Shown: positions 1 through 64,000 of the stretch, piece after piece | Layout: every line of letters begins with the position of its first letter | How positions within the stretch are numbered: position 1 is the stretch's first letter | NCBI RefSeq assembly: GCF_964355755.1 | Contig: NC_092672.1 | Location: 17,001,237 to 17,065,236 of the forward strand | DNA length: 64,000 nucleotides | Source of the DNA: Antedon mediterranea | Taxonomy: Eukaryota > Animalia > Echinodermata | Reading direction: 5' to 3' | The notes under the pieces: model-generated | Told to the model about the DNA's origin: nothing | What the model saw: only the letters and a program-made list of their open reading frames with translations | Databases searched by the model: none | Program-made: the position numbers and the translations under genes

Positions 1-2957
1 ATCTCTCTCTCGCTGATCTATCTCTCTCTCTCTCGCTGATCTATCTCTCTCGCTGATCTATCTCTCTCTCGCTGATATATCTCTCTCTCCCTGATCTATA
101 TCTCTCTCGCTGATCTATCTATTTCTCTCTCGCTGATCTATCTCTCTCTCTCTGATCTATCTATCTCTCTCTCTCTGATCTATCTATCTCTCTCTCGCTG
201 ATCTATCTCTCTCGCTGATCTATCTATCTCTCTCTCTCGCTGATCTATATCTTTCTCGCTGATCTATCTATCTCTCTCTCGCTGATCTATCTCTCTCTCG
301 CTGATCTATCTATCTCTCTGTCGCTGATCTATCTCTCTGTCGCTGATTTATCTCTCTCTCGCTGATCTATCTCTCTCTCACTGATCTATCTATCTCTCGC
401 TTATCTATCTCTCTCTCGCTGATCTATCTCTCTCTCGCTGATCTATCTCTCTGTCGCTGATCTATCTCTCTCTCGCTGATCTATCTCTCTCTCGCTGATC
501 TATCTATCTCTCTGTCGCTGATCTATCTCTCTCTCGCTGATCTATCTATCTCTCTCGCTGATCTATCTCTCTCTCGCTGATCTATCTATCTCTCTCTCTC
601 GCTCTCTCGCTGATCTATCTCTCTCTCGCTGATCTCTCTCTCTCTCGCTGATCTATATCTCTCTCGCTGATCTATCTCTCTCTCGCTGATCTATCTCTCT
701 CGCTGATCTATCTCTCTCTCGCTGATCTATCTCTGTCTCACTGATCTATCTATCTCTCGCTTATCTATCTCTCTCTCGCTGATCTATCTCTCTCTCGCTG
801 ATCTATCTCTCTCTCTCTCGCTGATCTATCTCTCTCTCGCTGATCTATCTATCTCTCTCTCTCGCTGATCTATCTCTCTCTCTCTCGCTGATCTATCTAT
901 CTCTCTTTCGCTGGTCTATCTCTCTCTCTCGCTGATCTATCTATCTCTCTCTCTCGCTGATCTATCTCTCTCTTGCTGATCTATCTCTCTCTCTCTCGCT
1001 GATCTATCTCTCTCTCGCTGATATATATCTCTCTCGCTGATCTATCTCTCTCTCGCTGATCTATCTATCTCTCTCTCGCTGATTTATCTCTCTCTCGCTG
1101 ATCTATCTATCTCTCTCTCTCGCTGATCTATCTCTCTCTCGCTGATCTATCTATCTCTCTCCCTCGCTGATCTATATCTCTCTCGCTGATCTATCTATCT
1201 CTCTCTCGCTGATCTATCTCTCTCTCGGTGATCTATCTATCTCTCTGTCGCTGATCTATCTTTTTCTCGCTGATCTATCTCTCTCTCGCTGATCTATCTC
1301 TGTCTCGCTGATCTATCTATCTCTCGCTTATCTATCTCTCTCTCTCGCTGATCTATCTCTCTCTCGCTGATCTATCTCTCTCTCTTTCTCGCTGATCTAT
1401 CTCTCTCTCGCTGATCTATCTATCTCTCTGTCGCTGATCTATCTCTCTCTCACGCTGATCTATCTATCTCTCTCTCGCTGATCTATCTATCTCTCTCTCG
1501 CTGATCTATCTATCTTTCGCTGATCTATCTCTCTCTCGCTGATCTATCTCTCTCTCGCTGATCTATCTCTCTCGCTGACCTATCTCTCTCTCGCTGATCT
1601 ATCTCTCTCGCTGATCTATCTCTCTCTCGCTGATCTTTCTATCTCTCTGTCGCTGATCTATCTCTCTGTCGCTGATCTATCTCTCTCTCGCTGATCTATC
1701 TCTCTCTCTCGCTGATCTATCTCTCTCTCACTGATCTATCTATCTCTCGTTTATCTATCTCTCTCTCGCTTATCTATCTCTCTCTCGCTGATCTATCTCT
1801 CTGTCGCTGATCTATCTCTCTCTCGCTGATCTATCTCTCTCTCGCTGATCTATCTCTCTCTCGCTGATCTATCTATCTCTCTGTCGCTGATCTATCTCTC
1901 TCTCGCTGATCTATCTATCTCTCTCTCGCTGATCTATCTATCTCTCTCTCTCGCTGATCTATCTATCTCTCTCTCTCGCTCTCTCGCTGATCTATCTCTC
2001 TCTCGCTGATCTATCTCTCTCTCGCTGATCTATATCTCTCTCGCTGATCTATCTCTTTCTCGCTGATCTATCTCTCTCGCTGATCTATCTCTCTCTCGCT
2101 GATCTATCTCTCTCTCGCTGATCTATCTCTCTCTCTCTCTCGCTGATCTATCTCTCTCTCTCGCTGATCTATCTCTCTCTCGCTGATCTATCTATCTCTC
2201 TCTCGCTAATCTATCTCTCTCTCTCTCGCTGATCTATCTATCTCTCTCTCGCTGATCTATCTCTCTGTCGCTGATCTATCTATCTCTCTCTCGCTGATCT
2301 ATCTCTCTCTCTCGCTGATCTATCTATCTCTCTCTCGCTGATCTATCTCTCTCTTGCTGATCTACTTCTCTCTCTCTCGCTGATCTATCTCTCTCTCACT
2401 GATATATCTCTCTCTCTCGCTGATCTATCTCTCTCTCGCTGATCTATCTATCTCTCTCTCGCTGATTTATCTCTCTCTCTCGCTGATCTATCTATCTCTC
2501 TCTCTCTCGCTGATCTATCTCTCTCTCGCTGATCTATCTATCTCTCTCTCTCGCTGATCTATATCTCTCTCGCTGATCTATCTATCTCTCTCTCGCTGAT
2601 CTATCTATCTCTCTGTCGCTGATCTATCTTTTTCTCGCTGATCTATCTCTCTCTCGCAGATCTATCTCTCTCTCGCTGATCTATCTATCTCTCGCTTATC
2701 TATCTCTCTCCCGCTGATCTATCTCTCTCTCGCTGATCTATCTCTCTCTCTCTCTCGCTGATCTATCTCTCTCTCTCTCTCGCTGATCTATCTATCTCTC
2801 TGTCGCTGATCTATCTCTCTCTCACGCTGATCTATCTATCTCTCTCTCGCTGATCTATCTATCTCTCTCTCGCTGATCTATCTATCTCTCGCTGATATAT
2901 CTCTCTCCCGCTGATCTATCTCTCTCTCGCTGATCTATCTCTCTCGCTGACCTATCT
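1..2957. repeat. Satellite array, ~19-bp unit GCTGATCTATCTCTCTCTC (variants +/-TC, +TATC); continues past window start
   Basis: Directly visible uninterrupted tandem array with a pyrimidine-rich + strand. Confidence 0.98.
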
Positions 2958-4700
2958 CTTATGATATATAACATGTCTGTTATATATACCGGAATCTCAT
3001 CCCACATCCGTGGAAATGAAATAAAAACAGAATAAAAAAAAGCATTAGTACGAGACTTCTCATGTCTGAAAACAAGTTTCTCACTTCTACGTTCAACAGG
3101 TTTAGGTAGCAAAGCACCATCAATTAGGAAATCTGTACAGAGGCACTTCACAACAAATTTAACACGGATGAATTTAAGTCTATTATAAATCGTGGGTAAT
3201 TTTAGAGTCCGTAACCTTTGTTCGTATGACGGCCGCATGTCATAATCCATGTGAAAAAAACGTGGGAAGCATGATCGTGTAAAGCGTCTCTGAACAGATT
3301 CAATCTGATTGATGGTGCTTTGCAGAAATGGAAACCAGACAGGTGAAGCGTATTCAATTACAGGCCTAATGATAGATTTAAATAATTTAGGAAAAACGGT
3401 CTGATCATTGGTTCTAACACACCTCTTAATAAATCCTACAAGTTTATTGCATTTACCAGTAGTCAGAGAGATGTGTTTATTCCACTTCAAATCTGAAGAC
3501 AAGGTAACACCAAGATACTTGTATTCTGTTACACTTTCTAGTACTTTATTATCAATTTCATAATGAAAATACTGTTTTACTTTCGATCTAGAGATCGACA
3601 TAACCTTACATTTACTGTTATTTAGAGACATATAATTATCATTGCCCCATAGGGTTATGGCAGTTAGATCGTCTTGAAGCTTCAAACAATCATCTTGATT
3701 ATTTATTACTCTGAACAACACATTATCATCTGCATATAATGCAATATTTGAGTTAAATACTGATGGGAGCTCACATGTATACAAATTAAAAAGAATAGGT
3801 CCCAACACGGAACCTTGAGGTACCCCCGATAATACATCTTTCCAATCTGAAAGTGAACCTTTGAATAACACTGCTTGGCTACGGTTAATCAGAAAAGATT
3901 GTAACCAACTCATGAGCTTACCGGCAAAGCCATATTTTTGTAGCTTATTAATGAGAAGTGAATGACAAACCTTGTCAAAAGCCTTGGACCAATCTAAAAA
4001 CACAGCATCAACTCTTGGCGGTTTGATTACATCTAAACATTTAGCCCATTGGTGGTAAATTGTGGCAAGCTGTGTTACACACGATCTTTTGTTACAGAAA
4101 CCATGTTGTGTGGAAGGCAAAAGGCCAAGTTTATCAGCATGAGAAACCATGTGCTTTCCAATAAAGCGCTCAAGCATTTTCCCGACCACTGACGTCAGGG
4201 AGATGGGGCGATAGTTTACAACATTGTCACCAGGGCCTGATTTATGTATTGGTACAACATGGGCTACTTTCCAGTCAGCTGGGACTTTACCGGTTTTAAT
4301 TGAGATATTAAATATCTCAGTCAAAACACCAATGATTGTGAAAGATGACAGTTTAAGCATTTTAGGGGAGATACCGTCAGGCCCTGGGGATTTATTCCCA
4401 TCTAATGAAGAAATCAGACATTTAACATCTGCTTCATTGATCAGCAGATCAGAAAGAGGAGGATCAACCAATGAAGATATCATCTGGTTATTATTGGGTA
4501 CAGGTTTAGAAAAGTTACTATGAAAAAATGTATTAAATTTATTAGCAATTAAACTAGGATCATCTGTTGTGATGTTATCAAACTTAAAACTTGTTGGAAA
4601 ACATTTATGTCTTTTAGCATTAACGAACGCCCAAAAAGGTTTTTGGTCTTTTCAGTTTGTTGCTAATTGTTTTACATATTCATAGTAACTCTTTTTACAC
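2958..4700 (-). mobile_element. Non-LTR retrotransposon (CR1/L2/Jockey-group) ORF2 fragment with an intact RT domain, truncated at both ends by satellite
   Basis: ORF 2882..4483 has KSPGPDGI, NYRPISLTS, QHGF, LDWSKAFDKV, GVPQGSVLGP, YADD and YKYLGV motifs. The last ~25 codons are satellite read-through. No 3' tail or endonuclease domain is present. Confidence 0.95.
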
Positions 4701-7700
4701 ATCTCTCTCTCGCTGATCTATCTCTCTCTCGCTGATCTCTCTCTCTCTCGCTGATCTATCTCTCTGTAGCTGATCTATCTCTCTCTCGCTGATCTATCTC
4801 TCTCTCGTTGATCTATCTATCTCTCTCTCGCTGATCTATCTCTCTCTCGCTGATCTATCTGTCTCTCTGTCGCTGATCTATCTCTCTCTCGCTGATCTAT
4901 CTATCTCTCTCTCGCTGATCTATCTATCTCTATCTCGCTGATCTATCTCTCTCTCGCTGATCTATCTCTCTCTCGCTGATCTATCTCTCTCTCTGACCTA
5001 TCTCTCTCTCGCTGATCTATCTCTCTCTCGCTGATCTATCTCTCTCGCTGATCTATCTCTCTCTTGCTGATCTATCTCTCTCTCGCTGATCTATCTCTCT
5101 CTCGCTGATCTATCTCTCTCTCGCTGATCTATCTCTCTCGCTGATCTATCTATCTCTCTCTCGCTGATCTATCTCTCTGTCGCTGATCTATCTCTCTCTC
5201 GCTGATCTATCTCTCTGATCTATCTCTCTCTCTCTCGCTTATCTATCTATCTCGCTGATCTATCTCTCTCTCGCTGATTTATCTCTCTCTCGCTGATCTA
5301 TCTCTCTCTCTCGCTGATCTATCTCTCTCTCGCTAATCTATCTCTCTCGCTGATCTATCTTTCTTTCGCTGATCTATCTCTCTCTCGCTGATCTATCTCT
5401 CTGTAGCTGATCTATCTCTCTCTCTCGCTGATCTATCTCTCTCTCGCTGATCTATCTATCTCTCTGTCGCTGATCTATCTCTCTCTCGCTGATCTATCTA
5501 TCTCTCTGTCGCTGATATATCTCTCTCTCGCTGATCTATCTATCTCTCTTTCGCTGATCTATCTCTCTCTCTCTCGCTGATCTATCTATCTCTCTCTCGC
5601 TGATCTATATCTCTCTCGCTGATCTATCTATCTCTCTGTCGCTGATCTATCTCTCTCTCGCTGATCTCTCTCTCTCTCGCTGATCTATCTCTCTGTAGCT
5701 GATCTATCTCTCTCTCGCTGATCTATCTCTCTCTCGCTGATCTATCTATCTCTCTTTCGCTGATCTATCTCTCTCTCTCTCGCTGATCTATCTATCTCTC
5801 TCTCGCTGATCTATATCTCTCTCGCTGATCTATCTATCTCTCTCTCGCTGATCTATCTCTCTCTCGCTGATCTCTCTCTCTCTCTCGCTGATCTATCTCT
5901 CTGTAGCTGATCTATCTCTCTCTCGCTGATCTATCTCTCTATCGTTGATCTATCTATCTCTCTCTCGCTGATCTATCTCTCTATCGCTGATCTATCTATC
6001 TCTCTGTCGCTGATCTATCTCTCTCTCGCTGATCTATCTATCTCTCTCTCGCTGATCTATCTATCTCTATCTCGCTGATCTATCTCTCTCTCGCTGATCT
6101 ATCTCTCTCTCGCTGATCTATCTCTCTCTCGCTGATCTATCTCTCTCGCTGATCTATATCTCTCTCGCTGATCTATCTATCTCTTTGTCGCTGATCTATC
6201 TCTCTCTCGCTGATCTATCTATATCTCTGTCGCTAATCTATCTCTCTCTCGCTTATCTATCTATCTCTCTCTCGCTGATCTATCTCTCTCTCGCTGATCT
6301 ATCTATCTCTCTCTGATCTATCTCTCTCGCTGATCTCTCTCTCTCGCTGATCTATCTCTCTCGCTGATCTATCTCTCTCTCGCTGATCTATCTCTCTCTC
6401 GCTGATCTATCTCTCTCTCGCTGATCTATCTCTCTCGCTGATCGATCTCTCTCTTGCTGATCTATCTCTCTCTCGCTGATCTATCTCTCTCTCTCAAGCT
6501 GATCTATCTCTCTCTCGCTGATCTAACTCACACTCGCTGATCTATCTCTCTCTCGCTGATCTATCTCTCTCTCGCTGATCTATCTCTCTGTAGCTGATCT
6601 ATCTTTCTCTCTCTCTCTCTCTCGCTGATCTATCTCTCTCTCTCGCTGATCTATCTCTCTCTCGCTGATCTATCTCTCTCTCGCTGATCTATCTCTCTCT
6701 CGCTGATCTATCTCTCTCTCGCTGATCTATCTCTCTCTCGCTGATCTATCTCTCTCGCTGACCTATCTCTCTCTCGCTGATCTATTTCTCTCTCGCTGAT
6801 CTATCTCTCTCTCGCTGATCTATCTCTCTCTCGCTGATCTATCTCTCTCTCGCTGATCTATCTCTCTCTCGCTGATCTATCTCTCTCTCGCTGATCTATC
6901 TCTCTCGCTGATCTATCTATCTCTCTGTCGCTGATCTATCTCTCTCTCGCTGATCTATCTCTCTTATCTATCTTTCTCTCTCTCGCTTATCTATCTATCT
7001 CGCTGATCTATCTCTCTCTCGCTGATCTATCTCTCTCTCGCTGATCTATCTCTCTCTCTTGCTGATCTATCTCTCTCTCGCTGATCTATCTCTCTCGCTG
7101 ATCTATCTCTCTCTCGCTGATCTATCTCTCTCTCGCTGATGTATCTCTCTGTAGCTGATCTATCTCTCTCTCTCGCTGTTCTATCTCTCTCTCGCTGATC
7201 TATCTATCTCTCTGTCACTGATCTATCTCTCTCTCGCTGATCTATCTTTCTGTCGCTGATATATCTCTCTCTCGCTGATCTATCTATCTCTCTGTCTCTG
7301 ATCTATCTCTCTCTCGCTGATCTATCTATCTCTCTGTCGCTGATCTATCTCTCTCTCGCTTATCTATCTATATCTCTGTCGCTGATCTATCTCTCTCGCT
7401 TATCTATCTATCTCTCTCTCGCTGATCTATCTCTCTCTCTCGCTGATCTCTCTCTCTCGCTGATCTATCTCTCTGTAGCTGATCTATCTCTCTCTCTCGC
7501 TGATCTATCTCTCTCTCGTTGATCTATCTATCTCTCTCTCTCTGATCTATCTCTCTCTCGCTGATCTATCTATCTCTCTCTCGCTGATCTATCTCTCTCT
7601 CGCTGATCTATCTATCTCTCTCTCTCGCTGATCTATCTATCTCTATCTCGCTGATCTATCTCTCTCGCTGATCTATCTCTCTCTCGCTGATCTATCTCTC

Positions 7701-10700
7701 TCTCGCTGATCTATCTCTCTCGCTGACCTATCTCTCTCTCGCTGATCTATCTCTCTCTCGCTGATCTATCTCTCTCTCGCTGATCTATCTCTCTCTCGCT
7801 GATCTATCTCTCTCGCTGATCTATCTATCTCTCTGTCGCTGATCTATCTCTCTCTCGCTGATCTATCTTCCTGTCGCTGATATATCTCTCTCTCGCTGAT
7901 CTATCTATCTCTCTGTCGCTGATCTATCTCTCTCTCGCTGATCTATCTATCTCTCTGTCGCTGATCTATCTCTCTCTCGCTTATCTATCTATATCTCTGT
8001 CGCTGATCTATCTCTCTCGCTTATCTATCTATCTCTCTCTCGCTGATCTATCTCTCTCTCGCTGATCTCTCTCTCTCTCTCGCTGATCTATCTCTCTGTA
8101 GCTGATCTATCTCTCTCTCGCTGATCTATCTCTCTATCGTTGATCTATCTATCTCTCTCTCGCTGATCTATCTCTCTCTCGCTGATCTATCTATCTCTCT
8201 GTCGCTGATCTATCTCTCTCTCGCTGATCTATCTATCTCTCTCTCGCTGATCTATCTATCTCTATCTCGCTGATCTATCTCTCTCTCGCTGATCTATCTC
8301 TCTCTCGCTGATCTATCTCTCTCTCGCTGATCTATCTCTCTCGCTGACCTATCTCTCTCTCGCTGATCTAACTCTCTCTCGCTGATCTATCTCTCTCTCT
8401 CTCGCTGATCTATCTCTCTCTCTCGCTGATCTATCTCTCTCTCGCTGATCTATCTCTCTCTCGCTGATCTATCTCTCTCTCGCTGATCTATCTCTCGCTC
8501 GCTGATCTATCTATCTCTCTCTCGCTGATCTATCTCTCTGTCGCTGATCTATCTATCTCTCTGTCGCTGATCTATCTCTCTCTCGCTGATCTATCTATCT
8601 CTCTCTCGCTGATCTATCTATCTCTATCTCGCTGATCTATCTCTCTCTCGCTGATCTATCTCTCTCTCGCTGATCTATCTCTCTCTCGTTGATCAATCTA
8701 TCTCTCTCTCGCTGATCTATCTCTCTCTCGCTGATCTATCTATCTCTCTCTCGCTGATCTATCTCTCTCTCGCTGATCTCTCTCTCTCTCGCTGATCTAT
8801 CTCTCTGTAGCTGATCTATCTCTCTCTCTCTCGCTGATCTATCTCTCTCTCGTTGATCTATCTATCTCTCTCTCGCTGATCTATCTCTCTCTCGCTGATC
8901 TATCTATCTCTCTGTCGCTGATCTATCTCTCTCTCGCTGATCTATCTATCTCTCTCTCGCTGATCTATCTATCTCTATCTCGCTGATCTATCTCTCTCTC
9001 GCTGATCTATCTCTCTCTCGCTGATCTATCTCTCTCGCTGACCTATCTCTTTCTCGCTGATCTATCTCTCTCTCGCTGATCTATCTCTCTCTCTCGCTGA
9101 TCTATCTCTCTCTCGCTGATCTATCTCTCTCTCGCTGATCTATCTCTCTCTCGCTGATCTATCTCTCTCTCGCTGATCTATCTCTCTCGCTGATCTATCT
9201 ATCTCTCTGTCGCTGATCTATCTCTCTGTCGCTGATCTATCTCTCTCTCGCTGATCTATGTCTCTGATCTATTTCTCTCTCTCTCTCGCTTATCTATCTA
9301 TCTCGCTGATCTATCTCTCTCTCGCTGATCTATCTCTCTCTCGCTGATCTATCTCTCTCTCTCGCTGATCTATCTCTCTCTCGCTGATCTATCTCTCTCG
9401 CTGATCTATCTTTCTTTCGCTGATCTATCTCTCTCTCGCTGATCTATCTCTCTGTAGCTGATCTATCTCTCTCTCTGTCGCTGATCTATCTCTCTCTCGC
9501 TGATCTATCTATCTCTCTGTCGCTGATCCATCTCTCTCTCGCTGATCTATCTATCTCTCTGTCGCTGATATATCTCTCTCTCGCTGATCTATCTATCTCT
9601 CTTTCGCTGATCTATCTCTCTCTCGCTGATCTATCTATCTCTCTCTCGCTGATCTATATCTCTCTCGCTGATCTATCTCTCTCTCGCTGATCTATCTCTC
9701 TCTCTCGCTGATCTATCTCTCTCTCGCTGATCTATCTCTCTCGCTGATCTATCTTTCTTTCGCTGATCTATCTCTCTCTCGCTGATCTATCTCTCTGTAG
9801 CTGATCTATCTCTCTCTCTGTCGCTGATCTATCTCTCTCTCGCTGATCTATCTATCTCTCTGTCGCTGATCTATCTCTCTCTCGCTGATCTATCTATCTC
9901 TCTGTCGCTGATATATCTCTCTCTCGCTGATCTATCTATCTCTCTTTCGCTGATCTATCTCTCTCTCGCTGATCTATCTATCTCTCTCTCGCTGATCTAT
10001 ATCTCTCTCGCTGATCTATCTATCTCTCTGTCGCTGATCTATCTCTCTCTCGCTGATCTATCTATATCTCTGTCGCTGATCTATCTCTCTCTCGCTTATC
10101 TATCTATCTCTCTCTCGCTGATCTATCTCTCTCTCGCTGATCTATCTATCTCTCTCTGATCTATCTCTCTCGCTGATCTCTCTCTCTCGCTGATCTATCT
10201 CTCTCGCTGATCTATCTCTCTCTCGCTGATCTATCTATCTCTCGCTGATCTTTCTCTCTCGCTGATCTATCTCTCTCGCTGATCTATCCCTCTCTCGCTG
10301 ATCTATCTCTCTGTAGCTGATCTATCGCTCTCTCTCGCTGATCTATCTATATCTCTGTCGCTGATCTATCTCTCTCTCGCTGATCTATCTATATCTCTCT
10401 CACTGATCTATCTCTCTGTCGCTGATCTATCTATCTCTCGGTCGCTGATCTATCTCTCTGTCGCTGATCTATATCTCTCTCGCTGATCTATCTCTCTCTC
10501 GCTAATCTATCTCTCTCTCGCTGATCTATCTCTCTCTCGCTGATCTATCTCTCTCTCGCTGATCTTTCTCTCTCGCTGATCTATCTCTCTCTCACTGATC
10601 TATCTCTCTCTCGCTGATCTATCTCTCTGTAGCTGATCTATCTCTCTCTCTCGCTGATCTATCTCTCTCTCGCTGATCTATCTCTCCCTCGCTGATCTAT

Positions 10701-13700
10701 CTATCTCTCTCTCTCGCTGATCTATCTCTCTGTCGCTGATCTATCTATCTCTCTGTCGCTGATCTATCTCTCTCTCGCTGATCTATCTATCTCTCTCTCT
10801 CGCTGATCTATCTCTCTCTCGCTGATCTATCTCTTTCTCGCTGATCTATATCTCTCTCGCTGATCTATCTCTCTCTCGCTGATCTATCTCTCTCTCGCTG
10901 ATCTATCTCTCTCTCTCGCTGATCTATCTCTCTCTCGCTGATCTATCTCTCTCTCGCTGATCTATCTCTCTCTCGCTGATCTATCTCTCTCTCGCTGATC
11001 TATCTCTCTCTCGCTGATCTATCTCTCTCTCGCTGATCTATCTCTCTCTCTCGCTGATCTATCTCTATCTATCTCTCTCTCGCTGATCTATCTCTCTCTC
11101 GCTGATCTATCAATCTCTCGCTGATCTATCTCTCTCTCTCGCTGATCTATCTCTCTCTTTCGCTGATCTATCTCTCTCTCGCTGATCTATCTCTCTCTCT
11201 CGCTTATCTATCTCTCTCTCGCTGATCTATCTCTCTCTCTCTCGCTGATCTATCTATCTCTCGCTGATCTATCTATCTCTCTATCGGTGATCTATCTATC
11301 TCTCTGTCGCTGATCTATCTATCTCTCTGTCGCTGAACTATCTCTCTCTCTCTCTCTCGCTTATCTATCTCTCTCTCTCGCTGAACTATCTCCCTCTCTC
11401 TCTCGCTTATCTATCTCTATCTCTCGTTGATCTATCTCTCTCTCTCTCGCTCATCTATCTCTCTTTCGCTGATCTATCTCTCTCTCGCTGATCTATCTCT
11501 CTGTCGCTGATCTATCTCTCTGTCGCTGATCTATCTCTCTGTCGCTGATCTATCTCTCTGTTGCTGATCTATCTCTCTCTCGCTGATCTATCTCTCTCTC
11601 GCTGATCTATCTCTCTCTCGCTGATCTATCTCTCTCTCTCTCTCTCTGAACTATCTCTCTTTCTCTCGCTGATCTATCTCTATCTATCTCTCTCTCGCCG
11701 ATCTATCTCTCTCTCGCTGATCTATCTCTCTCGCTGATCTATCTCTCTCTCGCTGATCTATCTCTCTCTCGCTGATCTATCTCTCTCTCGCTGATCTATC
11801 TCTCTCTCGCTGATCTCTCTCTCTCTCTCTCGCTGATCTATCTCTCTCTCTCGCTGATCTATCTCTCTCTCGCTGATCTATCTCTCTGTCGCTGATCTAT
11901 CTCTCTCTCGCTGATCTATCTATCTCTCTGTCGCTGATCTATCTCTCTCTCGCTGGTCTATCTCTCTCTCGCTGATCTATCTCCCTCTCTGTCGCTGATC
12001 TATCAATCTCTCTGTCGCTGATCTATCTCTCTCTCTCTCGCTGATCCATCTCTCTCTCTCTCGTTAATCTATCTCTCTCTCTCGTTGATCTATCTCTCTC
12101 TCTCGCTGATCTATCTCTCTCTCGCTGATCTATCTCTCTCTCTCTCGCTGATCTATCTCTCTCTCTCTCGCTGATCTATCTCTCTGTCGCTGATCTATCC
12201 CTCTGTCGCTGATCTATCTCTCTGTCGCTGATCTATCTCTCTCTCGCTGATCTATCTCTCTCTCGCTGATCTATTTCTCTCTCGCTGATCTATCTCTGTC
12301 TCGCTGATCTACCTCTCTCTCTCTCGCTGATCTATCTCTTTCTCGCTGATCTATCTCTCTTTCTCTGATCTATCTCTCTCTCCCGCTGATCTATCTCTCT
12401 CTCGCTGATCTATCTCTCTCGCTGATCTATCTCTCTCTCATTGATCTATCTCTTTCTCGCTGATCTATATCTCTCTCGCTGATCTATCTCTCTCTCACTG
12501 ATCTATCTCTCTCTCGCTGATCTATCTCTCTCTCTCGCTGATCTATCTCTCTGTCGCTGATCTATCTCTCTCTCGCTGTTCTATCTCTCTGTCGCTGATC
12601 TATCTCTCTCTCTCGCTGATCTATCTCTCTCTCGCTGATCTATCTCTCTCTCACTGGTCTATCTCTCTCTCGCTGATCTATCTCTCTCTCGCTGATCTAT
12701 CTCTCTCTCGCTGATCTATCTCTCTCTCGCTGATCTATCTCTCTGTTGCTGATCTATCTCTTTCTCGCTGATCTATCTCTCTGTCGCTGATCTATCTCTC
12801 TCTCGCTGATCTATCTATCTCTCTCTCGCTGATCTATATCTCTCTCGCTGATCTATCTATCTCTCTGTTGCTGATCTATCTCTCTCTCGCTGATCTATCT
12901 ATCTCTCTCTCGCTGATCTATCTCTCTCTCGCTGATCTATCTCTCTCTCGCTGATCTATCTCTCTGTAGCTGATCTATCTCTCTCTCGCTGATCTATCTC
13001 TCTCTCGTTGATCTATCTATCTCTCTCTCGCTGATCTATCTCTCTCTCGCCTATCTATCTATCTCTCTGTCGCTGATCTATCTCTCTCTCGCTGATCTAT
13101 CTATCTCTCTCTCGCTGATCTATCTATCTCTCTCTCTCACTGATCTATCTCTCTCTCGCTGATCTATCTCTCTCTCGCTGATCTATCTCTCTCTCGCTGA
13201 TCTATCTCTCTCGCTGACCTATCTCTCTCTCGCTGATCTATCTCTCTCTCTCGCTGATCTATCTCTCTCTCGCTGATCTATCTCTCTCTCGCTGATCTAT
13301 CTCTCTCTCGCTGATCTATCTCTCTCTCGCTGATCTATCTCTCTCTCGCTGATCTATCTCTCTCGCTGATCTATCTATCTCTCTGTCACTGATCTATCTC
13401 TCTGTCGCTGATCTATCTATCTCTCTGTCACTGATATATCTCTCTCTCGCTGATCTATCTATCTCTCTTTCGCTGATCTATCTCTCTCTCGCTGATCTAT
13501 CTATCTCTCTCTCGCTGATCTATATCTCTCTCGCTGATCTATCTATCTCTCTGTCGCTGATCTATCTCTCTCTCGCTGATCTATCTATATCTCTGTCGCT
13601 GATCTATCTCTCTCTCGCTTATCTATCTATCTCTCTCTCGCTGATCTATCTCTCTCTCGCTGATCTATCTATCTCTTTCTGATCTATCTCTCTCGCTGAT

Positions 13701-16700
13701 CTCTCTCTCTCTCTCGCTGATCTATCTCTCTCGCTGATCTATCTCTCTCTCGCTGATCTATCTCTCTCTCGCTGATCTTTCTCTCTCGCTGATCTATCTC
13801 TCTCGCTGATCTATCTCTCTCTCGCTGATCTATCTCTCTGTAGCTGATCTATCGCTCTCTCTCACTGATCTATATCTCTGTCGCTGATCTATCTCTCTCT
13901 CGCTGATCTATCTATATCTCTCTCGCTGATCTATCTCTCTGTCGCTGATCTATCTATCTCTCTGTCGCTGATCTATCTCTCTCTCGCTGATCTATATCTC
14001 TCTCGCTGATCTATCTCTCTCTCGCTAATCTATCTCTCTCTCGCTGATCTATCTCTCTCTCGCTGATCTATCTCTCTCTCGCTGATCTTTCTCTCTCGCT
14101 GATCTATCTCTCTCTCTCACTGATCTATCTCTCTCTCGCTGATCTATCCCTCTGTAGCTGATCTATCTCTCTCTCTCGCTGATCTATCTCTCTCTCGCTG
14201 ATCTATCTCTCGCTCGCTGATCTATCTATCTCTCTCTCTCGCTGATCTATCTCTCTGTCGCTGATCTATCTATCTCTCTGTCGCTGATCCATCACTCTGT
14301 CGCTGATCTATCTCTCTCTCGCTGATCTATGTATCTCTCTCTCGCTGATCTATCTATCTCTCTCTCTCTGATCTATCTCTCTCTCGCTGATCTATCTCTC
14401 TCTCGCTGATCTATCTCTCTCTTTGATCTATCTATCTCTCTGTCGCTGATCTATCTCTCTCTCGCTGATCTATCTCTCTGATCTATCTCTCTCTCTCTCG
14501 CTTATCTATCTCTCTCACTGATCTATCTCTCTCTCGCTGATCTATCTCTCTCTCGCTGATCTATCTCTCTCTCTCGCTGATCTATCTCTCTCTCGCTGAT
14601 CTATCTCTCTCTCGCTGATCTATCTCTCTCTCGCTGATCTATCTCTCTCTCGCTGATCTATCTCTCTCTCTCGCTGATCTATCTCTCTGTAGCTGATCTA
14701 TCTCTCTCTCTCGCTGATCTATCTCTCTCTCGCTGATCTATCTCTCGCTCGCTGATCTATCTATCTCTCTCTCGCTGATCTATCTCTCTGTCGCTGATCT
14801 ATCTATCTCTCTGTCGCTGATCTATCTCTCTCTCGCTGATCTATCTTTCTCTCTCTCGCTGATGTATCTCTCTCTCTCGCTGATCTATCTCTCTCTCGCT
14901 GATCTATCTCTCTGTCGCTGATCTATCTCTCTCTCGCTGATCTATCTATCTCTCTGTCGCTGATCTATCTCTCTCTCGCTGGTCTATCTCTCTCTCGCTG
15001 ATCTATCTCCCTCTATGTCGCTGATCTATCAATCTCTCTGTCGCTGATCTATCTCTCTCTCTCTCGCTGATCTATCTCTATCTATCTCTCTCTCGCTGAT
15101 CTATCTCTCTCTCGCTGATCTATCAATCTCTCGCTGATCTATCTCTCTCTCCCGCTGATCTATCTCTCTCTTTCGCTGATCTATCTCTCTCTCGCTGATC
15201 TATCTCTCTCTCTCGCTTATCTATCTCTCTCTCGCTGATCTATCTCTCTCTCTCTCGCTGATCTATCTATCTCTCGCTGATCTATCTATCTCTCTATCGG
15301 TGATCTATCTATCTCTCTGTCGCTGATCTATCTATCTCTCTGTCGCTGAACTATCTCTCTCTCTCTCTCTCTCGCTTATCTATCTCTCTCTCTCGCTGAA
15401 CTATCTCTCTCTCTCTCTCGCTTATCTATCTCTATCTCTCGTTGATCTATCTCTCTCTCTCTCGCTCATCTATCTCTCTTTCGCTGATCTATCTCTCTGT
15501 CGCTGATCTATCTCTCTGTCGCTGATCTATCTCTCTGTCGCTGATCTATCTCTCTGTCGCTGATCTATCTCTCTGTTGCTGATCTATCTCTCTCTCGCTG
15601 ATCTATCTCTCTCTCGCTGATCTATCTCTCTCTCGCTGATCTATCTCTCTCTCGCTGATCTATCTCTCTTTCTCTCTCTGAACTATCTCTCTTTCTCTCG
15701 CTGATCTATCTCTATCTATCTCTCTCTCGCCGATCTATCTCTCTCTCGCTGATCTATCTTTCTCGCTGATCTATCTCTCTCTCGCTGATCTATCTCTCTC
15801 TCGCTGATCTATCTCTCTCTCGCTGATCTATCTCTCTCTCGCTGATCTCTCTCTCTCTCTCTCTCGCTGTTCTATCTCTCTCTCTCGCTGATCTATCTCT
15901 CTCGCTGATCTATCTCTCTGTCGCTGATCTATCTCTCTGTCGCTGATCTATCTCTCTCTCGCTGATCTATCTATCTCTCTGTCGCTGATCTATCTCTCTC
16001 TCGCTGGTCTATCTCTCTCTCGCTGATCTATCTCCCTCTCTGTCGCTGATCTATCAATCTCTCTGTCGCTGATCTATCTCTCTCTCTCGCTGATCCATCT
16101 CTCTCTCTCGTTAATCTATCTCTCTCTCTCGTTGATCTATCTCTCTCTCTCGCTGATCTATCTCTCTCTCGCTGATCTATCTCTCTCTCTCTCTCGCTGA
16201 TCTATCTCTCTGTCGCTGATCTATCTCTCTCTCGTTGATCTATCCCTCTGTCGCTGATCTATCTCTCTCTCGCTGATCTATCTCTCTCTCGCTGATCTAT
16301 CTCTCTCTCGCTGATCTATCGCTGTCTCGCTGATCTACCTCTCTCTCTCTCGCTGATCTATCTCTTTCTCGCTGATCTATCTCTCTTTCTCTGATCTATC
16401 TCTCTCTCACGCTGATCTATCTCTCTCTCGCTGATCTATCTCTCTCGCTGATCTATCTCTCTCTCATTGATCTATCTCTTTCTCGCTGATCTATATCTCT
16501 CTCGCTGATCTATCTCTCTCTCGCTGATCTATCTCTCTCTCTCGCTGATCTATCTCTCTGTCGCTGATCTATCTCTCTCTCGCTGTTCTATCTCTCTGTC
16601 GCTGATCTATCTCTCTCTCTCGCTGATCTATCTCTCTCTCGCTGATCTATCTCTCTCTCACTGGTCTATCTCTCTCTCGCTGATCTATCTCTCTCTCGCT

Positions 16701-19700
16701 GATCTATCTCTCTCTCGCTGATCTATCTCTCTCTCGCTGATCTATCTCTCTGTTGCTGATCTATCTCTTTCTCGCTGATCTATCTCTCTGTCGCTGATCT
16801 ATCTCTCTCTCGCTGATCTATCTATCTTTCTCTCGCTGACCTATATCTCTCTCGCTGATCTATCTATCTTTCTGTTGCTGATCTATCTCTCTCTCGCTGA
16901 TCTATCTATCTCTCTCTCGCTGATCTATCTCTCTCTCGCTGATCTATCTCTCTCTCGCTGATCTATCTCTCTGTAGCTGATCTATCTCTCTCTCTCGCTG
17001 ATCTATCTCTCTCTCGTTGATCTATCTATCTCTCTCTCGCTGATCTATCTCTCTCTCGCTGATCTATCTATCTCTCTGTTGCTGATCTATCTCTCTCTCG
17101 CTGATCTATCTATCTCTCTCTCGCTGATCTATCTATCTCTCTCTCTCGCTGATCTATCTCTCTCTCGCTGATCTATCTCTCTCTCGCTGATCTATCTCTC
17201 TCTCGCTGATCTATCTCTCTCGCTGACCTATCTCTCTCTCGCTGATCTATCTCTCTCTCTCGCTGATCTATCTCTCTCTCGCTGATCTATCTCTCTCTCG
17301 CTGATCTATCTCTCTCTCGCTGATCTATCTCTCTCTCGCTGATCTATCTCTCTCTCGCTGATCTATCTCTCTCGCTGATCTATCTATCTCTCTGTCGCTG
17401 ATCTATCTCTCTGTCGCTGATCTATCTATCTCTCTGTCGCTGATATATCTCTCTCTCGCTGATCTATCTATCTCTCTTTCGCTGATCTATCTCTCTCTCG
17501 CTGATCTATCTATCTCTCTCTCGCTGATCTATATCTCTCTCGCTGATCTATCTATCTCTCTTTCGCTGATCTATCTCTCTCTCGCTGATCTATCTATATC
17601 TCTGTCGCTGATCTATCTCTCTCTCGCTTATCTATCTATCTCTCTCTCGCTGATCTATCTCTCTCTCGCTGATCTATCTATCTCTCTCTGATCTATCTCT
17701 CTCGCTGATCTCTCTCTCTCTCGCTGATCTATCTCTCTCGCTGATCTATCTCTCTCTCGCTGATCTATCTCTCTCTCGCTGATCTTTCTCTCTCGCTGAT
17801 CTATCTCTCTCGCTGATCTATCTCTCTCTCGCTGATCTATCTCTCTGTAGCTGATCTATCGCTCTCTCTCACTGATCTATCTATATCTCTGTCGCTGATC
17901 TATCTCTCTCTCGCTGATCTATCTATATCTCTCTCGCTGATCTATCTCTCTGTCGCTGATCTATCTATCTCTCTGTCGCTGATCTATCTCTCTCTCGCTG
18001 ATCTATATCTCTCTCGCTGATCTATCTCTCTCTCGCTAATCTATCTCTCTCTCTTTCGCTGATCTATCTGTCTCTCGCTGATCTATCTATCTCTCTCTTG
18101 CTGATCTATATCTCTCTCGCTGATCTATCTATCTCTCTGTCGCTGATCTATCTCTCTCTCGCTGATCTATCTATATCTCTGTCGCTGATCTATCTCTCTC
18201 TCGCTTATCTATCTATCTCTCTCTCGCTGATCTATCTATCTCTCGCTGATCTATCTATCTCTCTCTGATCTATCTCTCTCGCTGATCTCTCTCTCTCTCG
18301 CTGATCTATCTCTCTCGCTGATCTATCTCTCTCGCTGATCTATCTCTCTCTCTCGCTGATCTTTCTCTCTCGCTGATCTATCTCTCTCGCTGATCTATCT
18401 CTCTCTCGCTGATCTATCTCTCTGTAGCTGATCTATCGCTCTCTCTCACTGATCTATCTATATCTCTGTCGCTGATCTATCTCTCTCTCGCTGATCTATC
18501 TATATCTCTCTCGCTGATCTATCTCTCTGTCGCTGATCTATCTATCTCTCTGTCGCTGATCTATCTCTCTCTCGCTGATCTATATCTCTCTCGCTGATCT
18601 ATCTCTCTCTCGCTAATCTATCTCTCTCTCGCTGATCTATCTCTCTCTCGCTGATCTATCTCTCTCTCGCTGATCTTTCTCTCTCGCTGATCTATATCTC
18701 TCTCTCTCACTGATCTATCTCTCTCTCGCTGATCTATCCCTCTGTAGCTGATCTATCTCTCTCTCTCGCTGATCTATCTCTCTCTCGCTGATCTATCTCT
18801 CGCTCGCTGATCTATCTATCTCTCTCTCTCGCTGATCTATCTCTCTGTCGCTGATCTATCTATCTCTCTGTCGCTGATCTATCACTCTGTCGCTGATCTA
18901 TCTCTCTCTCGCTGATCTATGTATCTCTCTCTCGCTGATCTATCTATCTCTCTCTCTCTGATCTATCTCTCTCTCGCTGATCTCTCTCTCTCTCGCTGAT
19001 CTATCTCTCTCTTTGATCTATCTATCTCTCTGTCGCTGATCTATCTCTCTGTCGCTGATCTATCTCTCTCTCGCTGATCTATCTCTCTGATCTATCTCTC
19101 TCTCTCTCGCTTATCTATCTCTCTCACTGATCTATCTCTCTCTCGCTGATCTATCTCTCTCTCGCTGATCTATCTCTCTCTCTCGCTGATCTATCTCTCT
19201 CGCTGATCTATCTCTCTCTCTCGCTGATCTATCTCTCTCTCGCTGATCTATCTCTCTCTCTCGCTGATCTATCCCTCTCTCGCTGATCTATCTCTCTCTC
19301 TCGCTGATCTATCTCTCTCTCGCTGATCTATCTCTCTCGCTGATCTATCTCTCTATCGCTGATCTATCTATCTCCCTGTCGCTGATCTATCTCTCTCTCG
19401 CTGATCTATCTATCTCTCTCTCGCTGATCTATCTATCTCTCTCTCGCTGATCTATCTATCTCTCTTACGCTGATCTATATATCTCTCTCTCGCTGATCTA
19501 TCTCTCTCTCGCTGATCTATCTCTCTCTTGCTGATCTATCTCTTTCTCGCTGATCTATCTCTCTCTCTCGCTGATCTATCTTTCTCTCGCTGATCTATCT
19601 CTCTCTCGCTGATCTATCTCTCTCTCGCTGATCTATCTATCTCTCTCGCTGATCTATCTCTCTCTCGCTGATCTATCTCTCTCTCACTGATCTATCTCTC

Positions 19701-22700
19701 TCTCGCTGATCTATCTCTCTCTCGCTGATCTATCTCTCTCTCGCTGATCTATCTCTCTGTAGCTGATCTATCTCTCTCTCTCACTGATCTATCTCTCTCT
19801 CGCTGATCTATCTCTCTCTCGCTGATCTATCTCTCTCTCTCGCTGATCTATCTCTCTCTCGCTGATCTATATCTCTCTCGCTGATCTATCTCTCTCTCTC
19901 GCTGATCTATCTCTCTCTCGCTGATCTATCAATCTCTCTCTCGCTGACCTATCTCTCTCTCGCTGATCTATCTCTCTGTTACTGATCTATCTATCTATCT
20001 CTCTGTCGCTGATCTATCTCTCTGTCGCTGATCTATCTCTCTCTAGCTTATCTATGTATCTCTCTCTCGCTGATCTATCTATCTCTCTCTCTCTGATCTA
20101 TCTCTCTCTCGCTGATCTATCTCTCTCTCGCTGATCTATCTCTCTGTTGCTGATCTATCTCTTTCTCGCTGATCTATCTCTCTGTCGCTGATCTATCTCT
20201 CTCTCGCTGATCTATCTATCTCTCTCTCGCTGATCTATATCTCTCTCGCTGATCTATCTATCTCTCTGTTGCTGATCTATCTCTCTCTCGCTGATCTATC
20301 TATCTCTCTCTCGCTGATCTATCTCTCTCTCGCTGATCTATCTCTCTCTCGCTGATCTATCTCTCTGTAGCTGATCTATCTCTCTCTCTCGCTGATCTAT
20401 CTCTCTCTCGTTGATCTATCTATCTCTCTCTCGCTGATCTATCTCTCTCTCGCTGATCTATCTATCTCTCTGTTGCTGATCTATCTCTCTCTCGCTGATC
20501 TATCTATCTCTCTCTCGCTGATCTATCTATCTCTCTCTCTCGCTGATCTATCTCTCTCTCGCTGATCTATCTCTCTCTCGCTGATCTATCTCTCTCTCGT
20601 TGATCTATCTATCTCTCTCTCACTGATCTATCTCTCTCTCGCTGATCTATCTATCTCTCTGTTGCTGATCTATCTCTCTCTCGCTGATCTATCTATCTCT
20701 CTCTCGCTGATCTATCTATCTCTCTCTCTCGCTGATCTATCTCTCTCTCGCTGATCTATCTCTCTCTCGCTGATCTATCTCTCTCTCGCTGATCTATCTC
20801 TCTCGCTGACCTATCTCTCTCTCGCTGATCTATCTCTCTCTCTCGCTGATATATCTCTCTCTCGCTGATCTATCTCTCTCTCGCTGATCTATCTCTCTCT
20901 CGCTGATCTATCTCTCTCTCGCTGATCTATCTCTCTCTCGCTGATCTATCTCTCTCGCTGATCTATCTATCTCTCTGTCGCTGATCTATCTCTCTGTCGC
21001 TGATCTATCTATCTCTCTGTCGCTGATATATCTCTCTCTCGCTGATCTATCTATCTCTCTTTCGCTGATCTATCTCTCTCTCGCTGATCTATCTATCTCT
21101 CTCTCGCTGATCTATATCTCCCTCGCTGATCTATCTATCTCTCTTTCGCTGATCTATCTCTCTCTCGCTGATCTATCTATATCTCTGTCGCTGATCTATC
21201 TCTCTCTCGCTTATCTATCTATCTCTCTCTCGCTGATCTATCTCTCTCTCGCTGATCTATCTATCTCTCTCTGATCTATCTCTCTCGCTGATCTCTCTCT
21301 CTCTCGCTGATCTATCTCTCTCGCTGATCTATCTCTCTCTCGCTGATCTATCTCTCTCTCGCTGATCTTTCTCTCTCGCTGATCTATCTCTCTCGCTGAT
21401 CTATCTCTCTCTCGCTGATCTATCTCTCTGTAGCTGATCTATCGCTCTCTCTCACTGATCTATCTATATCTCTGTCGCTGATCTATCTCTCTCTCGCTGA
21501 TCTATCTATATCTCTCTCGCTGATCTATCTCTCTGTCGCTGATCTATCTATCTCTCTGTCGCTGATCTATCTCTCTCTCGCTGATCTATATCTCTCTCGC
21601 TGATCTATCTCTCTCTCGCTAATCTATCTCTCTCTCTTTCGCTGATCTATCTCTCTCTCGCTGATCTATCTATCTCTCTCTTGCTGATCTATATCTCTCT
21701 CGCTGATCTATCTATCTCTCTGTCGCTGATCTATCTCTCTCTCGCTGATCTATCTATATCTCTGTCGCTGATCTATCTCTCTCTCGCTTATCTATCTATC
21801 TCTCTCTCGCTGATCTATCTCTCTCTCGCTGATCTATCTATCTCTCTCTGATCTATCTCTCTCGCTGATCTCTCTCTCTCTCGCTGATCTATCTCTCTCG
21901 CTGATCTATCTCTCTCGCTGATCTATCTCTCTCTCTCGCTGATCTTTCTCTCTCGCTGATCTATCTCTCTCGCTGATCTATCTCTCTCTCGCTGATCTAT
22001 CTCTCTGTAGCTGATCTATCGCTCTCTCTCACTGATCTATCTATATCTCTGTCGCTGATCTATCTCTCTCTCGCTGATCTATCTATATCTCTCTCGCTGA
22101 TCTATCTCTCTGTCGCTGATCTATCTATCTCTCTGTCGCTGATCTATCTCTCTCTCGCTGATCTATATCTCTCTCGCTGATCTATCTCTCTCTCGCTAAT
22201 CTATCTCTCTCTCGCTGATCTATCTCTCTCTCGCTGATCTATCTCTCTCTCGCTGATCTTTCTCTCTCGCTGATCTATATCTCTCTCTCTCACTGATCTA
22301 TCTCTCTCTCGCTGATCTATCCCTCTGTAGCTGATCTATCTCTCTCTCTCGCTGATCTATCTCTCTCTCGCTGATCTATCTCTCGCTCGCTGATCTATCT
22401 ATCTCTCTCTCTCGCTGATCTATCTCTCTGTCGCTGATCTATCTATCTCTCTGTCGCTGATCTATCACTCTGTCGCTGATCTATCTCTCTCTCGCTGATC
22501 TATGTATCTCTCTCTCGCTGATCTATCTATCTCTCTCTCTCTGATCTATCTCTCTCTCGCTGATCTCTCTCTCTCTCGCTGATCTATCTCTCTCTTTGAT
22601 CTATCTATCTCTCTGTCGCTGATCTATCTCTCTGTCGCTGATCTATCTCTCTCTCGCTGATCTATCTCTCTGATCTATCTCTCTCTCTCTCTCGCTTATC

Positions 22701-25700
22701 TATCTCTCTCACTGATCTATCTCTCTCTCGCTGATCTATCTCTCTCTCGCTGATCTATCTCTCTCTCTCGCTGATCTATCTCTCTCGCTGATCTATCTCT
22801 CTCTCTCGCTGATCTATCTCTCTCTCGCTGATCTATCTCTCTCTCTCGCTGATCTATCCCTCTCTCGCTGATCTATCTCTCTCTCTCGCTGATCTATCTC
22901 TCTCTCGCTGATCTATCTCTCTCGCTGATCTATCTCTCTATCGCTGATCTATCTATCTCCCTGTCGCTGATCTATCTCTCTCTCGCTGATCTATCTATCT
23001 CTCTCTCGCTGATCTATCTATCTCTCTCTCGCTGATCTATCTATCTCTCTTACGCTGATCTATATATCTCTCTCTCGCTGATCTATCTCTCTCTCGCTGA
23101 TCTATCTCTCTCTTGCTGATCTATCTCTTTCTCGCTGATCTATCTCTCTCTCTCGCTGATCTATCTTTCTCTCGCTGATCTATCTCTCTCTCGCTGATCT
23201 ATCTCTCTCTCGCTGATCTATCTATCTCTCTCGCTGATCTATCTCTCTCTCGCTGATCTATCTCTCTCTCACTGATCTATCTCTCTCTCGCTGATCTATC
23301 TCTCTCTCGCTGATCTATCTCTCTCTCGCTGATCTATCTCTCTGTAGCTGATCTATCTCTCTCTCTCACTGATCTATCTCTTTCTCGCTGATCTATCTCT
23401 CTCTCGCTGATCTATCTCTCTCTCTCGCTGATCTATCTCTCTCTCGCTGATCTATATCTCTCTCGCTGATCTATCTCTCTCTCTCGCTGATCTATCTCTC
23501 TCTCGCTGATCTATCAATCTCTCTCTCGCTGACCTATCTCTCTCTCGCTGATCTATCTCTCTGTTACTGATCTATCTATCTATCTCTCTGTCGCTGATCT
23601 ATCTCTCTGTCGCTGATCTATCTCTCTCTAGCTTATCTATGTATCTCTCTCTCGCTGATCTATCTATCTCTCTCTCTCTGATCTATCTCTCTCTCGCTGA
23701 TCTATCTCTCTCTCGCTGATCTATCTCTCTCTTGCTGATCTATATCTCTCTCGCTGATCTATCTATCTCCCTGTCGCTGATATATCTCTCTTTTTCTCGC
23801 TGATCTATCTCTCTCTCGCTGATCTATCTATCTCCCTGTCGCTGATATATCTCTCTTTTTCTCGCTGATCTATCTCTCTCTCGCTGATCTATCTCTCTCC
23901 CGCTGATCTATCTCTCTCTCGCTGATCTATCTCTGTTGCGCTGATCTACCTCTCTCTCTCTCGCTGATCTATCAATCTCTGTCGTTGATCTATCTATCAC
24001 TCTCTCGCTGATCTATCTATCTTTCTCTCGCTGATCTATCTCTCTCTCGCTGATCTATCTCTCTCACTCGCTGATCTATCTCTCTCGCTGATCTATCTCT
24101 CTCTCGCTGATCTATCTCTCTCTCGCTGATCTATCTCTCTCTCTCGCTGATCTTTCTCTCTCGCTGATCTATCTCTCTCTATCGCTGATCTATCTCTCTC
24201 GCTGATCTATCTCTCTGTAGCTGATCTATCTCTCTCTCGCTGATCTATCTCTCTCTCGCTGATCTATCTATCTCTCTCTCGCTGATCTATCTCTCTCTCT
24301 CGCTGATCTATCTGTCTCTCTGTCGCTGATCTATCTCTCTCTCTCGCTGATCTATCTCTCTCGCTGATCTATCTCTCTCTCTCGCTTATCTATCTATCTC
24401 TCGCTGATCTATCTCTCTCTCGCTGATCTATCTCTCTCTCGCTGATCTATCTCTCTCTCGCTGATCTATCTTTCTCTCGCTGATCTATCTCTCTCTCTCG
24501 CTGATCTATCTCTCTCTCGCTGATCTATCTCTCTCTCGCTGATCTATCTCTCTCTCGCTGATCTATCTCTCTCTCGCTGATCTATCTCTCTCTCTCGCTG
24601 ATCTATCTCTTTCTCGCTGATCTATCTCTCTCTCGCTGATCTATCTCTCTCTCGCGGATCTTTCTCTCTCGCTGATCTATCTCTCTCTCGCTGATCTATC
24701 TCTCTCTCGCTGATCTATCTCTCTGTCGCTGATCTATCTCTCTCTCGCTGATCTATCTCTCTGTCGCTGATCTATCTCTCTCTCGCTTATCTATCTATCT
24801 CTCTCTCGCTGATCTATCTATCTCTCTGTCACTGATCTATCTCTCTCTCGCTTATCTATCTAACTCTTTCTCGCTGATCTATCTCTCTCTCTCTGATCTA
24901 CCTATCTCTCTCTCGCTGATCTATCTCTCTCTGGCTGATCTATCTATCTCTTTCTCGCTGATCTATCTATCTCTCTCTCGCTGATCTATCTATCTCTCTC
25001 TCGCTGATCTATCTATCTCTCTCTCGCTGATCTATCTATCTCTCTCTCGCTGATCTATCTCTCTCGCTGATCTATCTCTCTCTCGCTGATCTATCTCTTT
25101 CTCACTGATCTATCTTTCTCTCTCTCGCTGATCTATCTCTCTCTCGCTGAACTATCTCTCTCTCGCTGATCTATCTCTCTCTCGCTGATCTATCTCTCTC
25201 TCGCTGATCTATCTCTCTCACGCTGATCTATCTCTCTCTCGCTGATCTATCTCTCTCTCGCTGATCTATCTCTCTCTCGCTGATCTATCTCTCTCTCGCT
25301 GATCTATCTCTCTCGCTGATCTATCTATCTCTCTGTCGCTGATCTATCTCTCTGTCGCTGATCTATCTCTCTCTCGCTGATCTATCTATCTCTCTCTCGC
25401 TGATCTATCTCTCTCTCGCTGATCTATCAATCTCTCGCTGATCAATCTCTCTCTCGCTGATCTATCTCTCTCTCTCGCTGATCTATCTCTCTCTCTCGCT
25501 GATCTATCTCTATCTCTCTATCGCTGATCTATCTCTCTCTCTCGCTGATCTATCTCTCTCTCTAGCTGATCTATATCTCCCTCTCGCTGATCTATCTATC
25601 TCTCGCTGATCTATCTATCTCTCTGTCGGTGATCTATCTATCTCTCTGTCGCTGATCTATCTATCTCTCTGTCACTGATCTATCTCTTTCTCTCTCGCTG

Positions 25701-28700
25701 ATCTATCTCTCTCTCTCTCTCTCTCTCGCTAATCTATCTCTCTCTGTCTCGCTTATCTATCTCTCTCTCCTTGATCTATCTCTCTCTCTCTCGCTGATCT
25801 ATCTCTCTCTCTCGCTGATCTATCTCTCTCTCTCTCTCGCTGATCTATCTCTCTCTCGCTGATCTATCTCTGACACGCTGATCTACCTCTCTCTCTCTCT
25901 CTGATCTACCTCTCTCTTTCGCTGATCTATCTCTCTCTCTCACGCTGATCTATCTCTCTCTCGCTGATCTATCTCTCTCGCTGATCTATCTCTCTCTCAC
26001 TGATCTATCTCTTTCTCGCTGATCTATCTCTCTCTCGCTGATCTATATCTCTCTCGCTGATCTATATATCTCTCTCTCGCTGATCTATCTCTCTCTCTCT
26101 CGCTGAACTATCTCTCTCTCGCTGATCTTTCTCTCTATCGCTGATCTATCTCTCTCTCGCTGATCTATCTCTCTCGCTGATCTATCTCTCTCTCGCTGAT
26201 CTATCTCACTCTAGCTGATCTATCTCTTTCCCGCTGATCTATCTCTCTCTCGCTGATCTATCTATCTCTCTGTCGCTGAACTATCTCTCTCTCTCTCTCT
26301 CGCTTATCTATCTCTCTCTCTCTCGCTGAACTATCTCTCTCTCTCTCTCTCGCTTATTTATCTCTCTCTCTCTCGTTGATCTATCTCTCTCTCTCTCGCT
26401 CATCTATCTCTCTTTCGCTGATCTATCTCTCTCTCGCTGATCTATCTCTCTCTCGCTGATCTATCTCTCTCTCTCTCTGAACTATCTCTCTTTCTCTCGC
26501 TGATCTATCTCTATCTATCTCTCTCTCACCGATCTATCTCTCTCTCGCTGAACTATCTCTCTCTCTCTCTCGCTTATCTATCTCTCACTCTGTCGTTGAT
26601 CTATCTCTCTCTCTCTCGCTCATCTATCTCTCTTTCGCTGATCTATCTCTCTCTCGCTGATCTATCTCTCTCTCGCTGATCTATCTCTCTCTCTCTCTGA
26701 ACTATCTCTCTTTCTCTCGCTGATCTATCTCTATCTATCTCTCTCTCACCGATCTATCTCTCTCTCGCTGATCTATCTCTCTCGCTGATCTATCTCTCTC
26801 TCGCGGATCTTTCTCTCTCGCTGATCTATCTCTCTCTCGCTGATCTATCTCTCTCTCGCTGATCTATCTCTCTGTCGCTGATCTATCTCTCTCTCGCTGA
26901 TCTATCTCTCTGTCGCTGATCTATCTCTCTCTCGCTTATCTATCTATCTCTCTCTCGCTGATCTATCTATCTATCTGTCACTGATCTATCTCTCTCTCGC
27001 TTATCTATCTAACTCTCTCTCGCTGATCTATCTCTCTCTCTGATCTACCTATCTCTCTCTCGCTGATCTATCTCTCTCTGGCTGATCTATCTATCTCTCT
27101 CTCGCTGATCTATCTATCTCTCTCTCGCTGATCTATCTATCTCTCTCTCGCTGATCTATCTATCTCTCTCTCGCTGATCTATCTATCTCTCTCTCGCTGA
27201 TCTATCTCTCTCGCTGATCTATCTCTCTCGCTGATCTATCTCTCTCTCGCTGATCTATCTCTTTCTCGCTGATCTATCTTTCTCTCTCTCGCTGATCTAT
27301 CTCTCTCTCGCTGAACTATCTCTCTCTCGCTGATCTATCTCTCTCTCGCTGATCTATCTCTTTCTCGCTGATCTATCTCTCTCACGCTGATCTATCTCTC
27401 TCTCGCTGATCTATCTCTCTCTCGCTGATCTATCTCTCTCTCGCTGATCTATCTCTCTCTCGCTGATCTATCTCTCTCGCTGATCTATCTATCTCTCTGT
27501 CGCTGATCTATCTCTCTGTCGCTGATCTATCTCTCTCTCGCTGATCTATCTATCTCTCTCTCGCTGATCTATCTCTCTCTCGCTGATCTATCAATCTCTC
27601 GCTGATCAATCTCTCTCTCGCTGATCTATCTCTCTCTCTCGCTGATCTATCTCTCTCTCTCTCGCTGATCTATCTCTATCTCTCTATCGCTGATCTATCT
27701 CTCTCTCTCGCTGATCTATCTCTCTCTCTAGCTGATCTATATCTCCCTCTCGCTGATCTATCTATCTCTCGCTGATCTATCTATCTCTCTGTCGGTGATC
27801 TATCTATCTCTCTGTCGCTGATCTATCTATCTCTCTGTCACTGATCTATCTCTCTCTCTCTCGCTGATCTATCTCTCTCTCTCTCTCTCTCTCGCTAATC
27901 TATCTCTCTCTGTCTCGCTTATCTATCTCTCTCTCCTTGATCTATCTCTCTCTCTATCGCTGATCTATCTCTCTCTCTCGCTGATCTATCTCTCTCTCTC
28001 GCTGATCTATCTCTCTCTCGCTGATCTATCTCTGACACGCTGATCTACCTCTCTCTCTCTCTCGCTGATCTACCTCTCTCTTTCGCTGATCTATCTCTCT
28101 CTCTCACGCTGATCTATCTCTCTCTCGCTGATCTATCTCTCTCGCTGATCTATCTCTCTCTCACTGATCTATCTCTTTCTCGCTGATCTATCTCTCTCTC
28201 GCTGATCTATATCTCTCTCGCTGATCTATATATCTCTCTCTCGCTGATCTATCTCTCTCTCTCTCGCTGAACTATCTCTCTCTCGCTGATCTATCTCTCT
28301 ATCGCTGATCTATCTCTCTCTCGCTGATCTATCTCTCTCGCTGATCTATCTCTCTCTCGCTGATCTATCTCACTCTAGCTGATCTATCTCTTTCTCGCTG
28401 ATCTATCTCTCTCTCGCTGATCTATCTATCTCTCTGTCACTGAACTATCTCTCTCTCTCTCTCTCTCGCTGAACTATCTCTCTCTCTCTCTCTCGCTTAT
28501 CTATCTCTCTCTCTCTCGTTGATCTATCTCTCTCTCTCTCGCTCATCTATCTCTCTTTCGCTGATCTATCTCTCTCTCGCTGATCTATCTCTCTCTCGCT
28601 GATCTATCTCTCTCTCGCTGATCTATCTCTCTCTCTCTCTCTGAACTATCTCTCTTTCTCTCGCTGATCTATCTCTATCTATCTCTCTCTCACCGATCTA

Positions 28701-31700
28701 TCTCTCTCTCGCTGATCTATCTCTCTCGCTGATCTATCTCTCTCTCGCTGATCTATCTCTCTCTCGCTGATCTATCTCTCTCTCGCTGATCTATCTCTCT
28801 CTCGCTGATCTCTCTCTCTCTCTCTCTCGCTGATTTATCTCTCTCTCTCGCTGATCTATCTCTCTCTCGCTGATCTATCTCTCTGTCGCTGATCTATCTC
28901 TTTCTCGCTGATCTATCTATCTCTCTGTCGCTGATCTATCTCTCTCTCGCTGGTCTATCTCTCTCTCGCTGATCTATCTCCCTCTCTGTCGCTGATCTAT
29001 CAATCTCTCTGTCGCTGATCTATCTCTCTCTCTCTCTCGCTGATCCATCTCTCTCTCTCTCTCGTTAATCTATCTCTCTCTCTCGTTGATCTATCTCTCT
29101 CTCTCGCTGATCTATCTCTCTCTCGCTGATCTATCTCTCTCTCTCTCGCTGATCTATCTCTCTGTCGCTGATCTATCTCTCTCTCGCTGATCTATCTCTC
29201 TGTCGCTGATCTATCTCTCTCTCGCTGATCGATCTCTCTCTCGCTGATCTATCTCTCTCTCGCTGATCTATCTCTCTCTCGCTGATCTATCTCTGTCTCG
29301 CTGATCTACCTCTCTCTCTCTCGCTGATCTATCTCTCTCTCGCTGATCTATCTCTCTCTCTCTGATCTATCTCTCTCTCACGCTGATCTATCTCTCTCTC
29401 GCTGATCTATCTCTCTCGCTGATCTATCTCTCTCTCATTGATCTATCTCTTTCTCGCTGATCTATATCTCTCTCGCTGATCTATCTCTCTGTCGCTGATC
29501 TATCTCTCTCTCGCTGATCTATCTCTCTCTCTCGCTGATCTATCTCTCTGTCGCTGATCTATCTCTCTCTCGCTGTTCTATCTCTCTGTCGCTGATCTAT
29601 CTCTCTCTCTCGCTGATCTATCTCTCTCTCGCTGATCTATCTCTCTCTCACTGGTCTATCTCTCTCTCGCTGATGTATCTCTCTCTCGCTGATCTATCTC
29701 TCTCTCGCTGATCTATCTCTCTCTCGCTGATCTATCTCTCTGTTGCTGATCTATCTCTCTCTCGCTGATCTATCTCTCTGTCGCTGATCTATCTCTCTCT
29801 CGCTGATCTATCTATTTCTCTCTCGCTGATCTATATCTCTCTCGCTGATCTATCTATCTCTCTGTTGCTGATCTATCTCTCTCTCGCTGATCTATCTATC
29901 TCTCTCTCGCTGATCTATCTCTCTCTCGCTGATCTATCTATCTCTCTCTCGCTGATCTATCTCTCTCTCGCTGATCTATCTCTCTCGCTGATCTATCTCT
30001 CTCTCGCTGATCTATCTCTCTATCGCTGATCTATCTCTCTCTCTGTCGCTGATCTATCTCTCTGTCGCTGATCTATCTCTCTCGCTGATCTATCTATCTC
30101 TCTCTCGCTGATCTATATCTCTCTCGCTGATCTGTCTATCTCTCTGTCGCTGATCTATCTCTCTCTCGCTGATCGATCTATCTATCTCTCTCTCGCTGAT
30201 CTATCTCTCTCTCGCTGATCTATTTATCTCTCTCGCTGATCTATCTCTCTCTCGCTGATCTATCTCTCTCTCACTGGTCTATCTCTCTCTCGCTGATGTA
30301 TCTCTCTCTCGCTGATCTATCTCTCTCTCGCTGATCTATCTCTCTCTCGCTGATCTATCTCTCTGTTGCTGATCTATCTCTCTCTCGCTGATCTATCTCT
30401 CTGTCGCTGATCTATCTCTCTATCGCTGATCTATCTATTTCTCTCTCGCTGATCTATATCTCTCTCGCTGATCTATCTATCTCTCTGTTGCTGATCTATC
30501 TCTCTCTCGCTGATCTATCTATCTCTCTCTCGCTGATCTATCTCTCTCTCGCTGATCTATCTATCTCTCTCTCGCTGATCTATCTCTCTCTCGCTGATCT
30601 ATCTCTCTCGCTGATCTATCTCTCTCTCGCTGATCTATCTCTCTATCGCTGATCTATCTCTCTCTCTGTCGCTGATCTATCTCTCTGTCGCTGATCTATC
30701 TCTCTCGCTGATCTATCTATCTCTCTCTCGCTGATCTATATCTCTCTCGCTGATCTGTCTATCTCTCTGTCGCTGATCTATCTCTCTCTCGCTGATCGAT
30801 CTATCTATCTCTCTCTCGCTGATCTATCTCTCTCTCGCTGATCTATCTATCTCTCTCTCGCTGATCTATCTCTCTCTCTCGCTTTTCTATCTCTCTCTCG
30901 CTGATCTATCTCTCTCTCGCTGATCTATCTCTCTCTCGCTGATCTATCTCTCTCTCGCTGATCTATCTCTCTCTCTCGCTGATCTATCTCTTTCTCTCGC
31001 TGATCTATCTCTCTCTCTCTCTCGCTGATGTAACTCTCTCTCCTCGCTCGCTGATCTATCTCTCTCTTGCTGATCTATCTCTCTCTCGCTGATCTATCTC
31101 TCTCTCGCTGATCTATCTCTCTCGCTGATCTATCTTTCTCTCGCTGATCTATCTCTCTCGCTGAACTATCTCTCTCTCGGTGATCTATCTCTCTCTCGCT
31201 GATCTATCTCCCTCTCGCTGATCTATATCTCTCTCGCTGATCTATCTCTATCTTGCTGATCTATCTCTCTCTCGCTGATCTATATCTCTCTCTCGCTGAT
31301 CTATCTTTCTCTCGCTGATATATATTTCTCTCGCTGATCTATCTCTCTCTTGCTGATCTATCTCTCTCTCGCTGATCTATCTCTCTCTCGCTGATCTATC
31401 TCTCTCTCCCGCTGATCTATCTCTCTCTCGCTGATCTATCTCTCTCTCGCTGATCTGTCTCTCTCTCGCTGATCTATCTCTCTCGCTGATCTATCTCTCT
31501 CTCGCTGATCTATCTCTCTCTCCTCTCGCTGATCTATCTCTCTCTCGCTGATCTTTCTCTCTCGCTGATATATCTCTCTCTCGCTGATCTATCTCTCTCT
31601 CTCGCTGATCTATCTCTCTGTAGCTGATCTATCTCTCTCTCTCGCTGATCTTTCTATCTGTCTCTCGCTGATCTATCTCTCTGATCTATCTCTCTCACTC

Positions 31701-32272
31701 TCGCTTATCTATCTCTCTCGCTGATCTATCTCTCTCTCGCTGATCTATCTCTCTCTCGCTGATCTATCTCTCTCTCGCGGATCTATCTCTCTCTCGCTGA
31801 TCTATCTCTCTCTCGCTGATCTATCTCTCTCTCACTGATCTATCTCTCTGTAGCTGATCTATCTCTCTCTCTTGCTGATCTTTCTCTCTCTCGCTGATCT
31901 ATCTATCTCTCTATCGCTGATCTATCTCTCTCTCGCTGATCTATCTATCTCTCTGTCGCTGATCTATCTCTCTCTCGCTGATCTATCTATCTCTCTGTCG
32001 CTGATCTATCTCTCTCTCGCTGATCTATCTATCTCTCTGTCGCTGATCTATCTCTCTCTCGCTGATCTATCTATCTCTCTCTCGCTGATATATCTCTCTC
32101 TCGCTGATCTATCTATATCTCTGTCGCTGATCTATCTCTCTCTCGTTGATCTATCTATCTCTCTCTCGCTGATCTATCTCTCTCTTGCTGATCTATCTAT
32201 CTCTCTCTCTCTCTCTGATCTATCTCTCTCGCTGATCTATCTCTCTCTCGCTGATCTATCTCTCTCTCGCTG
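4701..32272. repeat. 27.5-kb satellite array of the same ~19-bp unit with higher-order duplications
   Basis: Continuous tandem array. Rare variant monomers recur at fixed offsets (e.g. 19467/23052 and 19981/23566, both 3585 bp apart). Confidence 0.98.
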
Positions 32273-32434
32273 ATAGAAAATATGCAAAAACGAGAAACCG
32301 ATATGGTTTCTACGTTTCAAGACAGTTTGCTTTCGATGGCCGATACTTTGCGTGATGAGATGCGCCAACAACTGACAAAACGAAAGCGTCTTCCTCAATG
32401 CGGCAATATTAAGAAAAAACAACGAATCCATTGA
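32273..32434 (+). pseudogene. 3' fragment of a duplicate of the 38128..39702 gene, 5'-truncated by the satellite
   Basis: Near-identical to 39541..39702 (offset 7268 bp); encodes IENMQKRE...KKKQRIH*. Confidence 0.92.
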
Positions 32435-33680
32435 CTTTAAAAAAAAACAAACATTGTTGTTGTTTTTGTAGTAATTTTGTTGTTGTTAGTAATTTTTTAT
32501 TGTACAAATCAATGCCGTAATTGTAGTAGTAGTAATAGTAGTAGTGATAATAATAATAATTAAACGTTTCATTATTTCTATTTATAATTTATTGTACAAA
32601 TCAATGCAATTTTAACGTTGCGTCTACCTCAATATAATAGTAACAACGAATTCATTAAGAAAACTAAAAATTGTAGTGTAGTAATAATCAATTCAATGCC
32701 GCAATAAACATTGTAGTAATAGTAGTGATAATACAATTAAACGTTTGAAAGAAAAAAAAAATATTGTGTTTTTTCTCTCTTCCAACGCGATGACGACGAC
32801 GACGACAGAATTTTATGTGATTGTGAGAATGTTGATGAAGAAATAAAGAGAGAGAGAGAGAGACATGGATACGGTTTGCTTAGACACCCATGGATATTGA
32901 CACCGTCAGTCCAGTCAAAAAATCACCCTCACCATGGTATAAGAACGTACCCTAATAAAATTTCATCCGTAGGTTCTATGTATATAGGTAATAACATTTC
33001 TTGATGGTTGCGTCTTGCAAAACTTGGGATTTTACGAGAAAATTAGACTTTTTATACCCAATTTATAACCGCCTCATGTCGTATTATTGTGTACAGCGAA
33101 TGCGACGAAGCGTGACTGAAATTACGAGACGCCGTTAGCGCCCGTTGAAAAATGCATTAACAAAGCTAAAAACGTACAAAATTAATAGTTTATACAAAAA
33201 TTTAAATATAGTTTACAATAAATTGTATAATAAAATACATAACATTATAAACAAAACCCAATTATAAACTAAAATATTTACAGATATGTGTTTAAAAATG
33301 TACAAATCAAAATGGCCTTTCATAGAATAAAGTGCGCCCTCACGCGTCATACTTTTATCGGACTTGTATGAATGATTATAATATACGAAACCCGATGCGG
33401 TTTGTTAGTTATTGCCTCTGCAAGAGGCAGAATATTATTATTATATTTTCACAAATATATTTCTAGTTTTTATTATGGAAAAAAAAAAGGATTGTATATA
33501 TTTAAACACATTAAAACCTCCAGTCTACCATCATGATGGATTAAGTGAAGCGCCGTATTGTATCTGCTAAACGGTAATGATCTCCTAGTTATCTGGTTAG
33601 CCTATATTCTTGACATTCTTTTTCTAACAGCATTACTTGCGCGGATATCACAATGCATTGTTTATTCGCGATTATAGTCA
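32273..33680 (+). repeat. ~1.4-kb direct repeat, copy 1 (copy 2 at ~39541..41050)
   Basis: Colinear and near-identical at offset ~7268 bp, diverging after ~40680. Confidence 0.9.
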
Positions 33681-36600
33681 ATGTTAAGTTGAGTAAGCCG
33701 CGCAATCAGTAACATGCATAACATGCCGTGCATTCATCGCGCGTTGTATAATTATTATACATGGTTTCTTAAATCCAAACACACTCTTATTCTAGAATGT
33801 TCATGTAGATACATACACCGTCTCTTTACCGATCGAGTTGATACGGTCGTGCAATCAGTAAGAGGCATAACATGCCGTGCATTCATCGCGTGTTGTATAC
33901 CGAGAGAACCAATTTAAAATATTGTTTACTTCGAGAAGAAGCAATACACCGTCTCTTTTTACCGATCGAGTTGATACGGTCGCGCAATCAGTAACAGGCA
34001 TAACATGCCGTGCATTCATCGCGTGTTGTATATATACAATAATGTTTATAACTTTCCAGATCATACTTCTTATTCTATTCGATTACAGTTTCTAATGATA
34101 GCATACTTCAGGAAACAGCGCGAGTCAATGTTTTCAAGCATTCAGTTCACCCAAACGGAGAGAGAACACTACCCGTTCCCTCTTCTTGTATACGATATGT
34201 TCGTAACCTTCTAGATGATACTTCTTACTCTATTGGTATTACAGTTTCTAATCATACTTTTGGAATGTTTCTGATTGTTCTTATAATAATTATTATACAC
34301 GGTTTCTTAAAATCTAAACACATTCTAGAATGTCCATGTACATGTTACTGTATAATGTTGGAAAATTTTATGATGACGGTTAAACATATTCAATACCGAG
34401 TGGCAGAGGCACGCATTATAGGCGAGATATAATATTATCTAACTTGCCGTTTAAGACAATTGCATTGGTTCGATGTATGAAATGACCCTTTAACAGTTGT
34501 ATGACAAAACCATTCTTCAATACTCCCGCACCAATGGACAATGCATGTCTCTTATTGTAAACGCTTTCAACTTGGTCATCTGTCATCATTGTTTAGAACA
34601 AAAAAAAGACAGAAAACTGGTACCCGTTTGCATTCATTGGATGTATGAAATGACCCTTTTAACAGTTTTATGAGAAAATTATTCTTCAATACACGCGCAC
34701 CAAAGAGGACAGTGCGTGTCTGTTATTGTAAACGCATTCGACTTGGTCATCTGTCATCGATAATTCTTTAGAACAAAAAAGAGACAGAAAACTGGTACCC
34801 GTTTGCATTCGTTTAATCAATTCAATGCCGCAATTTGTAGTAATAGTAGTGATAATACAATTAAACGTTTGAAAGAAAAAAAAAATATTGTGTTTTTTCT
34901 CTCTTCCAACGCGATGACGACGACGACAGAATGTTATGTGATTGTGAGAATGTTGATAAAGAGAGAGAGAGAGAGAGAGAGACATGGATACGGTTTGCTT
35001 AGACACCCATGGATATTGAATGTTGAGTCCAGTCAAAAAATCACCCTCACCATGGTATAAGAACGTACCCTAATAAAATTTCATCCGTAGGTTCTATGTA
35101 TATAGGTAATAACATTTCTTGATGTTGCGTCTTGCAAAACTTGGGATTTTACGAGAAAATTAGACTTTTTATACCCAATTTATAACCGTCTCATGTCGTA
35201 TTATTGTGTACAGCGAATGCGACGAAGCGTGACTGAAATTACGAGACGCCGTTAGCGCCCGTTGAAAAATGCATTAACAAAGCTAAAAACCTACAAAATT
35301 AATAGTTTATACAAAAATTTAAATATAGTTTACAATAAATTGTATAATAAAATACATAAAATTATAAAGAAAACCCAATTATAAACTAAAATATTTACAG
35401 ATATGTGTTTAAAAATGTACAAATCAAAATGGCCTTTCATAGAATAAAGTGCGCCCTCACGCGTCATACTTTTATCGGACTTGTATGAATGATTATAATA
35501 TACAAGGCATTAATATACAAAACCCGATGCGGTTTGTTAGTTTATTGCCTCTGCAAGAGGCAGAATTTTATTATTATATTTTCACAAATGTATTTCTAGT
35601 TTTTATCATGGAAAAAAAAAAGGATTGTATATATTTAAACACATTACAACCTCCAGTCTACCATCATGATGGATTAAGTGAAGCGCCGTATTGTATCTGC
35701 TAAAGCGTAATGATCTCCTAGTTGTCTGGTTAGCCTATATTCTGGACATTCTTTTTTTAACAGCATTACTTGCGCGGATATCACAATGCATTGTTTATTC
35801 GCGATTATAGTCAATGTTAAGTTGAGTAAGCCGCGCAATCAGTAACATGCATAACATGCCGTGCATTCATCGCGCGTTGTATAATTATTATACATGGTTT
35901 CTTAAATCCAAACACACTCTTATTCTAGAATGTTCATGTAGATACATACACCGTCTCTTTACCGATCGAGTTGATACGGTCGTGCAATCAATAAGAGGCA
36001 TAACATGCCGTGCATTCGTCGCCTGTTGTATATATACAATAATGTTTATAACTTTCCAGATCATACTTCTTATTCTATTCGATTACAGTTTCTAATGATA
36101 GCATACTTTAGGAAACAGCGCGAGTCAATGTTTTCAAGCATTCAGTTCACCCAAACGGAGAGAGAACACTACCCGTTCCCTCTTCTTCCTTGTATACGAT
36201 ATGTTCGTAACCTTCTAGATGATACTTCTTACTCTATTGGTATTACAGTTTCTAATCATACTTTTGGAATGTTTCTGATTGTTCTTATAATAATTATTAT
36301 ACACGGTTTCTTAAAATCTAAACACATTCTAGAATGTCCATGTACATGTTACTGTATAATGTTGGAAAATTTTATGATGACGGTTAAACATATTCAATAC
36401 CGAGTGGCAGAGGCACGCATTATAGGCGAGATATATTATCTAACTTGCCGTTTAAGACAATTGCATTGGTTCGATGTATGAAATGACCCTTTAACAGTTG
36501 TATGACAAAACCATTCTTCAATACTCCCGCACCAATGGACAATGCATGTCTCTTATTGTAAACGCTTTCAACTTGGTCATCTGTCATCATTGTTTAGAAC

Positions 36601-36810
36601 AAAAAAGAGACAGAAAACTGGTACCCGTTTGCATTCATTGGATGTATGAAATGACCCTTTTAACAGTTTTATGAGAAAATTATTCTTCAATACACGCGCA
36701 CCAAAGAGGACAGTGCGTGGCTGTTATTGTAAACGCATTCAACTTGGTCATCTGTCATCGATAATTCTTTAGAACAAAAAAGAGACAGAAAACTGGTACC
36801 CGTTTGCATT
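32690..36810 (+). repeat. Tandem duplication of a ~2.1-kb AT-rich noncoding unit (~32690-34810 and ~34815-36810) with internal ~165-bp and ~139-bp subrepeats
   Basis: GAGACATGGATACGG at ~32862 and ~34981; identical spurious ORF starts at 33714/35847 and 34005/36005; subrepeat GATGTATGAAATGACCCTT at ~34472, 34640, 36474, 36641, with variants at 36817 and 37269. Confidence 0.9.
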
Positions 36811-37498
36811 TGGTCGATATATGAAATGACCCTTTAACCGTTTTATGAGAAAATTATTCTTCAATACACCCAGCACAAAGGAGGACAGTGTCATGGTCAT
36901 TGGTCATCATCAATCATTCGTTCGATAATTCTTTAGAACAAAAATAATAGATACTTTTGGAATGTTTTTATAATAATTATTATACACGGTTTCTTAAAAT
37001 CTAAACACATTCTAGAATGTTCATTTAGATGTTACAGTATATAAAATTAGGAAATAGTAATTCATTACCTCTACCGCTCTCAATCACATGATAATCTTTT
37101 AACGAAGGAGGGTGAGTTGAAATTGGTTTAGAACTTGATACCAAGGTTCATTATACGATGGCAAACGATGCCAAAACATTTTCAATACCGATACAGTTGC
37201 CAAAGGTGCGCATTATAGGAGGCGCGTTATAATATCTAACTTGCCGTTTAAGACAATTGCATTCATTCGATGTATGAAATGATCTTTAACAGTTTTATGA
37301 CAAAACTATTCTTCAATACCCACGCACCAAGGACAGTGCATGTATTTTATTGTAAACGCATTAAACTTGGTCATTTCTTATTTATATGCACATATTATTT
37401 ATTTTTGAAAAAAAAAAAAAACATAATCATTCAACAACAACAACGCTGTTATATATGTATTATCAAATACAAATGTTTTCAACTGCCTCTCGCTTGAA

Positions 37499-37902
37499 TC
37501 ACATGATGTCTTGTAACGAAGGAGGGTGAGTGGAATGATTAGGTAGACTTGAGTTCAAGGTCCATATGATGCAAACGACGACGATGATGATGATTCCAAA
37601 CAGCAATCCTGCAATAGACCATCTCTTTGCCGATCGTGCTGATCTGGCTGCACCCTCACCGTCACCGTAGTCGAACTTTCTCGAACTCTGTAAAAGTAAA
37701 AGAATAGAAACTAAAATAGATTAAAAAAAATTTAAAAAAAAGTGTTGATGGGATGAGGTTGTAGAGGAAATAGATTACTTACATCTACGCTGTACACGAT
37801 TCCTATAATACCGAATGGAATACAGCATAATAAAGTCACGAGTATAGCTGAAATCAGGTAATTGTTAGGTCTTCTCGCCACTATACGGGAAACAGATTGC
37901 AT
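37499..37902 (-). CDS. CD225/dispanin (IFITM/PRRT1-like) membrane protein, two exons: complement(join(37499..37687,37783..37902)), 102 aa
   Basis: Exon 1 reads MQSVSRIVARRPNNYLISAILVTLLCCIPFGIIGIVYSVD. A phase-0 GTAAGT...TTTTACAG intron (37688..37782) is followed by exon 2, SSRKFDYGDGEGAARSARSAKRWSIAGLLFGIIIIVVVCIIW. This matches the CD225 pattern (CC-x-P-x-G; GD-x-EGA...S..AK.W). Confidence 0.9.
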
Positions 37903-38063
37903 GACAAAAGCATTCTCTTTCTCTCCAATGTACACGTACACAAATACACTCTAATCGATACTCTTATTGCATTACGAAAAACAGCAGCGTGAACAAAAAA
38001 AAAAACAAAAAAACAACGCATCATCTTCAAATGGTAGTCAACACCGCTTATTCAAGCTGGACG

Positions 38064-38092
38064 TTGATTGGCTGTTTGGGTCTTTATATACG
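38064..38092 (+). promoter_or_regulatory. Putative RNA Pol II promoter (reverse CCAAT box ATTGG plus TATA-like TTTATATA) in the divergent dispanin/38128 gap
   Basis: TTTATATA at ~38083-38090, ~40 bp upstream of ATG 38128; ATTGG at ~38067. Confidence 0.4.
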
Positions 38093-38127
38093 TTAACTCG
38101 CTCACCGTGCATTCGTCAGTAGTCATC

Positions 38128-39702
38128 ATGGATCATTGCGATATGGACATGTTTTTAGAAAACCTATTAGCGTTCGATTCAACAGACGACGACATATTAA
38201 AGACGGCAATGTTGGAATTGCAAGACCCGGTCGAACCAGTTTTCATGGAGTACCAACAAGAAGATGATATAGCATCAGAACAACAACCACACCCATCACC
38301 ACCACCACCGACGCCGCAAGAATCAACAAAGGCAAACACGATGATAAATGTTCGAGGCAGTCTCGGTAAACTAATTGCTTTCTGCGATGGATCTGAACAT
38401 ACACTAACGCAATCATACGGTCGAATGATCGGATCTTTGCAAAAGGCAAAAGGACGCATGCACGAGATGCCAATGTTATTGATGTGTACGGACGGTGAAG
38501 AAGAGTACGCGGTTGTTGCAAGTGTTCTGGAATCATCGCGACTTGTCGAATCTACAATTGAAAATCAAGTCATGAGTGTACTTGGAGAAAACAATAGGAA
38601 AACAATAATGCAGCAATACGGTAGGGACAACGTGTTTATGAACGTTTCTTCACGAAATAAAAACTGTGTTGCTGACTTTGTCGGCGCCGATGTATCGACG
38701 ATGCCCGTGCCGATTTTTGACATAATAAATGGCGACGTGAAACGTATTTGTTTCTATATGGCACTCGGCTGTCTCTACAGTCCACAATGCGATGATGATG
38801 TTGCGTCGTCGTCGTCGTCGTCGTCGCCGCCGATGAATGGCGTTCAACTTAGAACTCCAAATGGAGTTGTCTATACGGCCGCCATCATGCCGATAACTGT
38901 AAAACGACGCATGCGACTAGAGTTGACTCTGGATAACGAATTGGACAACGGTAAACTGGAAGAGTTGCAAATTACGGTGACCAACAACAACCGTATATTG
39001 TTATTGCATAAACAAGAAAAAAGAACCTATCACTGCGGTGCGGACATGAAGTATCCCATAACTTTGCACGGTGCCTTTTCCACACCGTGCGCATCGGAGA
39101 AAAAGAATGGTGTTGCCACCGCCATTGCGAATATTGCCAAAACCAATTCAATCAACAAAACACTATTTGCTAGATTTGTTGGACGAGCGATGGAATCACA
39201 TGCAAGCAGTGATTGGACTGCCATAATAAACATTCTTCAGATATCAGATCAAATGACGAAATTAAAAGAAAAATGTGAGTACAAACGAAAACGAATCTTA
39301 AAAGATTCTCTAATAGACAAGTATCCTTCAACAAGAGGTTTTGTTAGTGATGTAAATAATTTACCCTCATCTAACATTGGCATTCAACAACTGATAAGCC
39401 AATTGGAGCAGGCACGCCAAGATTTACGCGAAACAGAGACCAAATTGAGTACTTTACAAACACAATTCAATAACATGTTGATAGAATTCCAAAATCACAT
39501 CACCAAATCGGAAGAAAGAGAAATCAAATATCAACAAGTAATAGAAAATATGCAAAAACGAGAAACCGATATGGTTTCTACGTTTAAAGACAGTTTGCTT
39601 TCGATGGCCGATACTTTGCGTGATGAGATGCGCCAACAACTGACAAAACGAAAGCGTCTTCCTCAATGCGGCAATATTAAGAAAAAACAACGAATCCATT
39701 GA
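38128..39702 (+). CDS. Orphan 524-aa probable nuclear protein (acidic N-terminus, C-terminal coiled coil, basic NLS)
   Basis: Long intronless ORF with first ATG at 38128. It has an acidic/Pro-rich N-terminus, a heptad-like segment QQLISQLEQARQDLRETETKLSTLQ and a C-terminal KRKR...KKKQR. Confidence 0.85.
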   Translation: MDHCDMDMFLENLLAFDSTDDDILKTAMLELQDPVEPVFMEYQQEDDIASEQQPHPSPPPPTPQESTKANTMINVRGSLGKLIAFCDGSEHTLTQSYGRMIGSLQKAKGRMHEMPMLLMCTDGEEEYAVVASVLESSRLVESTIENQVMSVLGENNRKTIMQQYGRDNVFMNVSSRNKNCVADFVGADVSTMPVPIFDIINGDVKRICFYMALGCLYSPQCDDDVASSSSSSSPPMNGVQLRTPNGVVYTAAIMPITVKRRMRLELTLDNELDNGKLEELQITVTNNNRILLLHKQEKRTYHCGADMKYPITLHGAFSTPCASEKKNGVATAIANIAKTNSINKTLFARFVGRAMESHASSDWTAIINILQISDQMTKLKEKCEYKRKRILKDSLIDKYPSTRGFVSDVNNLPSSNIGIQQLISQLEQARQDLRETETKLSTLQTQFNNMLIEFQNHITKSEEREIKYQQVIENMQKRETDMVSTFKDSLLSMADTLRDEMRQQLTKRKRLPQCGNIKKKQRIH

Positions 39703-41050
39703 CTTTAAAAAAAAACAAACATTGTTGTTGTTTTTGTAGTAATTTTGTTGTTGTTAGTAATTTTTTATTGTACAAATCAATGCCGTAATTGTAGTAGTAG
39801 TAATAGTAGTAGTGATAATAATAATAATTAAACGTTTCATTATTTCTATTTATAATTTATTGTACAAATCAATGCAATTTTAACGTTGCGTCTACCTCAA
39901 TATAATAGTAACAACGAATTCATTAAGAAAACTAAAAATTGTAGTGTAGTAATAATCAATTCAATGCCGCAATAAACATTGTAGTAATAGTAGTGATAAT
40001 ACAATTAAACGTTTGAAAGAAAAAAAAAATATTGTGTTTTTTCTCTCTTCCAACGCGATGAAGACGACGACGACAGAATTTTATGTGATTGTGAGAATGT
40101 TGATGAAGAAATAAAGAGAGAGAGAGAGAGACATGGATACGGTTTGCTTAGACACCCATGGATATTGACACCGTCAGTCCAGTCAAAAAATCACCCTCAC
40201 CATGGTATAAGAACGTACCCTAATAAAATTTCATCCGTAGGTTCTATGTATATAGGTAATAACATTTCTTGATGGTTGCGTCTTGCAAAACTTGGGATTT
40301 TACGAGAAAATTAGACTTTTTATACCCAATTTATAACCGCCTCATGTCGTATTATTGTGTACAGCAAATGCGACGAAGCGTGACTGAAATTACGAGACGC
40401 CGTTAGCGCCCGTTGAAAAATGCATTAACAAAGCTAAAAACGTACAAAATTAATAGTTTATACAAAAATTTAAATATAGTTTACAATAAATTGTATAATA
40501 AAATACATAACATTATAAACAAAACCCAATTATAAACTAAAATATTTACAGATATGTGTTTAAAAATGTACAAATCAAAATGGCCTTTCATAGAATAAAG
40601 TGCGCCCTCACGCGTCATACTTTTATCGGACTTGTATGAATGATTATATATATACAAGGCATTAATATACGAAACCCGATGCGGTTTTTGTCATACTTTT
40701 ATCGGACTTGTATGGCCGGATGGTTACACAGTACACGGCATTAATATACGAAACCCGATGCGGTTTGTTAGTTATTGCCTCTGCAAGAGGCAGAATATTA
40801 TTATTATATTTTCACAAATGTATTTATATTTTTTATCATGGAAAAACGGATTGTATATATTTAAACACATTACAACCTCCAGTATACCATCATGATGGAT
40901 TAAGTGTATATTTGTATATCTGCTGAAGCGTAATGATAGATAGTTCCGCTGGTTTTATTTTGGACATTCTTTTTTTTCCACAGCATTAGGCCTACTTGCG
41001 TGAATATCACAATGCATTGCATATTTTGAACTATCATTCGCGATTATAAT
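39541..41050 (+). repeat. ~1.4-kb direct repeat, copy 2
   Basis: Matches 32273..33680. Confidence 0.88.
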
Positions 41051-41529
41051 CTTAATTAGAGTAAGAACCAATTATTTAAGGATAATCCATTTCGCGTAAG
41101 CGCGCCTCCTATACGAAAGATACTACCTCAAGTAGACCTACTTTCACTTTCCAACAATTATTAAGAGCGTATCAAAGGGGCTGGTTGGCATTCGTCTGAA
41201 TCAACATTTTTCATTTTCCCCTTTCACCCGCCGCCACCCACCGCTGCCCACTGCCAATGGGGAGGAGGAGCCGGTTTGATCCTCTCTGAATCCGTCTGGC
41301 CTTCACATCGTACCGATGTGTGAAGTTTGAGCCAATAAACTTCATTCATGACGATTCTTTAAGTTCGAAGTCGTCTTCCAGAATTCAAAGCATTCTAAAG
41401 TTAAAGTGTTTTTCCACTAAATAAAAGAGAGAGTGAGAATGTTGGAGTGTGATGTAAGATTCGCGAGAAACTACATACTGTATTACCCAATTCTCCTTTT
41501 TTAAGTATTAAATACTTTCTAATAATATT

Positions 41530-41671
41530 AAGTCTAATTTTCTCGTAAAATCCCAAGTTTTGCAAGACGCAACATCAAGAAATGTTATTACCTATATACA
41601 TAGAACCTACGGATGAAATTTTATTAGGGTACGTTCTTATACCATGGTGAGGGTGATTTTTTGACTGGACT
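41530..41671 (-). repeat. Inverted copy of a ~140-bp element also present at ~32908, ~35026 and ~40176 (probable host MITE fragment)
   Basis: Reverse complement reads AGTCCAGTCAAAAAATCACCCTCACCATGG...GAGAAAATTAGACTT and carries the GATGTTGCG variant of the 35-kb copy. Confidence 0.85.
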
Positions 41672-41967
41672 AAAATAATCCATTAATCAATAAAAATTAT
41701 GCATTTTTAATTGTTGATTTTATATATGAAGATGATAATAAAATTAAAAGAAATTAAAGTGTAATCTTTATTCGTATTAATAATAATAAATAATAAATAA
41801 CATTTATAAAGCGCAAGAGACTAAGGTTTCATTGTTTAAGGGTGTAAAATCTTCAAAGGCTGTTTTCTAATTGTTGATAATCTATTGAATTCGGAAGTGC
41901 TTTGTTGAATTCGGAAGTGCTTTGTTGAAATCGGGTCATATCTTAATTGCCTTGAAAGAAATTATAA
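41672..41967 (+). repeat. ~300-bp dispersed repeat; second copy at ~49380..50137 is interrupted by a LINE
   Basis: Shared blocks AAAATAATCCATTAATCAA...GTAATCTTTATTCGTATT and CTTCAAAGGCTG...GCCTTGAAAGAAATTATAA. Confidence 0.8.
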
Positions 41968-42577
41968 AGCAAGTTACATTATTTTTTCGAAAGCTTAAAG
42001 AATGGAGATTAATATTATAATAATAATAAAAAAATATTTAATTGTGCTACATGATAGTGTACTTTCTAATTATACAAACCTAACCCTCTAAATAATCTCT
42101 CTCAACTATTGAAAAAAAAAAAATGCATGTCCTTGACACACCTTGAACCGATGGCTGTGTGCAACGTTAAAGTCACTAGACTAAACATTTCGGTTGGCAA
42201 AACATGTTTACACAAGATACTCTATATAGCACACTCTATACTATATGTACATCATTTCTGCAGACAGAAACGTATACCGAACTTGCTATAGTTTTATAGA
42301 AAGATACCTCTTGACAGTAACACTAAATCGTAGTAACAACGAATCCATTGAGAAAACTTAAAATTATATAGTGTAGTAGTAATCAATTCAATGCAGCAAT
42401 AAACATTGTAGTAATAGTACAGTAGTGACAATAAAATTAAACGTTTGAAAGAAAAAAATATATATTGTGTTTTTCTCTCTTTCAACGTGATGACGACGAC
42501 AGAATGTTATGACTATAAATGTGATTGAGAATGTCGAGGGAGGAGAGAGAGAGAGAGAGAGAGAGAGTGAGAAAGAC

Positions 42578-42754
42578 ATGGATTCGTTTGTTTATACACG
42601 CATAAATACTGTATGTTGTATCGTCAGCACTATTTGTTTGCTATTGATTCTGTTATTAATAGCATTGGTCGTACATTACGCGAGAATATTAACAAAAAAA
42701 AAAAGCACCTTCCATTTACAAACCAAACACAGTAAACAAACACTAATTGTATAA
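42578..42754 (+). CDS. Small single-pass membrane protein (58 aa)
   Basis: MDSFVYTRINTVCCIVSTICLLLILLLIALVVHYARILTKKK: hydrophobic span plus basic stop-transfer. It follows a (GA)n tract and ends 9 bp before the next gene. Confidence 0.55.
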   Translation: MDSFVYTRINTVCCIVSTICLLLILLLIALVVHYARILTKKKSTFHLQTKHSKQTLIV

Positions 42755-42763
42755 TAATAAACT

Positions 42764-43150
42764 ATGATTCTAGAAGTCAAAACTATCACTATCACTTTGT
42801 TGACAATCGTATGCATAACGTTGCTACTTGTCTACGTGTCCCGTGGAAGAAATAGCGCATGCAACGAACGGTTGTGTGGCATCAGTGGACGAATGGAGTA
42901 CGATGGTGTATCGAAATATTGCGTGTGTGTAGGCGATGGCGTCTCCGGAGCCGTGTGCAAACAATCGATTCCTAAAACAACAGTAAACTGCACGACGTGT
43001 ACAGCGCATAATGGCCGATGTGTATACTCTGACGCCGCAGACGGTAACTATTGCGTGTGTCCCAACGATCGTTTCGGATTCTCGTGTGAGTATCGGTACG
43101 TCGGTGGTGTATCGGCAGCGATGTTAGCGTACGTTCAGGCTTGTCTCTAA
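42764..43150 (+). CDS. Membrane-anchored or secreted protein with two EGF-like domains
   Basis: N-terminal hydrophobic helix followed by C...C...YCVC.....G..C and C..C....G.C.........YCVCP..RFG..CE, i.e. EGF-type cysteine spacing. Confidence 0.8.
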   Translation: MILEVKTITITLLTIVCITLLLVYVSRGRNSACNERLCGISGRMEYDGVSKYCVCVGDGVSGAVCKQSIPKTTVNCTTCTAHNGRCVYSDAADGNYCVCPNDRFGFSCEYRYVGGVSAAMLAYVQACL

Positions 43151-43191
43151 AAAAAAAAAAAAAAAAAACCACCGCACACACGCACTACACT

Positions 43192-43887
43192 ATGGGCATT
43201 AAACTGGCCTTGTTCGAATGCGCTTATCGATGGTTGCCCATTCAACCGTATTTCTACATATCTATCATACTTTTCATAACGTTCAGTCTCATCAGTTATG
43301 TCATCGTAGCGTCCAGAGCCATCGTCGGCAACGTATGTAAAGTATTGTCCGCTGTAACGAAACAAGTGGAGCGAATCATCATCAGTCAAGCCAAGAAGAA
43401 AAGTTTACGCGTGTACATGCATCAATTCCAGGCTCTGTGGCACACCATCGACGGATGCGAAGCTTTTCAAACTTGGTATCAAGTCGTACGTTACGGATTT
43501 CACAGAACGATGGGATACGTTTTCTGTGACAAAATGCGATGGTTTTACTCGATAACGTTCACTCGTTATCTTGTCTATTATCCAATGAATCTACTCGTAT
43601 GGCAACCGACGCACGGTGACTGCTCCGTCAGTTATCAGGACGATATCTGCTTTGCCTTTCATCTAAATCTAATCTTGGACGTGATTCGGCGATATCTTAT
43701 CATATCCGTCGTGGTTTTGTACAATACTTGGCCTCTCGTCTCTCATTATATGGCCACATTAAAACGCATCTTTAGAACTTTGCATCGAGAAATGTGCTAT
43801 CAGTTGCACAGACTTGATCCCGGCGGTCATTCTTTGACGCGCGGACGCTTTGCAAAACGAATCAAACATTTTTTTCACTTTGATTGA
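43192..43887 (+). CDS. Orphan membrane protein (231 aa)
   Basis: First ATG at 43192 (MGIKLAL); at least two hydrophobic segments; 3' end overlaps the convergent gene by 13 bp. Confidence 0.72.
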   Translation: MGIKLALFECAYRWLPIQPYFYISIILFITFSLISYVIVASRAIVGNVCKVLSAVTKQVERIIISQAKKKSLRVYMHQFQALWHTIDGCEAFQTWYQVVRYGFHRTMGYVFCDKMRWFYSITFTRYLVYYPMNLLVWQPTHGDCSVSYQDDICFAFHLNLILDVIRRYLIISVVVLYNTWPLVSHYMATLKRIFRTLHREMCYQLHRLDPGGHSLTRGRFAKRIKHFFHFD

Positions 43888-44750
43888 TGAAATGAATGAT
43901 CTTCGGCCAGAGCACTTTCAGCCACTTTGCGGTTATGCACGTGCATTCTGGCTCCAGCGCATATTGCGTAGACAGACACGATCGCTACTAAAAACGCTGT
44001 ACAACAGGTAATCAATTCTAGTGTACAATCACAGTCGTCTTCGTGTACAGTACTGGAGCAGCCTAACGACATCCATCGGTCCCAGTCCAATAGTTTGGTG
44101 GCGTTTCTGATGAGTTCCAGTCGAACACACTCTACACGCTCGACGAGCGTAGATCTAGACACTGTCATCGAGCCATACAGTCGATTCAACACAACAGAGC
44201 CACCGACGATCGAGTTTAAACTCACGTTGTGTACCCGCAACGTTTCTTCAGACAACAGCGGTGATACGTGAACGAGTATGGGCGGTGGCGCTGAATCGAT
44301 ATTCATTACATCATCATCATCACCACCACCACCACCACCACCGTGTACACCGAGACGCTCCAATGTAACGTTGTACACGCGTCCGACTCCTGTGAGACGC
44401 AGCGCAGACGACGAACGCGACCAGTTGTTGCATTTAAACGAAAAGTCTTGTACGTGAACGTGATCACCGATCAAAAACGACGTGCAATCATTCGCTGTCA
44501 CTATGATGCCTTTACCGCACAACGGTCGCACAGTCACGTTCGATACAAACACTTCATCATAACTAATACTCTCGAGACTAGAGGAAATGCACGAGGAAAC
44601 GTTTAACGCGTCGTCTGGAATAACAACGTACGTATCGTGTGCATCGTTTCTATAATTTATGTCTTTCAGGTAACCAACCTGCGACGACGTACATAATGAC
44701 TTGTTTGCAATAAACAGAAATAGAATCAGAATTATTTGTTTTTTATTCAT
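43875..44750 (-). CDS. Orphan type I membrane glycoprotein (291 aa)
   Basis: Signal peptide MNKKQIILILFLFIA, several N-x-S/T sequons, a beta-rich ectodomain, C-terminal TM (LITCCTAFLVAIVSVYAICAGA) and a short tail. Its ATG overlaps the upstream gene's stop (ATGA). Confidence 0.8.
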   Translation of the reverse strand: MNKKQIILILFLFIANKSLCTSSQVGYLKDINYRNDAHDTYVVIPDDALNVSSCISSSLESISYDEVFVSNVTVRPLCGKGIIVTANDCTSFLIGDHVHVQDFSFKCNNWSRSSSALRLTGVGRVYNVTLERLGVHGGGGGGGDDDDVMNIDSAPPPILVHVSPLLSEETLRVHNVSLNSIVGGSVVLNRLYGSMTVSRSTLVERVECVRLELIRNATKLLDWDRWMSLGCSSTVHEDDCDCTLELITCCTAFLVAIVSVYAICAGARMHVHNRKVAESALAEDHSFHQSK

Positions 44751-45598
44751 TTCGTTTCTATAACAAATTTAAAGTCGTCGACTGCAGCCAGTTCGTCTTC
44801 GCTAAAATTACAATTTCTCAACACTAACGTCACATGCTCCTTGTCAAACACACTTGACAATTGTATCGGAGATACGTCCATACATTCGATACACACCGTC
44901 ATCGGATAAGCGCTCGGCCGCATATCATTACCAAACGTCAGCCTGTTGCACCTTACAAGTCGAACGTCTTTCAAACCTCCTCCTCCTCCTCCTCCTCCTG
45001 CACCTCCTACATTTGTCATCAACGTAGATAAAAAACTGTCGACGATCGGCACATCTATCAAAGTTAAACGTTGCAGAGATTGTATGCAGAGTACACTTTC
45101 AGCAAACGTTCTTCCCATCGTGGCACGTTGTCGTTCGCGTATTGCCGCGATCAAAATCTCGTCTGGATCGTGCTCGACTGCTTCACTCACAAAACGTACA
45201 ATAGACCGCAAATCCATTTTCTGATCCTCTACGTTGTTGTGCATACGTTGCAAAATCTGAGCAATACACTTGCGTCTTCGACTCGCGCAAGTGCATTCGT
45301 TACAATATTTCCTGTCAATACGTACTACAGTCACGACGCATTTCTGACACGAAGACACCTTGCAATTTGCGCATCTATACATCATTTTACATGTATCGCA
45401 TGCTTTTGCGCCGCAGTGTATACAATTCTGTAGCAAGAATCGAGTGCACTTTCGACAACGATCCGTTTTCTCATCACCGTATATCAAGTCGTTCCAAACT
45501 TTTGAAATATTCGACGTACACAGTCGGCGTGTCGGATCATCTTTTAGACAATCGCGTATACTCAGGCATACCTCTAACGGTACCTTGATCATTGTCAT
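44747..45598 (-). CDS. F-box protein with CxxC-rich zinc-binding region and degenerate LRR-like C-terminus
   Basis: VPLEVCLSIRDCL...LCTSNISKVWNDLI fits the F-box consensus; six CxxC pairs; LQRLTL...LKDVRLVRCNRLT resembles LRRs. First ATG at 45598. Confidence 0.7.
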   Translation of the reverse strand: MTMIKVPLEVCLSIRDCLKDDPTRRLCTSNISKVWNDLIYGDEKTDRCRKCTRFLLQNCIHCGAKACDTCKMMYRCANCKVSSCQKCVVTVVRIDRKYCNECTCASRRRKCIAQILQRMHNNVEDQKMDLRSIVRFVSEAVEHDPDEILIAAIRERQRATMGRTFAESVLCIQSLQRLTLIDVPIVDSFLSTLMTNVGGAGGGGGGGGLKDVRLVRCNRLTFGNDMRPSAYPMTVCIECMDVSPIQLSSVFDKEHVTLVLRNCNFSEDELAAVDDFKFVIETK

Positions 45599-45817
45599 GT
45601 CGCGTGGACGCGTTGAAAACACGTTTATAACATCAACACAACGATATCATCATCATCATCATCACTTTTACGCACACATTAAAAAAACAAACAACAAATT
45701 AACGTTTCGATTCTTTATTATCATCATCTCAGAAACAAAAATTTAATGCTAGTACGTACTGCGCATATATAAACGAAATAAATTCATAAGATTTTTTTAT
45801 TTATTTATTTTTTTTTT

Positions 45818-46744
45818 TCAAATCTCAATATCCCATAGAATGTTCAACAGTGCTTCACTGCAGTCTCTGAAATAATAACTCAAATGATCATGTTCTGCAC
45901 TGGCCATTTTCATATCTAAGCACACGTCATAACAATCTCGGACGTCTTCGTAACTGTTTGCTGCCAACAATTTGTGTTTAAGCATACAAATGTCCGTTCT
46001 GATAGCGCTGTAGCCGCCGTCGTAAGCTTCTCTCTCTACTGATACTGACTGAGCATTGTAACTGACGAGGGCATTCTGAATAAAGTTCATCAAGTCTCCC
46101 ACGTACATTGACTGTCGAAGACTTATCACTTCTCCAAACGTTGATGCCTTGTTGTACTCTGGATACTGATACACGCCTAAACATATGTTGAGCAACGTGT
46201 CCAATTCGTAGCCTACCAAACCAAACATTTTTGTATCGTTCGGGAACATCGATCGTGCTTCCTGCAACAGTCGCACACATCTCGTCAACTTTGACAACGA
46301 GTTGCAATTGTTCAGCTTAGCGTGAAGATTGTTCACGTACACGTACAAATCTGACATTATCGGTAACGGTTGAGTATACGGGTAGTTGTAGTCGATATTG
46401 CAGTACTTGAACGCAGTTGATAGCCAATTTCGTATATCTTCTTTACTCATTTTCTTTCGTTCATCAATTTTTCTATGAAACATATCTTCGAAATTATCTA
46501 TAGGATATTGGACGGAATAACTATCGATTATAACGTTCCTGTTCTTCATGATCGGGTCGTAGTCGTCGAGTATACGCATGCTATCTTCACATCGCATTTC
46601 TAGTCTACGCGACGTCGGATTTATGTTCCACTGAAGCATTATACGCTCTTTTGCATCGCCGTACGTAAGTGCATGGTCTTCGATGTACCACGTTGAATCG
46701 TTGTTAAATCTGTAAGCAAATCTATGGTCATCGTTTGACATCAT
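45818..46744 (-). CDS. Protein with an N-terminal DWNN (RBBP6-type ubiquitin-like) domain and an orphan helical C-terminus
   Basis: YRF...LTYGDAKERIM...LEMRCEDS...DDYDPIMKNRNVII parallels RBBP6 DWNN as recalled (YKF...ISLCDLKKQIM...LQITNAQT...DDNALIPKNSSVIV). No zinc knuckle or RING follows. Confidence 0.68.
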   Translation of the reverse strand: MMSNDDHRFAYRFNNDSTWYIEDHALTYGDAKERIMLQWNINPTSRRLEMRCEDSMRILDDYDPIMKNRNVIIDSYSVQYPIDNFEDMFHRKIDERKKMSKEDIRNWLSTAFKYCNIDYNYPYTQPLPIMSDLYVYVNNLHAKLNNCNSLSKLTRCVRLLQEARSMFPNDTKMFGLVGYELDTLLNICLGVYQYPEYNKASTFGEVISLRQSMYVGDLMNFIQNALVSYNAQSVSVEREAYDGGYSAIRTDICMLKHKLLAANSYEDVRDCYDVCLDMKMASAEHDHLSYYFRDCSEALLNILWDIEI

Positions 46745-46847
46745 CGTGAATGAAAATGAAAATATGGAATCGTAATCAGTTCCTTTTAACCATTAACAAG
46801 ACACATACAGAGAGAGAGAGAGAGAGAGAGACACGCACAGCGCGACG

Positions 46848-47885
46848 ATGACAAAGGCTCTCAACTTCAACACCGATTGGTTTATTGTAGGCAACGAGAA
46901 TGCGACGGGTGGTGTTGGTGAAACACTACGAGATGAATTTAATAATACCGATTGGACGAGTTGGAAGGTGATGAAGACGGATGATGAAGCAGCAGCAGCA
47001 GCAGCAGCAACACGTCTACCCGTTCTACAACATTCAAAATCAAATAAACGAATACAGCTTAACAAAATGACGGTACAAGGCAGACGATTACTCCAACCGC
47101 ACGTACATCCCAATCAATGGATATTAATAGATGTTGACACTTTGATATGTTACCACGATGAAGACAGAACGACGTTTCTCACTACACATCGTTTACCTGC
47201 AAGCGCGTACACGCAGCTGTCGTGTAACAATCCTGATCGGATACGCTTCGGTCATGCATCGATCGCGGCCCGGAAATGCTGGAAACAAAACACAAAGATT
47301 CCGTACGCGGCTATCCCGATTCGATACATGGATCGCGACACCACGTTCGATATACGCGATGCGAGTACACTCTTCTACAAGGTTCTCTTGACCGACAGTC
47401 CACAATACAAATCTCCAGAATCGTATTACAGAGCGTTGGTGCAACGTGATAAACAGCCACCGTGGACTGTCGAAGTCAGACAATACATACTGAACATACC
47501 GCTTCCTCCTCCCGCGCCAGATATCGAATACTTCGAAGCCATCATGCGCTCAGTTGATTTCAGAACGAGCGTTAGAAACAAACGATTACCGTTACAATCC
47601 GGTGAATCGGCCTCTTTTTTGCGCGCCGAGCCCATTGTAATAGATAAACACGGTGACAAGTTTGCTCTTCGACCGGCCGACGTCATGACGCCCACCGCAT
47701 ATCGTGAATTCTACTCACAAGTTGGATGGACTAACGCGCACGACTTTGAAAAATGTATACAGTCCGTTTACAGATTCATGCATTGTCCCGTTGTCAGAAG
47801 AAATCTGTCGAACGGAGAAGTTGAATTCACGATTCTCATTCCTCTGCCGCCGCCTTCTCCTCGTTCTCCCTCCTCTGTGTCATGA
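46848..47885 (+). CDS. Orphan 345-aa protein
   Basis: Long intronless ORF with an ATG after a (GA)n tract, 103 bp from the divergent gene; no family recognised. Confidence 0.8.
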   Translation: MTKALNFNTDWFIVGNENATGGVGETLRDEFNNTDWTSWKVMKTDDEAAAAAAATRLPVLQHSKSNKRIQLNKMTVQGRRLLQPHVHPNQWILIDVDTLICYHDEDRTTFLTTHRLPASAYTQLSCNNPDRIRFGHASIAARKCWKQNTKIPYAAIPIRYMDRDTTFDIRDASTLFYKVLLTDSPQYKSPESYYRALVQRDKQPPWTVEVRQYILNIPLPPPAPDIEYFEAIMRSVDFRTSVRNKRLPLQSGESASFLRAEPIVIDKHGDKFALRPADVMTPTAYREFYSQVGWTNAHDFEKCIQSVYRFMHCPVVRRNLSNGEVEFTILIPLPPPSPRSPSSVS

Positions 47886-47939
47886 TGATGAGCACATGAA
47901 CGTATTTCGCGCACGAAACGACACAGCAGCACAGAGACG

Positions 47940-48965
47940 ATGAAAGAGTACACTGTTTGTTCGTTGATCACAACATGTTTCGCTACGTCTATTGTAATCG
48001 ACGTACTGTTACAGACAAACGTTCATCCGATAATCGATTGGCACGCCATCTTTCTACCCGTTTGCCTCTACGCCATATTCGTACACGCTGCATCGACAAC
48101 AAAACTCATATCGGCGTTTCGATTGAGCATGTGCGCGGCTGCAAACATATCGTTTCTGTCCAATATGAAATTTCTGATCGGACCGTGCGGTGTATCCTAT
48201 CGAGATCCGATGCAAGAGTGCGGTGCTCACGGAACTGATGCACGTTGTCATCGCGCCATGACGGACGCTCTTCGATGGCAAGCCGATCAACGACGTTGTC
48301 CCATGGTAGAGTTGGGGACAGCTGCCGGTTCCATTTACTACACTGTACAAATGTTGCTTGTCTATCTGCCCACCGGTATTCTGCCGGTAATGCTACACAT
48401 AACCGATCGTTCAAAAGGAAATCAAGTTCTAGACTGCTGGACGTGGTACATGTTCGTTGGACTGCCTATAGTCGTTGCCACGCTACTGGTGGACGTTCTA
48501 GCCGGAGCCGTTGTATATCCACTTTGTTCTGAGCACGTAGTGTACGCGTTCCTGTCTGCCGCCATGATGTCCAGATACTCATCGTTGGAACGCATATGGG
48601 AGGCGGTTTCATTGACGTCGGTGGCTATGACAATCCTGGATCTGATACGCAACGTTTTTATCTATAAACTCGGTCCATGTATGTTTGACGGTCGTGAACT
48701 GTTCAAATGTGATGAGCTCGATAGCTGCTATCAGAATCTACTCGATTTGAGCGCACACAAACTAGATTCATCAGACTGTCCGATCAACAAAGTAGGTCGA
48801 CACTGGGCATTCGCTCTCATGATTTCGCATCTGATCAGATTCTTCACCATAGTCTTTATTCAATGCTTTATGCTGATGCATAAACGTCATTTTCTGAGAA
48901 AAGGCGATGCCGATGGAGAGGAGGATGATGAAGATGTTCTGTTCACTAAAGAACGGAAAGTTTGA
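47940..48965 (+). CDS. Orphan multi-pass membrane protein (341 aa)
   Basis: About 6-8 hydrophobic segments with Cys-containing loops and an acidic C-tail. Confidence 0.8.
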   Translation: MKEYTVCSLITTCFATSIVIDVLLQTNVHPIIDWHAIFLPVCLYAIFVHAASTTKLISAFRLSMCAAANISFLSNMKFLIGPCGVSYRDPMQECGAHGTDARCHRAMTDALRWQADQRRCPMVELGTAAGSIYYTVQMLLVYLPTGILPVMLHITDRSKGNQVLDCWTWYMFVGLPIVVATLLVDVLAGAVVYPLCSEHVVYAFLSAAMMSRYSSLERIWEAVSLTSVAMTILDLIRNVFIYKLGPCMFDGRELFKCDELDSCYQNLLDLSAHKLDSSDCPINKVGRHWAFALMISHLIRFFTIVFIQCFMLMHKRHFLRKGDADGEEDDEDVLFTKERKV

Positions 48966-49488
48966 TGATACGACAAAGGCAAATACAAAAAAAAAAATGT
49001 CTTTACATTGCGTGTTTTTTTTTTGTTTCTATTTGGGTCGCGTCACCACGAAAGGAGCTTTGTGTCGCAAAAGCTATATTGCTATAATTAGCTGACGCTT
49101 TAAATGCTGGCCTTCTTGCTATTGCTGACGATACGGCCCTGTTCATCGACTAGCTAGGCTTACATACATTCAGGATTTTTTTTTTTTTACTCGGTGAGGG
49201 GCTGAAGAAAATGGGGTAAGTGAAAATGAGGATGAGGATACTAAAGACTGGATGGGAGATAGACGAAGATTCTGACGGCGAGGATAGTTATTGAAAACGA
49301 AGAAGAATGTGTAAGAATTTGTATAGGCCTAATCATGATCTAAGAGTAGAAGTGAGTTATGTTAACAGATTGTGTGCTCAAAATAATCCATTAATCAACA
49401 TAATTATGCAATTTTTAATGGTTGATTTTATATATGAAGATGATAATAAAATTGAAAGAAATTAAAGTGTAATCTTTATTCGTATTCA

Positions 49489-49930
49489 TTTATTTTCATT
49501 TCATTTATTCCACATTTATTTAGTCATCAACTACAGTACATCATAATTACAGTACAACTGAGAACAGGGATCCTGCATAAAAAAGCTATAGCTTCGTTTT
49601 TTTGTAGGACCCTTTTACATAAGAACAAGTATATAGAACTTAAATAAACAAAGGTGTTGTTAATCAGCATATAGTGATAAAAAGTATTTTTTAACCTGTT
49701 TTTTTATACATTTATTTTGTTTCTTTAAGATAACCGGTTTATTACCACCATTACAAGTGAATTCTTTCCACAATTTTGGTCCATATATGTGTATAAACTG
49801 TTGACTGCAAGTTAGTCTTGTGAAGGGAATTTCGAATTCAGTTTCTGTTCTGAGGTTATGAGTAGGCCTAATACTGTCACAGTAATTAAGAATATTTAAA
49901 ATGTGATGTGGTAATTCATTGAATTCATTG
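49489..49930 (-). mobile_element. 3' remnant of a CR1/L2-like LINE
   Basis: Minus strand encodes YGPKLW (conserved ORF2 C-terminal motif), followed by a 3' stem-loop and a (GAAAT/AAAT)n tail; it interrupts the repeat shared with 41672..41967. Confidence 0.7.
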
Positions 49931-50293
49931 TTTAAGTGTGTAAAATTTAATGTAGATCCATTAATAATGACTAATGGTATTCAAGGCGAATGTGTTGTGG
50001 ATATTGAATAGAACCAAAGTACCGGTAATTGTCCACTGAACTTCAAAGGCTGTTTTTTAATTGTTGATAATCTATTGAATTCGGAAGTAATCTATTGAAT
50101 TCGGGTCGTATCTTAATTGCCTTGAAAGAAATTATAATTTCAACACAAGGCTCCGTTTGTTATGACACGAGCCATTTATTCTTCAGCCTTTGAATCAAAT
50201 TACATGTATTATTATTATTATATATTTTTTTTAAAAAGTATGAAGATTAAAAGTTATCGTTAATGTACAGCGTCGAGTGCACATGCGTGCGTG

Positions 50294-50866
50294 ATGTTGA
50301 AGCTAAGAGGATTGATTTTCGACGTATTTATTGTTTTATTCGTTGTAAGTGTTCCATGGAATTGGTTATTATTGTACAGAGAGAGAGTGGCGGTTAATCG
50401 GGCCGAGATGACACAGCTTGTCAACAAATGTGAAAAGCAACAGAGACGAATCACAGAGAATGCTGATACGATGAATGTGTTTGTGTCGTGGTTGCGAACA
50501 AATATCTTTATAGAAGAAAGAGACGAATGTACCGAATATCACAGAAACTATGTAGTACATCCGATCCTGTCCGTTTCGCCGGTTGAAGCGTTTGCCAAGA
50601 CCGTTTCTAGCTTGATAGAAATTCCTGCTCGGGCACTTGGAAAGGCAATGTCTGACTTTAACTTGAATTTCATAGGCAGAATTCCAATTTCAATCTGGAT
50701 TCCTGCCCTATTAACATGGTCTTCTATGCTCATAGCTACAGTTACGTTCGTCTATTTACTCTGTCTAAAGTACAGTCGTCCAAACACCGTATTCGTTACT
50801 GCACTGTCCACGAAGAAATGTTGGTCGTCGCGAAACGGTAAACATCGGTTAAAAGTACACTCGTAA
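50294..50866 (+). CDS. CLCC1: CLCC1/MCLC-like (chloride channel CLIC-like 1) membrane protein, intronless, core domain only (190 aa)
   Basis: FVVSVPWNWLLLY...C...SWLR...DECTEYH...VHPILSVSPVEAFAKTVSSLIEIPARALGKAMSDF...IPISIWIP matches the CLCC1 core as recalled (SxPWNWxxLY; DxCxxYY..LLVxPxxxVPPxxA; EPLKHxGxxxxEF). Confidence 0.85.
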   Translation: MLKLRGLIFDVFIVLFVVSVPWNWLLLYRERVAVNRAEMTQLVNKCEKQQRRITENADTMNVFVSWLRTNIFIEERDECTEYHRNYVVHPILSVSPVEAFAKTVSSLIEIPARALGKAMSDFNLNFIGRIPISIWIPALLTWSSMLIATVTFVYLLCLKYSRPNTVFVTALSTKKCWSSRNGKHRLKVHS

Positions 50867-51288
50867 AGCTTTGTCACTCTGAAACGTTGAATACTTTTCA
50901 CACCACACCCACCACTATCAAGAAGTGTTTTGTGTATACACACACACGATATTAAAGTCTAATTTTTTTTTATAAACTATTATTTTACCATGCACAAATA
51001 ATATAGTATTCTCTGGATAATAAGTTCTCGAGCCGTGAAGAAACGGTACAAATATGTAATGCTCGCTTTCTACACTATACCGTTTCGATTTTATCAAGAA
51101 GCGAACAATATTATTTGTATACACACACTCACACACACGTACACAAGATAGTAAACTTGTTTACTCTTCTGACTTTTTGTGTGATTGCGCCCTCTGTATA
51201 TTTTTTATTATTTACCCATACACAAATGATTTTCACGGCTCCCATGATAATGAACAAGTCAGGCACCCTCAGTGTAAGCAGATAACGT

Positions 51289-52090
51289 CAAAGAATATTA
51301 TATCACAAGAATGAGAAATCCGTGATTTTCCATGTAACAGTAATTTGTCCATGTGGTAGGGGGCCGCCATAAGTGAGGATGTATCTGGGATGTATACAAC
51401 TTTTCATGATAAAAAAATGTTATCAACTAGATGCCAACATTATGTTAAATGCTATTTGGATATTTAATTGTTCGTTTTATGCAATTTATTTAGTAAAAAC
51501 TGCCGTATAAACAGTTTGCTTTATCAACCGGGCGCTACGATAGCGTGACCGGGCGTGTTGGTGTTTACGCGTTTTCACGAAGGATAGTTTAATAATATTC
51601 CTATATTTAACTTGTTTCTGGTAAAACAAATACATGTTAATGACATTTAACATTTTATCCTATTAATAACATGTATTTTATACTAATTTGTATCATAAAA
51701 ACAATACTTAATTTACCGGGCGTAGAGTACTACGCGGCAATGATAAGAATAGACCGTGCTGAGTAAGGATTCGTTGATTTTTGGTGTTGCTGTGTTAGGC
51801 CTTTTTTTGTGAACGAATTTAGCATGTTAGTAAATAATTGTCTGTAAATAAAGTGAATGTACACTAGTTTTTTTAATAAATATGTATTATAAAATATATT
51901 ACAATTGCAAAATATATTATCATAATTCTATTTAATGTGACATGTATAATACGGTATCTATTAAATCAAGTCTTATTTAGTATGTATACATCCCCCCTTA
52001 TGAGGGCGGACATCACTCTCTGGAGCTCTCTGTTACAAATATCTCATGAAAAAATCGCGGAATACTCATTCTTGTGATATATATTCTTTG
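51289..52090. mobile_element. Non-autonomous DNA transposon (P-element-like MITE), ~45-bp TIRs, 7-bp TSD ATAACGT
   Basis: Left end CAAAGAATATTATATCACAAGAATGAG, right end CTCATTCTTGTGATATATATTCTTTG; ATAACGT at 51282-51288 and 52091-52097. Confidence 0.85.
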
Positions 52091-53047
52091 ATAACGTTTA
52101 CTGAACCGCGCGGAAGATTTTTTCGAGCGGGCGGTATCAAACAATCATTTATTTAATGTGTTTTCAATAGTTAAAAGATAACACTTATTTTATGTAAAAT
52201 ATTATTACGCCCTTAATGTATTACTTTTTAGCTATATCTATTTTAAAATGTAATATTGATTATAACGTGGAATACATTTGCACTTTGGTGCAATTGTATT
52301 CGACAATTAAAGTTTATATGTAACCGGTTTTCTGTGCATGTCTTCGAATAGAGTTTTTATCCGCATTCAGTAGTCGTCCTAAATTCTGCACACAGGATGA
52401 CAGAGCCATGAACACACACACACACGCACGCGCACACGCACCCACACACAAGAAATGAATAAATAAAAAGAAACAAACGTGATGTAACTTTTTAAATTTT
52501 TTTATTTGTTAAAACGATTTCCGAGTTAACGACATTTAAATTCATAAACAATAAATACAGTACAATAATATATTGAAATTCTATCAATAAATAAAACATT
52601 AAACAAACTGAAATTTCAGTCAACCGTGATGCTGTATGTACATAACAATATGCACCACTAGCAGCAGATATTACAAAAGTATGGATTCACGTACAACGAA
52701 CTAGGTTAACATCCACAAACAAATATATTATACATATGTATATTTTTCCTGCTTTATAACTAACCATTTCTGCTTTGTACCCCAAAGCGTTTGGAAGTGT
52801 GCCTTTATAACTATGCCTTTTCATATTTGATGATTTTCTTCACCTGATGATCGGCTATGCCCGAAACATAAACTTATATATTGAGGCAGTTTTAACTGAT
52901 TTGATCTTGATTTTTTTTTTCTATGTCCTGCCTATGATTTAGGTCTATAGGCCTATATATATTTAGTTAAAAATTTATACTTGTACAACTAATGATGAAA
53001 GGTATTATTTAATTAAACCAACAAAAGACAAATTATTGACAATGAAA

Positions 53048-55594
53048 CTATTTTCTTTTCAATACGCGCATGACAGTACCACTAGAAAAAACCGTTATAT
53101 CAAAAATGTTATTTTTGAATGGTAGAGTTGTCTCCACCATTCCTAAATTTTCGCTGCAGATAGTAAATACGTCATTGACGTAATCTTCAAAGAATAGATT
53201 TTGGAACACAATAACGCGTTTGCATCTATTCAAATACCTCATTATGGTTTGTTTGTCTTTTGTTGGCTTCATTCTGATATACGTGAAGCCATTCCATTTT
53301 AATATATCTGCTACTTTTGCCGTGTCACTGTTATGTACAGCAGAGCACGACGAAGCTATCAGGTAGTCTATATTGCTGTTGTTGTCGTTTTCGGAATCAA
53401 AGGCGTACGTTTCCTTAAAAGGCAGAAGTGTGCTTTGCCTGTGAAAGAAAACATGACGTAAATAAAAAATAATGATTTTCGGGTTTTTGGGGAGCATTTT
53501 CCTGCATGAACAAGAATAATAGTTGGTGAACCTACCATGAAAACACGCCTCTGGTTCGTTGAGGGCGTTTACAACGACCCGTCGAATGTAACGGTTGTTG
53601 CTGTGTTGATTCTATATGAAATCAAATATATATAATATTATATTATAACAATCATATGAGCAGCGTTAAATAGTATCGTTCGCCAACAATGCATTTACTT
53701 TAATTTACCTTTGTCCACGGTTTCTTCTTCTTTCGGGTTGAACGGGTGCTCTTCCGAGGGAACTCTTACGAATGTACTATGAATAAATTATATATATGTA
53801 TATATGAATCGAATAAATAAACAAAAATGTAATGTCAAGAGAAGAAAAAATACTTACGGCATTATTGGTATTCTTGTTACTGAAATTATAAAAAAAAAAA
53901 GAAGAAAAACTGGTTTTATTATACAACTAATAGTACGTGGTGCTGGTGCTAGTTTGCAACCAATTAAAACATATACAAGGCTTCTCGGAGAAGGATTTAC
54001 TACTGGATGTGTTCAGGGTACACATCTGATTCGTGCCCTCTTTGAATATTTATTTATGCCAATGAGCATCAAGTTTTTCAGTATGAATCATATCTATCTA
54101 AATATCTATATTATAAGTAAGAGACAAACAAACAAACAGACAGACGTACAAACTCTCTCACTTATAATATAGATATATAACGTTAGTATTGTATTTACCT
54201 TTAACACTATCTTTCCATTGTGAAACATTCTGAACTGATGTTCGTTGTACTAAAACCAAATTTAAAAAAAAAAAAAAAGTTGACAAACCACAATCATTGT
54301 CATTATGCGCTGCATAACACGGTAAAAAGGGTTACTAATTGGATACATGCAAACAAGCTATCACTAAATATGCTAAAAAACAATTTTATGTTGTTTAGTA
54401 ACAAATAATATAGTATGTTACCAAAAGATATTATTTTCAACAATGTTCCTATTAATCAAATAACCAACACAAAATTTCTTGGTATATTTATTGACGACAG
54501 ACTTGACTGGAAAGCCCATGTTAATTACCTTTGCAAATTATTATCAAAAAAAATGTTGGCATGATGTATAAATTGAAATCAATATTTCCTCAAAAAGTAT
54601 TAAATATTTTATATTCTACTCTTATTTTATCGTACTTAAATTATGGTGTTCTTGCTTGGGGAAATGCTTCAAAATCAATTATTACTAAAATTTTATTAAT
54701 CCAGAAACGAGCTGTCAGAATTATCTCAGGGGTAATTTTTCGTGCTCACACCCAAGATCTCTTTCAAAAAAAAAATAAAATATTAAAAATTGAGGATCTC
54801 TATAGATTTAATGTTGGTGTCATCATGTTTCAATTAACCGCCCGACACCTATAATATCCAGTAAATTCACTTAAAATAAACAATACCACACTCACCAAAC
54901 AAGACAAAAAGATTAGTATCACCTGCCATTTACTCGAACTAAAATGAATACCCTTGTATACACTGGACCTAAACTCTGGAATTCTCTTCCTTTATCTCTT
55001 AAAAAAATCTCATAACTGTGCTTTATTTAAACGTCAATTTAAACTATTATTGGTTGAAGGTTCTTTGTAAATTCTTTTATTATTGATGTATTTGATATTT
55101 CTTAAATAATTTATATAATCTATTTTTTACTTGTTTTTTTTTTTAGTTTTAAACATGTTAAACTTATGTGTTAGAGAAAAGATATTAGTTTAATTGTTGT
55201 TATTTTTTTTTTGGAGTTTCTAATTGTGTTATAATATTATTTCTATTTTATTTGTTTTGTTTTGAGGAGCCTATTCACAACAAGCTTTGCTTTCTTTTAG
55301 GCTCCTCCACTTTATATTTATATATTTGTAAAGTGAAATAAATAAATGAAATGAAATGAAAAGATATATTACAATATTCTTGATAATATCGAATCATGCC
55401 CTTGTAAAACTATGGTAACATTATTTCTTCTTGATAAAACAAAAACAACAAAACTAGTGACACTATAGAAATAATATTACGTTGCTAAATCAAACAATAC
55501 ACATTTATGAATTACCTTCAACATCGTCAGTCCACCACGGAGTCATCCACATTGTATGTTCTTGCACTTTACACTTAGCTGTTTGCTGAGACAT
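53048..55594 (-). CDS. Six-exon orphan gene, 228 aa: complement(join(53048..53438,53536..53611,53709..53776,53858..53879,54199..54249,55516..55594))
   Basis: All five introns are GT..AG with pyrimidine-rich acceptors. Exon lengths 79+51+22+68+76+391=687 nt splice in phase from ATG to stop with no internal stop (MSQQTAKCKVQEHTMWMTPWW...SWQSTLLPFKETYAFD...RVLKRK). Confidence 0.78.
54104..54174. repeat. 71-bp hairpin/mini-MITE in intron 2
   Basis: ATCTATATTATAAGT...ACTTATAATATAGAT inverted arms around an (ACAA/ACAG)n core. Confidence 0.65.
54320..55361 (+). mobile_element. Decayed 5'-truncated CR1/L2-like LINE inside intron 1 of the six-exon gene
   Basis: Frameshifted RT C-terminus (WIHANKLSLN, KFLGIFID, LYSTLILSYLNYGVLAWG, QKRAVRII, GPKLWN), 3' hairpin GAGGAGCCT..AGGCTCCTC and (GAAAT)n tail. 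Confidence 0.88.
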
Positions 55595-55607
55595 TATTAG
55601 TTAGTAT

Positions 55608-55688
55608 ATACTGCTTCACTGAAATGTGTGTAGGATACTGCTTCACTGAAGTGTGTGTAGGATACTGCTTCACTGAAGTGTGTGTAGG
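55608..55688. repeat. 3 x 27-bp tandem repeat with palindrome CTTCAcTGAAG in a divergent promoter gap
   Basis: ATACTGCTTCACTGAAGTGTGTGTAGG x3. Confidence 0.9.
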
Positions 55689-55901
55689 CTATATATACTG
55701 CTAGCAAAGTGAATTATGTGTGTATACAATTGAATCGTTGGCATTGAACGTTTCTAAATAAAAGACTTCCTTGCGAATTGAAAAGACGATGACCTTCAAA
55801 AGTTTATGCATAATTAATAGGCATGAGTATTATCTCCTGGTAAGTTGTACACTGTCTAATCGATGTCCACCTTGGAAAATATCAACGTATGTGATTGTGA
55901 A

Positions 55902-55908
55902 TATATAA
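55902..55908 (+). promoter_or_regulatory. Putative TATA box of the helicase gene
   Basis: TATATAA ~55 bp upstream of ATG 55962. Confidence 0.45.
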
Positions 55909-55961
55909 GAGGCAAGATTGTGTATTTTTAATGTTTAGTTAAAGTCGCGCGGTTGTTGAAA

Positions 55962-58900
55962 ATGAGTAAATCTGAGAGTACAGCCGATGATCTACTGCCA
56001 TGTGAATTATGGCCGGGCAGTCGAATTACGGACGATATTGTGTTTGGTGAACCCATGCACATCATGTGCGTCGAGTTGAAATCGTTTGAAATACCGACAA
56101 ACTCGCTGCGCAATTGCTCCCCGCATACGTACATAATGATGATGGTGTTGTTGAGAAAAGCGTTACAGTTGCACTGCAACGATGAACAGCACGCACTGGT
56201 GTGCTCTCTTATTGAACCTAGTCGCATCGTGGATGAAACGGTTCGGGGTAAGGTGTCGTGCGGTTACGTGTTCTGGTTGATCTTCCCACGACGTTTGCAC
56301 AAAATGTTACAGTACGTTGTCAAGTCCATACTGTTGATAAACAACGGATACCTGCCAGCATGGGACACAACATTCTTGACAGACGTCCGATGCGAAATGT
56401 TTTCCGACAACGATCTTGATGATGATGATGATGATGATGACGACGATGATGATGATAATGAACCGAAACGTAAAAAGACAAAACGTAAACGAAACGATTC
56501 AGCAACGGCGACAATAAAATATGCATTTAAACATTTCGATTGCCGATTGGGTCGTGGAACGTCGCAAATGAAACGAACCAAGATAAATAGCTATGTTCCA
56601 CACGTGACAGTGCTCGGGGATTTTGAAAGAAGCATTGAAAAATATTTCTGTTTAGACATACCGAAAATCGAAGGCAATCGATTGCCCCCGACTGTTAGAG
56701 AACAAGATACAGCAGAGGCGTGGCAAAAGCGCGCAGATCTGTTTACACCAAAGACTCTTTTTTCGTCATCTAGACGTGCAACTCATCGACGTGAGCTGAC
56801 ACGTTTGATTGCAAATGAATCGAGTAATGCGCTAACTCTCGATCAGTTGATGACAATTGCCGACAAAGAATTGAATCTACCTCCGACTCTTAAACTGTCT
56901 TTGCAACAGATTGATCCGAGAGTTATAATGAACGAAGGCGATAGTCGTTGTGTAAGCTTCCAACATATGAAAGCGTGGATATTGGAACCTCACATGTACG
57001 AGGCGAATTATTTTTTGAAAAGACACTTTCCTGCACTTGAAAGTGATACGAACATTGGTAATACAAAATTGTTTGTTCACGCTATGCGCGATGATGCAGC
57101 GCAATTGGACGAAGACAAAATTTCGGCAATCGGAAAACTGTATGTAACCAACCAGAATCAGAACGAAGTGACCATAGACTCGAGGTACGTATTTTATAAT
57201 CATCATCATCATCATCATCATCATCACCACAACACAAATTGTAGTGTGCGTGTTTTACTTTTGATTTATAATTGTTTTCGTTTTGTTTTTTGTTTTTTTT
57301 TTTTTTCTTAATAGGCATTTATACGGTGAAAAATACACGGCAAAGAATCCGGGCATAGTGATGATGAGAAAGATTTTTCACAATTTGCAATTGACTCCGG
57401 AAAGATACCGTGACAAGACTGTCGGCAAAATTTTCTTTGACATGTACACGCAAGTGCATATGGGAAGACACGTGCAAATGAGCGAAGTAATAACGCAATC
57501 GTATGCCGATATGTGGGATACCGAGATGAAGGGTTGGTGTATGAACGCGTCTAGACACAGTGACGGCAGTTTTGTTCCATTCGTATACGAAGAGGAAACT
57601 GACGTGAAAATATCGATAGGTTATCGATATCTTTTGAACATGGTGGCTCTGATAGGTAATGTGGCCGGTGTGTCTAACGCTAAAGGTGAACTTTTGTACA
57701 TTTTACTGTCGGCTATACGTATCGTATGCCCACACGATGCGATGGCCATGCACGCCATTCTGGTTGGACCTCCCGGTACGGGTAAAACGTCTGTGATGGT
57801 AGCCGCTAAATCTGTAATCGGTAACGCTTACTCAGACGACGTTACTTACCGAACACAGAAAGCCGTGCTCGTCGATAATGAGCGAAAGTACAAAAATTCA
57901 AAAAAAATACGCTTCATGAACGAATTTGTGCCACCGTCGTCTGGATCTAAAAGCGATAAGAATCCGTTGTCAATTGAAAGCAGTCAAGAAGCGGCAATAA
58001 TGAAAGAGGAACTCGATTCCGGCTGTACGCGCACCGAACGAACCGAGAAGGTAACGGATCCGAACACGGGAACCACTCGACACGGTGTTCGAACCGTAAT
58101 CAACGTTTGCGATAATGCCACCATAATGGCCATGAACGAAAAAAACTTGTGTAACTCGTTAAACGAACGAGTTGTCACTTTTGACGTGGCACCCAGTGGT
58201 GTTGTCAACGTGCCCAAGAAAATGGAGGGATACGAGAAGGAATTGGATCGTTTAAAAATTCGAACGCAATTCGGCGCTCTGCGCCACAAAGTAATGGAAC
58301 ATGTACGGTTGGCAGAGTGCGGTCTGTATCCACGTCGATCGGAAGGAGATTCGTACAAAGACGATCGTATGCTACTGTTGACTTGCGATAGAATATCTGT
58401 CGAATTGGAAAGGCAAGGAGTCCGATTCGGATTCGCCACAGAAACTAGAACCATCAATAAACTCATCGACCTGGCACGTTTGTGCGCCTTTCACAATGCA
58501 GTGATTCAAGTGAACGGCTGTCCGTTACAAAGTCTGCACGCCAATACACCTCGATTACCGAACGAGAACACTTGTTGTCTCAATTCAAGAATCATAGCCA
58601 AACATCAACGGTGGCTGATGCAACAGGACATGAAGCGACTACACGACATGGTAATGTCCGAGGCGCAGCCGGATCCTGCTGATATTTTGTTTGCATTTTC
58701 GTTAATGTGTCCGATGCCACAGAACGAACTGATAATCGTGAGAACGATAGCGGATCAGTTGATTGATCCTTCTCATGATCCCGTTCATCGAGATGGTGAA
58801 ACTTACTTTGAATTGACGTGCAGGAGCGAAGAGGCGCTTCTGTCCATTTTAGAGCGCAAAACGGGTGTTGCTCGCAAACAATGTAAGGAAATATTGTTGG

Positions 58901-60321
58901 CTATGCACAGTGGACGGAGTAAGTTGTTTCGAAAAATGGACGATAACGGACAAAAACAGCTTCTGTTCAAATGTAGCGAGGCAACGGAAGCTCATCTTTC
59001 GTCACATGCAAACGAGTACCGTGAAATATCGGACGTGATGATGGCAGGAATGTGCAATGCAAAACAGTACAGGGGAAAACATTACATATACGTTATGCTC
59101 AATGGAAAACTTACACAAGCCGCACGCTTCTTGTCTCATTTGCCCGTCTTCGCTCGACATATGTACTGGGGCCAGTCAAACTCTCAAGATCCCAAATCCA
59201 GCATCAATTATCTAGGATCGGTGCCGAAAAAGTTTACCAACGAAGAAAGATACTGGATAAAAATAAATTTAGATTTTCACGAGACCCGACTGGCGTACGT
59301 TAGGAAACTCGCAATCCAATCGTGTGTGACTGGAGACTGCGACGAAAACGGATCAATTGCGGTCGGTGTTGACGTGAAAGAGATTGCCGACAGTTTAAGG
59401 GTGTTGAAATGCAGATCATATGACGGTAGCAGAGATAGACTACCGATGCCACCGCCGGTGATGAACAACGATCACACGTGCAGATTGGTATTGGAAACGT
59501 CGAACGCTCGAGCCTTTATGGTACACGTTAGCGTCTTTTTGCCACAACATAGACGTTTGAAAAAAATACTCGAATTGTGCACAAAGGTTGTGCTCGAAGA
59601 TAAAAACGCGTGCCGAGGTAATCGAATACGCGTTCTGGTAAATGACGAGTTCGAGGCGGATGAGCTGAGAAACGGTGTGAATTTGCTAACAAACGACTTG
59701 AGACACTTGATCAATTCTTCTTCGATCATCTCGGAAACACCACCACCGAACGTATTCTTTCACGTAAATCTGTTGACGTTGAATTCATTGGAAGACGCGT
59801 GTAAGCATTACAAAGTGAAAGCCGGCGAATCAATGATCAAGAGTGTATTGGAAAAGTGCGTGTTTAAAAATATGACTGAACGTAAAACCATCATGTACGT
59901 GGATCGTAGTACAAGAGATGTGTTTCAGACGTTAGACATTCAGCAATTGGCCGAAAAGAACGGCGGTAGTCTACCGGTACACAAGTGTAAAAATCCGTAT
60001 CTGACACAAACGCTTCGAAATCCAACAACCGAGGTAGTAGATCGTGATAGATTAAGATTCAAGTTAGAAGAACCGCAATTTCTTGAAGCCGAACCGTCGC
60101 ACGTTCAACGACGAAAAGCATGGATTAGAATGTTGTCCGATGGTACGGAGATTAAACTGAGAGAACGATTTGGACACGACGTGGACACTTATTTACGCCA
60201 CATAAGACTCGTAGAAGATGCAATTATAGAAAAGGACAAACTGCACGCATTCAGACCACTGGTTTACAAGACTGGTGAAAAGAAACTTTCACCGTGTACG
60301 TGCTCAAAACAAACGTTATGA
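55962..60321 (+). CDS. Large spliced MCM-like AAA+ ATPase/helicase, join(55962..57184,57315..60321), 1409 aa
   Basis: A 130-bp GTACGT...TTCTTAATAG intron joins the two long ORFs in frame (IDSR|HLYGEK). Motifs: Walker A ILVGPPGTGKT, Walker B IRFMNEF, AIMKEELDSG, sensor-1 TIMAMN, Arg finger SLNER, sensor-2-like ETRTINKLIDLA, in MCM order; NLS PKRKKTKRKR. Confidence 0.85.
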
Positions 60322-60679
60322 ACTAATAATATGTAAATATGTATATATAAAAAAAAAAAAATGATTTCATACCATACCCCCGTGCATTCATATTATGTTT
60401 ATGGTCTTATATAAATTACATTGTATACGTGTGAGTTTTTTTTTTATATATATTTTGTGTGTGTGTGTTGCCAATAAAACGAATGAAATTTAGCCGTCTC
60501 GTTCTCTGTTTTAATCATTACACATGCAAGAATACCATTGATAAACGCGCACTTTATAATGATTATGTACAGATAGTATGTTTACTGAAAGAAATAACAT
60601 CGCGTAATTATTATACACTTCTCATCGAATAAAATAAAAATGTATACTACCGATTCTAGGAAAAATTTTCCGATAAAGC

Positions 60680-60955
60680 GCCGCGCTGTTATCATGATGG
60701 TCTACCTGAATGCTTAACAATGAAGCGCGCTGATTATCATGATGGTCTTCCTGAATGCTTAACAATGAAGCGCGCTGTTATCATGATGGTCTACCTGAAT
60801 GCTTAACAATGAAGCGCGCTGATTATCATGATGGTCTTCCTGAATGCTTAACAATGAAGCGCGCTGTTATCATGATGGTCTACCTGAATGCTTAACAATG
60901 AAGCGCGCTGTTATCATGATGGTCTACCTGAATGCTTAACAATGAAGCGCGCTGT
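60680..60955. repeat. 44/45-bp minisatellite, ~5 copies plus partial
   Basis: GCGCGCTG(A)TTATCATGATGGTCT(A/T)CCTGAATGCTTAACAATGAA repeated. Confidence 0.93.
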
Positions 60956-61035
60956 TGTTATCATTGACTTGAAGTTATATTTTCATTTAAAAAAACAAAC
61001 GAAAAAAAAAAAAAACATTCCTCTAAGAAAATGAT

Positions 61036-63707
61036 GAGACTCAAGAACTAACCATTCAGCTGGCTTACAATCTATCGATACCATAACAGTATTAGTAATT
61101 TATCAAAAACTATATAGGGGCGCAATATCGGTAAATATAGAATCTAGGATTGGATTTACGACTAGGCGCGTAGAGGAAGCTTGTTCAAATTGTTAGTATA
61201 CCAAAATGATTATATATCAAAACGAATTACTCTATCACACATATTCGGGATAACAATTAAAAATATTTCTTTAAAGCTTTGTGACCGGTTCCGGTGACCG
61301 GTGTATACACTGACCGACGGTGATACAGACACACGACTAGGCGCGTAGAGGCAGCTGGTTGAAATTGTTAGTATACCAAATGATTATATATCGAAACGAA
61401 TGATAGAATCGATGGAGATGAAATTCATAAAATACGCTTAATATATTAAACTATAATAATAATAATAATACACATTAAACATATTTCTTTAAAAAATTAA
61501 TTGACCCTGACTCTTTGGGACCGGTGTATACATTTACCGACGGTGTCGCTTATATCCATCATATTGCCGAGACGGTTTTATTGAAACACTAAAGTAACTA
61601 ACGATGGAATTACACCCGTTTGTGTATTTCATGATCATCATGCGAAAACTCTACGCAAATTAAACAGGGTAGGAGGAAGAGGAGGCACGATATATTCAAT
61701 ACGAGTTTAAAAGCGCGCACCACACATACACATCAGTGTAATCGACAATCATTCATCGGTTTCGTTGTTTGTTGACAAATCGCGTGTAGTTAACCTTAAC
61801 TATGGTCAATAAAGAAGATGGTGAGTAAAACAAATATTAAATATATATATATATATATATGTGTGTGTATCAAATCAATTCTCGAACCCTAGCCTAATGC
61901 TACAGCGTTACATTACGAGACTCAACAACTAACCATTCAGCTGGCTTACCATCTATCGATACCATAACATTATTAGTAATTTATCAAAAACTATATAGGG
62001 GCGCAATATCGGTAAATATAGAATCTAGGATTGGATTTATGACTAGGCGCGTAGAGGCAGCTGGTTGAAATTGTTAGTATACCAAAATGATTATATATCG
62101 AAACGAATCACTCTAACACACATATTCGGGATAACAATTAAAAATATTTCTTTAAAGCTTTGTGACCTGGTGTGTACACTGACCGACGGTGATACATGCA
62201 CACGCCCTACCCGCATTTCTATTGTAATCATCGATAAAAGCAATGCAGACCGATTATAATATTGTTACAATGCAGTGTTTTAATTTGGAAATTAAATTCC
62301 GTTTCTACATAGTCGAATCTAAATTAATAAGGAGAGAAGGAGAGGGAGAGAAACCTAAATAGAATTTAAAACATAGCATTTTGATTTTAAAATGTGATGA
62401 TAGAATCGATGGAGATGAAATTTATAAAATACGCTTAATATATTAAACTATAATAATAATAATACACATTAAACATATTTCTTAAAAAAATTAATTGACC
62501 CTGACTCTTTGGGACCGGTGTATACATTTACCGACAGTGACGCTTATTTCCATGATATTGCAGAGACGGTTTTATTGAAACACTAAAGTAACTTACGATG
62601 GAATTACACCCGTTTGTGTGTTTCATGATCATCATTCAAAAACCATACGCATAAATTATGCAGTGTAGGAGGAAGAGGAGGCACGATATATTCAATACGA
62701 ATTTAAAAGCGCGCACCACACATACACATCAGTGTAATCGACAATCATTCATCGGTTTCGTTGTTTGTTGACAAATCGCGTGTAGTTAACCTTAACTATG
62801 GTCAATAAAGAAGATGGTGAGTAAAACAAATATTAAAAAAATATATATATGTATCAAATAAATTCTCGAACCCTAGCCTAAGGCTACAGCGTTACATAAC
62901 GAGACTCAAGAACTAACCATTCAGCTGGCTTACAATCTATCAATACCCTAACAGTATTAGTAATTTATCAAAAACTATATAGGGGCGCAATATCGGTAAA
63001 TATAGAATCTATAGGATTGGATTTACGACTAGGCGCGTAGAGGAAGCTTGTTCAAATTGTTAGTATACCAAAATGATTATATATCGAAACGAATTACTCT
63101 ATCACACATATTCGGGACAACAATTAAAAATATTTCTTTAAAGCTTTGTGACCGGTTCCGGTGACCGGTGTATACACTGACCGACGGTGATACAGACACA
63201 CGACTAGGCGCGTAGAGGCAGCTGGTTGAAATTGTTAGTATACCAAATGATTATATATCGAAACGAATGATAGAATCAATGGAGATGAAATTTATAAAAT
63301 ACGCTTAATATATTAAACTATAATAATAATAATAATACACATTAAACATATTTATTAAAAAAATTAATTGACCCTGACTCTTTGGGACCGGTGTATACAT
63401 TTACCGACGGTGTCGCTTCTTTCCATCATATTGCCGAGACGGTTTTATTGAAACACTAAAGTAACTAACGATGGAATTACACCCGTTTGTGTGTTTAATG
63501 ATCATCATGCGAAAACTCTACGCAAATTAAGCAGGGTAGGAGGAAGAGGAGGCACGATATATTCAATACGAATTTAAAAGCGCGCACCACACATACACAT
63601 CAGTGTAATCGACAATCATTCATCGGTTTCGTTGTTTGTTGACAAATCGCGTGTAGTTAACCTTAACTATGGTCAATAAAGAAGATGGTGAGTAAAACAA
63701 ATATTAA

Positions 63708-63738
<31 letters not shown>

Positions 63739-64000
63739 TCAAATCAATTCTCGAACCCTAGCCTAATGCTACAGCGTTACATTACGAGACTCAAGAACTA
63801 ACCATTCAGCTGGCTTACAATCTATCGATACCATAACATTATTAGTAATTTATCAAAAACTATATAGGGGCTTAATATCGGTAAATATAGAATCTAGGAT
63901 TGGATTTACGACTGGGCGCGTAGAGGCAGCAGGTTCAAATTGTTAGTATACCAAAATGATTATATATCGAAACGAATCACTCTATCACACATATTCGGGA
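61036..64000. repeat. ~0.9-kb tandem repeat with alternating A/B variants (~1.87-kb higher-order unit), running off the window
   Basis: Unit start GAGACTCAA(G/C)AACTAACCATTCAGC at 61036, 61917, 62901 and 63786 (periods 881, 984, 885). Confidence 0.93.

Follow-up and report, generated by a model that had tools for sequence, protein, structure and literature searches.

The 64,000-nucleotide stretch of Antedon mediterranea DNA analysed here (the window) carries, within positions 37499-60321, a block of 12 genes on both strands: a CD225 gene, ten genes designated G1 to G10, and an AAA+ ATPase gene. Its best explanation, held with slightly better than even confidence, is a rearranged fragment of a large DNA virus that replicates in the nucleus and became integrated in the germline; the allo- and malacoherpesviruses are probably its deep relatives. 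The gene block itself, its CLCC1 and CD225 domains, an ATPase family with invariant residues and indel differences among copies of the element were all observed, and we infer that the element is viral. Two independent leads, the structural matches of the ATPase to the alloherpesvirus protein Allo56 and a core-only CLCC1 homologue, point to a deep herpesvirus-related provirus. Of the herpesvirus- or mirusvirus-like affinity suggested in an earlier note on this DNA, the herpesvirus side has thus gained ground, while nothing emerged towards mirusviruses.

Positions 42764-48965 are 93% coding and hold six ATG-initiated ORFs of at least 230 aa, against a mean of 0.012 (maximum 1) in 500 Markov controls. 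The earlier note counted about 13 tightly packed genes; the tight, virus-like packing of this interval and the use of both strands were confirmed, but the count is 12. Gene overlaps (13 nt for G3/G4, 4 nt for G4/G5) and divergent spacing of about 100 bp (a single gap of 103 nt, between G6 and G7) are present as described. Frame-consistent GT-AG introns are predicted in three genes (one in the ATPase gene, one in the CD225 gene and three in G10), in agreement with the spliceosomal-type introns previously proposed, and make nuclear expression plausible. The CpG observed/expected ratio was 1.28-1.65 in the ten genes measured versus 0.32-0.57 in three LINE fragments. The coding DNA is therefore CpG-rich, as had been claimed, but a MITE-like insertion (1.27), local repeats (1.31-1.47) and the neighbouring satellite are CpG-rich too, so that high CpG is not gene-specific. 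No promoter motif shared among the genes was found. The orphan genes, said to be the majority, indeed could not be assigned to a cellular family with Pfam, NCBIfam or PHROGs, and a search of a phage collection returned just two weak matches (E 0.9).

On the left of the block lies a CD225/dispanin (IFITM-like) gene (37499..37902, minus strand; Pfam CD225 E 6.2e-11 and 3e-7), with two exons (37902-37783 and 37687-37499) and a phase-0 GT..AG intron. G1 (38128..39702, plus strand) encodes a 524-aa orphan with an acidic N-terminus, a predicted coiled-coil and a basic C-terminus, and had no usable match in the Atlas; of 17 differences listed for it, 5 are silent, but this subset is biased and uninformative on selection. 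G2 (42764..43150, plus strand; 128 aa) combines an N-terminal hydrophobic segment with an EGF-like pattern of 13 Cys, and its best PDB match is human EGF (E 0.15), which leaves the EGF module proposed earlier with a fitting Cys pattern but a weak match. G3 (43192..43887, plus strand) is a 231-aa orphan with two hydrophobic segments, and G4 (43875..44750, minus strand) a 291-aa orphan predicted to be a type I membrane protein. The F-box-like start of G5 (44747..45598, minus strand; 283 aa, 22 Cys) and the ubiquitin-like start of G6 (45818..46744, minus strand; a 308-aa orphan) are resemblances by eye only, since neither module was detected in Pfam (E<=0.1) or the PDB (E<=10), contrary to the earlier assignment. 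G7 (46848..47885, plus strand), transcribed divergently from G6, is a 345-aa orphan, and G8 (47940..48965, plus strand) a 341-aa orphan with about five hydrophobic segments. Finally, G10 (53048..53862, minus strand) is an orphan with four predicted exons (53862-53858, 53776-53709, 53611-53536 and 53438-53048), although the final exons may alternatively be read unspliced.

G9 (50294..50866, plus strand) is an intronless gene for a 190-aa core-only CLCC1 homologue, which bears out the CLCC1 gene recognised earlier: its product matches Pfam MCLC (E 4.7e-16) over positions 213-349 of the 549 of the model. The closest relatives, in the range of 105-335 aa, are two unnamed proteins, P0009 (193 aa) and P0010 (197 aa). 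G9 has two hydrophobic segments versus the three described for CLCC1 (PMC12639132). Among viruses, CLCC1 was reported only in Allo- and Malacoherpesviridae, in shortened form, following three independent captures (PMC12639132); it thus marks a way of life rather than ancestry. Like its viral counterparts (OsHV-1 ORF57, IcHV-1 ORF16a), G9 is shortened, intronless and set among virus-like genes, but with only 190 aa it amounts to about the conserved core alone.

The ATPase gene (55962..60321, plus strand) comprises two exons (55962-57184 and 57315-60321) separated by a 130-nt GT..AG intron (57185-57314), and encodes a predicted 1,409-aa AAA+ ATPase with a winged helix. Its family is unnamed (25 long-stretch matches; members of 1.2-1.7 kaa), falls into three deep clades and includes some members from JGI/IMG metagenomes; homology spans both exons. 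Residues G156, K157, E203, N274, R285 and R378 are invariant in 21 of 21 aligned ATPases. With roles assigned by position, the motifs comprise Walker A, a degenerate Walker B Glu, a sensor-1 Asn, an Arg finger and a sensor-2-like Arg, with a beta-hairpin predicted ahead of sensor 1; the Walker A Lys, catalytic Glu, sensor 1 and Arg finger expected of an AAA+ protein are all present. The residue preceding the Walker B Glu is N, S, G, P or E in all 21 rows, and the canonical hhhhDE is absent. The winged helix (exon-2 residues 464-555) aligned with CAP (Z 8.3, rmsd 2.3, 68 residues aligned) and with the MCM8 winged helix (Z 6.1), this being a common fold. We predict that the ATPase forms rings and serves as an AAA+ DNA helicase or initiator.

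The earlier note had called this protein an MCM-type helicase, of which the AAA+ part stands and the MCM part found no support beyond the P-loop. MCM/SF6 helicases show the same order of motifs and likewise carry a winged helix behind the ATPase core, but Walker B lacks the Asp here and the protein is about twice their size. When the family was compared by hhalign with 60 of 70 MCM segments, gathered by a separate sequence scan, probability reached 59 (6 rows) or 38 (21 rows) over the P-loop only, and beyond Walker A the score was 15.6 against a shuffled maximum of 27.4. Past Walker A, MCM membership is therefore unsupported. RFC (probability 94) and FtsH (92) ranked above MCM (59), a biased order because these two comparators were chosen via the same P-loop word. 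According to a 2016 survey, SF6 helicases are absent from eukaryotic viruses (PMC4889955). No true family member was confirmed in scans of viral contigs and metagenomes: 9 candidate loci were generic FtsH- or RFC-like P-loop matches, and a further 7 + 17 gave no match on retest.

Two structure models of the ATPase were obtained, with a mean pLDDT of 42.7 and 40.6 and an ATPase core below 50 and unresolved in both. When model 1 was compared with BFVD using Foldseek, the top four matches were the only rows at E<=1.6e-3 (E 2.7e-4 to 1.6e-3, probability 0.98-1.0, TM just 0.13-0.16); two of them are named, Lake sturgeon herpesvirus Allo56 (E 5.6e-4, probability 0.98) and RaHV-2 ORF111, and two unnamed. 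With model 2, Allo56 ranked fourth (E 0.03, probability 0.77), below three other matches, and was the sole high probability in the list. Over both models, the Allo56 matches had a TM of 0.13-0.21, an rmsd of 19-28 A and an identity of 10-16%. No mirusvirus-named match occurred in the BFVD lists of either model. PDB searches returned winged helices or generic helices only, with nothing at E<=0.001. Alloherpesviridae are characterized by Allo56 and 11 other core genes, and by a fish or amphibian host. Members of the Allo56 family (IcHV-1 ORF56, RaHV-2 ORF111) are the best named structural matches and similar in size to the ATPase; no sequence link to them emerged from the 25 ATPase-family clusters looked up, among which no protein named Allo56 was present. 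Unlike theirs, the gene here has an intron. The ATPase family is possibly related to Allo56, judging from these models. The AciHV-3 Allo56 ORF measures 4,383 bp (PMC12031113). Allo56 is one of five alloherpesvirus core genes of unknown function, and in EsHV-1 and WSHV-1 it lies back-to-back with the DNA polymerase (PMC12567609), whereas no polymerase is visible beside the ATPase gene here.

Members of the Herpesvirales are marked by an HK97-fold major capsid protein, a terminase ATPase, a portal, a family B DNA polymerase and a helicase-primase. Neither capsid, terminase, portal, PolB, primase or helicase-primase, nor integrase, transposase or HUH domain was recognised in the 12 window ORFs with Pfam, NCBIfam or PHROGs, and the element continues past the window. 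Integration has precedents in BelcheriHV-1 of lancelets (PMC12373286), Teratorn and AciHV-3 (PMC12031113). BelcheriHV-1 and the herpes-like element of the annelid Capitella (PMC5552708) resemble the present element in their integration among repeats and their dense gene blocks. However, 27 of the 62 BelcheriHV-1 ORFs match malacoherpesviruses (PMC12373286), whereas no ORF here was tied to them, the two being compared by description only; motif searches in the supplements of three papers, including that on BelcheriHV, gave no sequence match. Teratorn, a piggyBac-alloherpesvirus fusion, is likewise a multi-copy germline element of herpesviral derivation and carries ORF56. Neither a piggyBac transposase nor element-derived terminal inverted repeats like those of Teratorn turned up in the window, in which the true ends of the element were not seen, and the copy here is interrupted and rearranged.

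Near-identical element DNA was found in sequencing runs of at least three organisms, with gene order retained. A host insertion at 40169..42634, with a ~143-bp inverted-repeat pair (40176-40318 and 41530-41671), is not contained in a contig from organism B (run X6), which joins 40168 to 42635. A host repeat (49089..50132) contains a nested 439-bp piece, LINE-like by eye (49484-49922), that is missing in contigs of X1, X5 and X8, the last guessed to be an RNA run. The high-copy MITE-like insertion (51281..52089) has inverted ends and is accompanied by an 8-nt duplication; contigs of X5 and X9 that bear the element lack it (joint 51280->52090), and an element-bearing contig of X5 lacks a degenerate LINE-like 3' fragment, also identified by eye (54328..55385, plus strand; joint 54327->55386). 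Copies in X5 and X9 have in common an internal deletion (52540->56804); G6 and G7 are uncovered in their contigs, which is uninformative on absence. Since copies in other organisms lack the window's transposon insertions or carry deletions, the element is endogenous, as the chromosomal integration advanced in the earlier note implied. Host transposons had also been placed only between genes or in introns; they do lie between genes, but none was found inside an intron.

To the left, a 19/23-bp satellite array (1..32272) provides the host context and includes a LINE reverse-transcriptase fragment (about 2960-4700; Pfam RVT_1 E 4.7e-31); the satellite itself has a CpG observed/expected ratio of about 1.2-1.3. 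Directly adjoining it, 32273..33386 (plus strand) is a 99.6% duplicate of 39541-40655, which runs from the 3' end of G1 through the adjacent 3' flank into the beginning of the host insertion. The element thus meets the satellite via a gene fragment and not a terminal repeat. A non-coding ~2.1-kb tandem duplication with 171-175-bp subrepeats occupies 32685..37400 (duplication proper, 32685-36810). The kb-scale repeats once described as flanking the element on this side are therefore local duplications and a host insertion, which rules out left-side terminal repeats. The right-hand repeat region (60682..64000) opens with a 44-bp minisatellite (60682-60956), followed by tandem repeats with 0.9-1 kb units (about 60950-64000) that continue past the window end. 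No telomeric repeat pairs were found in the window for the three motifs tested, and an Rfam search of the window gave zero matches.

Under the favoured herpesvirus-related reading, the ATPase, a likely homologue of Allo56, would act in the nucleus to unwind viral DNA, and viral genes would be expressed by the host RNA polymerase II and spliceosome. The captured CLCC1 core may assist capsids in passing the nuclear envelope, the role that host CLCC1 plays in HSV-1 infection, and the EGF-like, CD225 and membrane proteins may be captured accessory genes modulating the host. Integration, by a route not visible in the window, would have come first, followed by transposon uptake between genes, local duplication and cutting of the copy by the satellite; internal deletions mark its sister copies. 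A broader proposal, put forward tentatively and at well below even confidence, is that large DNA viruses of animals include a so far unrecognised family, which would branch deeply within Herpesvirales or next to it and be widespread as intron-bearing proviruses. Its DNA would be copied with an MCM-like AAA+/winged-helix helicase, of a class reported as missing from eukaryotic viruses; Allo56 would be the same enzyme, and CLCC1 would have been captured once more, independently, to serve nuclear egress. Invertebrate herpesviruses have been recorded in molluscs and, as a handful of integrated elements, in lancelets and an annelid; a lineage so divergent that sequence searches miss it would broaden this range. 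The roughly 25 unnamed proteins of the ATPase family provide a ready means of tracing this lineage and offer a testable role for Allo56 as an AAA+ helicase or initiator, while CLCC1 capture in a further lineage would reinforce the idea that nuclear egress selects for CLCC1.

The lack of a sequence link to any named herpesvirus protein also suits an endogenous large DNA virus outside Herpesvirales, from a new, mirusvirus-like or naldaviral-like group, that shares its Allo56-like ATPase through gene exchange and took up CLCC1 independently. The three deep ATPase clades with metagenomic members, the recurrence of CLCC1 capture and Atlas feature matches of 0.91-0.94 to phage and archaeal hypothetical proteins agree with such an origin. 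We nevertheless consider it unlikely: the named structural matches are alloherpesviral, the baculovirus helicase appears at rank 43 (probability 0.04) in the BFVD list of model 1, and a mirusvirus host survey, which excluded Metazoa, gave no link. More improbable still is a giant mobile element without a capsid, which would transpose or self-replicate, be copied by its ATPase and carry captured cargo genes. No virion gene was recognised in 32 kb, and the deletion shared by X5 and X9 resembles non-autonomous derivatives, but the element extends beyond the window, transposase, integrase and HUH domains went unrecognised, and a core-only CLCC1 with several membrane proteins better fits a virion-making cycle.

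Vertical inheritance of a lineage-specific host gene cluster has very little to recommend it over a herpesvirus-related provirus. It would account for the gene order retained in at least three organisms, for spliceosomal introns and for animal domains (CD225, CLCC1, EGF), but sits poorly with overlapping, intronless orphans in 93% coding DNA, a truncated CLCC1, an ATPase without cellular family, and copies in which large deletions cut through the ATPase gene. Equally remote is an assembly chimera in which a free virus genome was fused to host satellite. The junction at 32273 does sit in a duplicated segment next to satellite, but high-copy host insertions lie within the element and differ between organisms, and contigs from X1 are almost identical in sequence to the window's genes.

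The gene block beside the satellite comprises 12 genes at window positions 37499-60321, and we lean, at slightly better than even odds, towards seeing in it a rearranged fragment of a large, nucleus-replicating DNA virus that has been integrated and is related to Herpesvirales. The dense block described in the earlier note stands, with 12 genes instead of about 13. Within 42764-48965, the coding fraction reaches 93%, and six ATG ORFs of at least 230 aa were counted versus a mean of 0.012 (maximum 1) in 500 second-order Markov control sequences. The overlaps and divergent gaps of about 100 bp also reported for the block correspond in this region to two overlaps (13 nt and 4 nt) and a single 103-nt gap. 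The coding DNA of the element is CpG-rich as claimed, with an observed/expected ratio of 1.28-1.65 in the ten genes measured versus 0.32-0.57 in LINE fragments, the MITE and local repeats being high as well. The genes are indeed mostly orphans: among the 12 element ORFs scanned, G9 alone passed a curated Pfam cut-off (MCLC/CLCC1), and NCBIfam and PHROGs returned weak rows only. As for the captured modules proposed earlier, CLCC1 was recovered in G9, EGF came down to a weak match (E 0.15), and neither an F-box nor a ubiquitin-like domain was detected in Pfam and PDB searches.

The intronless G9 (50294..50866, plus strand) encodes 190 aa matching positions 213-349 of the 549 in the Pfam MCLC/CLCC1 model (E 4.7e-16). 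A search for relatives of 105-335 aa, a range below the longer cellular CLCC1, identified two unnamed proteins of 193 and 197 aa (59% and 51% identity). According to PMC12639132, viral CLCC1 is found only in Allo- and Malacoherpesviridae, in shortened form and through three separate captures, and host CLCC1 promotes HSV-1 nuclear egress. The same source assigns three hydrophobic segments to viral CLCC1, whereas a hydrophobicity scan gives two in G9. The G9 product would act as an egress factor. Missing from the earlier list of modules is a CD225/dispanin gene inside the element (37499-37902, minus strand; Pfam CD225 E 6.2e-11 and 3e-7). Its predicted intron lies at a position which we take to be like that of host IFITM genes, and this resemblance suggests that CD225 was taken up from genomic DNA. 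Together with the LINE content, CLCC1 and CD225 suggest an animal host.

The spliceosomal introns noted earlier are predicted in CD225 (one), G10 (53048..53862, minus strand; three) and the ATPase gene (55962..60321, plus strand; one), all GT..AG and in frame. The ATPase intron (57185-57314, 130 nt, phases 2+1) yields a predicted protein of 1,409 aa, and relatives of 1,375-1,502 aa are single proteins aligning across both exons, with 22-40% identity to exon 1 and 31-51% to exon 2. A six-sequence core profile searched against 1.84 billion representatives gave 34 matches at E<=0.001, of which 22 reached 1e-10 or lower. Nine limited to the P-loop were dropped, and 25 extending over long stretches, including four seeds, were kept. 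In an alignment of 20 near-full-length proteins and the window exon 2, six partial matches being left out, G156, K157, E203, K230, D234, G236, R242, N274, R285 and R378 are invariant (21/21 rows); judged by position, some of these would belong to Walker A, to Walker B (its Glu), to sensor 1, to the Arg finger and to a sensor-2-like Arg. The family tree splits into three deep groups. A profile built from the N-terminal region matches 10 of the 13 distant members. In the 25 clusters looked up, the entries are called 'hypothetical protein', have an empty placeholder for a name or, in the case of one 32-aa fragment, bear an unrelated label, and no member passed a Pfam cut-off. Family members lie on contigs of up to 1.34 Mb (P0022; P0081 176 kb, P0021 85 kb, P0018 67 kb). 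Exon 1 also encodes a poly-Asp tract and, after it, a basic stretch resembling an NLS (56417-56500), and an acidic tract occupies the equivalent place in several relatives.

The proposed MCM-type helicase was not supported: with 60 of the 70 collected MCM segments hhalign aligned the P-loop region only, the probability (59) fell to 38 with a deeper alignment, the score past Walker A lay inside the shuffled-control range, and the family Walker B has no Asp. Two structural models of the same sequence, hence not independent, were both poor (mean pLDDT 42.7 and 40.6). A winged helix was modelled at exon-2 residues 464-555 (68 aligned, Z 8.3, rmsd 2.3). Searched against viral structures, model 1 returned four rows at E<=1.6e-3 and probability 0.98-1.0, the next row being at 0.12. 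Two of the four are the alloherpesvirus core protein Allo56 of Lake sturgeon herpesvirus and Ranid herpesvirus 2 ORF111 (presumably an Allo56 homologue), and two, A0A384ZV91 and D2E8E9, are unnamed; TM-scores are 0.13-0.16 and rmsd is about 20-27 A. Model 2 placed Allo56 at rank 4 (E 0.03), with the sole high probability in its list (0.77), and a PDB search gave zero rows at E<=0.001. This modelled likeness to Allo56 is a lead, not proof. Literature searches covering non-subscription papers listed no description of the element and no assignment of an ATPase function to Allo56.

In the herpesvirus-related reading, the ATPase would be the helicase or initiator of the virus, and the element would work like integrated herpesviruses such as BelcheriHV-1 and Teratorn. 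What speaks against this reading is that the window ORFs scanned yielded no recognisable capsid, terminase, polymerase or integrase, and that no contig scan recovered the gene neighbourhood of any ATPase relative. A different virus lineage is a clearly weaker yet appreciable contender. A giant element without a capsid seems rather improbable. A host gene cluster is very unlikely. We give equally little credence to an assembly chimera.

The ATPase gene occurs, whole or in part, in 11 sequencing runs from six studies and five organisms (shares 0.97-0.06). X1-X4 may be the source sample, and X10 and X11, whose shares are small, were given no weight as evidence. Element copies were compared in eight of these 11 runs. 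Contigs carrying element sequence join 51280 to 52090 in X5 and X9 (8-nt duplication), 54327 to 55386 in X5 and 40168 to 42635 in X6, so the copies in organisms B and C, two of the other organisms sampled, lack three insertions of the window copy. X5 and X9 also have in common a deletion joining 52540 to 56804, by which G10 and the first part of the ATPase gene are lost; its identity in contigs of two organisms suggests a non-autonomous derivative that has spread. An X8 contig skips about 170 nt of ATPase exon 2, and over 57316-60682 an X5 contig shows 60 letter differences and 43 gaps relative to the window.

The kb-scale flanking repeats described earlier are present, the left ones forming no terminus: they consist of 39541-40655 copied at 99.6% identity plus a tandem duplication of about 2.1 kb, so position 32273 is a break within a G1 fragment. 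A high-copy element of about 1.5 kb with inverted ends of about 143 bp occupies 40176-41671, its left end being copied again at 32908 and 35026. One host repeat is common to two intergenic insertions (41672-41778 and 49380-49486, 94% identical). Shortly after the ATPase gene, a 44-bp minisatellite is followed by CpG-rich tandem units of 0.9-1 kb (60682-64000), which could be an origin or terminal repeat region. The 32-kb satellite (1-32272) has 19/23-bp units with higher-order periodicity and contains a LINE reverse-transcriptase fragment (2882-4651, minus strand, 589 aa open; Pfam RVT_1 E 4.7e-31); its location may be centromeric or subtelomeric.

Follow-up and report, generated by a model that had tools for sequence, protein, structure and literature searches.

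Can a virus outside the herpesviruses have taken the membrane protein CLCC1 from its host, kept only its core and used it to leave the nucleus? This question is raised by a short ORF in a stretch of crinoid DNA of 64,000 nt, which we call the window. Fusion of the outer nuclear membrane, in herpesvirus egress as in pore insertion, was long an open problem to which CLCC1 has been tied only recently, and viral capture of CLCC1 has been published for three herpesvirus lineages. The first-pass annotation of the window had proposed a compact, intronless CLCC1 homologue reduced to its TM-lumenal-TM core, and had gone on to suggest that the element carrying it builds capsids in the nucleus and buds through the nuclear envelope. 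The identification of the gene is upheld by the analysis reported here, the second proposal only in part. The reading we favor, tentatively and at somewhat less than an even chance, is that of a likely virus-derived element that would perform nuclear-egress fusion by means of a bare CLCC1 core captured from an echinoderm host.

A minimal CLCC1 gene and its predicted protein

The ORF at 50294–50866 (+ strand) encodes 190 aa from an ATG start, uninterrupted by any stop or intron, and was annotated as a minimal CLCC1 (MCLC / MFH-domain) gene on the basis of the ORF call, Pfam, AF2, Foldseek and the tree. It matches the Pfam family MCLC (PF05934) with an E value of 2.9e-16 and 59.8 bits against a gathering cut-off of 25, residues 11–154 being aligned to positions 214–349 of the 549 in the profile. 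Residues 239–380 of the host-type CLCC1 P0003 (637 aa) match the window in a single unbroken HSP (E 2e-31), and the N-terminal part of P0003 with TM1 has no tblastn match anywhere in the 64-kb window. Together with the two TM segments and the fully retained conserved columns described below, this bears out the claimed reduction to the core. There is an in-frame stop at 50261, 33 nt upstream of the ATG, and both close relatives, P0001 and P0002, have their starting Met at the same alignment column, so the start codon is very likely real. Judged by the alignment, the protein begins at what is TM2 of host CLCC1; the signal peptide, lumenal N-terminal domain, TM1 and long tail of full-length cellular CLCC1 are absent. 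P0001 and P0002 are ENA proteins of 193 and 197 aa (59% and 51% identity), and the next-closest relative is the 637-aa CLCC1 of the crinoid Anneissia japonica (XP_033109258.1), with 39% identity over the core. Three truncated database proteins stop just past the conserved SP motif, which may mean that host genes have an intron there; the window ORF reads through this place. A putative TATA-like box 75 nt before the ATG (50219–50224, +) is a motif match in AT-rich DNA; a polyA-like ATTAAA, likewise a motif match, lies 3' of the ORF at about 50951.

The protein has two hydrophobic segments, at about residues 2–20 and 139–157. The first TM (50297–50365, +), equivalent to host TM2, is by hydropathy and conservation a predicted signal anchor of presumed topology, with basic residues in front and conserved S19, W22 and W24. 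According to conservation and AF2, it is followed by a lumenal knuckle (50429–50539, +) with a predicted C46–C79 disulfide, an amphipathic helix at residues 59–71 that includes F63 and W66 (F72 comes just after), and D77-x-C79-x-x-Y82. The same two kinds of evidence define a proline-flanked amphipathic helix, residues 96–129, in which P96, P111 and G116 are conserved (50579–50680, +). The last TM (residues 132–160) and a short, basic, low-confidence tail (50687–50863, +) were assigned from AF2 and composition, the last 35 residues of the protein holding 8 K/R and no D/E. In the AF2 model, which was computed from a 135-sequence alignment and has a mean pLDDT of 85.2, helices span residues 2–55, 59–71, 78–87, 96–129 and 132–160 and the predicted order is TM, disulfide knuckle, amphipathic helix, TM. 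In the predicted arrangement the two TMs form a hairpin, its ends facing the cytoplasm or nucleoplasm and its disulfide knuckle projecting into the lumen of the ER or perinuclear space; the basic character of both ends would fit this.

Of 154 CLCC1 homologues, 143 entered the core alignment, 11 being left out for short coverage. Twenty columns are conserved in at least 70% of these cores and the window protein keeps 20 of 20, among them S19, C46, D77, C79, Y82 and four prolines. By their spacing, the five named residues appear to correspond to human S224, C254, D277, C279 and Y282. The accessible text of PMC12639132 reports that human CLCC1 mutants at S224, C254, D277 and C279 did not rescue HSV-1 egress and that the point mutant D277R is dominant negative. 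A Foldseek search of the model against viral structures gave only three matches at E≤0.001, including OsHV-1 ORF57 at 2.6e-5, with identities of 20–24% (20% for ORF57); against the PDB there were none at that threshold. A four-copy complex prediction of the protein scored 0.06 with a predictor that did not use the alignment.

Origin of the short gene

The IQ-TREE phylogeny was computed from 50 of the 143 aligned rows, hand-picked to span a first tree, with neither a named malacoherpesvirus CLCC1 nor the CLCC1 of this genome itself among them. In this tree the window protein forms a clade with P0001 and P0002 (support 100/99), and the clade of short proteins groups with Anneissia and Holothuria (98/94) and, further out, with Acanthaster (96/90); its exact sister is unsure, since Holothuria is a long branch. 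IcHV-1 ORF16A and AngHV-1 ORF112 lie inside the vertebrate clade with named bony-fish CLCC1s. A forced union of the three short proteins with these two was rejected by the AU test (p=2.45e-7), the grouping having been chosen after the free tree was seen. The comparison with host and alloherpesvirus CLCC1s that had been suggested at the outset therefore came out on the side of capture from a host, with the short gene nested in an echinoderm clade, and against descent from the alloherpesvirus copies. On this evidence the short CLCC1 is likely a capture from an echinoderm host, separate from the alloherpesvirus copies.

The stem of the short clade measures 0.75 and its tip 0.64 changes per site, which argues against a recent retrocopy; the capture appears to be old. 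A host retrogene or processed pseudogene, situated by chance amid repeats and unrelated ORFs, would also be intronless and nest inside echinoderm CLCC1. We regard this explanation as very improbable and largely refuted, given that the gene is only 39% identical to crinoid CLCC1 and has the long stem and tip just mentioned, that the same new start occurs in three divergent proteins, that its CpG content is like that of its neighbors and that it is joined to ATPase sequence in other organisms (see below). The low identity to the nearest host protein and the long stem speak against the recent host retrocopy that the first-pass annotation had named as a refutation of its reading.

Additional CLCC1 forms of 230–294 aa (P0020, P0051, P0078, P0128, P0117, P0131 and P0106) occur in clades of their own and may be further viral captures; the five that were looked up are ENA, Logan or JGI records on contigs of 1–19 kb. 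In sequencing run X9 a second contig, of 1051 nt, matches 50 nt of the CLCC1 ORF (50558–50607) with 8 differences and possibly represents a second short-CLCC1 family.

The element around the gene

Positions 1–32274 of the window (~32 kb) consist of a 19-bp-based satellite, broken by a LINE reverse-transcriptase ORF (2882–4483, − strand; Pfam RVT_1, 108.8 bits), and the junction between satellite and element at 32274 is abrupt. The leftmost element gene seen is a 524-aa ORF with an acidic N-terminus and a TATA-like box (38128–39702, +). Seven intronless ORFs, including two overlapping pairs, fill 42764–48965 at 93% coding; this block holds a TM protein with two EGF-like Cys repeats (42764–43150), a two-TM protein (43192–43887), a Cys-rich protein with a C-terminal TM (43875–44750) and a multi-TM protein (47940–48965). 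On the opposite side of CLCC1, a 149-aa ORF (53048–53497, −), which may or may not belong to the element, lies in a region of high summed depth. The CpG observed/expected ratio is 1.22–1.65 in 12 of 12 element ORFs, with CLCC1 at 1.30, and 0.57 in the LINE ORF, the sole host comparator. A 1.1-kb duplicate (32273–33386 versus 39541–40655, 99.6% identical) of the last part of the 524-aa ORF, together with the flank 3' of it, adjoins the satellite. Internal repeats of 2 kb come next, and the duplicate resembles a neighboring copy that has been truncated.

None of the element ORFs other than CLCC1 rose above a family cut-off in Pfam, PHROGs or NCBIfam, and an Atlas search with a 231-aa ORF gave no usable match. 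Capsid, portal, terminase, polymerase and integrase families were all without a match (14 ORFs in Pfam, 13 proteins in PHROGs and NCBIfam, 22 of 74 stop-to-stop frames), negatives that are to be read with the high divergence of the element ORFs in mind and with the window perhaps containing only part of the element. The UL31/UL34 nuclear egress complex had no match in the window either; according to the accessible text of PMC12639132, it has no known homologues outside Orthoherpesviridae.

A large replicative-type ATPase gene (55962–60321, +), which encodes a Walker A and has its motifs in an MCM-like order, is split into two ORFs, 55962–57311 and 57361–60321, both of which match the same single proteins of 1375 and 1479 aa. 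From the sequence and the homology on both sides, a GT-AG intron with a polypyrimidine tract is predicted inside it at 57185–57314 (+). Such a spliceosomal intron would imply transcription in the host nucleus, and a nuclear phase of the carrier is supported by this prediction together with the TATA-like boxes. Of the earlier proposal of nuclear capsids and budding through the envelope, it is the nuclear part that gains support; the search for capsid, terminase, portal and polymerase families offered none for the remainder.

A winged helix occupies residues 445–551 of the second ATPase ORF, with many winged-helix rows at Z 7–8. A search of 5.8 billion clusters yielded 2 relatives of the ATPase, and an iterated search gave the same 2 proteins. 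Atlas pointed to plasmid and prokaryotic-virus Rep/helicase clusters (PF27228) at 0.88, which is a lead only, and hhalign against 7 Rep/helicase proteins gave 80% and a score of 48.5 versus at most 21.7 in 30 shuffles (local mode), a signal that disappears once the Walker A region is removed. The motif order resembles that of the pME2001/pMTBMA4-type Rep. The structure model of the ATPase is poor (pLDDT 34); Foldseek with it found no match among viral structures at E≤0.001, and the top row, an eel herpesvirus ORF with a TM-score of 0.07, was rejected as noise. A tblastn search of the ATPase core against phages returned 2 records at E 0.7–0.8. Neither a UL5-type SF1 helicase nor a family-B DNA polymerase was seen in the window, where the AAA+/winged-helix gene is the only helicase-like one. 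As far as the accessible text of PMC4889955 goes, all three herpesvirus families have the UL5-type SF1 helicase, AAA+ plus winged helix is a viral replicative helicase layout, and the survey, made in 2016, found no SF6 helicase in eukaryotic viruses. The ATPase could, by its motifs, be a rare eukaryotic-virus SF6 helicase.

Directly after the ATPase gene there is a 44-bp repeat in 6.2 copies (60682–60956), which one might guess to be a candidate origin or iteron array. From there, repeats of ~0.9–1 kb continue to the end of the window, and the whole of 60682–64000, with a CpG ratio of 1.46, is possibly a terminal or origin region of the element.

These features bear on a different explanation, namely that of a capsid-less giant mobile element or plasmid-like replicon that is run by the AAA+/winged-helix protein and carries CLCC1 as cargo for persistence or movement, for example in germ cells. 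The plasmid and prokaryotic-virus Rep/helicases as nearest leads of the ATPase, the repeat array behind it, the rearranged versions in related organisms and the failure to detect a virion gene in the window all accord with such a replicon. However, no transposase or recombinase was found in the window either, the hhalign signal is lost without Walker A, and there are an EGF-like-repeat TM protein and Cys-rich membrane proteins among the neighbors. Proteins of these two kinds are typically encoded by enveloped animal viruses. We consider a capsid-less replicon distinctly unlikely.

The stretch or part of it was present in 12 sequencing runs from 7 studies, representing four organisms coded A–D. 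In B as in C, contigs cover the CLCC1 gene; those of B also take in the left-hand neighbors, at similar summed depth, and one contig of B runs across the whole ORF without an indel. Eight substitutions were observed in the ORF in organisms B–D (5 synonymous and 3 non-synonymous), too few to show selection. A contig of organism C joins the CLCC1 3' flank to the interior of the ATPase gene, and the joint 52540–56804 is present in both B and C. The gene is therefore not unlinked from the rest of the element, an outcome that the first-pass annotation had named as refuting; the link runs through the 3' flank, and no one contig extends from the ORF proper to the ATPase. A contig of 980 nt in organism C runs out of the sequence 3' of CLCC1 into the inside of the ATPase gene and then comes back to its own start (window 50955–56993), which suggests a tandemly repeated unit of element pieces. 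In organism A, run X1 has a depth of 1.9 in the CLCC1 bin versus about 92 for the genes to the left and run X3 has no cover of the ORF, both of which are possible filter artefacts. Summed depths, such as 1458 over the CLCC1 ORF in X9, suggest many copies, this figure not being itself a copy number. Neither viral contigs, scanned with both ORFs (ATPase and CLCC1) and both of their alignments, nor metagenome contigs, scanned with the two alignments, yielded a related locus.

An insertion at 51281–52097 is MITE-like, with short terminal inverted repeats and an 8-bp direct repeat, and is skipped in contigs of organisms B and C. Two further insertions (49483–49923 and 54327–55386), of which the second resembles by eye a decayed LINE 3' end, are skipped in contigs of organism B. 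That these insertions are skipped elsewhere indicates a resident, endogenous copy in the chromosome. The alternative that free virus or symbiont sequence was mis-assembled into the chromosome could account for the abrupt junction to the 32-kb satellite and the high summed depth in some runs, but not readily for a MITE-like element with its target-site repeat and the other two insertions that contigs of other organisms skip; we rate it very improbable, marginally more so than the host retrogene, and the two together take up only a very small share of the probability. With its virus-like genes, its place in a host chromosome and its host insertions, the block is likely an endogenous viral element; neither its ends nor a mechanism of integration was found.

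Proposed role and relation to known systems

Under the favored reading of egress by a captured core, a large nuclear DNA virus, now integrated in the crinoid genome, would have acquired the CLCC1 core from an echinoderm host in the distant past. The 190-aa protein would insert in the ER and nuclear envelope, where, by analogy with published CLCC1 models, ring oligomers would bend the outer nuclear membrane and the knuckle helix would grip the opposing membrane. CLCC1 has been modeled as fusing the outer nuclear membrane with an opposing one (PMC12639132, in its accessible text), and the domain common to CLCC1 and Brl1/Brr6 (human residues 204–378) is predicted to form rings alone (PMC13061601, likewise). 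Enveloped particles would then fuse out of the perinuclear space, the opposing membrane being that of the budded particle; this capsid-budding step is the weakest, as no virion gene was detected in the ORFs and frames searched. The three separate herpesvirus captures of CLCC1 provide a functional precedent, and an unclassified virus may by analogy use the same nuclear exit as the herpesviruses.

The accessible text of PMC13061601 also assigns CLCC1 roles in nuclear-pore insertion and ER lipid flux, so the presence of the gene alone does not specify egress. The same core in the same carrier might instead join or poison the rings of host CLCC1 that serve pore insertion and ER lipid flow, or reshape the ER or inner nuclear membrane for envelopes without herpes-type budding and de-envelopment. 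Loss of TM1 and of the lumenal N-terminal dimerization domain (PMC13061601, accessible text) could equally make the protein a decoy, D277R of human CLCC1 is an example of a dominant negative, several neighbors encode membrane proteins and no herpes hallmark gene was seen in the window. Yet all mapped egress residues are kept across three proteins that are only 53–57% identical, as expected for an active fusion domain, and a CLCC1–Brl1 core swap partly rescues envelope herniations (again the accessible text of PMC13061601). Such another job for the protein is, on balance, unlikely, though a serious competitor to egress.

The novelty lies in a probable echinoderm donor, in the reduction to the bare core and in a carrier that is unclassified. 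In a search confined for the most part to papers outside subscription, PMC12373286 and PMC11097642 among them, the literature on CLCC1 egress and gene transfer and on endogenous large viruses of crinoids, feather stars and echinoderms held no report of the element; the mirusvirus and Ariadnavirales papers likewise held no link to it. The 897 cellular homologues listed in the supplements of PMC12639132 could include short echinoderm forms. The element is an unclassified large one in Echinodermata, a phylum for which we found no comparable report. A natural two-TM core, kept in three divergent copies, offers a direct test of whether the core suffices for fusion, and a capture by way of echinoderms, independent of the alloherpesviruses, adds weight to the view that CLCC1 activity is a recurrent need of nuclear DNA viruses. 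A still more specific proposal, which we think rather improbable, is that feather stars harbor large nuclear DNA viruses of an undescribed lineage, not part of Herpesvirales, which have an MCM-like helicase and an independently captured CLCC1 cut to the smallest fusion unit. If it is true, envelope-crossing nuclear egress would be convergent beyond the herpesviruses and the 190-aa protein would be a natural minimal lumenal fusogen.

Among known systems, the SF6 (MCM-like) and SF3 (D5-like) helicases of viruses and plasmids have an AAA+ Walker A followed by a winged helix, as does the window ATPase (PMC4889955, accessible text). The latter, however, has about 1400 aa, N- and C-terminal parts without a family and an intron, and its SF6 assignment is a lead only. 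In lancelets, which are invertebrate deuterostomes too, the integrated element BelcheriHV-1 also forms a large viral block, dense in genes and flanked by repeat-rich sequence. Matches to malacoherpesviruses account for 27 of its 62 ORFs, whereas here CLCC1 is the only element ORF that passed a family cut-off; the main text on the lancelet malacoherpes-like genomes (PMC12373286) makes no mention of CLCC1.

The CLCC1s of Allo- and Malacoherpesviridae (IcHV-1 ORF16A, AngHV-1 ORF112 and OsHV-1 ORF57) are, like the window protein, host-derived and shortened with the TM2–fist–amphipathic helix–TM3 core intact, and both share the conserved Cys pair and prolines. The herpesviral proteins have 278–334 aa and are described as keeping TM1 (PMC12639132, accessible text), whereas the window protein has 190 aa and starts at TM2; its S..W.W motif is at residue 19, compared with 98 in AngHV-1 and 150 in IcHV-1. 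The carriers differ as well, the window having no herpes hallmark gene and its CLCC1 falling in a separate clade with an echinoderm donor. The MFH domain of yeast Brl1/Brr6, with TM, disulfide knuckle, amphipathic helix and TM, has about the span of the window protein (PMC13061601, accessible text); the latter has one Cys pair and the extra CLCC1 knuckle helix, and the two are likened by layout and not by sequence similarity. With cellular CLCC1, as represented by that of Anneissia japonica, the window protein has all 20 conserved columns in common.

Follow-up and report, generated by a model that had tools for sequence, protein, structure and literature searches.

A likely spliced gene among host repeats encodes a predicted MCM-type ATPase whose fold resembles alloherpesvirus Allo56

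Two open reading frames that overlap in different frames of the window (the 64,000-nucleotide stretch of Antedon mediterranea DNA that was analysed) raise the question of whether they belong to one gene and, if so, what kind of ATPase it encodes and to which viruses it is related. The original prediction had joined them through a canonical intron into an MCM-like helicase of 1409 residues. The frames, and the exons derived from them, are as follows.

55962-57311, + strand: ORF A, 449 aa, from the ORF list
57265-60321, + strand: ORF B, 1018 aa counted from stop to stop, in a frame that differs from that of ORF A
55962..57184, + strand: exon 1, 407 codons plus 2 nt; N-terminal alpha/beta domain, acidic low-complexity linker and helical region
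57185..57314, + strand: predicted GT-AG intron, 130 nt, with a (CAT)n microsatellite and a poly-T tract
57315..60321, + strand: exon 2, 1001 full codons; MCM-like AAA+ module, winged helix and a conserved C-terminal region of ~440 aa

Judged from the sequence, ORF A and ORF B are likely to be exons of one gene with a product of about 1409 aa, since homologues of ~1350-1750 aa, called without introns, span both halves in order. Each of the three homologues tested by tblastn (P0001-P0003) matched ORF A and then ORF B; in P0002, residues 1-400 align to ORF A and residues 406-1417 to ORF B. The 57185-57314 segment begins with the donor GTACGT and ends with a long T tract and TAATAG, and the two exons (1223 + 3007 nt) sum to 1409 codons plus a stop. 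Eleven frame-compatible GT/AG pairs were found around the junction. Only three of these, all ending at 57314, have an acceptor with a long T tract, and among the three, the donor at 57185 alone retains the conserved LY at a plausible spacing. The resulting LY-to-KNP spacer is 23 residues, compared with 18-20 in six of the ten homologues checked (among the remaining four, one was mis-picked by the script, one has no LY and two fell outside the pattern); a weak-signal alternative pair, 57189/57345, gives a spacer of 14. On single contigs that span both exons, the segment at the intron position measures ~92-94 nt in run X5 and ~94-96 nt in run X8, compared with ~128-130 nt in the window, as expected of a non-coding segment. 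No contig skipped the segment at the 57184/57315 junction in the runs examined, and none of the listed runs is recorded as RNA, so we infer the splicing; run X8, which retains the segment, is uninformative on expression. The spliced gene as originally proposed is upheld by both reading frames, the canonical GT..AG borders, the arithmetic and the homologue order, and no spliced read was found to add to these.

At least half of the gene's words were recovered in seven sequencing runs (organisms A and B), and 39% in two more (A and C). The 40 of 179 table rows that were listed include 35 differences in exon 2. Those listed exon-2 differences that are common to several runs are mostly synonymous (11/12, compared with 22% expected), and on this comparison of sequences, the gene has therefore been under purifying selection. 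The 23 listed differences private to X8 comprise 5 synonymous changes, 15 non-synonymous changes and 3 stops, and the same copy has a 171-nt deletion at window positions 58659-58831; by its sequence, the X8 copy is decaying. That decay, the missing spliced read and the database homologues, all intronless as called, would suit a window copy that is itself a dead, frameshifted gene, broken by a low-complexity insertion and never spliced. This reading is hardly credible, however, given that the canonical donor and acceptor bring the frame back exactly, that both exons are open across 4.2 kb, and that copies whose shared exon differences are mostly silent differ in the length of the segment.

A TATA-like TATATAA lies at 55902-55908, ~55 nt upstream of the ATG, and an AATAAA at 60473-60478, ~150 nt past the stop codon; either may have arisen by chance.

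The features of the ATPase that exon 2 of this likely spliced gene would encode are listed below. The motif names were assigned by analogy with the motif order of MCM rather than by residue-level superposition.

57490..58725, + strand: MCM-fold AAA+ ATPase, from predicted fold and motifs
57766-57789, + strand: Walker A GPPGTGKT, from sequence
57913-57927, + strand: Walker B FMNEF, from sequence, with the Walker B Glu at 57922
58039, + strand: hairpin Arg, named by MCM analogy
58135, + strand: sensor-1 Asn, named by MCM analogy
58168, + strand: Arg finger, named by MCM analogy
58447, + strand: sensor-2 Arg, named by MCM analogy
58711..59004, + strand: winged-helix domain, directly behind the ATPase, as in MCM

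The Walker A and Walker B letters (FMNEF) are present as originally described. Across 22 family members, the Walker B Glu, the sensor-1 Asn and the sensor-2-like Arg are kept in all (22/22 each), and the Walker A Lys, the Arg finger and the hairpin Arg in 21/22 each; the exceptions for the Walker A Lys and the Arg finger are both in P0025. The residue preceding the Walker B Glu was found to be N in eight members, E in eight, S in three, P in two and G in one; it is Asp in none of the 22, and an IDEF-type Walker B was accordingly not seen. Because only the Glu is invariant (22/22), the 'NE' that had been singled out as a peculiarity of this protein is one variant of a family trait, with the catalytic Glu intact. 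A Walker B that lacks the Asp is also known in SF3 viral helicases.

Structure searches revealed that the AAA+ fold is closest to that of MCM, including the displaced lid with the sensor-2 Arg. The predicted model thus supports assignment to the MCM clade of AAA+ proteins (SF6, with the pre-sensor-II insert), and not to SF3 or the packaging ATPases. The MCM-like call was borne out by structure prediction and search, in both the pre-sensor-II insert fold and the winged helix behind the ATPase; a best structural match to SF3 or to a packaging ATPase had been named as the outcome that would count against it, and MCM was the best match. The SF3 proteins (poxvirus D5/E5, ASFV C962R and baculovirus P143) share the AAA+ core and gave weak Foldseek matches (E 1e-4 to 1e-3). 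An SF3 helicase of the D5/P143/T-antigen type was rejected, since SF3 was not the best fold match and a sensor-2 lid is present. Nimavirus wsv026 ('AAA ATPase') was also considered, and nothing connected it to the family.

Archaeal and eukaryotic MCMs, including MCM8/9, share the AAA+ fold followed by a winged helix at 10-15% identity, whereas the window protein has an unrelated N-terminal region of ~460 aa, an extra C-terminal region of ~440 aa and a family Walker B of the form hh[N/E/S/P/G]E, never DE. Within the whole-model search, the MCM alignments begin at model residue ~450 (400-411 in two rows). The alignments contain no MCM N-terminal tier, and no MCM family matched in Pfam, in agreement with the original view that the gene is viral rather than cellular in origin. 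Scans of Pfam, PHROG and NCBIfam, and PDB sequence searches, returned only Walker-A-level matches (RFC, generic AAA). Compared with Cch of SCCmec and the DUF3987/DUF927-type MCM-like helicases of phages and mobile elements, the window protein is much larger, no primase domain was detected in it, and its gene is of eukaryote type and predicted to be spliced.

Relatives were gathered by word-seeded searches and one full HMMER search, in which 24 of the 30 matches are family members; the other six (P0028, P0029 and P0031-P0034) were left out as unrelated multi-AAA proteins. Full-length members are about 1200-1750 aa long and alignable from the N-terminal domain to the C-terminus, the exon 1 region being common to all family clades. 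Names were looked up for 15 clusters, and none is informative. Three deep groups were resolved in a quick tree built from 24 rows, to which a long-branch warning applies, with the window protein as sister to P0001. Scans of viral_contigs, one of two metagenome scans and the phage records gave no relative. Two members, P0025 and P0026, have no winged helix and little of the C-terminal region; with its degenerate Walker A and Arg finger, P0025 is possibly an inactive paralogue. In the P0024 cluster, the contigs of six of the 15 listed members, which come from three source collections, are all 9382-9461 nt long, and these ~9.4-kb contigs may represent a separate small unit (replicon, segment or transcript). 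Other members are carried by much longer contigs, of 176 kb for P0067, 67 kb for P0018, 52 kb for P0017 and 40 kb for P0002.

Searches of predicted viral structures suggested a relationship to herpesviruses. The best match was ORF111 of Ranid herpesvirus 2 (E 3.5e-20, TMq 0.59, 1105 columns), which we take to be a member of the Allo56 family. The top four matches, two of them unnamed entries, are far ahead of the others and include 'Protein Allo56' of Lake sturgeon herpesvirus (A0A9E9GU37; E 2.3e-14, TMq 0.28); the sixth match is a protein of Ranid herpesvirus 4. Primase-helicases of phages and giant viruses reached E 1e-6 or weaker, and the best named phage or archaeal-virus match (E 2.7e-6) is about 14 orders of magnitude behind the top match. 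The fold match covers the 994-residue model from end to end (TMq 0.59 and 0.52), and the same four accessions lead when the window protein itself is modelled. The flanks of the ATPase, once described as unrecognisable, are so except for the winged helix behind the ATPase and the N-terminal part, which is common to Allo56-type proteins; the claim that they are novel gives way to this match along the length of the model. For the N-terminal ~450 and the last ~440 residues, searched within the whole model, no solved-structure match was listed, and this provides no evidence of a new fold. Matches of exon 1 in the ESM Atlas (Plavaka and Transposase_21 clusters, 0.88-0.90) were of low recognition and were treated as noise.

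The best reading of the models is that the window protein is a distant relative of Allo56, with orthology resting on the predicted fold. Allo56 (the IcHV-1 ORF56 family) offers the best whole-length predicted fold and is similar in size, about 1200-1460 aa. In contrast, identity is only 11-14%, without a sequence-level match, and the window gene, with its predicted intron, is set among host repeats, in a host apparently outside the known fish and frog hosts of these viruses. No named alloherpesvirus protein was among the HMMER matches looked up. Allo56 is described as a core protein of unknown function, encoded back-to-back with the DNA polymerase (PMC12567609, 2025); it was found in 40/40 alloherpesvirus genomes (PMC10410580), and the AciHV-3 gene is 4383 bp long (PMC12031113). 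The suggestion that the gene would be the best phylogenetic marker for the element is contradicted by the reported unfitness of Allo56 as a single-gene marker, all six tree tests having failed (PMC10410580), though the quick tree of the present family was resolved. No published link between Allo56 and MCM was found in a search that covered few subscription papers, and such a link may already be published or recorded in a structure database. The terms 'AAA', 'MCM' and 'Allo56' are absent from the main text of a 2026 structure-based annotation of SalHV-1 (PMC13030845), whose supplements may annotate the Allo56 orthologue, and the available portions of PMC7544198, PMC10871703, PMC5601938 and PMC10175614 give no function for ORF56.

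The surroundings of the gene also bear on the herpesvirus relationship.

50294..50866, + strand: CLCC1/MCLC homologue, short core only (Pfam PF05934, E 2.9e-16)
38128..53497, no strand assigned: about nine compact orphan ORFs (38128, 42764, 43192, 43875, 44747, 45818, 46848, 47940 and 53048) among high-copy repeats

Viral CLCC1 is reported in some allo- and malacoherpesviruses, as the outcome of three captures (PMC12639132). The homologue in the window may be a further viral capture, and its presence is context evidence for a herpes-like element. The orphan ORFs, which matched no Pfam or PHROG family significantly (two were also compared with PDB sequences, with no match), are probably the rest of an endogenised virus segment. 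By eye, one resembles an EGF-like membrane protein (42764), another has a signal peptide and a C-terminal membrane anchor (43875), a third is Cys-rich (44747) and a fourth looks like a multi-pass membrane protein (47940).

In the one locus available for a distant member (P0067, in L001; 1/1), the gene is back-to-back with a PolB gene, as Allo56 is in alloherpesviruses. No polymerase was seen upstream of the window gene, where a LINE-like fragment and repeats are located; neither the window nor 25 kb of L001 yielded a recognisable gene for an HK97 capsid, terminase, triplex or protease, and no gene beyond the ATPase was found to be common to the two. One possibility is that the protein serves as an MCM-like helicase in a large DNA virus outside the herpesviruses, or in a giant mobile element, and that its likeness to Allo56 reflects shared architecture or gene exchange. 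The lack of a sequence-level link to named alloherpesviruses, the missing herpes capsid and terminase, a tyrosine-recombinase-like ORF in L001 and the short ~9.4-kb contigs that carry several members are consistent with this possibility, which is nonetheless quite improbable: the Allo56-type fold is matched over the whole model, ~14 orders ahead of named phage and archaeal-virus matches, and the length, the polymerase synteny and the CLCC1 neighbour accord with herpesviruses. The recombinase-like ORF (L001 18150-21143, + strand) has the catalytic motifs by eye and no Pfam match, and may be the integrase of a herpes-like element. Like it, a RING/TRAF zinc-finger ORF (L001 24649-25185, + strand) lies near the PolB/ATPase pair.

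We consider it fairly probable that the locus holds one likely spliced gene, and that its Allo56-related product is an MCM-type ring that loads on and unwinds DNA for the viral B-family polymerase. As modelled, the protein is probably a ring DNA motor, the origin-loading helicase of an endogenised herpes-like virus, and we infer the role of single-subunit replicative helicase/initiator that had been proposed for it. The product would assemble as a homohexamer with ATP sites between the subunits, and the long conserved beta-hairpin would grip and move DNA in the pore of the ring. The large N-terminal domain, standing in place of the OB/zinc tier of MCM, would recognise the viral origin, and the ring would load itself there through this domain and the winged helix, in the manner of the staphylococcal Cch helicase. 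ATP hydrolysis would then drive the unwinding of viral DNA, serving the virus's own PolB.

Because alloherpesviruses have a Pif1-like helicase and a primase as well (PMC13030845), the main rival to a role at the origin is one in recombination-dependent replication or branch migration, in which the Allo56-like MCM-fold ring would act as MCM8/9 and ComM do and a separate SF1 helicase-primase would work at the fork. We regard this role as rather unlikely, given that the PolB linkage and the winged helix suit a replication helicase/initiator equally well or better. It is highly improbable that the protein is no helicase but remodels viral proteins, for example in capsid or transcription complexes, like the MoxR/RavA or chelatase types of the same AAA+ clade: MCMs rank above both types, the long conserved hairpin with its near-invariant Arg (21/22) is accompanied by a winged helix, the nearest entries in the ESM Atlas, which offer no more than a lead, are replication-type proteins of plasmids and phages (PF27228, score 0.92), and a family member is linked to PolB in L001.

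Returning to the origin-loading helicase, a predicted Allo56-like fold built around an MCM motor implies that viruses of the alloherpes type likely carry a ring DNA helicase. On balance, we somewhat favour the broader proposal that Allo56 is an MCM-type ring helicase/initiator, and that the window belongs to a wide undescribed alloherpes-like group, of at least three deep clades and in part endogenised, that keeps the pair of polymerase and MCM motor. The relatives found, 24 or more and all unnamed, suggest that a group of large DNA viruses awaits classification. A 2016 survey (PMC4889955) reported no SF6 members among viruses of eukaryotes; if the fold link holds, an MCM-type motor would be placed in animal viruses and Allo56 would gain a testable function. 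If the proposal is true, a major branch of the Herpesvirales would replicate with an SF6 ring motor, which may explain how alloherpesviruses start replication without several of the orthoherpesvirus replication proteins.

The window copy appears to be endogenised among host repeats. Read depth, which is no measure of copy number, is modest over the ORF regions and reaches thousands over some spacers, a pattern that fits viral genes interleaved with host repeats. Much of the 5′ half of the window is occupied by the following.

1-32274, no strand assigned: 19-bp satellite with a CT-rich unit, about 30 kb
2882-4483, - strand: LINE-type reverse-transcriptase ORF within the satellite, 533 aa (Pfam RVT_1, E 4e-31)

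Directly 3′ of the gene, positions 60682-64000 hold a 44-bp tandem array and then a ~0.9-kb unit in at least three copies. Near-identical segmental repeats are located in 32273-42600 (32273-32572 equals 39541-39840; others are at 33007, 35124 and 40275), and the 524-aa ORF at 38128-39702 shares its 3′ end with one copy.
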